DNA of 64,000 nucleotides. Source: Eledone cirrhosa (taxonomy: Eukaryota). The notes below the pieces were generated by a model, which saw only the letters and a list, made by a program, of their open reading frames with translations, did no database searches and was not told where the DNA came from. The position numbers and the translations under genes are program-made. The stretch is from NCBI GenBank assembly GCA_964016885.1, contig OZ024744.1, positions 134,912,001-134,976,000 on the forward strand, written 5' to 3'. This document shows positions 1 to 64,000 of this stretch, in pieces. How positions within the stretch are numbered: the stretch's first letter is position 1; the number at the start of each line of letters is the position of its first letter.

Positions 1-419
1 AGTTAATTTGTGGTTTAGTTAAGTTGGGGTTAAGTTAAGTTGGGGTTAATTAAGTGGTGGTTATGTTAAGTTGGGGTTAAGTTAAGTTGGGGTTAATTTA
101 AATTGGGGTTAAGTTAACTTTGTGGTTAAGTTAAGTTGGGGTTAAGTTAAGTTGGGGTAAAGTTGGGGTTGAGTTAAGTTGGGGTTGAGTGAAGTTGGGG
201 TTAAGTTAAGTTGGGGTTAAGTTAAGTTGGGGTTAAGATAAGTCGGGGTTAAGTTAAGTTGTGGTTGAGTTAAGTTGGGGTTAATTTAAGTTGGGGCTAA
301 GTTAATTTGTGGTTAAGTTAAGTTGGGGTTATGTTAAGGTGGGGTTAAGTTAAGTTGGGGTTGAGTTAAGTTGGGGCTGAGTTAATTTGGGTTTAAGTTA
401 AGTTGGGGTTAAGTTAAGT

Positions 420-1020
420 TGGGTTTAAGTTAAGTTGGGGTTAAATTAAGTTGGGGTTAAATTAAGTTGGGGTTAAGTTAAGTTGGGGGTAAGTTAAGTT
501 GGGGGCAAGTTAAGTTGGGGTTAATTTAAGTTGGGGTTAAATTAAGTTGGGGTTACGTTAAGTTGGTGTTAAGTTAAGTTGGGGTTAATTTAAGTTGGGG
601 TTAATTAAGTTGGGGTTAAGTTAAGTTGGGGTTAAGTTAAGTTGGGGTTAATTTAAGTTGGGGTTGAGTTAAGTTGGGGTTAAGTTAAGTTGGGGTTATA
701 TTAAGTTGGGGTTAAGTTAAGTTGGGTTTAAGTTAAGTTGGGGTTAAATTAAGTTGGGGTTAAATTAAGTTGGGGTTAAGTTAAGTTGGGGGTAAGTTAA
801 GTTGGGGGCAAGTTAAGTTGGGGTTAATTTAAGTTGGGGTTAAATTAAGTTGGGGTTACGTTAAGTTGGTGTTAAGTTAAGTTGGGGTTAATTTAAGTTG
901 GGGTTAATTAAGTTGGGGTTAAGTTAAGTTGGGGTTAAGTTAAGTTGGGGTTAATTTAAGTTGGGGTTGAGTTAAGTTGGGGTTAAGTTAAGTTGGGGTT
1001 ATATTAAGTTGGGGTTAAGT
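420..1020 (+). repeat. 303-bp tandem duplication of a variant-monomer block (approximate ends)
   Basis: Marker series GGGGGTAAG, GGGGGCAAG, TTACGTT, GGTGTT, TTAATTAAG, TTATATT occurs twice; TATA at 697 and 1000. Confidence 0.85.
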
Positions 1021-2770
1021 TAAGTTGGGGTTCAGTTAAGTTGGGGTTAAGTTAAGTTGGGGTTAAGTTAAGTTGAGGTTAAGTTAAGTTGGGGTTAAGT
1101 TAAGTTGGTGTTAAGTTAAGTTGGGGCTAAGTTAAGTTGGGGCTGAGTTAAGTTGGGGCTGAGTTAAGTTGGGGCTAAGTTAAGTTGGGGTTGAGTTAAG
1201 TTGGGGTTAAGTTGGGGTTAAGTTAAGTTAGGTTTAAGTTAAGTTGGGGTTAAGTTAAGTTGGGGTTAAGTTAAGTTGGGGTTAAGTTAAGTTGGGGTTA
1301 AGTTAAGTTGGGGTTAAGTTAAGTTGGGGTTAAGTTAAGTTGGGGTTAAGTTAATTTGTGGTTAAGTTAAGTTGTGGTTAAGTTAAGTTGGGGTTAAGTT
1401 AAGTTGGGGTTAAGTTAAGTCGGGGTTAAGTTAAGTTGGGGTTAAGTTAAGTTGGGGTTAATTAAGTTGGGGTTAAGTTAAGTTGGGGTTAAGTTAAGTT
1501 GGGGTTAATTTAAGTTGGGGTTGAGTTAAGTTGGGGTTGAGTTAAATTGGGGTTGAGTTAAGTTGGGGTTGAGTTAAGTTGGTGTTGAGTTAAGTTGGGG
1601 TTAAGTTAAGTTGGGGTTAAATTAAGTTGGGGTTAAATTAAGTTGGGGTTAAGTTAAGTTGGGGGTAAGTTAAGTTGGGGGCAAGTTAAGTTGGGGTTAA
1701 TATAAGTTGGGGTTAAATTAAGTTGGGGTTACGTTAAGTTGGTGCTAAGTTAAGTTGGGGTTAATTTAAGTTGGGGTTAATTAAGTTGGGGTTAAGTTAA
1801 GTTGGGGTTAAGTTAAGTTGGGGTTAATTTAAGTTGGGGTTGAGTTAAGTTGGGGTTAAGTTAATTTGGGGTTATATTAAGTTGGGGTTAAGTTAAGTTG
1901 GGGTTCAGTTAAGTTGGGGTTAAGTTAAGTTGGGGTTAAGTTAAGTTGAGGTTAAGTTAAGTTGGGGTTAAGTTAAGTTGGTGTTAAGTTAAGTTGGAGC
2001 TAAGTTAAGTTGGGGCTGAGTTAAGTTGGGGCTGAGTTAAGTTGGGGCTAAATTAAGTTGGGGTTGAGTTAAGTTGGGGTTAAGTTGGGGTTAAGTTATG
2101 TTAGGTTTAAGTTAAGTTGGGGTTAAGTTAAGTTGGGGTTAAGTTAAGTTGGGGTTAAGTTAAGTTGGGGTTAAGTTAAGTTGGGGTTAAGTTAAGTTGG
2201 GGTTAAGTTAAGTTGGGGTTAAGTTAATTTGTGGTTAAGTTAAGTTGTGGTTAAGTTAAGTTGGGGTTAAGTTAAGTTGGGGTTAATTTAAGTTGGGGTT
2301 AAGTTAAGTTGGGGTTAAGTTAAGTTGGGGTTAAGTTAAGTTGGGGTTAAGTTAAGTTGGGGATAATTTAAGTTGGGGTTAAGTTAAGTTTGAGTTTAAG
2401 TTAAGTTGGGGTTAAGTTAAGTTGGGGTTAAGTTAAGTTGGGGTTAAGTTAAGTTGGTTAGTTAAGTTGAGTTTAAGTTAAGTTGGGGTTAATTTAAGTT
2501 GGGGTTAAGTTAAGCTGGGGTTAAGTTGGGGTTAAGTTAAGTTGGGGTTAATTTAAGTTGGGGTTAAGTTAAGTTGGGGTTAAGTTAAGTCGGGGTTAAG
2601 TTAAGTTGGGGTTAAGTTAAGTTGGGGTTAAGTTAAGTTGGGGTTAAGTTAAGTTGGTTAGTTAAGTTGAGTTTAAGTTAAGTTGGGGTTAATTTAAGTT
2701 GGGGTTAAGTTAAGTTGGGGTTAAGTTAAGTTGGGGTTAAGTTAAGTTGGGGTTAAGTTAAGTTGGGGTT

Positions 2771-2945
2771 AACCCCAACTTAACTTAACCCCAACTTCAC
2801 TCAACCCCAACGTAACTCAACCCCAACTTAACTTAACCCCAACTTCACTCAACCCCAACTTAACTTAACCCCAACTTCACTCAACCCCAACTTCCAACTT
2901 GACTTAACCCCAACTTAACTTAGCCCCAACTTAACTTAAGCCCAA
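2771..2945 (-). repeat. Inverted satellite island 1 (type A, 175 bp)
   Basis: C-rich AACCCCAACTTAACTT monomers; starts at GGGGTT|AACCCC, ends GCCCAA|AGTCGGGG; carries the AACTTCCAACTTGAC deletion junction. Confidence 0.97.
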
Positions 2946-5900
2946 AGTCGGGGTTAAGTTAAGTTGGCGTTAAGTTAAGTTGGCGTTAAGTTAAGTTAGG
3001 CTTAACTTAAGTTGGGGTTCAGTTAAGTTGGGGGTAAGTTAAGTTGGGGTTAAGTTAAGTTAGGGTTAAGTTAAGTTGGGGTTGAGTTAAGTTGGGGTTA
3101 ATTAAGTGGTGGTTATGTTAAGTTGGGGTTAAGTTAAGTTGGGGTTAATTTAAATTGGGGTTAAGTTAACTTTGTGGTTAAGTTAAGTTGGGGTTAAGTT
3201 AAGTTGGGGTAAAGTTGGGGTTGAGTTAAGTTGGGGTTGAGTGAAGTTGGGGTTAAGTTAAGTTGGGGTTAAGTTAAGTTGGGGTTAACATAAGTCGGGG
3301 TTAAGTTAAGTTGTGGTTGAGTTAAGTTGGGGTTAATTTAAGTTGGGGCTAAGTTAATTTGTGGTTAAGTTAAGTTGGGGTTAAGTTAAGTTGGGGTTAA
3401 GTTAAGTTGGGGTTGAGTTAAGTTGGGGCTGAGTTAATTTGGGTTTAAGTTAAGTTGGCGTTAAGTTAAGTTGGGGTTAAGTTAAGTTGGGGTTAAATTA
3501 AGTTGGGGTTAAATTAAGTTGGGGTTAAGTTAAGTTGGGGGTAAGTTAAGTTGGGGGCAAGTTAAGTTGGGGTTAATTTAAGTTGGGGTTAAATTAAGTT
3601 GGGGTTACGTTAAGTTGGTGTTAAGTTAAGTTGGGGTTAATTTAAGTTGGGGTTAATTAAGTTGGGGTTAAGTTAAGTTGGGGTTAAGTTAAGTTGGGGT
3701 TAATTTAAGTTGGGGTTGAGTTAAGTTGGGGTTAAGTTAAGTTGGGGTTATATTAAGTTGGGGTTAAGTTAAGTTGGGGTTCAGTTAAGTTGGGGTTAAG
3801 TTAAGTTGGGGTTAAGTTAAGTTGAGGTTAAGTTAAGTTGGGGTTAAGTTAAGTTGGTGTTAAGTTAAGTTGGGGCTAATTTAAGTTGGGGCTGAGTTAA
3901 GTTGGGGCTGAGTTAAGTTGGGGCTAAGTTAAGTTGGGGTTGAGTTAAGTTGGGGTTAAGTTGGGGTTAAGTTAAGTTAGGTTTAAGTTAAGTTGGGGTT
4001 AAGTTAAGTTGGGGTTAAGTTAAGTTGGGGTTAAGTTAAGTTGGGGTTAAGTTAAGTTGGGGTTAAGTTAAGTTGGGGTTAAGTTAATTTGTGGTTAAGT
4101 TAAGTTGTGGTTAAGTTAAGTTGGGGTTAAGTTAAGTTGGGGTTAAGTTAAGTCGGGGTTAAGTTAAGTTGGGGTTAAGTTAAGTTGGGGTTAATTTAAG
4201 TTGGGGTTAAGTTAAGTTGGGGTTAAGTTAAGTTGGGGTTAAGTTAAGTCGGGGTTAAGTTAAGTTGGGGTTAAGTTAAGTTGGGGTTAATTTAAGTTGG
4301 GGTTAAGTTAAGTTGGGGTTAAGTTAAGTTGGGGTTAAGTTAAGTTGGGGTTAAGTTAATTTGGGGTTAAGTTAAGTTGGGGCTAATTTAAGTTGGGGCT
4401 GAGTTAAGTTGGGGTTAAGTTAACCTGGAGTTAAGTTAAGTTGGGGTTAAGTTAAGTTGGGGTCAAGTTAAGTTGGGGTTTATTTAAGTTGGGGTTAAGT
4501 TAAGTTGGGGTTCAGTTAAGTTGGGGTTCAGTTAAGTTGGGGTTAAGTTAAGTTGGGGTTAAGATGGGGTTAAATTACGTTGGAGTTAAGTTAAGTTGGG
4601 GTTAAGTTAAGTTGGGGTTAAGTTAAGTTGGGGTTAAGTTAAGTCGGGGTTAATTTAAGTCGGGGTTAAGTTAAGTTAGGGTTCAGTTAAGTTGGGGTTA
4701 AGTTAAGTTGGGGTTGAATTAAGTTGGGGTTGAGTTAAATTGGGGTTGAGTTAAGTTGGGGTTGAGTTAAGTTGGTGTTGAGTTAAGTTGGGGTTAAGTT
4801 AAATTGGGGTTAAGTTAAGTTGCAGTTAAGTTAAGTTGAGGTTAAGTTAAGGTGCGGGTAAGTTAAGTTGGGCTTAAGTTAAGTTGGGGCTAAGTTAAAT
4901 TGGGGCTCAGTTAAGTTGGGGCTAAGTTAAGTTGGGGTTAAGTTAAGTTGGGGTTAAGTTAAGTCGGGGTTAAGTTAAGTTGGGGTTAAGTTAAGTTGGG
5001 GTTAATTTAAGTTGGGGTTAAGTTAAGTTGGGGTTAAGTTAAGTTGGGGTTAAGTTAAGTTGGGTTTAAGTTAAGTTGGGGTTAAGTTAAGTCGGGGTTG
5101 AGTTAAGTTGGGGCTGAGTTAATTTGGGGTTAAGTTAAGTTGGGGTTAAGTTAAGTTGGGTTTAAGTTAAGTTGGTTAGTTAAGTTGAGTTTAAGTTAAG
5201 TTGGGGTTAATTTAAGTTGGGGTTAAGTTAAGCTGGGGTTAAGTTAAGTTGGGGTTAAGTTAAGTTGGGGTTAATTTAAGTTGGGGTTAAGTTAAGTTGC
5301 GGGTAATTTAAGTTGGGGTTAAGTTAAGTTGGGGTTAAGTTAAGTTGGGGTTAAGTTAAGTTGGGGTTAAGTTAATTTGGGGTTAAGTTAAGTTGGGGCT
5401 AATTTAAGTTGGGGCTGAGTTAAGTTGGGGTTAAGTTAAGCTGGGGTTAAGTTAAGTTGGGGTTAAGTTAAGTTGGGGTTAAGTTAAGTTGGGGTTTATT
5501 TAAGTTGGGGTTAAGTTAAGTTGGGGTTCAGTTAAGTTGGGGTTCAGTTAAGTTGGGGTTAAGATGGGGTTAAATTACGTTGGAGTTAAGTTAAGTTGGG
5601 GTTAAGTTAAGTTGGGGTTAATTTAAGTTGGGGTTAAATTAAGTCGGGGTTAATTTAAGTCGGGGTTAAGTTAAGTTAGGGTTCAGTTAAGTTGGGGTTA
5701 AGTTAAGTTGGGGTTGAGTTAAGATGGGGTTCAGTTAAATTGGGGTTGAGTTAAGTTGGGGTTGAGTTAAGTTGGTGTTGAGTTAAGTTGGGGTTAAGTT
5801 AAATTGGGGTTAAGTTAAGTTGCAGTTAAGTTAAGTTGAGGTTAAGTTAAGGTGCGGTTAAGTTATGTTGGGGTTAAGTTAAGTTGGGGCTAAGTTAAGT

Positions 5901-6192
5901 TGGGGCTTAGTTAAGTTGGGGCTAAGTTAAGTTGGGGTTAAGTTAAGTTGGGGTTAAGTTAAGTCGGGGTTAAGTTAAGTTGGGGTTAAGTTAAGTTGGG
6001 GTTAATTTAAGTTGGGGTTAAGTTAAGTTGGGGTTAAGTTAAGTTGGGTTTAAGTTAAGTTGGGGTTAAGTTAAGTTGGGGTTTAGTTAAGTTGGGGTTA
6101 AGTTAAGTTGGTTAGTTAAGTTGAGTTTAAGTTAAGTTGGGGTTAATTTAAGTTGGGGTTAAGTTAAGTTGGGGTTAAGTTAAGTTGGGGTT

Positions 6193-6367
6193 AACCCCAA
6201 CTTAACTTAACCCCAACTTCACTCAACCCCAACGTAACTCAACCCCAACTTAACTTAACCCCAACTTCACTCAACCCCAACTTAACTTAACCCCAACTTC
6301 ACTCAACCCCAACTTCCAACTTGACTTAACCCCAACTTAACTTAGCCCCAACTTAACTTAAGCCCAA
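6193..6367 (-). repeat. Inverted satellite island 2 (type A, 175 bp)
   Basis: Same sequence and junctions as island 1. Confidence 0.97.
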
Positions 6368-8800
6368 AGTCGGGGTTAAGTTAAGTTGGCGTTAAGTTAA
6401 GTTGGCGTTAAGTTAAGTTAGGCTTAACTTAAGTTGGGGTTCAGTTAAGTTGGGGGTAAGTTAAGTTGGGGGTAAGTTAAGTTGGGGGTAAGTTAAGTTG
6501 GGGTTAAGTTAAGTTGCGGTTAAGTTGGGGTTAAGTTAAGTTAGGGTTAAGTTAAGTTGGGGTTGAGTTAAGTTGGGGTTAATTAAGTGGTGGTTATGTT
6601 AAGTTGGGGTTAAGTTAAGTTGGGGTTAATTTAAATTGGGGTTAAGTTAACTTTGTGGTTAAGTTAAGTTGGGGTTAAGTTAAGTTGGGGTAAAGTAGGG
6701 GTTGAGTTAAGTTGGGGTTGAGTGAAGTTGGGGTTAAGTTAAGTTGGGGTTAAGTTAAGTTGGGGTTAAGATAAGTCGGGGTTAAGTTAAGTTGTGGTTG
6801 ATTTAAGTTGGGGTTAATTTAAGTTGGGGCTAAGTTAATTTGTGGTTAAGTTAAGTTAGGGTTAAGTTAAGTTGGGGTTAAGTTAAGTTGGGGTTGAGTT
6901 AAGTTGGGGTTGAGTTAATTTGGGGTTAAGTTAAGTTGGGGTTAAGTTAAGTTGGGTTTAAGTTAAGTTGGGGTTAAATTAAGTTGGGGTTAAATTAAGT
7001 TGGGGTTAAGTTAAGTTGGGGGTAAGTTATGTTGGGGGCAAGTTAATTTGGGGTTAATTTAAGTTGGGGTTAAATTAAGTTGTGGTTACGTTAAGTTGGT
7101 GTTAAGTTAAGTTGGGGTTAATTTAAGTTGGGGTTAATTAAGTTGGGGTTAAGTTAAGTTGGGGTTAAGTTAAGTTGGGGTTAATTTAAGTTGGGGTTGA
7201 GTTAAGTTGGGGTTAAGTTAAGTTGGGGTTATATTAAGTTGGGGTTAAGTTAAGTTGGGGTTCAGTTAAGTTGGGGTTAAGTTAAGTTGGGGTTAAGTTA
7301 AGTTGAGGTTAAGTTAAGTTGGGGTTAAGTTAAGTTGGTGTTAAGTTAAGTTGGGGCTAAGTTAAGTTGGGGTTGAGTTAAGTTGGGGTTAAGTTGGGGT
7401 TAAGTTAAGTTAGGTTTAAGTTAAGTTGGGGTTAAGTTAAGTTGGGGTTAAGTTAAGTTGTGGTTAAGTTAAGTTGGGGTTAAGTTAAGTTGGGGTTAAG
7501 TTAAGTCGGGGTTAAGTTAAGTTGGGGTTAATTTAAGTTGGGGTTAATTTAAGTTGGGGTTAAGTTAAGTTGGGGTTAAGTTAAGTTGGGGTTAAGTTAA
7601 TTGGGGTTAAGTTAAGTTGGGGTTAAGTTAAGTTGAGGTTAAGTTAAGTTGGGGTTAAATTAAGTTTGGGTTAAGTTAAGTTGGGGTTAAGTTAAGTTGG
7701 GGTTAAGTTAAGTTGGGGATAAGTTAAGTTGGGGATAATTTAAGTTGGGGTTAAGTTAAGTTGGGTTTAAGTTAAGTTGGGGTTAAGTTAAGTTGGGGTT
7801 AAGTTAAGTTGGGGTTAAGTTAAGTTGGGGCTAAGTTAAGTTGGGGCTGAGTTAAGTTGGAGTTAAGTTAAGTTGGGGTTAAGTTAAGTTGGGGTTAAGT
7901 TAAGTTGGGGTTAATTTAAGTTGGGGTTAAGTTAAGTTGCGGGTAATTTAAGTTGGGGTTAAGTTAAGTTGGGGTTAAGTTAAGTTGGGGTTAAGTTAAG
8001 TTGGGGTTAAGTTAAGTTGGGGCTAATTTAAGTTGGGGCTGAGTTAAGTTGGGGTTAAGTTAAGTTGGGGTTAAGTTAAGTTGGGATTAAGTTAAGTTGG
8101 GGTTAAGTTAAGTTGGGGTTCAGTTAAGTTGGGGTTCAGTTAAGTTGGGGTTAAGTTAAGTTGGGGTTAAGATGGGGTTAAATTACGTTGGAGTTAAGTT
8201 AAGTTGGGGTTAAGTTAAGTTGGGGTTAAGTTAAGTTGGGGTTAAGTTAAGTCGGGGTTAATTTAAGTCGGGGTTAAGTTAAGTTAGGGTTCAGTTAAGT
8301 TGGGGTTAAGTTAAGTTGGGGTTGAGTTAAGATGGGGTTCAGTTAAATTGGGGTTGAGTTAAGTTGGGGTTGAGTTAAGTTGGTGTTGAGTTAAGTTGGG
8401 GTTAAGTTAAATTGGGGTTAAGTTAAGTTGCAGTTAAGTTAAGTTGAGGTTAAGTTAAGGTGCGGTTAAGTTAAGTTGGGGTTAAGTTAAGTTGGGGCTA
8501 AGTTAAGTTGGGGCTAAGTTAAGTTGGGGCTAAGTTAAGTTGGGGTTAAGTTAAGTTGGGGTTAAGTTAAGTCGGGGTTAAGTTAAGTTGGGGTTAAGTT
8601 AAGTTGGGGTTACTTTAAGTTGGGGTTAAGTTAAGTTGGGGTTAAGTTAAGTTGGGTTTAAGTTAAGTTGGGGTTAAGTTAAGTTGGGGTTAAGTTAAGT
8701 TGGGGTTAAGTTAAGTTGGTTAGTTAAGTTGAGTTTAAGTTAAGTTGGGGTTAATTTAAGTTGGGGTTAAGTTAAGTTGGGGTTAAGTTAAGTTGGGGTT

Positions 8801-8975
8801 AACCCCAACTTAACTTAACCCCAACTTCACTCAACCCCAACGTAACTCAACCCCAACTTAACTTAACCCCAACTTCACTCAACCCCAACTTAACTTAACC
8901 CCAACTTCACTCAACCCCAACTTCCAACTTGACTTAACCCCAACTTAACTTAGCCCCAACTTAACTTAAGCCCAA
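8801..8975 (-). repeat. Inverted satellite island 3 (type A, 175 bp)
   Basis: Same sequence and junctions as island 1. Confidence 0.97.
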
Positions 8976-10774
8976 AGTCGGGGTTAAGTTAAGTTGGCGT
9001 TAAGTTAAGTTGGCGTTAAGTTAAGTTAGGCTTAACTTAAGTTGGGGTTCAGTTAAGTTGGGGGTAAGTTAAGTTGGGGGTAAGTTAAGTTGGGGTTAAG
9101 TTAAGTTGCGGTTAAGTTGGGGTTAAGTTAAGTTAGGGTTAAGTTAAGTTGGGGTTGAGTTAAGTTGGGGTTAATTAAGTGGTGGTTATGTTAAGTTGGG
9201 GTTAAGTTAAGTTGGGGTTAATTTAATTTGGGGTTAAGTTAACTTTGTGGTTAAGTTAAGTTGGGGTTAAGTTAAGTTGGGGTAAAGTTGGGGTTGAGTT
9301 AAGTTGGGGTTGAGTGAAGTTGGGGTTAAGTTAAGTTGGGGTTAAGTTAAGTTGGGGTTAAGATAAGTCGGGGTTAAGTTAAGTTGTGGTTGATTTAAGT
9401 TGGGGTTAATTTAAGTTGGGGCTAAGTTAATTTGTGGTTAAGTTAAGTTAGGGTTAAGTTAAGTTGGGGTTAAGTTAAGTTGGGGTTGAGTTAAGTTGGG
9501 GTTGAGTTAATTTGGGGTTAAGTTAAGTTGGGGTTAATTTAAGTTGGGGTTAAGTTAAGTTGGGGTTAAGTTAAGTTGGGGTTAAGTTAATTGGGGTTAA
9601 GTTAAGTTGGGGTTAAGTTAAGTTGAGGTTAAGTTAAGTTGGGGTTAAATTAAGTTTGGGTTAAGTTAAGTTGGGGTTAAGTTAAGTTGGGGTTAAGTTA
9701 AGTTGGGGATAAGTTAAGTTGGGGATAATTTAAGTTGGGGTTAAGTTAAGTTGGGTTTAAGTTAAGTTGGGGTTAAGTTAAGTTGGGGTTAAGTTAAGTT
9801 GGGGTTAAGTTAAGTTGGGGCTAAGTTAAGTTGGGGCTGAGTTAAGTTGGAGTTAAGTTAAGTTGGGGTTAAGTTAAGTTGGGGTTAAGTTAAGTTGGGG
9901 TTAATTTAAGTTGGGGTTAAGTTAAGTTGCGGGTAATTTAAGTTGGGGTTAAGTTAAGTTGGGGTTAAGTTAAGTTGGGGTTAAGTTAAGTTGGGGTTAA
10001 GTTAAGTTGGGGCTAATTTAAGTTGGGGCTGAGTTAAGTTGGGGTTAAGTTAAGTTGGGGTTAAGTTAAGTTGGGATTAAGTTAAGTTGGGGTTAAGTTA
10101 AGTTGGGGTTCAGTTAAGTTGGGGTTCAGTTAAGTTGGGGTTAAGTTAAGTTGGGGTTAAGATGGGGTTAAATTACGTTGGAGTTAAGTTAAGTTGGGGT
10201 TAAGTTAAGTTGGGGTTAAGTTAAGTTGGGGTTAAGTTAAGTCGGGGTTAATTTAAGTCGGGGTTAAGTTAAGTTAGGGTTCAGTTAAGTTGGGGTTAAG
10301 TTAAGTTGGGGTTGAGTTAAGATGGGGTTCAGTTAAATTGGGGTTGAGTTAAGTTGGGGTTGAGTTAAGTTGGTGTTGAGTTAAGTTGGGGTTAAGTTAA
10401 ATTGGGGTTAAGTTAAGTTGCAGTTAAGTTAAGTTGAGGTTAAGTTAAGGTGCGGTTAAGTTAAGTTGGGGTTAAGTTAAGTTGGGGCTAAGTTAAGTTG
10501 GGGCTAAGTTAAGTTGGGGCTAAGTTAAGTTGGGGTTAAGTTAAGTTGGGGTTAAGTTAAGTCGGGGTTAAGTTAAGTTGGGGTTAAGTTAAGTTGGGGT
10601 TACTTTAAGTTGGGGTTAAGTTAAGTTGGGGTTAAGTTAAGTTGGGTTTAAGTTAAGTTGGGGTTAAGTTAAGTTGGGGTTAAGTTAAGTTGGTTAGTTA
10701 AGTTGAGTTTAAGTTAAGTTGGGGTTAATTTAAGTTGGGGTTAAGTTAAGTTGGGGTTAAGTTAAGTTGGGGTT

Positions 10775-10949
10775 AACCCCAACTTAACTTAACCCCAACT
10801 TCACTCAACCCCAACGTAACTCAACCCCAACTTAACTTAACCCCAACTTCACTCAACCCCAACTTAACTTAACCCCAACTTCACTCAACCCCAACTTCCA
10901 ACTTGACTTAACCCCAACTTAACTTAGCCCCAACTTAACTTAAGCCCAA
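10775..10949 (-). repeat. Inverted satellite island 4 (type A, 175 bp)
   Basis: Same sequence and junctions as island 1. Confidence 0.97.
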
Positions 10950-13062
10950 AGTCGGGGTTAAGTTAAGTTGGCGTTAAGTTAAGTTGGCGTTAAGTTAAGT
11001 TAGGCTTAACTTAAGTTGGGGTTCAGTTAAGTTGGGGGTAAGTTAAGTTGGGGGTAAGTTAAGTTGGGGTTAAGTTAAGTTGCGGTTAAGTTGGGGTTAA
11101 GTTAAGTTAGGGTTAAGTTAAGTTGGGGTTGAGTTAAGTTGGGGTTAATTAAGTGGTGGTTATGTTAAGTTGGGGTTAAGTTAAGTTGGGGTTAATTTAA
11201 TTTGGGGTTAAGTTAACTTTGTGGTTAAGTTAAGTTGGGGTTAAGTTAAGTTGGGGTAAAGTTGGGGTTGAGTTAAGTTGGGGTTGAGTGAAGTTGGGGT
11301 TAAGTTAAGTTGGGGTTAAGTTAAGTTGGGGTTAAGATAAGTCGGGGTTAAGTTAAGTTGTGGTTGATTTAAGTTGGGGTTAATTTAAGTTGGGGCTAAG
11401 TTAATTTGTGGTTAAGTTAAGTTAGGGTTAAGTTAAGTTGGGGTTAAGTTAAGTTGGGGTTGAGTTAAGTTGGGGTTGAGTTAATTTGGGGTTAAGTTAA
11501 GTTGGGGTTAAGTTAAGTTGGGTTTAAGTTAAGTTGGGGTTAAATTAAGTTGGGGTTAAATTAAGTTGGGGTTAAGTTAAGTTGGGGGTAAGTTAAGTTG
11601 GGGGCAAGTTAATTTGGGGTTAATTTAAGTTGGGGTTAAATTAAGTTGTGGTTACGTTAAGTTGGTGTTAAGTTAAGTTGGGGTTAATTTAAGTTGGGGT
11701 TAATTAAGTTGGGGTTAAGTTAAGTTGGGGTTAAGTTAAGTTGGGGTTAATTTAAGTTGGGGTTGAGTTAATATGGGGTTAAGTTAAGTTGGAGTTATAT
11801 TAAGTTGGGGTTAAGTTAAGTTGGGGTTCAGTTAAGTTGGGGTTAAGTTAAGTTGGGGTTAAGTTAAGTTGGGGCTAAGTTAAGTTGGGGCTGAGTTAAG
11901 TTGGGGCTGAGTTAAGTTGGGGCTAAGTTAAGTTGGGGTTGAGTTAAGTTGGGGTTAGTTGGGGTTAAGTTAAGTTAGGTTTAAGTTAAGTTGGGGTTAA
12001 GTTAAGTTGGGCTTAAGTTAAGTCGGGGTTAAGTTAAGTTGGGGTTAAGTTAAGTTGGGGTTAATTTAAGTTGGGGTTAAGTTAAGTTGGGGTTATGTTA
12101 AGTTGGGTTTAAGTTAAGTTGGGGTTAAGTTAAGTTGAGGTTAAATTAAGTTGGGGTTAAGTTAAGTTGAGGTTAAGTTAAGTTGGGGTTAAGTTAAGTT
12201 GGGGATAAGTTAAGTTGGGGATAATTTAAGTTGGGGTTAAGTTAAGTTGGGTTTAAGTTAAGTTGGGGTTAAGTTAAGTTGGGGTTAAGTTAAGTTGGGG
12301 TTAAGTTAAGTTGGGGTTAAGTTAAGTTGGGGCTAAGTTAAGTTGGGGCTGAGTTAAGTTGGGGTTAAGTTAAATTGGGGTTAAGTTAAGTTGGGGTTAA
12401 GTTAAGTTGGGGTTAAGTTAAGTTGGGGTTTATTTAAGTTGGGGTTAAGTTAAGTTGGGGTTCAGTTAAGTTGGGGTTCAGTTAAGTTGGGGTTAAGTTA
12501 AGTTGGGGTTAAAATGGGGTTAAATTAAGTTGGGGTTAAGTTAAGTTGGGGTTAAGTTAAGTTGGGGTTAAGCTAAGTTGGGGTTAAGTTAAGTCGGGGT
12601 TAAGTTAAGTCGGGGTTAAGTTAAGTTAGGGTTCAGTTAAGTTGGGGTTAAGTTAAGTTGGGGTTGAGTTAAGTTGGGGTTGAGTTAAGTTGGGGTTAAG
12701 TTAAGTTGGGGTTAAGTTAAGTTGCAGTTAAGTTAAGTTGAGGTTAAGTTAAGGTGCGGTTAAGTTAAGTTGGGGTTAAGTTAAGTTGGGGCTAAGTTAA
12801 GTTTGGGTTAAGTTAAGTCGGGGTTAAGTTAAGTTGGGGTTAAGTTAAGTTGGGGTTAATTTAAGTTGGGGTTAAGTTAAGTTGGGGTTAAGTTAAGTTG
12901 GGGTTAAGTTAAGTTGGGGTTGAGTTAAGTTGGGTTTAAGTTAAGTTGGGGTTAAGTTAAGTTGGTTAGTTAAGTTGAGTTTAAGTTAAGTTGGGGTTAA
13001 TTTAAGTTGGGGTTAAGTTAAGTTGGGGTTAAGTTAAGTTGGGGTTAAGTTAAGTTGGGTTT

Positions 13063-13262
13063 AACCCCAACTTAACTTAACCCCAACTTCACTCAACCCC
13101 AACGTAACTCAACCCCAACTTAACTTAACCCCAACTTCACTCAACCCCAACTTAACTTAACCCCAACTTCACTCAACACCAACTTAAGTCAACCCCAACT
13201 TAACTTAACCCCAACTTGACTTAACCCCAACTTAAATTAGCCCCAACTTAACTTAAGCCCAA
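13063..13262 (-). repeat. Inverted satellite island 5 (type B, 200 bp)
   Basis: Left junction GGGTTT|AACCCC; markers CAACACCAAC and AAATTAGCCC. Confidence 0.97.
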
Positions 13263-14079
13263 AGTCGGGGTTAAGTTAAGTTGGCGTTATGTTAAGTCAG
13301 GCTTAACTTAAGTTGGGGTTCAGTTAAGTTGGGGGTAAGTTAAGTTGCGGGTAAGTTAAGTTGGGGTTAAGTTAAGTTGCGGTTAAGTTGGGGTTAAGTT
13401 AAGTTAGGGTTAAGTTAAGTTGGGGTTGAGTTAAGTTGGGGTTAATTAAGTGGTGGTTATGTTAAGTTGGGGTTAATTTAAATTGGGGTTAAGTTAACTT
13501 TGTGGTTAAGTTAAGTTGGGGTTAAGTTAAGTTGGGGTTAAGTTGGGGTTGAGTTAAGTTGGGGTTGAGTGAAGTTGGGGTTAAGTTAAGTTGGGGTAAA
13601 GTTAAGTTGGGGTTAAGTTAAGTCGGGGTTAAGTTAAGTTGTGGTTGAGTTAAGTTGGGGTTAATTTAAGTTGGGGCTAAGTTAATTTGTGGTTAAGTTA
13701 AGTTGGGGTTAAGTTAAGTTCGGGTTAAGTTAAGTTGGGGTTGAGTTAAGTTGGGGTTGAGTTAAGTTGGGGTTAAGTTAAGTTGGGGTCAAGTTAAGTT
13801 GGGGTTAAGTTGGGGTTAAGTTAAGTTAGGTTTAAGTTAAGTTGGGGTTAAGTTAAGTTGGGGTTAAGTTAAGTTGGGGTTAAGTTAAGTTGGGGTTAAG
13901 TTAATTTGTGGTTAAGTTAAGTTGGGGTTAAGTTAAGTTGGGGTTAAGTTAAGTCGGGGTTAAGTTAAGTTGGGGTTAAGTTAAGTTGGGGTTAATTTAA
14001 GTTGGGGTTAAGTTAAGTTGGGGTTAAATTAAGTTGGGGTTAAGTTAAGTTGGGGTTAAGTTAAGTTGGTGTTAAGTTA

Positions 14080-16600
14080 AGTTGGGGCTAAGTTAAGTTG
14101 GGGCTGAGTTAAGTTGGGGCTGAGTTAAGTTGGGGCTAAGTTAAGTTGGGGTTGAGTTAAGTTGGGGTTAAGTTGGGGTTAAGTTAAGTTAGGTTTAAGT
14201 TAAGTTGGGGTTAAGTTAAGTTGGGGTTAAGTTAAGTTGGGGTTAAGTTAAGTTGGGGTTAAGTTAAGTTGGGGTTAAGTTAATTTGTGGTTAAGTTAAG
14301 TTGTGGTTAAGTTAAGTTGGGGTTAAGTTAAGTTGGGGTTAAGTTAAGTCGGGGTTAAATTAAGTTGGGGTTAAGTTAAGTTGGGGTTAATTTAAGTTGG
14401 GGTTAAGTTATGTTGGGGTTAAGTTAATTGGGGTTAAGTTAAGTTGGGGTTAAGTTAAGTTGAGGTTAAGTTAAGTTGGGGTTAAATTAAGTTGGGGTTA
14501 AGTTAAGTTGGGGTTAAGTTAAGTTGGGTTAAGTTAAGTTGGGGATAAGTTAAGTTGGGGATAATTTAAGTTGGGGTTAAGTTAAGTTGGGTTTAAGTTA
14601 AGTTGGGGTTAAGTTAAGTTGGGGCTAAGTTAAGTTGGGGCTAAGTTAAGTTGGGGTTAAATTAAGTTGGGGTTAAGTTAAGTCGGGGTTAAGTTAAGTT
14701 GGGGTTAAGTTAAGTTGGGGTTAATTTAAGTTGGGGTTGAGTTAAGTTGGTGTTGAGTTAAGTTGGGGTTAAGTTAAGTTGGGGTTAAGTTAAGTTGCAG
14801 TTAAGTTAAGTTGAGGTTAAGTTAAGGTGCGGTTAAGTTAAGTTGGGGTTAAGTTAAGTTGGGGCTAAGTTAAGTTGGGGCTAAGTTACGTTGGGGTTAA
14901 GTTAAGTTGGGGTTAAGTTAAGTCGGGGTTAAGTTAAGTTGGGGTTAAGTTAAGTTGGGGTTAATTTAAGTTGGGGTTAAGTTAAGTTGGGGTTAATTTA
15001 AGTTGGGGTTGAGTTAAGTTGGGGTTAAGTTAAGTTGGGGTTATATTAAGTTGGGGTTAAGTTAAGTTGGGGTTCAGTTAAGTTGGGGTTAAGTTAAGTT
15101 GGGGTTAAGTTAAGTTGGGGCTAAGTTAAGTTGGGGCTGAGTTAAGTTGGGGCTGAGTTAAGTTGGGGCTAAGTTAAGTTGGGGTTGAGTTAAGTTGGGG
15201 TTAAGTTGGGGTTAAGTTAAGTTAGGTTTAAGTTAAGTTGGGGTTAAGTTAAGTTGGGGTTAAGTTAAGTTGGGGTTAAGTCAAGTTGGGGTTAAGTTAA
15301 GTTGGGGTTAAGTTAAGTTGGGGTTAAATTAAGTTGGGGTTAAGTTAAGTTGGGGTTAAGTTAAGTTGGGGTTAAGTTAAGTTGGGGCTAAGTTAAGTTG
15401 GGGCTGAGTTAAGTTGGGGCTGAGTTAAGTTGGGGCTAAGTTAAGTTGGGGTTGAGTTAAGTTGGGGTTAAGTTGGGGTTAAGTTAAGTTAGGTTTAAGT
15501 TAAGTTGGGGTTAAGTTAAGTTGGGGTTAAGTTAAGTTGGGGTTAAGTTAAGTTGGGGTTAAGTTAAGTTGGGGTTAAGTTAATTTGTGGTTAAGTTAAG
15601 TTGTGGTTAAGTTAAGTTGGGGTTAAGTTAAGTTGGGGTTAAGTTAAGTCGGGGTTAAATTAAGTTGGGGTTAAGTTAAGTTGGGGTTAATTTAAGTTGG
15701 GGTTAAGTTATGTTGGGGTTAAGTTAATTGGGGTTAAGTTAAGTTGGGGTTAAGTTAAGTTGAGGTTAAGTTAAGTTGGGGTTAAATTAAGTTGGGGTTA
15801 AGTTAAGTTGGGGTTAAGTTAAGTTGGGTTAAGTTAAGTTGGGGATAAGTTAAGTTGGGGATAATTTAAGTTGGGGTTAAGTTAAGTTGGGTTTAAGTTA
15901 AGTTGGGGTTAAGTTAAGTTGGGGCTAAGTTAAGTTGGGGCTAAGTTAAGTTGGGGTTAAATTAAGTTGGGGTTAAGTTAAGTCGGGGTTAAGTTAAGTT
16001 GGGGTTAAGTTAAGTTGGGGTTAATTTAAGTTGGGGTTGAGTTAAGTTGGTGTTGAGTTAAGTTGGGGTTAAGTTAAGTTGGGGTTAAGTTAAGTTGCAG
16101 TTAAGTTAAGTTGAGGTTAAGTTAAGGTGCGGTTAAGTTAAGTTGGGGTTAAGTTAAGTTGGGGCTAAGTTAAGTTGGGGCTAAGTTACGTTGGGGTTAA
16201 GTTAAGTTGGGGTTAAGTTAAGTCGGGGTTAAGTTAAGTTGGGGTTAAGTTAAGTTGGGGTTAATTTAAGTTGGGGTTAAGTTAAGTTGGGGTTAATTTA
16301 AGTTGGGGTTGAGTTAAGTTGGGGTTAAGTTAAGTTGGGGTTATATTAAGTTGGGGTTAAGTTAAGTTGGGGTTCAGTTAAGTTGGGGTTAAGTTAAGTT
16401 GGGGTTAAGTTAAGTTGGGGCTAAGTTAAGTTGGGGCTGAGTTAAGTTGGGGCTGAGTTAAGTTGGGGCTAAGTTAAGTTGGGGTTGAGTTAAGTTGGGG
16501 TTAATTTGGGGTTAAGTTAAGTTAGGTTTAAGTTAAGTTGGGGTTAAGTTAAGTTGGGGTTAAGTTAAGTTGGGGTTAAGTCAAGTTGGGGTTAAGTTAA
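14080..16600 (+). repeat. 1300-bp tandem duplication lacking an island (also present in the second 18-kb copy; approximate ends)
   Basis: CTAAGTTACG at 14881/16181; TCAAG at 15281/16581; TTATGTT and the three-G monomer TTGGGTTAAG are also paired. Confidence 0.85.
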
Positions 16601-17769
16601 GTTGGGGTGAAGTTAATTTGTGGTTAAGTTAAGTTGTGGTTAAGTTAAGTTGGGGTTAAGTTAAGTTGGGCTTAAGTTAAGTCGGGGTTAAGTTAAGTTG
16701 GGGTTAAGTTAAGTTGGGGTTAATTTAAGTTGGGGTTAAGTTAAGTTGGGGTTATGTTAAGTTGGGTTTAAGTTAAGTTGGGGTTAAGTTAAGTTGAGGT
16801 TAAGTTAAGTTGGGGTTAAATTAAGTTGGGGTTAAGTTAAGTTGGGGTTAAGTTAAGTTGGGGTTAAGTTAAGTTGGGGATAAGTTAAGTTGGGGATAAT
16901 TTAAGTTGGGGTTAAGTTAAGTTGGGTTTAAGTTAAGTTGGGGTTAAGTTAAGTTGGGGTTAAGTTAAGTTGGGGTTAAGTTAAGTTGGGGTTAAGTTAA
17001 GTTGGGGCTAAGTTAAGTTGGGGCTGAGTTAAGTTGGGGTTAAGTTAAATTGGGGTTAAGTTAAGTTGGGGTTAAGTTAAGTTGGGGTTAAGTTAAGTTG
17101 GGGTTTATTTAAGTTGGGGTTAAGTTAAGTTGGGGTTCAGTTAAGTTGGGGTTCAGTTAAGTTGGGGTTAAGTTAAGTTGGGTTTAAGATGGGGTTAAAT
17201 TAAGTTGGGGTTAAGTTAAGTTGGGGTTAAGTTAAGTTGGGGTTAAGCTAAGTTGGGGTTAAGTTAAGTCGGGGTTAAGTTAAGTCGGGGTTAAGTTAAG
17301 TTAGGGTTCAGTTAAGTTAGGGTTAAGTTAAGTTGGGGTTGAGTTAAGTTGGGGTTGAGTTAAGTTGGGGTTAAGTTAAGTTGGGGTTAAGTTAAGTTGC
17401 AGTTAAGTTAAGTTGAGGTTAAGTTAAGGTGCGGTTAAGTTAAGTTGGGGTTAAGTTAAGTTGGGGCTAAGTTAAGTTGGGGCTAAGTTAAGTTGGGGCT
17501 AAGTTAAGTTTGGGTTAAGTTAAGTCGGGGTTAAGTTAAGTTGGGGTTAAGTTAAGTTGGGGTTAATTTAAGTTGGGGTTAAGTTAAGTTGGGGTTAAGT
17601 TAAGTTGGGGTTAAGTTAAGTTGGGGTTGAGTTAAGTTGGGTTTAAGTTAAGTTGGGGTTAAGTTAAGTTGGTTAGTTAAGTTGAGTTTAAGTTAAGTTG
17701 GGGTTAATTTAAGTTGGGGTTAAGTTAAGTTGGGGTTAAGTTAAGTTGGGGTTAAGTTAAGTTGGGTTT

Positions 17770-17969
17770 AACCCCAACTTAACTTAACCCCAACTTCACT
17801 CAACCCCAACGTAACTCAACCCCAACTTAACTTAACCCCAACTTCACTCAACCCCAACTTAACTTAACCCCAACTTTACTCAACACCAACTTAAGTCAAC
17901 CCCAACTTAACTTAACCCCAACTTGACTTAACCCCAACTTAAATTAGCCCCAACTTAACTTAAGCCCAA
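17770..17969 (-). repeat. Inverted satellite island 6 (type B, 200 bp)
   Basis: Type B markers plus private AACTTTACTC. Confidence 0.97.
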
Positions 17970-20900
17970 AGTCGGGGTTAAGTTAAGTTGGCGTTATGTT
18001 AACTCAGGCTTAACTTAAGTTGGGGTTCAGTTAAGTTGGGGGTAAGTTAAGTTGCGGGTAAGTTAAGTTGGGGTTAAGTTAAGTTGCGGTTAAGTTGGGG
18101 TTAAGTTAAGTTAGGGTTAAGTTAAGTTGGGGTTGAGTTAAGTTGGGGTTAATTAAGTGGTGGTTATGTTAAGTTGGGGTTAATTTAAATTGGGGTTAAG
18201 TTAACTTTGTGGTTAAGTTAAGTTGGGGTTAAGTTAAGTTGGGGTTAAGTTGGGGTTGAGTTAAGTTGGGGTTGAGTGAAGTTGGGGTTAAGTTAAGTTG
18301 GGGTAAAGTTAAGTTGGGGTTAAGTTAAGTCGGGGTTAAGTTAAGTTGTGGTTGAGTTAAGTTGGGGTTAATTTAAGTTGGGGCTAAGTTAATTTGTGGT
18401 TAAGTTAAGTTGGGGTTAAGTTAAGTTGGGGTTAAGTTAAGTTGGGGTTGAGTTAAGTTGGGGTTGAGTTAAGTTGGGGTTAAGTTAAGTTGGGGTCAAG
18501 TTAAGTTGGGGTTAAGTTGGGGTTAAGTAAAGTTAGGTTTAAGTTAAGTTGGGGTTAAGTTAAGTTGGGGTTAAGTTAAGTTGGGGTTAAGTTAAGTTGG
18601 GGTTAACTTAAGTTGGGGTTAAGTTAATTTGTGGTTAAGTTAAGTTGGGGTTAAGTTAAGTTGGGGTTAAGTTAAGTCGGGGTTAAGTTAAGTTGGGGTT
18701 AAGTTAAGTTGGGGTTAATTTAAGTTGGGGTTAAGTTAAGTTGGGGTTAAATTAAGTTGGGGTTAAGTTAAGTTGGGGTTAAGTTAAGTTGGTGTTAAGT
18801 TAAGTTGGGGCTAAGTTAAGTTGGGGCTGAGTTAAGTTGGGGCTGAGTTAAGTTGGGGCTAAGTTAAGTTGGGGTTGAGTTAAGTTGGGGTTAAGTTGGG
18901 GTTAAGTTAAGTTAGGTTTAAGTTAAGTTGGGGTTAAGTTAAGTTGGGGTTAAGTTAAGTTGGGGTTAAGTTAAGTTGGGGTTAAGTTAAGTTGGGGTTA
19001 AGTTAATTTGTGGTTAAGTTAAGTTGTGGTTAAGTTAAGTTGGGGTTAAGTTAAGTTGGGGTTAAGTTAAGTCGGGGTTAAATTAAGTTGGGGTTAAGTT
19101 AAGTTGGGGTTAATTTAAGTTGGGGTTAAGTTATGTTGGGGTTAAGTTAATTGGGGTTAAGTTAAGTTGAGGTTAAGTTAAGTTGGGGTTAAATTAAGTT
19201 GGGGTTAAGTTAAGTTGGGGTTAAGTTAAGTTGGGTTAAGTTAAGTTGGGGATAAGTTAAGTTGGGGATAATTTAAGTTGGGGTTAAGTTAAGTTGGGTT
19301 TAAGTTAAGTTGGGGTTAAGTTAAGTTGGGGCTAAGTTAAGTTGGGGCTAAGTTAAGTTGGGGTTAAGTTAAGTTGGGGTTAAGTTAAGTCGGGGTTAAG
19401 TTAAGTTGGGGTTAAGTTAAGTTGGGGTTAATTTAAGTTGGGGTTGAGTTAAGTTGGTGTTGAGTTAAGTTGGGGTTAAGTTAAGTTGGGGTTAAGTTAA
19501 GTTGCAGTTAAGTTAAGTTGAGGTTAAGTTAAGGTGCGGTTAAGTTAAGTTGGGGTTAAGTTAAGTTGGGGCTAAGTTAAGTTGGGGCTAAGTTACGTTG
19601 GGGTTAAGTTAAGTTGGGGTTAAGTTAAGTCGGGGTTAAGTTAAGTTGGGGTTAAGTTAAGTTGGGGTTAATTTAAGTTGGGGTTAAGTTAATTTGGGGT
19701 TAAGTTAAGTTGGGGTTAAGTTAAGTTGGGGTTAAGTTAAGTCGGGGTTAATTTAAGTCGGGGTTAAGTTAAGTTAGGGTTCAGTTAAGTTGGGGTTAAG
19801 TTAAGTTGGGGTTGAGTTAAGTTGGGGTTGAGTTAAATTGGGGTTGAGTTAAGTTGGGGTTGAGTTAAGTTGGTGTTGAGTTAAGTTGGGGTTAAGTTAA
19901 GTTGGGGTTAAGTTAAGTTGCAGTTAAGTTAAGTTGAGGTTAAGTTAAGGTGGGGTTAAGTTAAGTCGGGGTTAAGTTAAGTTGTGGTTGAGTTAAGTTG
20001 GGGTTAAGTTAAGTTGGGGTTAAGTTAAGTTGGGGTTGAGTTAAGTTGGGGTTGAGTTAATTTGGGGTTAAGTTAAGTTGGGGTTAAGTTAAGTTGGGTT
20101 TAAGTTAAGTTGGGGTTAAATTAAGTTGGGGTTAAATTAAGTTGGGGTTAAGTTAAGTTGGGGGTAAGTTAAGTTGGGGGCAAGTTAAGTTGGGGTTAAT
20201 TTAAGTTGGGGTTAAATTAAGTTGGGGTTACGTTAAGTTGGTGTTAAGTTAAGTTGGGGTTAATTTAAGTTGGGGTTAATTAAGTTGGGGTTAAGTTAAG
20301 TTGGGGTTAAGTTAAGTTGGGGTTAATTTAAGTTGGGGTTGAGTTAAGTTGGGGTTAAGTTAAGTTGGGGTTATATTAAGTTGGGGTTAAGTTAAGTTGG
20401 GGTTCAGTTAAGTTGGGGATAAGTTAAGTTGGGGTTAAGTTAAGTTGGGGTTAATTAAGTTGGGGTTAAGTTAAGTTGGGGTTAAGTTAAGTTGGGGCTA
20501 AGTTAAGTTGGGGCTGAGTTAAGTTGGGGCTGAGTTAAGTTGGGGTTAAGTTAAGTTGGGGTTGAGTTAAGTTGGGGTTAAGTTAAGTTGGGGTCAAGTT
20601 AAGTTGGGGTTAAGTTGGGGTTAAGTTAAGTTAGGTTTAAGTTAAGTTGGGGTTAAGTTAAGTTGGGGTTAAGTTAAGTTGGGGTTAAGTTAAGTTGGGG
20701 TTAAGTTAATTTGTGGTTTAGTTAAGTTGGGGTTAAGTTAAGTTGGGGTTAAGTTAAGTTGGGGTTAAGTTAAGTCGGGGTTAAGTTAAGTTGGGGTTAA
20801 GTTAAGTGGGGTTAAGTTAAGTTGGGGTTAAGTTAAGTTGGGGTTAAGTTAAGTTGGGGTTAAGTTAAGTTGAGGTTAAGTTAAGTTGGGGTTAAATTAA

Positions 20901-21688
20901 GTTGGGGTTAAGTTAAGTTGGGGTTAAGTTAAGTTGGGGTTAAGTTAAGTTGGGGATAAGTTAAGTTGGGGATAATTTAAGTTGGGGTTAAGTTAAGTTG
21001 GGTTTAAGTTAAGTTGGGGTTAAGTTAAGTTGGGGTTAAGTTAAGTTGGGGTTAAGTTAAGTTGGGGCTAAGTTAAGTTGGGGCTGAGTTAAGTTGGGGT
21101 TAATTTAAGTTGGGGTTAAGTTAAGTTGGGATTAATTTAAGTTGGGGTTTATTTAAGTTGGGGTTAAGTTAAGTTGGGGTTCAGTTAAGTTGGGGTTAAG
21201 TTAAGTTGGGGTTAAGATGGGGTTAAATTAAGTTGGGGTTAAGTTAAGTTGGGGTTAAGTTAAGTTGGGGATAAGTTAAGTTGGGGTTAAGTTAAATCGG
21301 GGTTAAGTTAAGTCGGGGTTAAGTTAAGTTAGGGTTCTGTTAAGTTGGGGTTAAGTTAAGTTGGGGTTGAGTTAAGTTGGGGTTGAGTTAAATTGGGGTT
21401 GAGTTAAGTTGGGGTTGAGTTAAGTTGGTGTTGAGTTAAGTTGGGGTTAAGTTAAGTTGGGGTTAAGTTAAGTTGCAGTTAAGTTAAGTTGAGGTTAAGT
21501 TAAGGTGCGGTTAAGTTAAGTTGGGGTTAAGTTAAGTTGGGGCTAAGTTAAGTTGGGGCTAAGTTAAGTTGGGGCTAAGTTAAGTCGGGGTTAAGTTAAG
21601 TTGGGGTTAAGTTAAGTTGGGGTTAATTTAAGTTGGGGTTAAGTTAAGTTGGGGTTAAGTTAAGTTGGGGTTAAGTTAAGTTGGGGTT

Positions 21689-21904
21689 AACCCCAACTTA
21701 ACTTAACCCCAACTTAACTTAACCCCAACTTCACTCAACCCCAACGTAACTCAACCCCAACTTAACTTAACCCCAACTTCACTCAACCCCAACTTAACTT
21801 AACCCCAACTTCACTCAACCCCAACTTAAGTCAACCCCAACTTAACTTAACCCCAACTTGACTTAACCCCAACTTAACTTAGCCCCAACTTAACTTAAGC
21901 CCAA
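21689..21904 (-). repeat. Inverted satellite island 7 (type C, 216 bp)
   Basis: One extra consensus monomer at the left; AACTTAAGTCAACCCC intact. Confidence 0.97.
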
Positions 21905-23825
21905 AGTCGGGGTTAAGTTAAGTTGGCGTTAAGTTAAGTTAGGCTTAACTTAAGTTGGGGGTAAGTTAAGTTGGGGGTAAGTTAAGTTGGGGTTAAGTTA
22001 AGTTGCGGTTAAGTTGGGGTTAAGTTAAGTTAGGGTTAAGTTAAGTTGGCGTTGAGTTAAGTTGGGGTTAATTAAGTGGTGGTTATGTTAAGTTGGGGTT
22101 AATTTAAATTGGGGTGAAGTTAACTTTGTGGTTAAGTTAAGTAGGGGTTAAGTTAAGTTGGGGTTAAGTTGGGGTTGAGTTAAGTTGGGGTTGAGTGAAG
22201 TTGGGGTTAAGTTAAGTTGGGGTAAAGTTAAGTTGGGGTTAAGTTAAGTCGGGGTTAAGTTAAGTTGTGGTTGAGTTAAGTTGGGGTTAATTTAAGTTGG
22301 GGCTAAGTTAATTTGTGGTTAAGTTAAGTTGCAGTTAAGTTAAGTTGAGGTTAAGTTAAGTTGGGGTTAAGTTAAGTTGGGGTTAAGTTAAGTTGGGGTT
22401 CAGTTAAGTTGGGGTTAAGTTAAGTTGGGGTTAAGATGGGGTTAAATTAAGTTGGGGTTAAGTTAATTTAGGGTTAAGTTAAGTTGGGCTTAAGTTAAGT
22501 CGGGGTTAAGTTAAGTCGGGGTTAAGTTAAGTCGGGGTTAAGTTAAGTTAGGGTTCAGTTAAGTTGGGGTTAAGTTAAGTTGGGGTTGAGTTAAGTTGGG
22601 GTTGAGTTAAATTGGGGTTGAGTTAAGTTGGGGTTGAGTTAAGTTGGTGTTGAGTTAAGTTGGGGTTAAGTTAAGTTGGGGTTAAGTTAAGTTGCAGGTA
22701 AGTTAAGTTGAGGTTAAGTTAAGGTGCGGTTAAGTTAAGTTGGGGTTAAGTTAAGTTGGGGTTAAGTTGGGGTTAAGTTAAGTTAGGTTTAAGTTAAGTT
22801 GGGGTTAAGTTAAGTTGGGGTTAAGTTAAGTTGGGGTTAAGTTAAGTTGGGGTTAAGTTAAGTTGGGGTTAAGTTAATTTGTGGTTTAGTTAAGTTGGGG
22901 TTGAGTTAAGTTGGGGTTAAGTTAAGTTGGGGTTAAGTTAAGTCGGGGTTAAGTTAAGTTGGGGTTAAGTTAAGTTGGGGTTAAGTTAAGTTGGGGTTAA
23001 GTTAAGTTGGGGTTAAGTTAAGTTGAGGTTAAGTTAAGTTGGGGTTAAATTAAGTTGGGGTTAAGTTAAGTTGGGGTTAAGTTAAGTTGGGGTTAAGTTA
23101 AGTTGGGGATAAGTTAAGTTGGGGATAATTTAAGTTGGGGTTAAGTTAAGTTGGGTTTAAGTTAAGTTGGGGTTAAGTTAAGTTGGGGTTAAGTTAAGTT
23201 GGGGTTAAGTTAAGTTGGGGCTAAGTTAAGTTGGGGCTGAGTTAAGTTGGGGTTAATTTAAGTTGGGGTTAAGTTAAGTTGGGATTAATTTAAGTTGGGG
23301 TTTATTTAAGTTGGGGTTAAGTTAAGTTGGGGTTCAGTTAAGTTGGGGTTAAGTTAAGTTGGGGTTAAGATGGGGTTAAATTAAGTTGGGGTTAAGTTAA
23401 GTTGGGGTTAAGTTAAGTTGGGGTTAAGTTAAGTTGGGGTTAAGTTAAGTCGGGGTTAAGTTAAGTCGGGGTTAAGTTAAGTTAGGGTTCTGTTAAGTTG
23501 GGGTTAAGTTAAGTTGGGGTTGAGTTAAGTTGGGGTTGAGTTAAATTGGGGTTGAGTTAAATTGGGGTTGAGTTAAGTTGGTTTTGAGTTAAGTTGGGGT
23601 TAAGTTAAGTTGGGGTTAAGTTAAGTTGCAGTTAAGTTAAGTTGAGGTTAAGTTAAGGTGCGGTTAAGTTAAGTTGGGGTTAAGTTAAGTTGGGGCTAAG
23701 TTAAGTTGGGGCTAAGTTAAGTTGGGGCTAAGTTAAGTCGGGGTTAAGTTAAGTTGGGGTTAAGTTAAGTTGGGGTTAAGTTAAGTTGGGGTTAAGTTAA
23801 GTTGGGGTTAAGTTAAGTTGGGGTT

Positions 23826-24041
23826 AACCCCAACTTAACTTAACCCCAACTTAACTTAACCCCAACTTCACTCAACCCCAACGTAACTCAACCCCAACTT
23901 AACTTAACCCCAACTTCACTCAACCCCAACTTAACTTAACCCCAACTTCACTCAACCCCAACTTAAGTCAACCCCAACTTAACTTAACCCCAACTTGACT
24001 TAACCCCAACTTAACTTAGCCCCAACTTAACTTAAGCCCAA
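23826..24041 (-). repeat. Inverted satellite island 8 (type C, 216 bp)
   Basis: Same as island 7. Confidence 0.97.
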
Positions 24042-25216
24042 AGTCGGGGTTAAGTTAAGTTGGCGTTAAGTTAAGTTAGGCTTAACTTAAGTTGGGGGTA
24101 AGTTAAGTTGGGGGTAAGTTAAGTTGGGGTTATGTTAAGTTGCGGTTAAGTTGGGGTTAAGTTAAGTTAGGGTTAAGTTAAGTTGGCGTTGAGTTAAGTT
24201 GGGGTTAATTAAGTGGTGGTTATGTTAAGTTGGGGTTAATTTAAATTGGGGTGAAGTTAACTTTGTGGTTAAGTTAAGTAGGGGTTAAGTTAAGTTGGGG
24301 TTAAGTTGGGGTTGAGTTAAGTTGGGGTTGAGTGAAGTTGGGGTTAAGTTAAGTTGGGGTAAAGTTAAGTTGGGGTTAAGTTAAGTCGGGGTTAAGTTAA
24401 GTTGTGGTTGAGTTAAGTTGGGGTTAATTTAAGTTGGGGCTAAGTTAATTTGTGGTTAAGTTAAGTTGCAGTTAAGTTAAGTTGAGGTTAAGTTAAGTTG
24501 GGGTTAAGTTAAGTTGGGGTTAAGTTAAGTTGGGGTTCAGTTAAGTTGGGGTTAAGTTAAGTTGGGGTTAAGATGGGGTTAAATTAAGTTGGGGTTAAGT
24601 TAATTTAGGGTTAAGTTAAGTTGGGGTTAAGTTAAGTCGGGGTTAAGTTAAGTCGGGGTTAAGTTAAGTCGGGGTTAAGTTAAGTTAGGGTTCAGTTAAG
24701 TTGGGGTTAAGTTAAGTTGGGGTTGAGTTAAGTTGGGGTTGAGTTAAATTGGGGTTGAGTTAAGTTGGGGTTGAGTTAAGTTGGTGTTGAGTTAAGTTGG
24801 GGGTAAGTTAAGTTGGGGTTAAGTTAAGTTGCAGTTAAGTTAAGTTGAGGTTAAGTTAAGGTGCGGTTAAGTTAAGTTGGGGTTAAGTTAAGTTGGGGCT
24901 AAGTTAAGTTGGGGCTAAGTTAAGTTGGGGTTAAGTTAAGTTGGGGTTACGTTACGTTGGGGTTAAGTTAAGTTGGGGTTAATTTAAGTTGGGGTTAAGT
25001 TAAGTGGGGTTAAGTTAAGTTGGGGTTAAGTTAAGTTGGGGTTAAGTTAAGTTGGGTTTAAGTTAAGTTGGGGTTAAGTTAAGTTGGGGTCAAGTTAAGT
25101 TGGGGTTAAGTTAAGTTGGTTAGTTAAGTTGAGTTTAAGGTAAGTTGGTGTTAATTTAAGTTGGGGTTAAGTTAAGTTGGGGTTAAGTTAAGTTGGGGTT
25201 AAGTTAAGTTGGGGTT

Positions 25217-25427
25217 AACCCCAACTTAACTTAACCCCAACTTAACTTAACCCCAACTTCACTCAACCCCAACGTAACTCAACCCCAACTTAACTTAACC
25301 CAACTTCACTCAACCCCAACTTAACTTAACCCCAACTTCACTCAACCCCAACTTAAGTCAACCCCAACTTAACTTAACCCCAACTTGACTTAACCCCAAC
25401 TTAAGCCCCAACTTAACTTAAGCCCAA
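25217..25427 (-). repeat. Inverted satellite island 9 (type D, 211 bp)
   Basis: Type C minus one C (AACCCAAC) and minus 4 bp (AACTTAAGCCCC). Confidence 0.97.
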
Positions 25428-28400
25428 AGTCGGGGTTAAGTTAAGTTGGCGTTAAGTTAAGTTAGGCTTAACTTAAGTTGGGGGTAAGTTAAGTTGGGGG
25501 TAAGTTAAGTTGGGGTTAAGTTAAGTTGCGGTTAAGTTGGGGTTAAGTTAAGTTAGGGTTAAGTTAAGTTGGCGTTGAGTTAAGTTGGGGTTAATTAAGT
25601 GGTGGTTGTGTTAAGTTGGGGTTAATTTAAATTGGGGTGAAGTTAACTTTGTGGTTAAGTTAAGTTGGGGTTAAGTTAAGTTGGGGTTAAGTTGGGGTTG
25701 AGTTAAGTTGGGGTTGAGTGAAGTTGGGGTTAAGTTAAGTTGGGGTAAAGTTAAGTTGGGGTTAAGTTAAGTCGGGGTTAAGTTAAGTTGTGGTTGAGTT
25801 AAGTTGGGGTTAATTTAAGTTGGGGCTAAGTTAAGTTGGGGTTGAGTTAAGTTGGGGTTAAGTTAAGTTGGGGTCAAGTTAAGTTGGGGTTAAGTTGGGG
25901 TTAAGTTAAGTTAGGTTTAAGTTAAGTTGGGGTTAAGTTAAGTTGGGGTTAAGTTAAGTTGGGGTTAAGTTAAGTTGGGGTTAAGTTAAGTTGGGGTTAA
26001 GTTAATTTGTGGTTAAGTTAAGTTGGGGTTAAGTTAAGTTGGGGTTAAGTTAAGTTGTGGTTAAGTTAAGTCGGGGTTAAGTTAAGTTGGGGTTAAGTTA
26101 AGTTGGGGTTAATTTAAGTTGGGGTTAAGTTAAGTTGGGGTTAAGTTAAGTTGGGGTTAAGTTAAGTTGGGGTTAAGTTAAGTTGGGGTTAAGTTAAGTT
26201 GGGGATAATTTAAGTTGGGGTTAAGTTAAGTTTGGGTTTCAGTTAAGTTGGGGTTAAGTTAAGTTGGGGTTAAGTTAAGTTGGGGTTAAGTTAAGTTGGT
26301 TAGTTAAGTTGAGTTTAAGTTAAGTTGGGGTTAATTTAAGTTGGGGTTAACTTAAGCTGGGGTTAAGTTAAGTTGGGGTTAAGTTAAGTTGGGGTTAATT
26401 TAAGTTGGGGTTAAGTTAAGTTGCGGGTAATTTAAGTTGGGGTTAAGTTAAGTTGGGGTTAAGTTAAGTTGGGGTTAAGTTAAGTTGGGGTTAAGTTAAG
26501 TTGGGGCTAATTTAAGTGGGGGCTGAGTTAAGTTGGGGTTGAGTTAAGTTGGGGTTGAGTGAAGTTGGGGTTAAGTTAAGTTGGGGTAAAGTTAAGTTGG
26601 GGTTAAGTTAAGTCGGGGTTAAGTTAAGTTGTGGTTGAGTTAAGTTGGGGTTAATTTAAGTTGGGGCTAAGTTAATTTGTGGTTAAGTTAAGTTGGGGTT
26701 AAGTTAAGTTGGGGTTAAGTTAAGTTGGGGTTAAGTTAAGTTGCAGTTAAGTTAAGTTGAGGTTAAGTTAAGTTGGGGTTAAGTTAAGTTGGGGTTAAGT
26801 TAAGTTGGGGCTAAGTTAAGTTGGGGCTAAGTTAAGTTGGGGCTAAGTTAAGTTGGGGTTAAGTTAAGTTGGGGTTAAGTTAAGTTGGGGTTAATTTAAG
26901 TTGGGGTTAAGTTAAGTTGGGGTTAAGTTAAGTTGGTGTTAAATTAAGTTGGGGCTAAGTTAAGTTGGGGCTGAGTTAAGTTGGGGCTGAGTTAAGTTGG
27001 GGTTAAGTTAAGTTGGGGTTGAGTTAAGTTGGGGTTAAGTTAAGTTGGGGTCAAGTTAAGTTGGGGTTAAGTTAAGTTGGGGTTAAGTTAAGTTGGGGTT
27101 AAGTTAAGTCGGGGTTAAGTTAAGTTGGGGTTAAGTTAAGTTGGGGTTAATTTAAGTTGGGGTTAAGTTAAGTTGGGGTTAAGTTAAGTTGGGGTTAAGT
27201 TAAGTTGGGGTTAAGTTAAGTTGGGGATAATTTAAGTTGGGGTTAAGTTAAGTTTGGGTTTAAGTTAAGTTGGGGTTAAGTTAAGTTGGGGTTAAGTTAA
27301 GTTGGGGTTAAGTTAAGTTGGTTAGTTAAGTTGAGTTTAAGTTAAGTTGGGGTTAATTTAAGTTGGGGTTAAGTTAAGTCGGGGTTAATTTAAGTCGGGG
27401 TTAAGTTAAGTTAGGGTTCAGTTAAGTTGGGGTTAAGTTAAGTTGGGGTTGAGTTAAGTTGGGGTTGAGTTAAGTTGGGGTTGAGTTAATTTGGGGTTAA
27501 GTTGGGGTTAAGTTAAGTTGGGTTTAAGTTAAGTTGGGGGCAAGTTAAGTTGGGGTTAAATTAAGTTGGGGTTAAATTAAGTTGGGGTTAAGTTAAGTTG
27601 GGGGTAAGTTAAGTTGGGGCAAGTTAAGTTGGGGTTAATTTAAGTTGGGGTTCAATTAAGTTGGGGTTACGTTAAGTTGGTGTTAAGTTAAGTTGGGGTT
27701 AATTTAAGTTGGGGTTAATTAAGTTGGGGTTAAGTTAAGTTGGGGTTAAGTTAAGTTGGGGTTAATTTAAGTTGGGGTTGAGTTAAGTTGGGGTTAAGTT
27801 AAGTTGGGGTTATATTAAGTTGGGGTTAAGTTAAGTTGGGGTTCAGTTAAGTTGGGGATAAGTTAAGTTGGGGTTAAGTTAAGTTGGGGTTAATTAAGTT
27901 GGGGTTAAGTTAAGTTGGGGTTAAGTTAAGTTGGGGCTAAGTTAAGTTGGGGCTGAGTTAAGTTGGGGCTGAGTTAAGTTGGGGTTAAGTTAAGTTGGGG
28001 TTGAGTTAAGTTGGGGTTAAGTTAAGTTGGGGTCAAGTTAAGTTGGGGTTAAGTTGGGGTTAAGTTAAGTTAGGTTTAAGTTAAGTTGGGGTTAAGTTAA
28101 GTTGGGGTTAAGTTAAGTTGGGGTTAAGTTAAGTTGGGGTTAAGTTAATTTGTGGTTTAGTTAAGTTGGGGTTAAGTTAAGTTGGGGTTAAGTTAAGTTG
28201 GGGTTAAGTTAAGTCGGGGTTAAGTTAAGTTGGGGTTAAGTTAAGTTGGGGTTAAGTTAAGTTGGGGTTAAGTTAAGTTGGGGTTAAGTTAAGTTGAGGT
28301 TAAGTTAAGTTGGGGTTAAATTAAGTTGGGGTTAAGTTAAGTTGGGGTTAAGTTAAGTTGGGGTTAAGTTAAGTTGGGGATAAGTTAAGTTGGGGATAAT

Positions 28401-29160
28401 TTAAGTTGGGGTTAAGTTAAGTTGGGTTTAAGTTAAGTTGGGGTTAAGTTAAGTTGGGGATATGTTAAGTTGGGGTTAAGTTAAGTTTGGGTTAAGTTAA
28501 GTTGGGGTTAAGTTAAGTTGGGGCTAAGTTAAGTTGGGGCTGAGTTAAGTTGGGGTTAATTTAAGTTGGGGTTAAGTTAAGTTGGGATTAATTTAAGTTG
28601 GGGTTTATTTAAGTTGGGGTTAAGTTAAGTTGGGGTTCAGTTAAGTTGGGGTTAAGTTAATTTGGGGTTAAGATGGGGTTAAATTAAGTTGGGGTTAAGT
28701 TAAGTTGGGGTTAAGTTAAGTTGGGGTTAAGTTAAGTTGGGGTTAAGTTAAGTCGGGGTTAAGTTAAGTCGGGGTTAAGTTAAGTTAGGGTTCAGTTAAG
28801 TTGGGGTTAAGTTAAGTTGGGGTTGAGTTAAATTGGGGTTGAGTTAAGTTGGTGTTGAGTTAAGTTGGGGTTAAGTTAAGTTGGGGTTAAGTTAAGTTGC
28901 AGTTAAGTTAAGTTGAGGTTAAGTTAAGGTGCGGTTAAGTTAAGTTGGGGTTAAGTTAAGTTGGGGCTAAGTTAAGTTGGGGCTAAGTTAAGTTGGGGCT
29001 AAGTTAAGTTGGGGTTAAGTTACGTTGGGGTTAAGTTAAGTCAGGGTTAAGTTAAGTTGGGGTTAAGTTAAGTTGGGGTTAATTTAAGTTGGGGTTAAGT
29101 TAAGTTGGGGTTAAGTTAAGTTGGGGTTAAGTTAAGTTGGGGTTAAGTTAAGTTGGGGTT

Positions 29161-29376
29161 AACCCCAACTTAACTTAACCCCAACTTAACTTAACCCCAA
29201 CTTCACTCAACCCCAACGTAACTCAACCCCAACTTAACTTAACCCCAACTTCACTCAACCCCAACTTAACTTAACCCCAACTTCACTCAACCCCAACTTA
29301 AGTCAACCCCAACTTAACTTAACCCCAACTTGACTTAACCCCAACTTAACTTAGCCCCAACTTAACTTAAGCCCAA
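29161..29376 (-). repeat. Inverted satellite island 10 (type C, 216 bp)
   Basis: Same as island 7. Confidence 0.97.
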
Positions 29377-31106
29377 AGTCGGGGTTAAGTTAAGTTGGCG
29401 TTAAGTTAAGTTAGGCTTAACTTAAGTTGGGGGTAAGTTAAGTTGGGGGTAAGTTAAGTTGGGGTTAAGTTAAGTTGCGGTTAAGTTGGGGTTAAGTTAA
29501 GTTAGGGTTAAGTTAAGTTGGCGTTGAGTTAAGTTGGGGTTAATTAAGTGGTGGTTATGTTAAGTTGGGGTTAATTTAAATTGGGGTGAAGTTAACTTTG
29601 TGGTTAAGTTAAGTTGGGGTTAAGTTAAGTTGGGGTTAAGTTGGGGTTGAGTTAAGTTGGGGTTGAGTGAAGTTGGGGTTAAGTTAAGTTGGGGTAAAGT
29701 TAAGTTGGGGTTAAGTTAAGTCGGGGTTAAGTTAAGTTGTGGTTGAGTTAAGTTGGGGTTAATTTAAGTTGGGGCTAAGTTAATTTGTGGTTAAGTTAAG
29801 TTGGGGTTAAGTTAAGTTGGGGTTAAGTTAAGTTGGGGTTAAGTTAAGTTGCAGTTAAGTTAAGTTGAGGTTAAGTTAAGTTGGGGTTAAGTTAAGTTGG
29901 GGTTAAGTTAAGTTGGGGTTAAGTTAAGTTGAGGTTAAATTAAGTTGGGGTTAAGTTAAGTTGAGGTTAAGTTAAGTTGGGGTTGAGTTAAGTTGGGGTT
30001 AGTTGGGGTTAAGTTAAGTTAGGTTTAAGTTAAGTTGGGGTTAAGTTAAGTTGGGCTTAAGTTAAGTCGGGGTTAAGTTAAGTTGGGGTTAAGTTAAGTT
30101 GGGGTTAATTTAAGTTGGGGTTAAGTTAAGTTGGGGTTATGTTAAGTTGGGTTTAAGTTAAGTTGGGGTTAAGTTAAGTTGAGGTTAAATTAAGTTGGGG
30201 TTAAGTTAAGTTGAGGTTAAGTTAAGTTGGGGTTAAGTTAAGTTGGGGATAAGTTAAGTTGGGGATAATTTAAGTTGGGGTTAAGTTAAGTTGGGTTTAA
30301 GTTAAGTTGGGGTTAAGTTAAGTTGGGGTTAAGTTAAGTTGGGGTTAAGTTAAGTTGGGGTTAAGTTAAGTTGGGGCTAAGTTAAGTTGGGGCTGAGTTA
30401 AGTTGGGGTTAAGTTAAATTGGGGTTAAGTTAAGTTGGGGTTAAGTTAAGTTGGGGTTAAGTTAAGTTGGGGTTTATTTAAGTTGGGGTTAAGTTAAGTT
30501 GGGGTTCAGTTAAGTTGGGGTTCAGTTAAGTTGGGGTTAAGTTAAGTTGGGGTTAAAATGGGGTTAAATTAAGTTGGGGTTAAGTTAAGTTGGGGTTAAG
30601 TTAAGTTGGGGTTAAGCTAAGTTGGGGTTAAGTTAAGTCGGGGTTAAGTTAAGTCGGGGTTAAGTTAAGTTAGGGTTCAGTTAAGTTGGGGTTAAGTTAA
30701 GTTGGGGTTGAGTTAAGTTGGGGTTGAGTTAAGTTGGGGTTAAGTTAAGTTGGGGTTAAGTTAAGTTGCAGTTAAGTTAAGTTGAGGTTAAGTTAAGGTG
30801 CGGTTAAGTTAAGTTGGGGTTAAGTTAAGTTGGGGCTAAGTTAAGTTTGGGTTAAGTTAAGTCGGGGTTAAGTTAAGTTGGGGTTAAGTTAAGTTGGGGT
30901 TAATTTAAGTTGGGGTTAAGTTAAGTTGGGGTTAAGTTAAGTTGGGGTTAAGTTAAGTTGGGGTTGAGTTAAGTTGGGTTTAAGTTAAGTTGGGGTTAAG
31001 TTAAGTTGGTTAGTTAAGTTGAGTTTAAGTTAAGTTGGGGTTAATTTAAGTTGGGGTTAAGTTAAGTTGGGGTTAAGTTAAGTTGGGGTTAAGTTAAGTT
31101 GGGTTT

Positions 31107-31306
31107 AACCCCAACTTAACTTAACCCCAACTTCACTCAACCCCAACGTAACTCAACCCCAACTTAACTTAACCCCAACTTCACTCAACCCCAACTTAAC
31201 TTAACCCCAACTTCACTCAACACCAACTTAAGTCAACCCCAACTTAACTTAACCCCAACTTGACTTAACCCCAACTTAAATTAGCCCCAACTTAACTTAA
31301 GCCCAA
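31107..31306 (-). repeat. Inverted satellite island 11 (type B, 200 bp; paralog of island 5)
   Basis: GGGTTT|AACCCC, CAACACCAAC, AAATTAGCCC. Confidence 0.97.
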
Positions 31307-34300
31307 AGTCGGGGTTAAGTTAAGTTGGCGTTATGTTAAGTCAGGCTTAACTTAAGTTGGGGTTCAGTTAAGTTGGGGGTAAGTTAAGTTGCGGGTAAGT
31401 TAAGTTGGGGTTAAGTTAAGTTGCGGTTAAGTTGGGGTTAAGTTAAGTTAGGGTTAAGTTAAGTTGGGGTTGAGTTAAGTTGGGGTTAATTAAGTGGTGG
31501 TTATGTTAAGTTGGGGTTAATTTAAATTGGGGTTAAGTTAACTTTGTGGTTAAGTTAAGTTGGGGTTAAGTTAAGTTGGGGTTAAGTTGGGGTTGAGTTA
31601 AGTTGGGGTTGAGTGAAGTTGGGGTTAAGTTAAGTTGGGGTAAAGTTAAGTTGGGGTTAAGTTAAGTCGGGGTTAAGTTAAGTTGTGGTTGAGTTAAGTT
31701 GGGGTTAATTTAAGTTGGGGCTAAGTTAATTTGTGGTTAAGTTAAGTTGGGGTTAAGTTAAGTTCGGGTTAAGTTAAGTTGGGGTTGAGTTAAGTTGGGG
31801 TTGAGTTAAGTTGGGGTTAAGTTAAGTTGGGGTCAAGTTAAGTTGGGGTTAAGTTGGGGTTAAGTTAAGTTAGGTTTAAGTTAAGTTGGGGTTAAGTTAA
31901 GTTGGGGTTAAGTTAAGTTGGGGTTAAGTTAAGTTGGGGTTAAGTTAATTTGTGGTTAAGTTAAGTTGGGGTTAAGTTAAGTTGGGGTTAAGTTAAGTCG
32001 GGGTTAAGTTAAGTTGGGGTTAAGTTAAGTTGGGGTTAATTTAAGTTGGGGTTAAGTTAAGTTGGGGTTAAATTAAGTTGGGGTTAAGTTAAGTTGGGGT
32101 TAAGTTAAGTTGGTGTTAAGTTAAGTTGGGGCTAAGTTAAGTTGGGGCTGAGTTAAGTTGGGGCTGAGTTAAGTTGGGGCTAAGTTAAGTTGGGGTTGAG
32201 TTAAGTTGGGGTTAAGTTGGGGTTAAGTTAAGTTAGGTTTAAGTTAAGTTGGGGTTAAGTTAAGTTGGGGTTAAGTTAAGTTGGGGTTAAGTTAAGTTGG
32301 GGTTAAGTTAAGTTGGGGTTAAGTTAATTTGTGGTTAAGTTAAGTTGTGGTTAAGTTAAGTTGGGGTTAAGTTAAGTTGGGGTTAAGTTAAGTCGGGGTT
32401 AAATTAAGTTGGGGTTAAGTTAAGTTGGGGTTAATTTAAGTTGGGGTTAAGTTATGTTGGGGTTAAGTTAATTGGGGTTAAGTTAAGTTGGGGTTAAGTT
32501 AAGTTGAGGTTAAGTTAAGTTGGGGTTAAATTAAGTTGGGGTTAAGTTAAGTTGGGGTTAAGTTAAGTTGGGTTAAGTTAAGTTGGGGATAAGTTAAGTT
32601 GGGGATAATTTAAGTTGGGGTTAAGTTAAGTTGGGTTTAAGTTAAGTTGGGGTTAAGTTAAGTTGGGGCTAAGTTAAGTTGGGGCTAAGTTAAGTTGGGG
32701 TTAAATTAAGTTGGGGTTAAGTTAAGTCGGGGTTAAGTTAAGTTGGGGTTAAGTTGGGGTTAATTTAAGTTGGGGTTGAGTTAAGTTGGTGTTGAGTTAA
32801 GTTGGGGTTAAGTTAAGTTGGGGTTAAGTTAAGTTGCAGTTAAGTTAAGTTGAGGTTAAGTTAAGGTGCGGTTAAGTTAAGTTGGGGTTAAGTTAAGTTG
32901 GGGCTAAGTTAAGTTGGGGCTAAGTTACGTTGGGGTTAAGTTAAGTTGGGGTTAAGTTAAGTCGGGGTTAAGTTAAGTTGGGGTTAAGTTAAGTTGGGGT
33001 TAATTTAAGTTGGGGTTAAGTTAAGTTGGGGTTAATTTAAGTTGGGGTTGAGTTAAGTTGGGGTTAAGTTAAGTTGGGGTTATATTAAGTTGGGGTTAAG
33101 TTAAGTTGGGGTTCAGTTAAGTTGGGGTTAAGTTAAGTTGGGGCTAAGTTAAGTTGGGGCTGAGTTAAGTTGGGGCTGAGTTAAGTTGGGGCTAAGTTAA
33201 GTTGGGGTTGAGTTAAGTTGGGGTTAAGTTGGGGTTAAGTTAAGTTAGGTTTAAGTTAAGTTGGGGTTAAGTTAAGTTGGGGTTAAGTTAAGTTGGGGTT
33301 AAGTCAAGTTGGGGTTAAGTTAAGTTGGGGTTAAGTTAAGTTGGGGTTAAATTAAGTTGGGGTTAAGTTAAGTTGGGGTTAAGTTAAGTTGGGGTTAAGT
33401 TAAGTTGGGGCTAAGTTAAGTTGGGGCTGAGTTAAGTTGGGGCTGAGTTAAGTTGGGGCTAAGTTAAGTTGGGGTTGAGTTAAGTTGGGGTTAAGTTGGG
33501 GTTAAGTTAAGTTAGGTTTAAGTTAAGTTGGGGTTAAGTTAAGTTGGGGTTAAGTTAAGTTGGGGTTAAGTTAAGTTGGGGTTAAGTTAAGTTGGGGTTA
33601 AGTTAATTTGTGGTTAAGTTAAGTTGTGGTTAAGTTAAGTTGGGGTTAAGTTAAGTTGGGGTTAAGTTAAGTCGGGGTTAAATTAAGTTGGGGTTAAGTT
33701 AAGTTGGGGTTAATTTAAGTTGGGGTTAAGTTATGTTGGGGTTAAGTTAATTGGGGTTAAGTTAAGTTGGGGTTAAGTTAAGTTGAGGTTAAGTTAAGTT
33801 GGGGTTAAATTAAGTTGGGGTTAAGTTAAGTTGGGGTTAAGTTAAGTTGGGTTAAGTTAAGTTGGGGATAAGTTAAGTTGGGGATAATTTAAGTTGGGGT
33901 TAAGTTAAGTTGGGTTTAAGTTAAGTTGGGGTTAAGTTAAGTTGGGGCTAAGTTAAGTTGGGGCTAAGTTAAGTTGGGGTTAAATTAAGTTGGGGTTAAG
34001 TTAAGTCGGGGTTAAGTTAAGTTGGGGTTAAGTTAAGTTGGGGTTAATTTAAGTTGGGGTTGAGTTAAGTTGGTGTTGAGTTAAGTTGGGGTTAAGTTAA
34101 GTTGGGGTTAAGTTAAGTTGCAGTTAAGTTAAGTTGAGGTTAAGTTAAGGTGCGGTTAAGTTAAGTTGGGGTTAAGTTAAGTTGGGGCTAAGTTAAGTTG
34201 GGGCTAAGTTACGTTGGGGTTAAGTTAAGTTGGGGTTAAGTTAAGTCGGGGTTAAGTTAAGTTGGGGTTAAGTTAAGTTGGGGTTAATTTAAGTTGGGGT

Positions 34301-35792
34301 TAAGTTAAGTTGGGGTTAATTTAAGTTGGGGTTGAGTTAAGTTGGGGTTAAGTTAAGTTGGGGTTATATTAAGTTGGGGTTAAGTTAAGTTGGGGTTCAG
34401 TTAAGTTGGGGTTAAGTTAAGTTGGGGTTAAGTTAAGTTGGGGCTAAGTTAAGTTGGGGCTGAGTTAAGTTGGGGCTGAGTTAAGTTGGGGCTAAGTTAA
34501 GTTGGGGTTGAGTTAAGTTGGGGTTAATTTGGGGTTAAGTTAAGTTAGGTTTAAGTTAAGTTGGGGTTAAGTTAAGTTGGGGTTAAGTTAAGTTGGGGTT
34601 AAGTCAAGTTGGGGTTAAGTTAAGTTGGGGTGAAGTTAATTTGTGGTTAAGTTAAGTTGTGGTTAAGTTAAGTTGGGGTTAAGTTAAGTTGGGCTTAAGT
34701 TAAGTCGGGGTTAAGTTAAGTTGGGGTTAAGTTAAGTTGGGGTTAATTTAAGTTGGGGTTAAGTTAAGTTGGGGTTATGTTAAGTTGGGTTTAAGTTAAG
34801 TTGGGGTTAAGTTAAGTTGAGGTTAAGTTAAGTTGGGGTTAAATTAAGTTGGGGTTAAGTTAAGTTGGGGTTAAGTTAAGTTGGGGTTAAGTTAAGTTGG
34901 GGATAAGTTAAGTTGGGGATAATTTAAGTTGGGGTTAAGTTAAGTTGGGTTTAAGTTAAGTTGGGGTTAAGTTAAGTTGGGGTTAAGTTAAGTTGGGGTT
35001 AAGTTAAGTTGGGGTTAAGTTAAGTTGGGGCTAAGTTAAGTTGGGGCTGAGTTAAGTTGGGGTTAAGTTAAATTGGGGTTAAGTTAAGTTGGGGTTAAGT
35101 TAAGTTGGGGTTAAGTTAAGTTGGGGTTTATTTAAGTTGGGGTTAAGTTAAGTTGGGGTTCAGTTAAGTTGGGGTTCAGTTAAGTTGGGGTTAAGTTAAG
35201 TTGGGTTTAAGATGGGGTTAAATTAAGTTGGGGTTAAGTTAAGTTGGGGTTAAGTTAAGTTGGGGTTAAGCTAAGTTGGGGTTAAGTTAAGTCGGGGTTA
35301 AGTTAAGTCGGGGTTAAGTTAAGTTAGGGTTCAGTTAAGTTAGGGTTAAGTTAAGTTGGGGTTGAGTTAAGTTGGGGTTGAGTTAAGTTGGGGTTAAGTT
35401 AAGTTGGGGTTAAGTTAAGTTGCAGTTAAGTTAAGTTGAGGTTAAGTTAAGGTGCGGTTAAGTTAAGTTGGGGTTAAGTTAAGTTGGGGCTAAGTTAAGT
35501 TGGGGCTAAGTTAAGTTGGGGCTAAGTTAAGTTTGGGTTAAGTTAAGTCGGGGTTAAGTTAAGTTGGGGTTAAGTTAAGTTGGGGTTAATTTAAGTTGGG
35601 GTTAAGTTAAGTTGGGGTTAAGTTAAGTTGGGGTTAAGTTAAGTTGGGGTTGAGTTAAGTTGGGTTTAAGTTAAGTTGGGGTTAAGTTAAGTTGGTTAGT
35701 TAAGTTGAGTTTAAGTTAAGTTGGGGTTAATTTAAGTTGGGGTTAAGTTAAGTTGGGGTTAAGTTAAGTTGGGGTTAAGTTAAGTTGGGTTT

Positions 35793-35992
35793 AACCCCAA
35801 CTTAACTTAACCCCAACTTCACTCAACCCCAACGTAACTCAACCCCAACTTAACTTAACCCCAACTTCACTCAACCCCAACTTAACTTAACCCCAACTTT
35901 ACTCAACACCAACTTAAGTCAACCCCAACTTAACTTAACCCCAACTTGACTTAACCCCAACTTAAATTAGCCCCAACTTAACTTAAGCCCAA
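35793..35992 (-). repeat. Inverted satellite island 12 (type B, 200 bp; paralog of island 6)
   Basis: Shares private AACTTTACTC and downstream GTTAACTCAGG with island 6. Confidence 0.97.
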
Positions 35993-38900
35993 AGTCGGGG
36001 TTAAGTTAAGTTGGCGTTATGTTAACTCAGGCTTAACTTAAGTTGGGGTTCAGTTAAGTTGGGGGTAAGTTAAGTTGCGGGTAAGTTAAGTTGGGGTTAA
36101 GTTAAGTTGCGGTTAAGTTGGGGTTAAGTTAAGTTAGGGTTAAGTTAAGTTGGGGTTGAGTTAAGTTGGGGTTAATTAAGTGGTGGTTATGTTAAGTTGG
36201 GGTTAATTTAAATTGGGGTTAAGTTAACTTTGTGGTTAAGTTAAGTTGGGGTTAAGTTAAGTTGGGGTTAAGTTGGGGTTGAGTTAAGTTGGGGTTGAGT
36301 GAAGTTGGGGTTAAGTTAAGTTGGGGTAAAGTTAAGTTGGGGTTAAGTTAAGTCGGGGTTAAGTTAAGTTGTGGTTGAGTTAAGTTGGGGTTAATTTAAG
36401 TTGGGGCTAAGTTAATTTGTGGTTAAGTTAAGTTGGGGTTAAGTTAAGTTGGGGTTAAGTTAAGTTGGGGTTGAGTTAAGTTGGGGTTGAGTTAAGTTGG
36501 GGTTAAGTTAAGTTGGGGTCAAGTTAAGTTGGGGTTAAGTTGGGGTTAAGTTAAGTTAGGTTTAAGTTAAGTTGGGGTTAAGTTAAGTTGGGGTTAAGTT
36601 AAGTTGGGGTTAAGTTAAGTTGGGGTTAAGTTAAGTTGGGGTTAAGTTAATTTGTGGTTAAGTTAAGTTGGGGTTAAGTTAAGTTGGGGTTAAGTTAAGT
36701 CGGGGTTAAGTTAAGTTGGGGTTAAGTTAAGTTGGGGTTAATTTAAGTTGGGGTTAAGTTAAGTTGGGGTTAAATTAAGTTGGGGTTAAGTTAAGTTGGG
36801 GTTAAGTTAAGTTGGTGTTAAGTTAAGTTGGGGCTAAGTTAAGTTGGGGCTGAGTTAAGTTGGGGCTGAGTTAAGTTGGGGCTAAGTTAAGTTGGGGTTG
36901 AGTTAAGTTGGGGTTAAGTTGGGGTTAAGTTAAGTTAGGTTTAAGTTAAGTTGGGGTTAAGTTAAGTTGGGGTTAAGTTAAGTTGGGGTTAAGTTAAGTT
37001 GGGGTTAAGTTAAGTTGGGGTTAAGTTAATTTGTGGTTAAGTTAAGTTGTGGTTAAGTTAAGTTGGGGTTAAGTTAAGTTGGGGTTAAGTTAAGTCGGGG
37101 TTAAATTAAGTTGGGGTTAAGTTAAGTTGGGGTTAATTTAAGTTGGGGTTAAGTTATGTTGGGGTTAAGTTAATTGGGGTTAAGTTAAGTTGAGGTTAAG
37201 TTAAGTTGGGGTTAAATTAAGTTGGGGTTAAGTTAAGTTGGGGTTAAGTTAAGTTGGGTTAAGTTAAGTTGGGGATAAGTTAAGTTGGGGATAATTTAAG
37301 TTGGGGTTAAGTTAAGTTGGGTTTAAGTTAAGTTGGGGTTAAGTTAAGTTGGGGCTAAGTTAAGTTGGGGCTAAGTTAAGTTGGGGTTAAGTTAAGTTGG
37401 GGTTAAGTTAAGTCGGGGTTAAGTTAAGTTGGGGTTAAGTTAAGTTGGGGTTAATTTAAGTTGGGGTTGAGTTAAGTTGGTGTTGAGTTAAGTTGGGGTT
37501 AAGTTAAGTTGGGGTTAAGTTAAGTTGCAGTTAAGTTAAGTTGAGGTTAAGTTAAGGTGCGGTTAAGTTAAGTTGGGGTTAAGTTAAGTTGGGGCTAAGT
37601 TAAGTTGGGGCTAAGTTACGTTGGGGTTAAGTTAAGTTGGGGTTAAGTTAAGTCGGGGTTAAGTTAAGTTGGGGTTAAGTTAAGTTGGGGTTAATTTAAG
37701 TTGGGGTTAAGTTAATTTGGGGTTAAGTTAAGTTGGGGTTAAGTTAAGTTGGGGTTAAGTTAAGTCGGGGTTAATTTAAGTCGGGGTTAAGTTAAGTTAG
37801 GGTTCAGTTAAGTTGGGGTTAAGTTAAGTTGGGGTTGAGTTAAGTTGGGGTTGAGTTAAATTGGGGTTGAGTTAAGTTGGGGTTGAGTTAAGTTGGTGTT
37901 GAGTTAAGTTGGGGTTAAGTTAAGTTGGGGTTAAGTTAAGTTGCAGTTAAGTTAAGTTGAGGTTAAGTTAAGGTGGGGTTAAGTTAAGTCGGGGTTAAGT
38001 TAAGTTGTGGTTGAGTTAAGTTGGGGTTAAGTTAAGTTGGGGTTAAGTTAAGTTGGGGTTGAGTTAAGTTGGGGTTGAGTTAATTTGGGGTTAAGTTAAG
38101 TTGGGGTTAAGTTAAGTTGGGTTTAAGTTAAGTTGGGGTTAAATTAAGTTGGGGTTAAATTAAGTTGGGGTTAAGTTAAGTTGGGGGTAAGTTAAGTTGG
38201 GGGCAAGTTAAGTTGGGGTTAATTTAAGTTGGGGTTAAATTAAGTTGGGGTTACGTTAAGTTGGTGTTAAGTTAAGTTGGGGTTAATTTAAGTTGGGGTT
38301 AATTAAGTTGGGGTTAAGTTAAGTTGGGGTTAAGTTAAGTTGGGGTTAATTTAAGTTGGGGTTGAGTTAAGTTGGGGTTAAGTTAAGTTGGGGTTATATT
38401 AAGTTGGGGTTAAGTTAAGTTGGGGTTCAGTTAAGTTGGCGATAAGTTAAGTTGGGGTTAAGTTAAGTTGGGGTTAATTAAGTTGGGGTTAAGTTAAGTT
38501 GGGGTTAAGTTAAGTTGGGGCTAAGTTAAGTTGGGGCTGAGTTAAGTTGGGGCTGAGTTAAGTTGGGGTTAAGTTAAGTTGGGGTTGAGTTAAGTTGGGG
38601 TTAAGTTAAGTTGGGGTCAAGTTAAGTTGGGGTTAAGTTGGGGTTAAGTTAAGTTAGGTTTAAGTTAAGTTGGGGTTAAGTTAAGTTGGGGTTAAGTTAA
38701 GTTGGGGTTAAGTTAAGTTGGGGTTAAGTTAATTTGTGGTTTAGTTAAGTTGGGGTTAAGTTAAGTTGGGGTTAAGTTAAGTTGGGGTTAAGTTAAGTCG
38801 GGGTTAAGTTAAGTTGGGGTTAAGTTAAGTGGGGTTAAGTTAAGTTGGGGTTAAGTTAAGTTGGGGTTAAGTTAAGTTGGGGTTAAGTTAAGTTGAGGTT

Positions 38901-39711
38901 AAGTTAAGTTGGGGTTAAATTAAGTTGGGGTTAAGTTAAGTTGGGGTTAAGTTAAGTTGGGGTTAAGTTAAGTTGGGGATAAGTTAAGTTGGGGATAATT
39001 TAAGTTGGGGTTAAGTTAAGTTGGGTTTAAGTTAAGTTGGGGTTAAGTTAAGTTGGGGTTAAGTTAAGTTGGGGTTAAGTTAAGTTGGGGCTAAGTTAAG
39101 TTGGGGCTGAGTTAAGTTGGGGTTAATTTAAGTTGGGGTTAAGTTAAGTTGGGATTAATTTAAGTTGGGGTTTATTTAAGTTGGGGTTAAGTTAAGTTGG
39201 GGTTCAGTTAAGTTGGGGTTAAGTTAAGTTGGGGTTAAGATGGGGTTAAATTAAGTTGGGGTTAAGTTAAGTTGGGGTTAAGTTAAGTTGGGGATAAGTT
39301 AAGTTGGGGTTAAGTTAAATCGGGGTTAAGTTAAGTCGGGGTTAAGTTAAGTTAGGGTTCTGTTAAGTTGGGGTTAAGTTAAGTTGGGGTTGAGTTAAGT
39401 TGGGGTTGAGTTAAATTGGGGTTGAGTTAAGTTGGGGTTGAGTTAAGTTGGTGTTGAGTTAAGTTGGGGTTAAGTTAAGTTGGGGTTAAGTTAAGTTGCA
39501 GTTAAGTTAAGTTGAGGTTAAGTTAAGGTGCGGTTAAGTTAAGTTGGGGTTAAGTTAAGTTGGGGCTAAGTTAAGTTGGGGCTAAGTTAAGTTGGGGCTA
39601 AGTTAAGTCGGGGTTAAGTTAAGTTGGGGTTAAGTTAAGTTGGGGTTAATTTAAGTTGGGGTTAAGTTAAGTTGGGGTTAAGTTAAGTTGGGGTTAAGTT
39701 AAGTTGGGGTT

Positions 39712-39927
39712 AACCCCAACTTAACTTAACCCCAACTTAACTTAACCCCAACTTCACTCAACCCCAACGTAACTCAACCCCAACTTAACTTAACCCCAAC
39801 TTCACTCAACCCCAACTTAACTTAACCCCAACTTCACTCAACCCCAACTTAAGTCAACCCCAACTTAACTTAACCCCAACTTGACTTAACCCCAACTTAA
39901 CTTAGCCCCAACTTAACTTAAGCCCAA
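39712..39927 (-). repeat. Inverted satellite island 13 (type C, 216 bp)
   Basis: Paralog of island 7. Confidence 0.97.
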
Positions 39928-41832
39928 AGTCGGGGTTAAGTTAAGTTGGCGTTAAGTTAAGTTAGGCTTAACTTAAGTTGGGGGTAAGTTAAGTTGGGGG
40001 TAAGTTAAGTTGGGGTTAAGTTAAGTTGCGGTTAAGTTGGGGTTAAGTTAAGTTAGGGTTAAGTTAAGTTGGCGTTGAGTTAAGTTGGGGTTAATTAAGT
40101 GGTGGTTATGTTAAGTTGGGGTTAATTTAAATTGGGGTGAAGTTAACTTTGTGGTTAAGTTAAGTAGGGGTTAAGTTAAGTTGGGGTTAAGTTGGGGTTG
40201 AGTTAAGTTGGGGTTGAGTGAAGTTGGGGTTAAGTTAAGTTGGGGTAAAGTTAAGTTGGGGTTAAGTTAAGTCGGGGTTAAGTTAAGTTGTGGTTGAGTT
40301 AAGTTGGGGTTAATTTAAGTTGGGGCTAAGTTAATTTGTGGTTAAGTTAAGTTGCAGTTAAGTTAAGTTGAGGTTAAGTTAAGTTGGGGTTAAGTTAAGT
40401 TGGGGTTAAGTTAAGTTGGGGTTCAGTTAAGTTGGGGTTAAGTTAAGTTGGGGTTAAGATGGGGTTAAATTAAGTTGGGGTTAAGTTAATTTAGGGTTAA
40501 GTTAAGTTGGGCTTAAGTTAAGTCGGGGTTAAGTTAAGTCGGGGTTAAGTTAAGTCGGGGTTAAGTTAAGTTAGGGTTCAGTTAAGTTGGGGTTAAGTTA
40601 AGTTGGGGTTGAGTTAAGTTGGGGTTGAGTTAAATTGGGGTTGAGTTAAGTTGGGGTTGAGTTAAGTTGGTGTTGAGTTAAGTTGGGGTTAAGTTAAGTT
40701 GGGGTTAAGTTAAGTTGCAGGTAAGTTAAGTTGAGGTTAAGTTAAGGTGCGGTTAAGTTAAGTTGGGGTTAAGTTAAGTTGGGGTTAAGTTGGGGTTAAG
40801 TTAAGTTAGGTTTAAGTTAAGTTGGGGTTAAGTTAAGTTGGGGTTAAGTTAAGTTGGGGTTAAGTTAAGTTGGGGTTAAGTTAAGTTGGGGTTAAGTTAA
40901 TTTGTGGTTTAGTTAAGTTGGGGTTGAGTTAAGTTGGGGTTAAGTTAAGTTGGGGTTAAGTTAAGTCGGGGTTAAGTTAAGTTGGGGTTAAGTTAAGTTG
41001 GGGTTAAGTTAAGTTGGGGTTAAGTTAAGTTGGGGTTAAGTTAAGTTGGGGTTAAGTTAAGTTGAGGTTAAGTTAAGTTGGGGTTAAATTAAGTTGGGGT
41101 TAAGTTAAGTTGGGGTTAAGTTAAGTTGGGGTTAAGTTAAGTTGGGGATAAGTTAAGTTGGGGATAATTTAAGTTGGGGTTAAGTTAAGTTGGGTTTAAG
41201 TTAAGTTGGGGTTAAGTTAAGTTGGGGTTAAGTTAAGTTGGGGTTAAGTTAAGTTGGGGCTAAGTTAAGTTGGGGCTGAGTTAAGTTGGGGTTAATTTAA
41301 GTTGGGGTTAAGTTAAGTTGGGATTAATTTAAGTTGGGGTTTATTTAAGTTGGGGTTAAGTTAAGTTGGGGTTCAGTTAAGTTGGGGTTAAGTTAAGTTG
41401 GGGTTAAGATGGGGTTAAATTAAGTTGGGGTTAAGTTAAGTTGGGGTTAAGTTAAGTTGGGGTTAAGTTAAGTTGGGGTTAAGTTAAGTCGGGGTTAAGT
41501 TAAGTCGGGGTTAAGTTAAGTTAGGGTTCTGTTAAGTTGGGGTTAAGTTAAGTTGGGGTTGAGTTAAGTTGGGGTTGAGTTAAATTGGGGTTGAGTTAAG
41601 TTGGGGTTGAGTTAAGTTGGTTTTGAGTTAAGTTGGGGTTAAGTTAAGTTGGGGTTAAGTTAAGTTGCAGTTAAGTTAAGTTGAGGTTAAGTTAAGGTGC
41701 GGTTAAGTTAAGTTGGGGTTAAGTTAAGTTGGGGCTAAGTTAAGTTGGGGCTAAGTTAAGTTGGGGCTAAGTTAAGTCGGGGTTAAGTTAAGTTGGGGTT
41801 AAGTTAAGTTGGGGTTAAGTTAAGTTGGGGTT

Positions 41833-42048
41833 AACCCCAACTTAACTTAACCCCAACTTAACTTAACCCCAACTTCACTCAACCCCAACGTAACTCAACC
41901 CCAACTTAACTTAACCCCAACTTCACTCAACCCCAACTTAACTTAACCCCAACTTCACTCAACCCCAACTTAAGTCAACCCCAACTTAACTTAACCCCAA
42001 CTTGACTTAACCCCAACTTAACTTAGCCCCAACTTAACTTAAGCCCAA
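41833..42048 (-). repeat. Inverted satellite island 14 (type C, 216 bp)
   Basis: Paralog of island 8. Confidence 0.97.
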
Positions 42049-43223
42049 AGTCGGGGTTAAGTTAAGTTGGCGTTAAGTTAAGTTAGGCTTAACTTAAGTT
42101 GGGGGTAAGTTAAGTTGGGGGTAAGTTAAGTTGGGGTTATGTTAAGTTGCGGTTAAGTTGGGGTTAAGTTAAGTTAGGGTTAAGTTAAGTTGGCGTTGAG
42201 TTAAGTTGGGGTTAATTAAGTGGTGGTTATGTTAAGTTGGGGTTAATTTAAATTGGGGTGAAGTTAACTTTGTGGTTAAGTTAAGTAGGGGTTAAGTTAA
42301 GTTGGGGTTAAGTTGGGGTTGAGTTAAGTTGGGGTTGAGTGAAGTTGGGGTTAAGTTAAGTTGGGGTAAAGTTAAGTTGGGGTTAAGTTAAGTCGGGGTT
42401 AAGTTAAGTTGTGGTTGAGTTAAGTTGGGGTTAATTTAAGTTGGGGCTAAGTTAATTTGTGGTTAAGTTAAGTTGCAGTTAAGTTAAGTTGAGGTTAAGT
42501 TAAGTTGGGGTTAAGTTAAGTTGGGGTTAAGTTAAGTTGGGGTTCAGTTAAGTTGGGGTTAAGTTAAGTTGGGGTTAAGATGGGGTTAAATTAAGTTGGG
42601 GTTAAGTTAATTTAGGGTTAAGTTAAGTTGGGGTTAAGTTAAGTCGGGGTTAAGTTAAGTCGGGGTTAAGTTAAGTCGGGGTTAAGTTAAGTTAGGGTTC
42701 AGTTAAGTTGGGGTTAAGTTAAGTTGGGGTTGAGTTAAGTTGGGGTTGAGTTAAATTGGGGTTGAGTTAAGTTGGGGTTGAGTTAAGTTGGTGTTGAGTT
42801 AAGTTGGGGGTAAGTTAAGTTGGGGTTAAGTTAAGTTGCAGTTAAGTTAAGTTGAGGTTAAGTTAAGGTGCGGTTAAGTTAAGTTGGGGTTAAGTTAAGT
42901 TGGGGCTAAGTTAAGTTGGGGCTAAGTTAAGTTGGGGTTAAGTTAAGTTGGGGTTACGTTACGTTGGGGTTAAGTTAAGTTGGGGTTAATTTAAGTTGGG
43001 GTTAAGTTAAGTGGGGTTAAGTTAAGTTGGGGTTAAGTTAAGTTGGGGTTAAGTTAAGTTGGGTTTAAGTTAAGTTGGGGTTAAGTTAAGTTGGGGTCAA
43101 GTTAAGTTGGGGTTAAGTTAAGTTGGTTAGTTAAGTTGAGTTTAAGGTAAGTTGGTGTTAATTTAAGTTGGGGTTAAGTTAAGTTGGGGTTAAGTTAAGT
43201 TGGGGTTAAGTTAAGTTGGGGTT

Positions 43224-43434
43224 AACCCCAACTTAACTTAACCCCAACTTAACTTAACCCCAACTTCACTCAACCCCAACGTAACTCAACCCCAACTTAA
43301 CTTAACCCAACTTCACTCAACCCCAACTTAACTTAACCCCAACTTCACTCAACCCCAACTTAAGTCAACCCCAACTTAACTTAACCCCAACTTGACTTAA
43401 CCCCAACTTAAGCCCCAACTTAACTTAAGCCCAA
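43224..43434 (-). repeat. Inverted satellite island 15 (type D, 211 bp)
   Basis: Paralog of island 9; both have downstream GGTGGTTGTG. Confidence 0.97.
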
Positions 43435-46400
43435 AGTCGGGGTTAAGTTAAGTTGGCGTTAAGTTAAGTTAGGCTTAACTTAAGTTGGGGGTAAGTTAAG
43501 TTGGGGGTAAGTTAAGTTGGGGTTAAGTTAAGTTGCGGTTAAGTTGGGGTTAAGTTAAGTTAGGGTTAAGTTAAGTTGGCGTTGAGTTAAGTTGGGGTTA
43601 ATTAAGTGGTGGTTGTGTTAAGTTGGGGTTAATTTAAATTGGGGTGAAGTTAACTTTGTGGTTAAGTTAAGTTGGGGTTAAGTTAAGTTGGGGTTAAGTT
43701 GGGGTTGAGTTAAGTTGGGGTTGAGTGAAGTTGGGGTTAAGTTAAGTTGGGGTAAAGTTAAGTTGGGGTTAAGTTAAGTCGGGGTTAAGTTAAGTTGTGG
43801 TTGAGTTAAGTTGGGGTTAATTTAAGTTGGGGCTAAGTTAAGTTGGGGTTGAGTTAAGTTGGGGTTAAGTTAAGTTGGGGTCAAGTTAAGTTGGGGTTAA
43901 GTTGGGGTTAAGTTAAGTTAGGTTTAAGTTAAGTTGGGGTTAAGTTAAGTTGGGGTTAAGTTAAGTTGGGGTTAAGTTAAGTTGGGGTTAAGTTAAGTTG
44001 GGGTTAAGTTAATTTGTGGTTAAGTTAAGTTGGGGTTAAGTTAAGTTGGGGTTAAGTTAAGTTGTGGTTAAGTTAAGTCGGGGTTAAGTTAAGTTGGGGT
44101 TAAGTTAAGTTGGGGTTAATTTAAGTTGGGGTTAAGTTAAGTTGGGGTTAAGTTAAGTTGGGGTTAAGTTAAGTTGGGGTTAAGTTAAGTTGGGGTTAAG
44201 TTAAGTTGGGGATAATTTAAGTTGGGGTTAAGTTAAGTTTGGGTTTCAGTTAAGTTGGGGTTAAGTTAAGTTGGGGTTAAGTTAAGTTGGGGTTAAGTTA
44301 AGTTGGTTAGTTAAGTTGAGTTTAAGTTAAGTTGGGGTTAATTTAAGTTGGGGTTAACTTAAGCTGGGGTTAAGTTAAGTTGGGGTTAAGTTAAGTTGGG
44401 GTTAATTTAAGTTGGGGTTAAGTTAAGTTGCGGGTAATTTAAGTTGGGGTTAAGTTAAGTTGGGGTTAAGTTAAGTTGGGGTTAAGTTAAGTTGGGGTTA
44501 AGTTAAGTTGGGGCTAATTTAAGTGGGGGCTGAGTTAAGTTGGGGTTGAGTTAAGTTGGGGTTGAGTGAAGTTGGGGTTAAGTTAAGTTGGGGTAAAGTT
44601 AAGTTGGGGTTAAGTTAAGTCGGGGTTAAGTTAAGTTGTGGTTGAGTTAAGTTGGGGTTAATTTAAGTTGGGGCTAAGTTAATTTGTGGTTAAGTTAAGT
44701 TGGGGTTAAGTTAAGTTGGGGTTAAGTTAAGTTGGGGTTAAGTTAAGTTGCAGTTAAGTTAAGTTGAGGTTAAGTTAAGTTGGGGTTAAGTTAAGTTGGG
44801 GTTAAGTTAAGTTGGGGCTAAGTTAAGTTGGGGCTAAGTTAAGTTGGGGCTAAGTTAAGTTGGGGTTAAGTTAAGTTGGGGTTAAGTTAAGTTGGGGTTA
44901 ATTTAAGTTGGGGTTAAGTTAAGTTGGGGTTAAGTTAAGTTGGTGTTAAATTAAGTTGGGGCTAAGTTAAGTTGGGGCTGAGTTAAGTTGGGGCTGAGTT
45001 AAGTTGGGGTTAAGTTAAGTTGGGGTTGAGTTAAGTTGGGGTTAAGTTAAGTTGGGGTCAAGTTAAGTTGGGGTTAAGTTAAGTTGGGGTTAAGTTAAGT
45101 TGGGGTTAAGTTAAGTCGGGGTTAAGTTAAGTTGGGGTTAAGTTAAGTTGGGGTTAATTTAAGTTGGGGTTAAGTTAAGTTGGGGTTAAGTTAAGTTGGG
45201 GTTAAGTTAAGTTGGGGTTAAGTTAAGTTGGGGATAATTTAAGTTGGGGTTAAGTTAAGTTTGGGTTTAAGTTAAGTTGGGGTTAAGTTAAGTTGGGGTT
45301 AAGTTAAGTTGGGGTTAAGTTAAGTTGGTTAGTTAAGTTGAGTTTAAGTTAAGTTGGGGTTAATTTAAGTTGGGGTTAAGTTAAGTCGGGGTTAATTTAA
45401 GTCGGGGTTAAGTTAAGTTAGGGTTCAGTTAAGTTGGGGTTAAGTTAAGTTGGGGTTGAGTTAAGTTGGGGTTGAGTTAAGTTGGGGTTGAGTTAATTTG
45501 GGGTTAAGTTGGGGTTAAGTTAAGTTGGGTTTAAGTTAAGTTGGGGGCAAGTTAAGTTGGGGTTAAATTAAGTTGGGGTTAAATTAAGTTGGGGTTAAGT
45601 TAAGTTGGGGGTAAGTTAAGTTGGGGCAAGTTAAGTTGGGGTTAATTTAAGTTGGGGTTCAATTAAGTTGGGGTTACGTTAAGTTGGTGTTAAGTTAAGT
45701 TGGGGTTAATTTAAGTTGGGGTTAATTAAGTTGGGGTTAAGTTAAGTTGGGGTTAAGTTAAGTTGGGGTTAATTTAAGTTGGGGTTGAGTTAAGTTGGGG
45801 TTAAGTTAAGTTGGGGTTATATTAAGTTGGGGTTAAGTTAAGTTGGGGTTCAGTTAAGTTGGGGATAAGTTAAGTTGGGGTTAAGTTAAGTTGGGGTTAA
45901 TTAAGTTGGGGTTAAGTTAAGTTGGGGTTAAGTTAAGTTGGGGCTAAGTTAAGTTGGGGCTGAGTTAAGTTGGGGCTGAGTTAAGTTGGGGTTAAGTTAA
46001 GTTGGGGTTGAGTTAAGTTGGGGTTAAGTTAAGTTGGGGTCAAGTTAAGTTGGGGTTAAGTTGGGGTTAAGTTAAGTTAGGTTTAAGTTAAGTTGGGGTT
46101 AAGTTAAGTTGGGGTTAAGTTAAGTTGGGGTTAAGTTAAGTTGGGGTTAAGTTAATTTGTGGTTTAGTTAAGTTGGGGTTAAGTTAAGTTGGGGTTAAGT
46201 TAAGTTGGGGTTAAGTTAAGTCGGGGTTAAGTTAAGTTGGGGTTAAGTTAAGTTGGGGTTAAGTTAAGTTGGGGTTAAGTTAAGTTGGGGTTAAGTTAAG
46301 TTGAGGTTAAGTTAAGTTGGGGTTAAATTAAGTTGGGGTTAAGTTAAGTTGGGGTTAAGTTAAGTTGGGGTTAAGTTAAGTTGGGGATAAGTTAAGTTGG

Positions 46401-47167
46401 GGATGATTTAAGTTGGGGTTAAGTTAAGTTGGGTTTAAGTTAAGTTGGGGTTAAGTTAAGTTGGGGATATGTTAAGTTGGGGTTAAGTTAAGTTTGGGTT
46501 AAGTTAAGTTGGGGTTAAGTTAAGTTGGGGCTAAGTTAAGTTGGGGCTGAGTTAAGTTGGGGTTAATTTAAGTTGGGGTTAAGTTAAGTTGGGATTAATT
46601 TAAGTTGGGGTTTATTTAAGTTGGGGTTAAGTTAAGTTGGGGTTCAGTTAAGTTGGGGTTAAGTTAATTTGGGGTTAAGATGGGGTTAAATTAAGTTGGG
46701 GTTAAGTTAAGTTGGGGTTAAGTTAAGTTGGGGTTAAGTTAAGTTGGGGTTAAGTTAAGTCGGGGTTAAGTTAAGTCGGGGTTAAGTTAAGTTAGGGTTC
46801 AGTTAAGTTGGGGTTAAGTTAAGTTGGGGTTGAGTTAAATTGGGGTTGAGTTAAGTTGGTGTTGAGTTAAGTTGGGGTTAAGTTAAGTTGGGGTTAAGTT
46901 AAGTTGCAGTTAAGTTAAGTTGAGGTTAAGTTAAGGTGCGGTTAAGTTAAGTTGGGGTTAAGTTAAGTTGGGGCTAAGTTAAGTTGGGGCTAAGTTAAGT
47001 TGGGGCTAAGTTAAGTTGGGGTTAAGTTACGTTGGGGTTAAGTTAAGTCAGGGTTAAGTTAAGTTGGGGTTAAGTTAAGTTGGGGTTAATTTAAGTTGGG
47101 GTTAAGTTAAGTTGGGGTTAAGTTAAGTTGGGGTTAAGTTAAGTTGGGGTTAAGTTAAGTTGGGGTT

Positions 47168-47383
47168 AACCCCAACTTAACTTAACCCCAACTTAACTTA
47201 ACCCCAACTTCACTCAACCCCAACGTAACTCAACCCCAACTTAACTTAACCCCAACTTCACTCAACCCCAACTTAACTTAACCCCAACTTCACTCAACCC
47301 CAACTTAAGTCAACCCCAACTTAACTTAACCCCAACTTGACTTAACCCCAACTTAACTTAGCCCCAACTTAACTTAAGCCCAA
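47168..47383 (-). repeat. Inverted satellite island 16 (type C, 216 bp)
   Basis: Paralog of islands 10 and 19. Confidence 0.97.
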
Positions 47384-48605
47384 AGTCGGGGTTAAGTTAA
47401 GTTGGCGTTAAGTTAAGTTAGGCTTAACTTAAGTTGGGGGTAAGTTAAGTTGGGGGTAAGTTAAGTTGGGGTTAAGTTAAGTTGCGGTTAAGTTGGGGTT
47501 AAGTTAAGTTAGGGTTAAGTTAAGTTGGCGTTGAGTTAAGTTGGGGTTAATTAAGTGGTGGTTATGTTAAGTTGGGGTTAATTTAAATTGGGGTGAAGTT
47601 AACTTTGTGGTTAAGTTAAGTTGGGGTTAAGTTAAGTTGGGGTTAAGTTGGGGTTGAGTTAAGTTGGGGTTGAGTGAAGTTGGGGTTAAGTTAAGTTGGG
47701 GTAAAGTTAAGTTGGGGTTAAGTTAAGTCGGGGTTAAGTTAAGTTGTGGTTGAGTTAAGTTGGGGTTAATTTAAGTTGGGGCTAAGTTAATTTGTGGTTA
47801 AGTTAAGTTGGGGTTAAGTTAAGTTGGGGTTAAGTTAAGTTGGGGTTAAGTTAAGTTGCAGTTAAGTTAAGTTGAGGTTAAGTTAAGTTGGGGTTAAGTT
47901 AAGTTGGGGTTAAGTTAAGTTGGGGTTCAGTTAAGTTGGGGTTAAGTTAAGTTGGGGTTAAGATGGGGTTAAATTAAGTTGGGGTTAAGTTAAGTTGGGG
48001 TTAAGTTAAGTTGGGGTTAAGTTAAGTTGGGGTTAAGTTAAGTCGGGGTTAAGTTAAGTCGGGGTTAAGTTAAGTTAAGGTTCAGTTAAGTTGGGGTTAA
48101 GTTAAGTTGGGGTTGAGTTAAGTTGGGGTTGAGTTAAATTGGGGTTGAGTTAAGTTGGGGTTGAGTTAAGTTGGTGTTGAGTTAAGTTGGGGTTAAGTTA
48201 AGTTGGGGTTAAGTTAAGTTGCAGTTAAGTTAAGTTGAGGTTAAGTTAAGGTGCGGTTAAGTTAAGTTGGGGTTAAGTTAAGTTGGGGCTAAGTTAAGTT
48301 GGGGCTAAGTTAAGTTGGGGCTAACTTAAGTTGGGGTTAAGTTACGTTGGGGTTAAGTTAAGTCGGGGTTAAGTTAAGTTGGGGTTAAGTTAAGTTGGGG
48401 TTAATTTAATTGGGGTTAAGTTAAGTGGGGTTAAGTTAAGTTGGGGTTAAGTTAAGTTGGGTTTAAGTTAAGTTGGGGTTAAGTTAAGTTGGGGTCAAGT
48501 TAAGTTGGGGTTAATTTAAGTTGGTTAGTTAAGTTGAGTTTAAGTTAAGTTGGGGTTAATTTAAGTTGGGGTTAAGTTAAGTTGGGGTTAAGTTAAGTTG
48601 GGGTT

Positions 48606-48816
48606 AACCCCAACTTAACTTAACCCCAACTTAACTTAACCCCAACGTAACTCAACCCCAACGTAACTCAACCCCAACTTAACTTAACCCAACTTCACTC
48701 AACCCCAACTTAACTTAACCCCAACTTCACTCAACCCCAACTTAAGTCAACCCCAACTTAACTTAACCCCAACTTGACTTAACCCCAACTTAAGCCCCAA
48801 CTTAACTTAAGCCCAA
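48606..48816 (-). repeat. Inverted satellite island 17 (type D2, 211 bp)
   Basis: Type D with two consecutive AACGTAACTC monomers. Confidence 0.97.
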
Positions 48817-50275
48817 AGTCGGGGTTAAGTTAAGTTGGCGTTAAGTTAAGTTAGGCTTAACTTAAGTTGGGGGTAAGTTAAGTTGGGGGTAAGTTAAGTT
48901 GGGGTTAAGTTAAGTTGCGGTTAAGTTGGGGTTAAGTTAAGTTAGGGTTAAGTTAAGTTGGCGTTGAGTTAAGTTGGGGTTAATTAAGTGGTGGTTATGT
49001 TAAGTTGGGGTTAATTTAAATTGGGGTGAAGTTAACTTTGTGGTTAAGTTAAGTTGGGGTTAAGTTAAGTTGGGATTAAGTTGGGGTTGAGTTAAGTTGG
49101 GGTTGAGTGAAGTTGGGGTTAAGTTAAGTTGGGGTAAAGTTAAGTTGGGGTTAAGTTAAGTCGGGGTTAAGTTAAGTTGTGGTTGAGTTAAGTTGGGGTT
49201 AATTTAAGTTGGGGCTAAGTTAATTTGTGGTTAAGTTAAGTTGGGGTTAAGTTAAGTTGGGGTTAAGTTAAGTTGGGGTTAAGTTAAGTTGCAGTTAAGT
49301 TAAGTTGAGGTTAAGTTAAGTTGGGGTTAAGTTAAGTTGGGGTTAAGTTAAGTTGGGGTTCAGTTAAGTTGGGGTTAAGTTAAGTTGGGGTTAAGATGGG
49401 GTTAAATTAAGTTGGGGTTAAGTTAAGTTGGGGTTAAGTTAAGTTGGGGTTAAGTTAAGTTGGGGTTAAGTTAAGTCGGGGTTAAGTTAAGTCGGGGTTA
49501 AGTTAAGTTAGGGTTCAGTTAAGTTGGGGTTAAGTTAAGTTGGGGTTGAGTTAAGTTGGGGTTGAGTTAAATTGGGGTTGAGTTAAGTTGGGGTTGAGTT
49601 AAGTTGGTGTTGAGTTAAGTTGGGGTTAAGTTAAGTTGGGGTTAAGTTAAGTTGCAGTTAAGTTAAGTTGAGGTTAAGTTAAGGTGCGGTTAAGTTAAGT
49701 TGGGGTTAAGTTAAGTTGGGGCTAAGTTAAGTTGGGGCTAAGTTAAGTTGGGGCTAAGTTAAGTTGGGGTTAAGTTACGTTGGGGTTAAGTTAAGTCGGG
49801 GTTAATTTAAGTTGGGGTTAAGTTAAGTTGGGGTTAATTTAAGTTGGGGTTAAGTTAAGTGGGGTTAAGTTAAGTTGGGGTTAAGTTAAGTTGGGGTTAA
49901 GTTAAGTTGGGTTTAAGTTAAGTTGGGGTTAAGTTAAGTTGGGGTCAAGTTAAGTTGGGGTTAAGTTATGTTGGTTAGTTAAGTTGAGTTTAAGTTAATT
50001 TGGGGTTAATTTAAGTTGGGGTTAAGTTAAGTTGGGGTTAAGTTAAGTTGGGGTTAAGTTAAGTGGTGTTAAGTTAAGTTGGGGTTAAGTTAAGTTGGGG
50101 TTAAGTTAAGTTGGGGTTAAGTTAAGTTGGGTTTAAGTTAAGTTGGGGTTAAGTTAAGTTGGGGTCAAGTTAAGTTGGGGTTAAGTTAAGTTGGTTAGTT
50201 AAGTTGAGTTTAAGTTAAGTTGGGGTTAATTTAAGTTGGGGTTAAGTTAAGTTGGGGTTAAGTTAAGTTGGGGTT

Positions 50276-50486
50276 AACCCCAACTTAACTTAACCCCAAC
50301 TTAACTTAACCCCAACGTAACTCAACCCCAACGTAACTCAACCCCAACTTAACTTAACCCAACTTCACTCAACCCCAACTTAACTTAACCCCAACTTCAC
50401 TCAACCCCAACTTAAGTCAACCCCAACTTAACTTAACCCCAACTTGACTTAACCCCAACTTAAGCCCCAACTTAACTTAAGCCCAA
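50276..50486 (-). repeat. Inverted satellite island 18 (type D2, 211 bp)
   Basis: Same as island 17. Confidence 0.97.
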
Positions 50487-53400
50487 AGTCGGGGTTAAGT
50501 TAAGTTGGCGTTAAGTTAAGTTAGGCTTAACTTAAGTTGGGGGTAAGTTAAGTTGGGGGTAAGTTAAGTTGGGGTTAAGTTAAGTTGCGGTTAAGTTGGG
50601 GTTAAGTTAAGTTAGGGTTAAGTTAAGTTGGCGTTGAGTTAAGTTGGGGTTAATTAAGTGGTGGTTATGTTAAGTTGGGGTTAATTTAAATTGGGGTGAA
50701 GTTAACTTTGTGGTTAAGTTAAGTTGGGGTTAAGTTAAGTTGGGATTAAGTTGGGGTTGAGTTAAGTTGGGGTTGAGTGAAGTTGGGGTTAAGTTAAGTT
50801 GGGGTAAAGTTAAGTTGGGGTTAAGTTAAGTCGGGGTTAAGTTAAGTTGTGGTTGAGTTAAGTTGGGGTTAATTTAAGTTGGGGCTAAGTTAATTTGTGG
50901 TTAAGTTAAGTTGGGGTTAAGTTAAGTTGGGGTTAAGTTAAGTTGCAGTTAAGTTAAGTTGAGGTTAAGTTAAGTTGGGGTTAAGTTAAGTTGGGGTTAA
51001 GTTAAGTTGGGGTTCAGTTAAGTTGCAGTTAAGTTAAGTTGAGGTTAAGTTAAGTTGGGGTTAAGTTAAGTTGGGGTTAAGTTAAGTTGGGGTTCAGTTA
51101 AGTTGGGGTTAAGTTAAGTTGGGGTTAAGATGGGGTTAAATTAAGTTGGGGTTAAGTTAAGTTGTGGTTGAGTTAAGTTGGGGTTAATTTAAGTTGGGGC
51201 TAAGTTAATTTGTGGTTAAGTTAAGTTGGGGTTAAGTTAAGTTGGGGTTAAGTTAAGTTGGGGTTAAGTTAAGTTGCAGTTAAGTTAAGTTGAGGTTAAG
51301 TTAAGTTGGGGTTAAGTTAAGTTGGGGTTAAGTTAAGTTGGGGCTAAGTTAAGTTGGGGCTAAGTTAAGTTGGGGCTAAGTTAAGTTGGGGTTAAGTTAA
51401 GTTGGGGTTAAGTTAAGTTGGGGTTAATTTAAGTTGGGGTTAAGTTAAGTTGGGGTTAAGTTAAGTTGGTGTTAAATTAAGTTGGGGCTAAGTTAAGTTG
51501 GGGCTGAGTTAAGTTGGGGCTGAGTTAAGTTGGGGTTAAGTTAAGTTGGGGTTGAGTTAAGTTGGGGTTAAGTTAAGTTGGGGTCAAGTTAAGTTGGGGT
51601 TAAGTTAAGTTGGGGTTAAGTTAAGTTGGGGTTAAGTTAAGTCGGGGTTAAGTTAAGTTGGGGTTAAGTTAAGTTGGGGTTAATTTAAGTTGGGGTTAAG
51701 TTAAGTTGGGGTTAAGTTAAGTTGGGGTTAAGTTAAGTTGGGGTTAAGTTAAGTTGGGGATAATTTAAGTTGGGGTTAAGTTAAGTTTGGGTTTAAGTTA
51801 AGTTGGGGTTAAGTTAAGTTGGGGTTAAGTTAAGTTGGGGTTAAGTTAAGTTGGTTAGTTAAGTTGAGTTTAAGTTAAGTTGGGGTTAATTTAAGTTGGG
51901 GTTAAGTTAAGTCGGGGTTAATTTAAGTCGGGGTTAAGTTAAGTTAGGGTTCAGTTAAGTTGGGGTTAAGTTAAGTTGGGGTTGAGTTAAGTTGGGGTTG
52001 AGTTAAGTTGGGGTTGAGTTAATTTGGGGTTAAGTTGGGGTTAAGTTAAGTTGGGTTTAAGTTAAGTTGGGGGCAAGTTAAGTTGGGGTTAAATTAAGTT
52101 GGGGTTAAATTAAGTTGGGGTTAAGTTAAGTTGGGGGTAAGTTAAGTTGGGGCAAGTTAAGTTGGGGTTAATTTAAGTTGGGGTTCAATTAAGTTGGGGT
52201 TACGTTAAGTTGGTGTTAAGTTAAGTTGGGGTTAATTTAAGTTGGGGTTAATTAAGTTGGGGTTAAGTTAAGTTGGGGTTAAGTTAAGTTGGGGTTAATT
52301 TAAGTTGGGGTTGAGTTAAGTTGGGGTTAAGTTAAGTTGGGGTTATATTAAGTTGGGGTTAAGTTAAGTTGGGGTTCAGTTAAGTTGGGGATAAGTTAAG
52401 TTGGGGTTAAGTTAAGTTGGGGTTAATTAAGTTGGGGTTAAGTTAAGTTGGGGTTAAGTTAAGTTGGGGCTAAGTTAAGTTGGGGCTGAGTTAAGTTGGG
52501 GCTGAGTTAAGTTGGGGTTAAGTTAAGTTGGGGTTGAGTTAAGTTGGGGTTAAGTTAAGTTGGGGTCAAGTTAAGTTGGGGTTAAGTTGGGGTTAAGTTA
52601 AGTTAGGTTTAAGTTAAGTTGGGGTTAAGTTAAGTTGGGGTTAAGTTAAGTTGGGGTTAAGTTAAGTTGGGGTTAAGTTAATTTGTGGTTTAGTTAAGTT
52701 GGGGTTAAGTTAAGTTGGGGTTAAGTTAAGTTGGGGTTAAGTTAAGTCGGGGTTAAGTTAAGTTGGGGTTAAGTTAAGTTGGGGTTAAGTTAAGTTGGGG
52801 TTAAGTTAAGTTGGGGTTAAGTTAAGTTGAGGTTAAGTTAAGTTGGGGTTAAATTAAGTTGGGGTTAAGTTAAGTTGGGGTTAAGTTAAGTTGGGGTTAA
52901 GTTAAGTTGGGGATAAGTTAAGTTGGGGATGATTTAAGTTGGGGTTAAGTTAAGTTGGGTTTAAGTTAAGTTGGGGTTAAGTTAAGTTGGGGATATGTTA
53001 AGTTGGGGTTAAGTTAAGTTTGGGTTAAGTTAAGTTGGGGTTAAGTTAAGTTGGGGCTAAGTTAAGTTGGGGCTGAGTTAAGTTGGGGTTAATTTAAGTT
53101 GGGGTTAAGTTAAGTTGGGATTAATTTAAGTTGGGGTTTATTTAAGTTGGGGTTAAGTTAAGTTGGGGTTCAGTTAAGTTGGGGTTAAGTTAATTTGGGG
53201 TTAAGATGGGGTTAAATTAAGTTGGGGTTAAGTTAAGTTGGGGTTAAGTTAAGTTGGGGTTAAGTTAAGTTGGGGTTAAGTTAAGTCGGGGTTAAGTTAA
53301 GTCGGGGTTAAGTTAAGTTAGGGTTCAGTTAAGTTGGGGTTAAGTTAAGTTGGGGTTGAGTTAAATTGGGGTTGAGTTAAGTTGGTGTTGAGTTAAGTTG

Positions 53401-53693
53401 GGGTTAAGTTAAGTTGGGGTTAAGTTAAGTTGCAGTTAAGTTAAGTTGAGGTTAAGTTAAGGTGCGGTTAAGTTAAGTTGGGGTTAAGTTAAGTTGGGGC
53501 TAAGTTAAGTTGGGGCTAAGTTAAGTTGGGGCTAAGTTAAGTTGGGGTTAAGTTACGTTGGGGTTAAGTTAAGTCAGGGTTAAGTTAAGTTGGGGTTAAG
53601 TTAAGTTGGGGTTAATTTAAGTTGGGGTTAAGTTAAGTTGGGGTTAAGTTAAGTTGGGGTTAAGTTAAGTTGGGGTTAAGTTAAGTTGGGGTT

Positions 53694-53909
53694 AACCCCA
53701 ACTTAACTTAACCCCAACTTAACTTAACCCCAACTTCACTCAACCCCAACGTAACTCAACCCCAACTTAACTTAACCCCAACTTCACTCAACCCCAACTT
53801 AACTTAACCCCAACTTCACTCAACCCCAACTTAAGTCAACCCCAACTTAACTTAACCCCAACTTGACTTAACCCCAACTTAACTTAGCCCCAACTTAACT
53901 TAAGCCCAA
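53694..53909 (-). repeat. Inverted satellite island 19 (type C, 216 bp)
   Basis: Paralog of island 16. Confidence 0.97.
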
Positions 53910-55146
53910 AGTCGGGGTTAAGTTAAGTTGGCGTTAAGTTAAGTTAGGCTTAACTTAAGTTGGGGGTAAGTTAAGTTGGGGGTAAGTTAAGTTGGGGTTA
54001 AGTTAAGTTGCGGTTAAGTTGGGGTTAAGTTAAGTTAGGGTTAAGTTAAGTTGGCGTTGAGTTAAGTTGGGGTTAATTAAGTGGTGGTTATGTTAAGTTG
54101 GGGTTAATTTAAATTGGGGTGAAGTTAACTTTGTGGTTAAGTTAAGTTGGGGTTAAGTTAAGTTGGGGTTAAGTTGGGGTTGAGTTAAGTTGGGGTTGAG
54201 TGAAGTTGGGGTTAAGTTAAGTTGGGGTAAAGTTAAGTTGGGGTTAAGTTAAGTCGGGGTTAAGTTAAGTTGTGGTTGAGTTAAGTTGGGTTAATTTAAG
54301 TTGGGGCTAAGTTAATTTGTGGTTAAGTTAAGTTGGGGTTAAGTTAAGTTGGGGTTAAGTTAAGTTGGGGTTAAGTTAAGTTGCAGTTAAGTTAAGTTGA
54401 GGTTAAGTTAAGTTGGGGTTAAGTTAAGTTGGGGTTAAGTTAAGTTGGGGTTCAGTTAAGTTGGGGTTAAGTTAAGTTGGGGTTAAGATGGGGTTAAATT
54501 AAGTTGGGGTTAAGTTAAGTTGGGGTTAAGTTAAGTTGGGGTTAAGTTAAGTTGGGGTTAAGTTAAGTCGGGGTTAAGTTAAGTCGGGGTTAAGTTAAGT
54601 TAAGGTTCAGTTAAGTTGGGGTTAAGTTAAGTTGGGGTTGAGTTAAGTTGGGGTTGAGTTAAATTGGGGTTGAGTTAAGTTGGGGTTGAGTTAAGTTGGT
54701 GTTGAGTTAAGTTGGGGTTAAGTTAAGTTGGGGTTAAGTTAAGTTGCAGTTAAGTTAAGTTGAGGTTAAGTTAAGGTGCGGTTAAGTTAAGTTGGGGTTA
54801 AGTTAAGTTGGGGCTAAGTTAAGTTGGGGCTAAGTTAAGTTGGGGCTAACTTAAGTTGGGGTTAAGTTACGTTGGGGTTAAGTTAAGTCGGGGTTAAGTT
54901 AAGTTGGGGTTAAGTTAAGTTGGGGTTAATTTAATTGGGGTTAAGTTAAGTGGGGTTAAGTTAAGTTGGGGTTAAGTTAAGTTGGGGTTAAGTTAAGTTG
55001 GGTTTAAGTTAAGTTGGGGTTAAGTTAAGTTGGGGTCAAGTTAAGTTGGGGTTAATTTAAGTTGGTTAGTTAAGTTGAGTTTAAGTTAAGTTGGGGTTAA
55101 TTTAAGTTGGGGTTAAGTTAAGTTGGGGTTAAGTTAAGTTGGGGTT

Positions 55147-55357
55147 AACCCCAACTTAACTTAACCCCAACTTAACTTAACCCCAACGTAACTCAACCCC
55201 AACGTAACTCAACCCCAACTTAACTTAACCCAACTTCACTCAACCCCAACTTAACTTAACCCCAACTTCACTCAACCCCAACTTAAGTCAACCCCAACTT
55301 AACTTAACCCCAACTTGACTTAACCCCAACTTAAGCCCCAACTTAACTTAAGCCCAA
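55147..55357 (-). repeat. Inverted satellite island 20 (type D2, 211 bp)
   Basis: Paralog of island 17. Confidence 0.97.
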
Positions 55358-56816
55358 AGTCGGGGTTAAGTTAAGTTGGCGTTAAGTTAAGTTAGGCTTA
55401 ACTTAAGTTGGGGGTAAGTTAAGTTGGGGGTAAGTTAAGTTGGGGTTAAGTTAAGTTGCGGTTAAGTTGGGGTTAAGTTAAGTTAGGGTTAAGTTAAGTT
55501 GGCGTTGAGTTAAGTTGGGGTTAATTAAGTGGTGGTTATGTTAAGTTGGGGTTAATTTAAATTGGGGTGAAGTTAACTTTGTGGTTAAGTTAAGTTGGGG
55601 TTAAGTTAAGTTGGGATTAAGTTGGGGTTGAGTTAAGTTGGGGTTGAGTGAAGTTGGGGTTAAGTTAAGTTGGGGTAAAGTTAAGTTGGGGTTAAGTTAA
55701 GTCGGGGTTAAGTTAAGTTGTGGTTGAGTTAAGTTGGGGTTAATTTAAGTTGGGGCTAAGTTAATTTGTGGTTAAGTTAAGTTGGGGTTAAGTTAAGTTG
55801 GGGTTAAGTTAAGTTGGGGTTAAGTTAAGTTGCAGTTAAGTTAAGTTGAGGTTAAGTTAAGTTGGGGTTAAGTTAAGTTGGGGTTAAGTTAAGTTGGGGT
55901 TCAGTTAAGTTGGGGTTAAGTTAAGTTGGGGTTAAGATGGGGTTAAATTAAGTTGGGGTTAAGTTAAGTTGGGGTTAAGTTAAGTTGGGGTTAAGTTAAG
56001 TTGGGGTTAAGTTAAGTCGGGGTTAAGTTAAGTCGGGGTTAAGTTAAGTTAGGGTTCAGTTAAGTTGGGGTTAAGTTAAGTTGGGGTTGAGTTAAGTTGG
56101 GGTTGAGTTAAATTGGGGTTGAGTTAAGTTGGGGTTGAGTTAAGTTGGTGTTGAGTTAAGTTGGGGTTAAGTTAAGTTGGGGTTAAGTTAAGTTGCAGTT
56201 AAGTTAAGTTGAGGTTAAGTTAAGGTGCGGTTAAGTTAAGTTGGGGTTAAGTTAAGTTGGGGCTAAGTTAAGTTGGGGCTAAGTTAAGTTGGGGCTAAGT
56301 TAAGTTGGGGTTAAGTTACGTTGGGGTTAAGTTAAGTCGGGGTTAATTTAAGTTGGGGTTAAGTTAAGTTGGGGTTAATTTAAGTTGGGGTTAAGTTAAG
56401 TGGGGTTAAGTTAAGTTGGGGTTAAGTTAAGTTGGGGTTAAGTTAAGTTGGGTTTAAGTTAAGTTGGGGTTAAGTTAAGTTGGGGTCAAGTTAAGTTGGG
56501 GTTAAGTTATGTTGGTTAGTTAAGTTGAGTTTAAGTTAATTTGGGGTTAATTTAAGTTGGGGTTAAGTTAAGTTGGGGTTAAGTTAAGTTGGGGTTAAGT
56601 TAAGTGGTGTTAAGTTAAGTTGGGGTTAAGTTAAGTTGGGGTTAAGTTAAGTTGGGGTTAAGTTAAGTTGGGTTTAAGTTAAGTTGGGGTTAAGTTAAGT
56701 TGGGGTCAAGTTAAGTTGGGGTTAAGTTAAGTTGGTTAGTTAAGTTGAGTTTAAGTTAAGTTGGGGTTAATTTAAGTTGGGGTTAAGTTAAGTTGGGGTT
56801 AAGTTAAGTTGGGGTT

Positions 56817-57027
56817 AACCCCAACTTAACTTAACCCCAACTTAACTTAACCCCAACGTAACTCAACCCCAACGTAACTCAACCCCAACTTAACTTAACC
56901 CAACTTCACTCAACCCCAACTTAACTTAACCCCAACTTCACTCAACCCCAACTTAAGTCAACCCCAACTTAACTTAACCCCAACTTGACTTAACCCCAAC
57001 TTAAGCCCCAACTTAACTTAAGCCCAA
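56817..57027 (-). repeat. Inverted satellite island 21 (type D2, 211 bp)
   Basis: Paralog of island 18. Confidence 0.97.
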
Positions 57028-58346
57028 AGTCGGGGTTAAGTTAAGTTGGCGTTAAGTTAAGTTAGGCTTAACTTAAGTTGGGGGTAAGTTAAGTTGGGGG
57101 TAAGTTAAGTTGGGGTTAAGTTAAGTTGCGGTTAAGTTGGGGTTAAGTTAAGTTAGGGTTAAGTTAAGTTGGCGTTGAGTTAAGTTGGGGTTAATTAAGT
57201 GGTGGTTATGTTAAGTTGGGGTTAATTTAAATTGGGGTGAAGTTAACTTTGTGGTTAAGTTAAGTTGGGGTTAAGTTAAGTTGGGATTAAGTTGGGGTTG
57301 AGTTAAGTTGGGGTCGACTGAAGTTGGGATTAAGTTAAGTTGGGGTAAAGTTAAGTTGGGGTTAAGTTAAGTCGGGGTTAAGTTAAGTTGTGGTTGAGTT
57401 AAGTTGGGGTTAATTTAAGTTGGGGCTAAGTTAATTTGTGGTTAAGTTAAGTTGGGGTTAAGTTAAGTTGGGGTTAAGTTAAGTTGCAGTTAAGTTAAGT
57501 TGAGGTTAAGTTAAGTTGGGGTTAAGTTAAGTTGGGGTTAAGTTAAGTTGGGGTTCAGTTAAGTTGCAGTTAAGTTAAGTTGAGGTTAAGTTAAGTTGGG
57601 GTTAAGTTAAGTTGGGGTTAAGTTAAGTTGGGGTTCAGTTAAGTTGGGGTTAAGTTAAGTTGGGGTTAAGATGGGGTTAAATTAAGTTGGGGTTAAGTTA
57701 AGTTGGGGTTAAGTTAAGTTGGGGTTAAGGTAAGTTGGGGTTAAGTTAAGTCGGGGCTAAGTTAAGTCGGGGTTAAGTTAAGTTAGGGTTCAGTTAAGTT
57801 GGGGTTAAGTTAAGTTGGGGTTGAGTTAAGTTGGGGTTGAGTTAAATTGGGGTTGAGTTAAGTTGGGGTTGAGTTAAGTTGGTGTTGAGTTAAGTTGGGG
57901 TTAAGTTAAGTTGGGGTTAAGTTAAGTTGCAGTTAAGTTAAGTTGAGGTTAAGTTAAGGTGCGGTTAAGTTAAGTTGGGGTTAAGTTAAGTTGGGGCTAA
58001 GTTAAGTTGGGGCTAAGTTAAGTTGGGGCTAAGTTAAGTTGGGGTTAAGTTACGTTGGGGTTAAGTTAAGTCGGGGTTAATTTAAGTTGGGGTTAAGTTA
58101 AGTTGGGGTTAATTTAAGTTGGGGTTAAGTTAAGTGGGGTTAAGTTAAGTTGGGGTTAAGTTAAGTTGGGGTTAAGTTAAGTTGGGTTTAAGTTAAGTTG
58201 GGGTTAAGTTAAGTTGGGGTCAAGTTAAGTTGGGGTTAAGTTATGTTGGTTAGTTAAGTTGAGTTTAAGTTAATTTGGGGTTAATTTAAGTTGGGGTTAA
58301 GTTAAGTTGGGGTTAAGTTAAGTTGGGGTTAAGTTAAGTTGGGGTT

Positions 58347-58557
58347 AACCCCAACTTAACTTAACCCCAACTTAACTTAACCCCAACGTAACTCAACCCC
58401 AACGTAACTCAACCCCAACTTAACTTAACCCAACTTCACTCAACCCCAACTTAACTTAACCCAAACTTCACTCAACCCCAACTTAAGTCAACCCCAACTT
58501 AACTTAACCCCAACTTGACTTAACCCCAACTTAAGCCCCAACTTAACTTAAGCCCAA
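58347..58557 (-). repeat. Inverted satellite island 22 (type D2, 211 bp)
   Basis: Type D2 with private AACCCAAACTTCAC. Confidence 0.97.
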
Positions 58558-59739
58558 AGTCGGGGTTAAGTTAAGTTGGCGTTAAGTTAAGTTAGGCTTA
58601 ACTTAAGTTGGGGGTAAGTTAAGTTGGGGGTAAGTTAAGTTGGGGTTAAGTTAAGTTGCGGTTAAGTTGGGGTTAAGTTAAGTTAGGGTTAAGTTAAGTT
58701 GGCGTTGAGTTAAGTTGGGGTTAATTAAGTGGTGGTTATGTTAAGTTGGGGTTAATTTAAATTGGGGTGAAGTTAACTTTGTGGTTAAGTTGAGTTGGGG
58801 TTAAGTTGGGGTTGAGTTAAGTTGGGGTTGAGTGAAGTTGGGGTTAAGTTAAGTTGGGGTAAAGTTAAGTTGGGGTTAAGTTAAGTCGGGGTTAAGTTAA
58901 GTTGTGGTTGAGTTAAGTTGGAGTTAATTTAAGTTGGGGCTAAGTTAATTTGTGGTTAAGTTAAGTTGGGGTTAAGTTAAGTTGGGGTTAAGTTAAGTTG
59001 GGGTTAAGTTAAGTTGCAGTTAAGTTAAGTTGAGGTTAAGTTAAGTTGGGGTTAAGTTAAGTTGGGGTTAAGTTAAGTTGGGGCTAAGTTAAGTTGGGGC
59101 TAAGTTAAGTTGGGGCTAAGTTAAGTTGGGGTTAAGTTAAGTTGGGGTTAAGTTAAGTTGGGGTTAAGTTAAGTTGGGGTTAAGTTAAGTTGGTGTTAAG
59201 TTAAGTTGGGGCTATGTTAAGTTGGGGCTGAGTTAAGTTGGGGCTGAGTTAAGTTGGGGTTAAGTTAAGTTGGGGTTAAGTTAAGTCGTGGTTAAGTTAA
59301 GTTGGGGTTAAGTTAAGTTGGGGTTAATTTAAGTTGGGGTTGAGTTAAGTTGGTATTGAGTTAAGTTGGGGTTAAGTTAAGTTGGGGTTAAGTTAAGTTG
59401 CAGTTAAGTTAAGTTGAGGTTAAGTTAAGGTGCGGTTAAGTTAAGTTGGGGTTAAGTTAAGTTGGGGCTAAGTTAAGTTGGGGCTAAGTTACGTTGGGGT
59501 TAAGTTAAGTTGGGGTTAAGTTAAGTCGGGGTTAAGTTAAGTTGGGGTTAAGTTAAGTTGGGGTTAATTTAAGTTGGGGTTAAGTTAAGTTGGGGTTAAG
59601 TTAAGTTGGGGTTAAGTTAAGTTGGGGTTAAGTTAAGTCGGGGTTAATTTAAGTCGGGGTTAAGTTAAGTTAGGGTTCAGTTAAGTTGGGGTTAAGTTAA
59701 GTTGGGGTTGAGTTAAGTTGGGGTTGAGTTAATTTGGGG

Positions 59740-62700
59740 TTAAATTAAGGTGGGGTTAAATTAAGTTGGGGTTAAGTTAAGTTGGGGGTAAGTTAAGTTG
59801 GGGGCAAGTTAAGTTGGGGTTAATTTAAGTTGGGGTTAAATTAAGTTGGGGTTACGTTAAGTTGGTGTTAAGTTAAGTTGGGGTTAATTTAAGTTGGGGT
59901 TACTTAAGTTGGGGTTAAGTTAAGTTGGGGTTAAGTTAAGTTGGGGTTAATTTAAGTTGGGGTTGAGTTAAGTTGGGGTTAAGTTAAGTTGGGGTTATAT
60001 TAAGTTGGGGTTAAGTTAAGTTGGGGTTCAGTTAAGTTGGGGATAAGTTAAGTTGGGGTTAAGTTAAGTTGGGGTTAATTAAGTTGGGGTTAAGTTAAGT
60101 TGGGGTTAAGTTAAGTTGGGGCTAAGTTAAGTTGGGGCTGAGTTAAGTTGGGGCTGAGTTAAGTAGGGGTTAAGTTAATTTGGGGTTGAGTTAATTCGGG
60201 GTTAAGTTAAGTTGGGGTCAAGTTAAGTTGGGGTTAAGTTGGGGTTAAGTTAAGTTAGGTTTAAGTGAAGTTGGGGTTAAGTTAAGTTGGGGTTAAGTTA
60301 AGTTGGGGTTAAGTTAAGTTGGGGTTAAGTTAATTTGTGGTTTAGTTAAGTTGGGGTTAAGTTAAGTTGGGGTTAAGTTAAGTTGGGGTTAAGTTAAGTC
60401 GGGGTTAAGTTAAGTTGGGGTTAAGTTAAGTTGGGGTTAAGTTAAGTTGGGGTTAAGTTAAGTTGGGGTTAATTTAAGTTGGGGTTAAGTTAAGTTGAGG
60501 TTAAGTTAAGTTGGGGTTAAATTAAGTTGGGGTTAAGTTAAGTTGGGGTTAAGTTAAGTTGGGGTTAAGTTAAGTTGGGGATAAGTTAAGTTGGGGTTAA
60601 GTTAAGTTGGGGTTAAGTTAAGTTGGGGTTAAGTTAAGTTGGGGCTAAGTTAAGTTGGGGCTGAGTTAAGTTGGGGTTAAGTTAAGTTGGGGTTAAGTTA
60701 AGTTGGGGATAATTTAAGTTGGGGTTTATTTAAGTTGGGGTTAAGTTAAGTTGGGGTTCAGTTAAGTTGGGGTTCAGTTAAGTTGGGGTTAAGTTAAGTT
60801 GGGTTTAAGTTAAGTTGGGGTTAAATTAAGTTGGGGTTAAATTAAGTTGGGGTTAAGTTAAGTTGGGGGTAAGTTAAGTTGGGGGCAAGTTAAGTTGGGG
60901 TTAATTTAAGTTGGGGTTAAATTAAGTTGGGGTTACGTTAAGTTGGTGTTAAGTTAAGTTGGGGTTAATTTAAGTTGGGGTTACTTAAGTTGGGGTTAAG
61001 TTAAGTTGGGGTTAAGTTAAGTTGGGGTTAATTTAAGTTGGGGTTGAGTTAAGTTGGGGTTAAGTTAAGTTGGGGTTATATTAAGTTGGGGTTAAGTTAA
61101 GTTGGGGTTCAGTTAAGTTGGGGATAAGTTAAGTTGGGGTTAAGTTAAGTTGGGGTTAATTAATTTGGGGTTAAGTTAAGTTGGGGTTAAGTTAAGTTGG
61201 GGCTAAGTTAAGTTGGGGCTGAGTTAAGTTGGGGCTGAGTTAAGTTGGGGTTAAGTTAATTTGGGGTTGAGTTAATTCGGGGTTAAGTTAAGTTGGGGTC
61301 AAGTTAAGTTGGGGTTAAGTTGGGGTTAAGTTAAGTTAGGTTTAAGTTAAGTTGGGGTTAAGTTAAGTTGGGGTTAAGTTAAGTTGGGGTTAAGTTAAGT
61401 TGGGGTTAAGTTAATTTGTGGTTTAGTTAAGTTGGGGTTAAGTTAAGTTGGGGTTAAGTTAAGTTGGGGTTAAGTTAAGTCGGGGTTAAGTTAAGTTGGG
61501 GTTAAGTTAAGTTGGGGTTAAGTTAAGTTGGGGTTAAGTTAAGTTGGGGTTAAGTTAAGTTGGGGTTAAGTTAAGTTGAGGTTAAGTTAAGTTGGGGTTA
61601 AATTAAGTTGGGGTTAAGTTAAGTTGGGGTTAAGTTAAGTTGGGGTTAAGTTAAGTTGGGGATAAGTTAAGTTGGGGATAATTTAAGTTGGGGTTAAGTT
61701 AAGTTGGGTTTAAGTTAAGTTGGGGTTAAGTTAAGTTGGGGTTAAGTTAAGTTGGGGTTAAGTTAAGTTGGGGCTAAGTTAAGTTGGGGCTGAGTTAAGT
61801 TGGGGTTAAGTTAAGTTGGGGTTAAGTTAAGTTGGGGATAATTTAAGTTGGGGTTTATTTAAGTTGGGGTTAAGTTAAGTTGGGGTTCAGTTAAGTTGGG
61901 GTTCAGTTAAGTTGGGGTTAAGTTAAGTTGGGGTTGAGTTAAGTTGGGGTTGAGTTAAATTGGGGTTGAGTTAAGTTGGGGTTGAGTTAAGTTGGTGTTG
62001 AGTTAAGTTGGGGTTAAGTTAAGTTGGGGTTAAGTTAAGTTGCAGTTAAGTTAAGTTGAGGTTAAGTTAAGGTGGGGTTAAGTTAAGTCGGGGTTAAGTT
62101 AAGTTGTGGTTGAGTTAAGTTGGGGTTAATTTAAGTTGGGGCTAAGTTAATTTGTGGTTAAGTTAAGTTGGGGTTAAGTTAAGTTGGGGTTAAGTTAAGT
62201 TGGGGTTGAGTTAAGTTGGGGTTGAGTTAATTTGGGGTTAAGTTAAGTTGGGGTTAAGTTAAGTTGGGTTTAAGTTAAGTTGGGGTTAAATTAAGTTGGG
62301 GTTAAATTAAGTTGGGGTTAAGTTAAGTTGGGGGTAAGTTAAGTTAGGGGCAAGTTAAGTTGGGGTTAATTTAAGTTGGGGTTAAATTAAGTTGGGGTTA
62401 CGTTAAGTTGGTGTTAAGTTAAGTTGGGGTTAATTTAAGTTGGGGTTACTTAAGTTGGGGTTAAGTTAAGTTGGGGTTAAGTTAAGTTGGGGTTAATTTA
62501 AGTTGGGGTTGAGTTAAGTTGGGGTTAAGTTAAGTTGGGGTTATATTAAGTTGGGGTTAAGTTAAGTTGGGGTTCAGTTAAGTTGGGGATAAGTTAAGTT
62601 GGGGTTAAGTTAAATTGGGGTTAATTAAGTTGGGGTTAAGTTAAGTTGGGGTTAAGTTAAGTTGGGGCTAAGTTAAGTTGGGGCTGAGTTAAGTTGGGTC

Positions 62701-63330
62701 TGAGTTAAGTTGGGGTTAAGTTAATTTGGGGTTGAGTTAATTCGGGGTTAAGTTAAGTTGGGGTTAAGTTGGGGTTAAGTTAAGTTAGGTTTAAGTTAAG
62801 TTGGGGTTAAGTTAAGTTGGGGTTAAGTTAAGTTGGGGTTAAGTTAAGTTGGGGTTAAGTTAAGTTGGGGTTAAGTTAATTTGTGGTTTAGTTAAGTTGG
62901 GGTTAAGTTAAGTTGGGGTTAAGTTAAGTTGGGGTTAAGTTAAGTCGGGGTTAAGTTAAGTTGGGGTTAAGTTAAGTTGGGGTTAAGTTAAGTTGGGGTT
63001 AAGTTAAGTTGGGGTTAAGTTAAGTTGGGGTTAAGTTAAGTTGGGGTTAAGTTAAGTTGAGGTTAAGTTAAGTTGGGGTTAAATTAAGTTGGGGTTAAGT
63101 TAAGTTGGGGTTAAGTTAAGTTGGGGTTAAGTTAAGTTGGGGATAAGTTAAGTTGGGGATAATTTAAGTTGGGGTTAAGTTAAGTTGGGTTTAAGTTAAG
63201 TTGGGGTTAAGTTAAGTTGGGGCTAAGTTAAGTTGGGGCTGAGTTAAGTTGGAGTTAAGTTAAGTTGGGGTTAAGTTAAGTTGGGGTTAATTTAAGTTGG
63301 GGTTTATTTAAGTTGGGGTTAAGTTAAGTT
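59740..63330 (+). repeat. Three related ~1.1-1.5-kb units without islands (approximate ends)
   Basis: Private markers TACTTAAG at 59901/60982/62447 and TTAATTCGGGG at 60191/61272/62737 (offsets 1081 and 1465). Confidence 0.85.
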
Positions 63331-64000
63331 GGGGTTCAGTTAAGTTGGGGTTAAGTTAAGTTGGGGTTAAGATGGGGTTAACTTAAGTTGGGGTTAAGTT
63401 AAGTTGGGGTTAAGTTAAGTTGGGGTTAAGTTAAGTTGGGGTTAAGTTAAGTCGGGGTTAAGTTAAGTCGGGGTTAAGTTAAGTTAGGGTTCAGTTAATT
63501 GGGGTTAAGTTAAGTTGGGGTTGAGTTAAGTTGGGGTTGAGTTAAATTGGGGTTGAGTTAAGTTGGGGTTGAGTTAAGTTGGTGTTGAGTTAAGTTGGGG
63601 TTAAGTTAAGTTGGGGTTAAATTAAGTTGGGGTTAAATTAAGTTGGGGTTAAGTTAAGTTGGGGGTAAGTTAAGTTGGGGGCAAGTTAAGTTGGGGTTAA
63701 TTTAAGTTGGGGTTAAATTAAGTTGGGGTTACGTTAAGTTGGTGCTAAGTTAAGTTGGGGTTAATTTAAGTTGGGGTTAATTAAGTTGGGGTTAAGTTAA
63801 GTTGGGGTTAAGTTAAGTTGGGGTTAATTTAAGTTGGGGTTGAGTTAAGTTGGGGTTAAGTTAATTTGGGGTTATATTAAGTTGGGGTTAAGTTAAGTTG
63901 GGGTTCAGTTAAGTTGGGGTTAAGTTAAGTTGGGGTTAAGTTAAGTTGAGGTTAAGTTAAGTTGGGGTTAAGTTAAGTTGGTGTTAAGTTAAGTTGGGGC

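What the first reader, a model, noticed from the sequence alone, without database searches (positions are those of the whole stretch)
2771..58557. 22 copies of a single ancestral micro-inversion punctuate a strand-asymmetric satellite every 1.4-4.7 kb
Seen: 22 C-rich islands of 175-216 bp with the same left junction, the same right junction (AAGCCCAAAGTCGGGG) and the same internal variant order (TTCACTC, ACGTAACTC, TTGACTT, AGCCCC). The spacers between islands vary more than threefold and are mosaics of shuffled modules, yet I saw no truncated island. Inference: one inversion was amplified as the fixed core of a variable-length higher-order repeat. Intactness may be mechanistic, because in-register unequal exchange with forward monomers cannot break inside an inverted block. 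It could also reflect a role as a periodic structural, protein-binding or recombination-seeding element.
Basis: partly seen in the sequence, partly recalled or inferred. Interest (0 to 1): 0.75.

Follow-up and report, generated by a model that had tools for sequence, protein, structure and literature searches.

The report
Passenger inversions that seed larger flips
The 22 short back-to-front patches in this 16-letter DNA repeat are real and share a junction with about 900 more in the same genome; they likely descend from one copying error, were likely multiplied as passengers with no job of their own, and likely act as switch-back points for later, larger flips.

Summary
In detail: 22 reverse-oriented islands (175-216 bp) sit in a 16-bp satellite, with one right junction (22 of 22) and one palindromic TTAA left junction (18 exact, 4 with one substitution). 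The window is part of an ~8.4-Mb array; the genome holds 924 matches to this junction family. A periodic role is not supported. Two tandem duplications (18 kb, 6.5 kb) account for 9 of the 22 islands. Forward-strand markers are as regular. Long sectors lack islands. Elsewhere spacing runs from 238 bp to 33.5 kb, and 14 of 190 sampled islands are broken. Neutral simulations bracket the observed regularity. Two independent island families (C28, C18) are inverted copies of their own left flank with TTAA junctions, which points to replication template switching as the birth mechanism. The scan reported the same on other windows of this array. Closest known: Tribolium conserved inversion sites, human satellite strand switches, DUP-TRP/INV-DUP. 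Raw reads were not examined.

The parts
1..64000 (+). 16-bp G-rich satellite, monomer GGGGTTAAGTTAAGTT (two TTAA palindromes per monomer); part of an array at about G000:C28:126.97-135.4 Mb
   Evidence: (period 16, 4031.8 copies)
2771..2945 (-). island 1, type 1, 175 bp
6193..6367 (-). island 2, type 1, 175 bp
8801..8975 (-). island 3, type 1, 175 bp
10775..10949 (-). island 4, type 1, 175 bp
13063..13262 (-). island 5, type 2, 200 bp, G>T at left junction
17770..17969 (-). island 6, type 3, 200 bp, G>T at left junction
21689..21904 (-). island 7, type 4, 216 bp; 43-bp perfect palindrome arms at left junction
23826..24041 (-). island 8, type 4, 216 bp
25217..25427 (-). island 9, type 5, 211 bp
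29161..29376 (-). island 10, type 4, 216 bp
31107..31306 (-). island 11, type 2 (copy of island 5 in the 18-kb duplication)
35793..35992 (-). island 12, type 3 (copy of island 6)
39712..39927 (-). island 13, type 4 (copy of island 7)
41833..42048 (-). island 14, type 4 (copy of island 8)
43224..43434 (-). island 15, type 5 (copy of island 9)
47168..47383 (-). island 16, type 4 (copy of island 10)
48606..48816 (-). island 17, type 6, 211 bp
50276..50486 (-). island 18, type 6, 211 bp
53694..53909 (-). island 19, type 4 (copy of island 16 in the 6.5-kb duplication)
55147..55357 (-). island 20, type 6 (copy of island 17)
56817..57027 (-). island 21, type 6 (copy of island 18)
58347..58557 (-). 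island 22, type 7, 211 bp
11924..47928 (+). 18.0-kb tandem duplication (about 11924-29921 and 29968-47928) carrying islands 5-10 and 11-16
   Evidence: diagonals of 7,934, 6,149 and 2,788 bp with 3, 1 and 0 mismatches at offsets 18,007-18,044
44622..57705 (+). 6.5-kb tandem duplication (about 44622-51164 and 51148-57705) carrying islands 16-18 and 19-21
   Evidence: 3,143 bp at offset 6,526 (0 mismatches) and 2,739 bp at offset 6,541 (3 mismatches)
2946..3400 (+). example of the forward right flank that travels with the island (five variant markers 44-405 bp after the right junction)
   Evidence: each marker in 19-21 of 21 island-to-island units

Best explanation
The 22 islands are real back-to-front blocks of the 16-bp satellite that likely descend from one replication template switch at the monomer's TTAA palindrome, were likely multiplied as neutral passengers when kilobase blocks of the array duplicated, and likely serve as switch-back points for later, larger inverted insertions. 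Shown: shared junctions, nested duplications, co-travelling forward flank, island-free sectors, broken copies, two younger island families that copy their own left flank, and four larger rearrangements that end inside islands. Inferred: that the nascent strand jumped to the opposite template at TTAA, copied a few hundred bases backwards and jumped back; that direct in-register exchange keeps the two junctions paired because forward monomers cannot pair with reverse ones; and that a strand copying the array backwards finds forward-facing homology only inside an island and returns there.
For: One origin: 22 of 22 right junctions identical; 924 junction-family matches in the genome; long and short subfamilies share markers near both junctions. 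Passenger: 9 of 22 islands come from two duplications; forward markers have CV 0.37-0.46 and lie in 19-21 of 21 units; 149.6 kb without a strand switch; island-free samples at 127.2-128.6 and 135.08-135.32 Mb and on C3; spacing 238-33,535 bp and 14 of 190 broken; homology-guided neutral models reach CV <= 0.44 in 90-100% of runs of 22 islands. Birth: family B's 36-base marker occurs 4 times in 1.084 Mb, twice inside islands and twice in the abutting left flank, with 48 and 64 bp of look-ahead; family C on C18 shows the same; 5 of 6 founding junctions lie on TTAA. Seeding: junctions inside islands at C28:133,355,376 (17-bp identity), 132,857.0 kb, 128,584.6 kb and 124,599,476. An island-independent junction pattern hit C28 twice, both times the partner end of an island-ended event.
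Against: Homology-blind neutral models reached CV <= 0.44 in only 0-29% of runs and both regularity criteria in 0-7%; neither model was fitted, and the homology-guided one is more regular than the data. Island-linked markers are among the most regular tenth of 98 marker sets. Family A matches its own flanks no better than island-free DNA, so its birth mechanism rests on analogy with B and C, and its right junction has only 1 base of microhomology. Three of the four seeded events were found from island patterns on an unexpected strand. About 1.26 of ~8.4 Mb were read. The largest event spans two assembly gaps. No raw reads were examined.
Confidence: 0.75

Rival explanations
1. The islands are kept by selection as periodic hairpin/cruciform or protein-binding landmarks, as proposed for Tribolium macro-dyad symmetries.
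For: Spacing more even than chance. The left junction gives 27-43-bp perfect arms in 18 of 22, and island 7 with its flank folds at -187 kcal/mol, z -29.6, though this follows directly from inverted monomers. 924 copies. Homology-blind neutral models seldom give the observed evenness.
Against: Island-free sectors and C3 samples; spacing from 238 bp to 33.5 kb, CV up to 1.46; 10 copies that lost the palindromic junction were amplified with an AT-rich block; four window islands have a substitution that breaks the perfect arm; the satellite pattern was listed on only C3, C18 and C28.
Confidence: 0.1
2. The islands are passengers, but their link to larger inversions is an ascertainment or assembly effect.
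For: Events 2, 3 and 4 were found from island-junction patterns. Event 1 is split by two 200-N gaps with a 0.8-Mb contig between them. Islands B and C and two truncations formed by microhomology without island homology.
Against: Event 1 was found by strand sampling. Its two junctions lie on different contigs yet meet the host unit 24 bp apart in phase, and the contig ends share exact runs of 7,154 and 7,560 bp. Event 2 duplicates 61-93 bp of host at one site. The island-independent pattern found only events 1 and 2 on C28. Islands are roughly 1-7% of local DNA (22 x ~205 bp of 64 kb in the window).
Confidence: 0.12
3. The islands are sequencing or assembly artefacts (fold-back chimeric reads).
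For: The left junction is a fold-back palindrome; a degraded low-complexity contig end lies at C28:132,793.7-132,795.1 kb; raw reads were not examined.
Against: Fixed junctions in hundreds of copies; nested variant types inherited through duplications with 0-3 mismatches; subfamilies confined to sectors; family A is not a mirror of its flank.
Confidence: 0.03

Closest known systems
Conserved inversion sites and macro-dyad symmetries of Tribolium satellites (T. madens TmSat1/TmSat2, PMC13081366; T. freemani TfSat01/TfSat03, PMC12581902; passages seen)
   Same: Orientation switches inside satellite arrays fall into a few highly conserved junction types present in hundreds to thousands of copies, with no foreign DNA at the junction; a fixed frame holds a variable number of monomers.
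   Different: There the subarrays are kilobases long, roughly symmetric and on many chromosomes, and a structural role is hypothesised. Here the inverted part is 0.1-0.5 kb in an otherwise one-way array, each family is confined to sectors of one array, and broken copies and island-free sectors argue for passive spread.
Strand switches in human beta-satellite and HSat3 (CEN09) arrays (bioRxiv 10.64898/2026.07.22.740206; passages seen)
   Same: Hundreds of strand switches whose number scales with array length, read by the authors as by-products of array expansion.
   Different: The passages seen do not resolve junction ancestry, paired short islands, or islands at the ends of larger inversions.
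DUP-TRP/INV-DUP rearrangements (PMC11293582; abstract and Introduction seen)
   Same: An inverted segment with one junction in inverted-repeat homology and the other made by microhomology or end joining, as in events 1-3 here.
   Different: Those use kilobase low-copy repeats or Alu pairs in gene-bearing DNA and are defined by copy-number steps; here the homology is 17 bp to ~100 bp of satellite monomer, and copy number could not be measured.
ODIRA-type template switch at short interrupted inverted repeats (PMC10766186; passages seen)
   Same: Leading-to-lagging switch at ~5-nt inverted repeats 40-80 nt apart; families B and C have TTAA junctions with about 30-64 bp of look-ahead.
   Different: ODIRA needs an origin and two forks and yields kilobase triplications; B and C are 144-245 bp out-and-back copies, and no origin was tested.

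Membership tests
Tribolium-type macro-dyad satellite arrays | Conserved inversion junction types in many copies without foreign DNA | tested here: met
Tribolium-type macro-dyad satellite arrays | Multi-kilobase, roughly symmetric opposite subarrays | tested here: not met
   islands 115-499 bp against spacers of kilobases
Tribolium-type macro-dyad satellite arrays | Same junction types on several non-homologous chromosomes | tested here: not met
   first 100 listed family A matches all on C28 (unlisted ones not seen); family B only on C28; family C only on C18
Tribolium-type macro-dyad satellite arrays | (Peri)centromeric location | not testable with these tools
   no CENH3 data; the monomer pattern was listed on 3 of 28 large contigs
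Classical higher-order repeat | A multi-monomer unit repeated with higher identity than its monomers | tested here: met
   diagonals; markers in 19-21 of 21 units
Classical higher-order repeat | Fixed period | tested here: not met
   1,386-4,707 bp in the window
DUP-TRP/INV-DUP (secondary events, not the islands themselves) | One junction in inverted-repeat homology, the other by microhomology | tested here: met
   events 1-3
DUP-TRP/INV-DUP (secondary events, not the islands themselves) | Duplication-triplication-duplication copy-number profile | tested here: inconclusive
   event 2 duplicates 61-93 bp of host, event 1 loses 24 bp; dosage cannot be read in a satellite
ODIRA / fork template switch (island birth) | Inverted copy of adjacent DNA joined at short inverted repeats tens of bases apart | tested here: met
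   families B and C
ODIRA / fork template switch (island birth) | Same signature for family A, the window's islands | tested here: inconclusive
   TTAA left junction, but no template in either flank
ODIRA / fork template switch (island birth) | Replication origin within the amplified segment | not testable with these tools
   no replication data
Transposon (MITE/foldback) insertion | Foreign sequence, terminal inverted repeats, different target sites | tested here: not met
   islands are pure satellite monomers and keep the same flanks

The most novel reading that the evidence does not exclude
A satellite whose monomer carries a 4-base palindrome runs a two-step inversion ratchet: TTAA template switches make tiny inverted islands again and again (three independent families here), duplication spreads them, and each copy becomes the preferred return point for later inverted insertions up to the half-megabase scale and even for joins to another satellite. 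That would give a purely mutational source for the 'conserved inversion sites' now read as functional in other animals.
Probability: 0.55. Interest if true: 0.6.

Novelty: new variant of a known kind. Interest (0 to 1): 0.42.

Why it matters
Conserved inversion junctions in satellites have been taken as a hint of structural function (Tribolium). This array offers an internal control set: births with their template still beside them, passive spread, broken copies that spread as well, island-free sectors, and larger inversions ending in islands. If reads confirm it, it is a directly testable neutral model for how strand switches arise and multiply in satellite DNA, and the islands are lineage markers for dating array sectors and finding misplaced contigs. 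It shows no function.

Tried and rejected
Fold-back origin of family A from its present flanks: local alignments and longest exact matches were no better than island-free DNA. Pre-inversion allele: the right-flank marker occurs without an island at 128.8-129.8 and 132.2-132.8 Mb, but the inverted part was not found in forward orientation beside it. Simple reciprocal inversion for the large block: a search for a type-1 island lacking its last monomers gave one hit, an internal one-monomer deletion; the true left end is a TTAA junction. Large block as a fresh exact copy of the forward sector: longest exact matches were at most 1.4 kb, so it is older or grew after insertion; not resolved. Mirror (chimeric) structure at the orphan junction: no long match between the two sides. 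Event 2 as a perfect palindrome: arms do not align as mirrors; it is an insertion. Hairpin energy follows from inverted monomers and was not counted as evidence of function. Literature: (satellite with inverted/dyad, inversion breakpoint/template switch, strand switch/HSat3, micro-inversion terms) listed no paper whose title or abstract start describes short amplified islands seeding larger inversions; only listings were seen for most, and subscription papers are not held. One search (term 'octopus', a recalled and untested guess from the karyotype) listed nothing on this satellite. No supplements were opened; those of the two Tribolium papers hold junction alignments that may bear on the comparison. 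Simulations were not fitted to the data.
Full report
Setting. The window is one 16-bp satellite, monomer GGGGTTAAGTTAAGTT, 4,032 copies, strongly G/T-skewed. It lies at G000:C28:134,912,001-134,976,000 in a 3.0-Gb genome, near the end of a 136.5-Mb contig. Samples place the array between about 126.97 and 135.4 Mb. The same satellite occurs on C3 (184.77-185.38 Mb) and C18. The organism was not determined.

Observation. Exactly 22 reverse-oriented islands are present and no CCC lies outside them. They fall into 7 types of 175, 200, 211 and 216 bp. The right junction is identical in 22 of 22. The left junction is a fold-back on the monomer's first TTAA, exact in 18 of 22. The variant order holds in 17 of 22. 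Types differ by whole monomers and by small out-of-register deletions, so the inside of the island turns over while the junctions stay paired. Spacing is more even than uniform placement (CV 0.44 against 0.88, P = 0.0002).

The copies are not independent. Near-exact diagonals show an 18.0-kb tandem duplication (islands 5-10 to 11-16) and a 6.5-kb one (16-18 to 19-21) with 0-3 mismatches over 2.7-7.9 kb. These account for 9 of the 22. The conserved core is wider than the island: five ordinary forward variants 44-405 bp past the right junction lie in 19-21 of 21 units. Among 98 forward marker sets of similar copy number, 9% are at least as even as the islands, including one about 680 bp away with CV 0.37; the median is 0.75. 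The islands are therefore at the regular end but not unique.

The family in the genome. The exact right-junction 36-mer has 350 matches, a variant 104, the palindromic left 44-mer 489, and a degenerate right-junction pattern 924. The first 100 places listed are all on C28; the rest were not listed. Long subfamilies (about 245-500 bp, 131.2-132.8 Mb) share the junctions and the internal markers next to them. In 1.084 Mb read in 52 stretches, 199 short opposite-strand segments were found; 5 at stretch edges, 2 of family B and 2 of gap junk were set aside. Of the 190 family A rows, 174 have both junctions, 2 have a point-mutated junction, and 14 are broken: 10 fused to an AT-rich block, 3 truncated on the right (68, 68 and 137 bp) and 1 with a remodelled left junction. 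Intact lengths run from 115 to 499 bp and spacing from 238 to 33,535 bp; five other stretches have CV 0.43-1.46. There is a 149.6-kb run without a switch, and samples at 127.2-128.6 Mb, 135.08-135.32 Mb and two on C3 hold no island.

Neutral models. Homology-blind duplication and deletion (9 settings) gave CV <= 0.44 in 0-29% of runs of 22 islands, best with large events, and met both evenness criteria in 0-7%. Homology-guided exchange (6 settings) gave CV <= 0.44 in 90-100%, for islands and in five of six settings 73-100% for point markers, usually more even than observed. The data lie between the two. Neither model was fitted, so this shows that selection is not needed, not that it is absent.

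How an island is born. Family A no longer matches its flanks better than island-free DNA. Two other families do. Family B (29 left and 30 right junction matches at 128.57-129.60 Mb) carries a 36-base marker seen 4 times in 1.084 Mb: once inside each of two islands and once in each abutting left flank, with exact matches of 50 and 99 bp ending at the junction and 48 or 64 bp of look-ahead. Family C (3 copies on C18, 144 bp) repeats two rare monomers of its left flank in reverse. Five of the six founding junctions lie on TTAA; the family A right junction has 1 base of overlap. Inference: a nascent strand jumps to the opposite template at TTAA a few monomers ahead, copies back and returns. This works like the switch in ODIRA (PMC10766186, passages) without being shown to be ODIRA.

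Islands at the ends of larger events. (1) A reverse block of about 0.57 Mb ends at 133,355,376 in a right junction with no left partner; after two island monomers the sequence passes to the outer repeat within 17 bp of identity. Its other end is a TTAA junction at 131,964,581. The two ends meet the host unit 24 bp apart in phase. The reverse contig ends at the two intervening gaps share exact runs of 7,154 and 7,560 bp, and the contig between them resembles a block at 124.6 Mb, so it is probably misplaced. (2) A 2.2-kb insert at 132,857-132,859 kb leaves by TTAA, returns through an island and duplicates 61-93 bp of host. (3) At 128,584-128,587 kb a palindrome with arms identical from 19 to 1,283 bp folds in the AT-rich block and ends in a family B island. 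(4) After one search showed a reverse block at 124.6 Mb, I checked its end: it lies inside an island, joined to a related 32-bp satellite. Islands are roughly 1-7% of local DNA (and the window). Events 2-4 were found through island patterns, which biases the count. Event 1 was found by strand sampling, and an island-independent junction pattern hit C28 only at events 1 and 2. About 1.26 Mb of the array had been classified. Events 1-3 have the junction pair described for DUP-TRP/INV-DUP, one in inverted homology and one by microhomology (PMC11293582, Introduction).

Function. An island with its left flank folds strongly as a single strand, which any inverted run of monomers would do. Loss of the palindrome did not stop 10 sampled copies from spreading. 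I found no sign of a selected role; protein binding and centromere status could not be tested.

Comparison and novelty. Conserved, amplified inversion junctions are known from Tribolium satellites (PMC13081366, PMC12581902; passages), where subarrays are kilobases long, spread over many chromosomes and proposed to be structural. Human beta-satellite and HSat3 arrays hold hundreds of strand switches read as by-products of expansion (bioRxiv 10.64898/2026.07.22.740206; passages). Four searches listed no description of short paired islands seeding larger inverted insertions. I file this as a new variant of a known kind. Earlier unreviewed notes of this scan on other windows of the same array reach the same reading; my reading was set before that look-up. 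Those notes gave me the DUP-TRP/INV-DUP paper, the human strand-switch lead and the prompt for the count. Families B and C and events 3 and 4 were not in the text of the notes I saw.

Verdict. The feature is real. Passive amplification with mutational seeding: 0.75. Seeding as an ascertainment or assembly effect: 0.12. Selected periodic role: 0.10. Artefact: 0.03. Confirmation in raw long reads remains open. Interest 0.42.

Noticed in passing
G000:C28:128.57-129.60 Mb (L004, L049, L152-L153): Independent island family B, about 30 copies of 210-245 bp, an inverted copy of its own left flank with TTAA at both junctions.
   Followed up: yes
G000:C18:10,129,120, 10,132,220 and 10,188,796 (L160, L162, L164): Independent island family C, 3 copies of 144 bp, same fold-back signature, in a small array of the same satellite.
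   Followed up: yes
G000:C28:131,987,543-132,793,542: Contig between two 200-N gaps is probably misplaced: the reverse ends on either side share 7-kb exact runs, and it shares 64-mers with the 124.6-Mb block (0.21-0.39) but other sectors do not (0.02-0.06).
   Followed up: partly
G000:C28:132.2-132.79 Mb and 128.57-128.84 Mb (L010, L049, L079, L152): An AT-rich ~37-bp repeat block of 0.7-8.4 kb is embedded in the satellite; in the 132-Mb sector it replaces the left junction of an island and was amplified with it.
   Followed up: partly
G000:C28:124,554-124,599 kb (L168-L172): A related G-rich 32-bp satellite (1,431 copies in the part read) joins the 16-bp array inside an island, keeping the G-rich strand on the same side.
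   Followed up: partly
G000:C28:124,692,837 and 124,731,481 (L175, L179): A 242-bp run of the 16-bp monomer sits inside a longer GC-rich repeated element seen twice 38.6 kb apart; a possible carrier or source of the monomer.
   Followed up: no
G000:C28:132,793,743-132,795,070 (L088): Contig start degrades into low-complexity C/A sequence, typical of a poor read end.
   Followed up: no
G000:C28:135.6-136.5 Mb (L016, L018, L020-L023): Several unrelated tandem repeats lie between the array and the contig end; no TTAGGG run at this end, whereas C10 starts with one.
   Followed up: no
window 2448-2466 and 23 similar sites: A forward deletion variant (GGTTAGTTAAGTTGAGTTT) occurs 24 times and marks 17 of 21 island-to-island units; a useful neutral marker.
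   Followed up: partly
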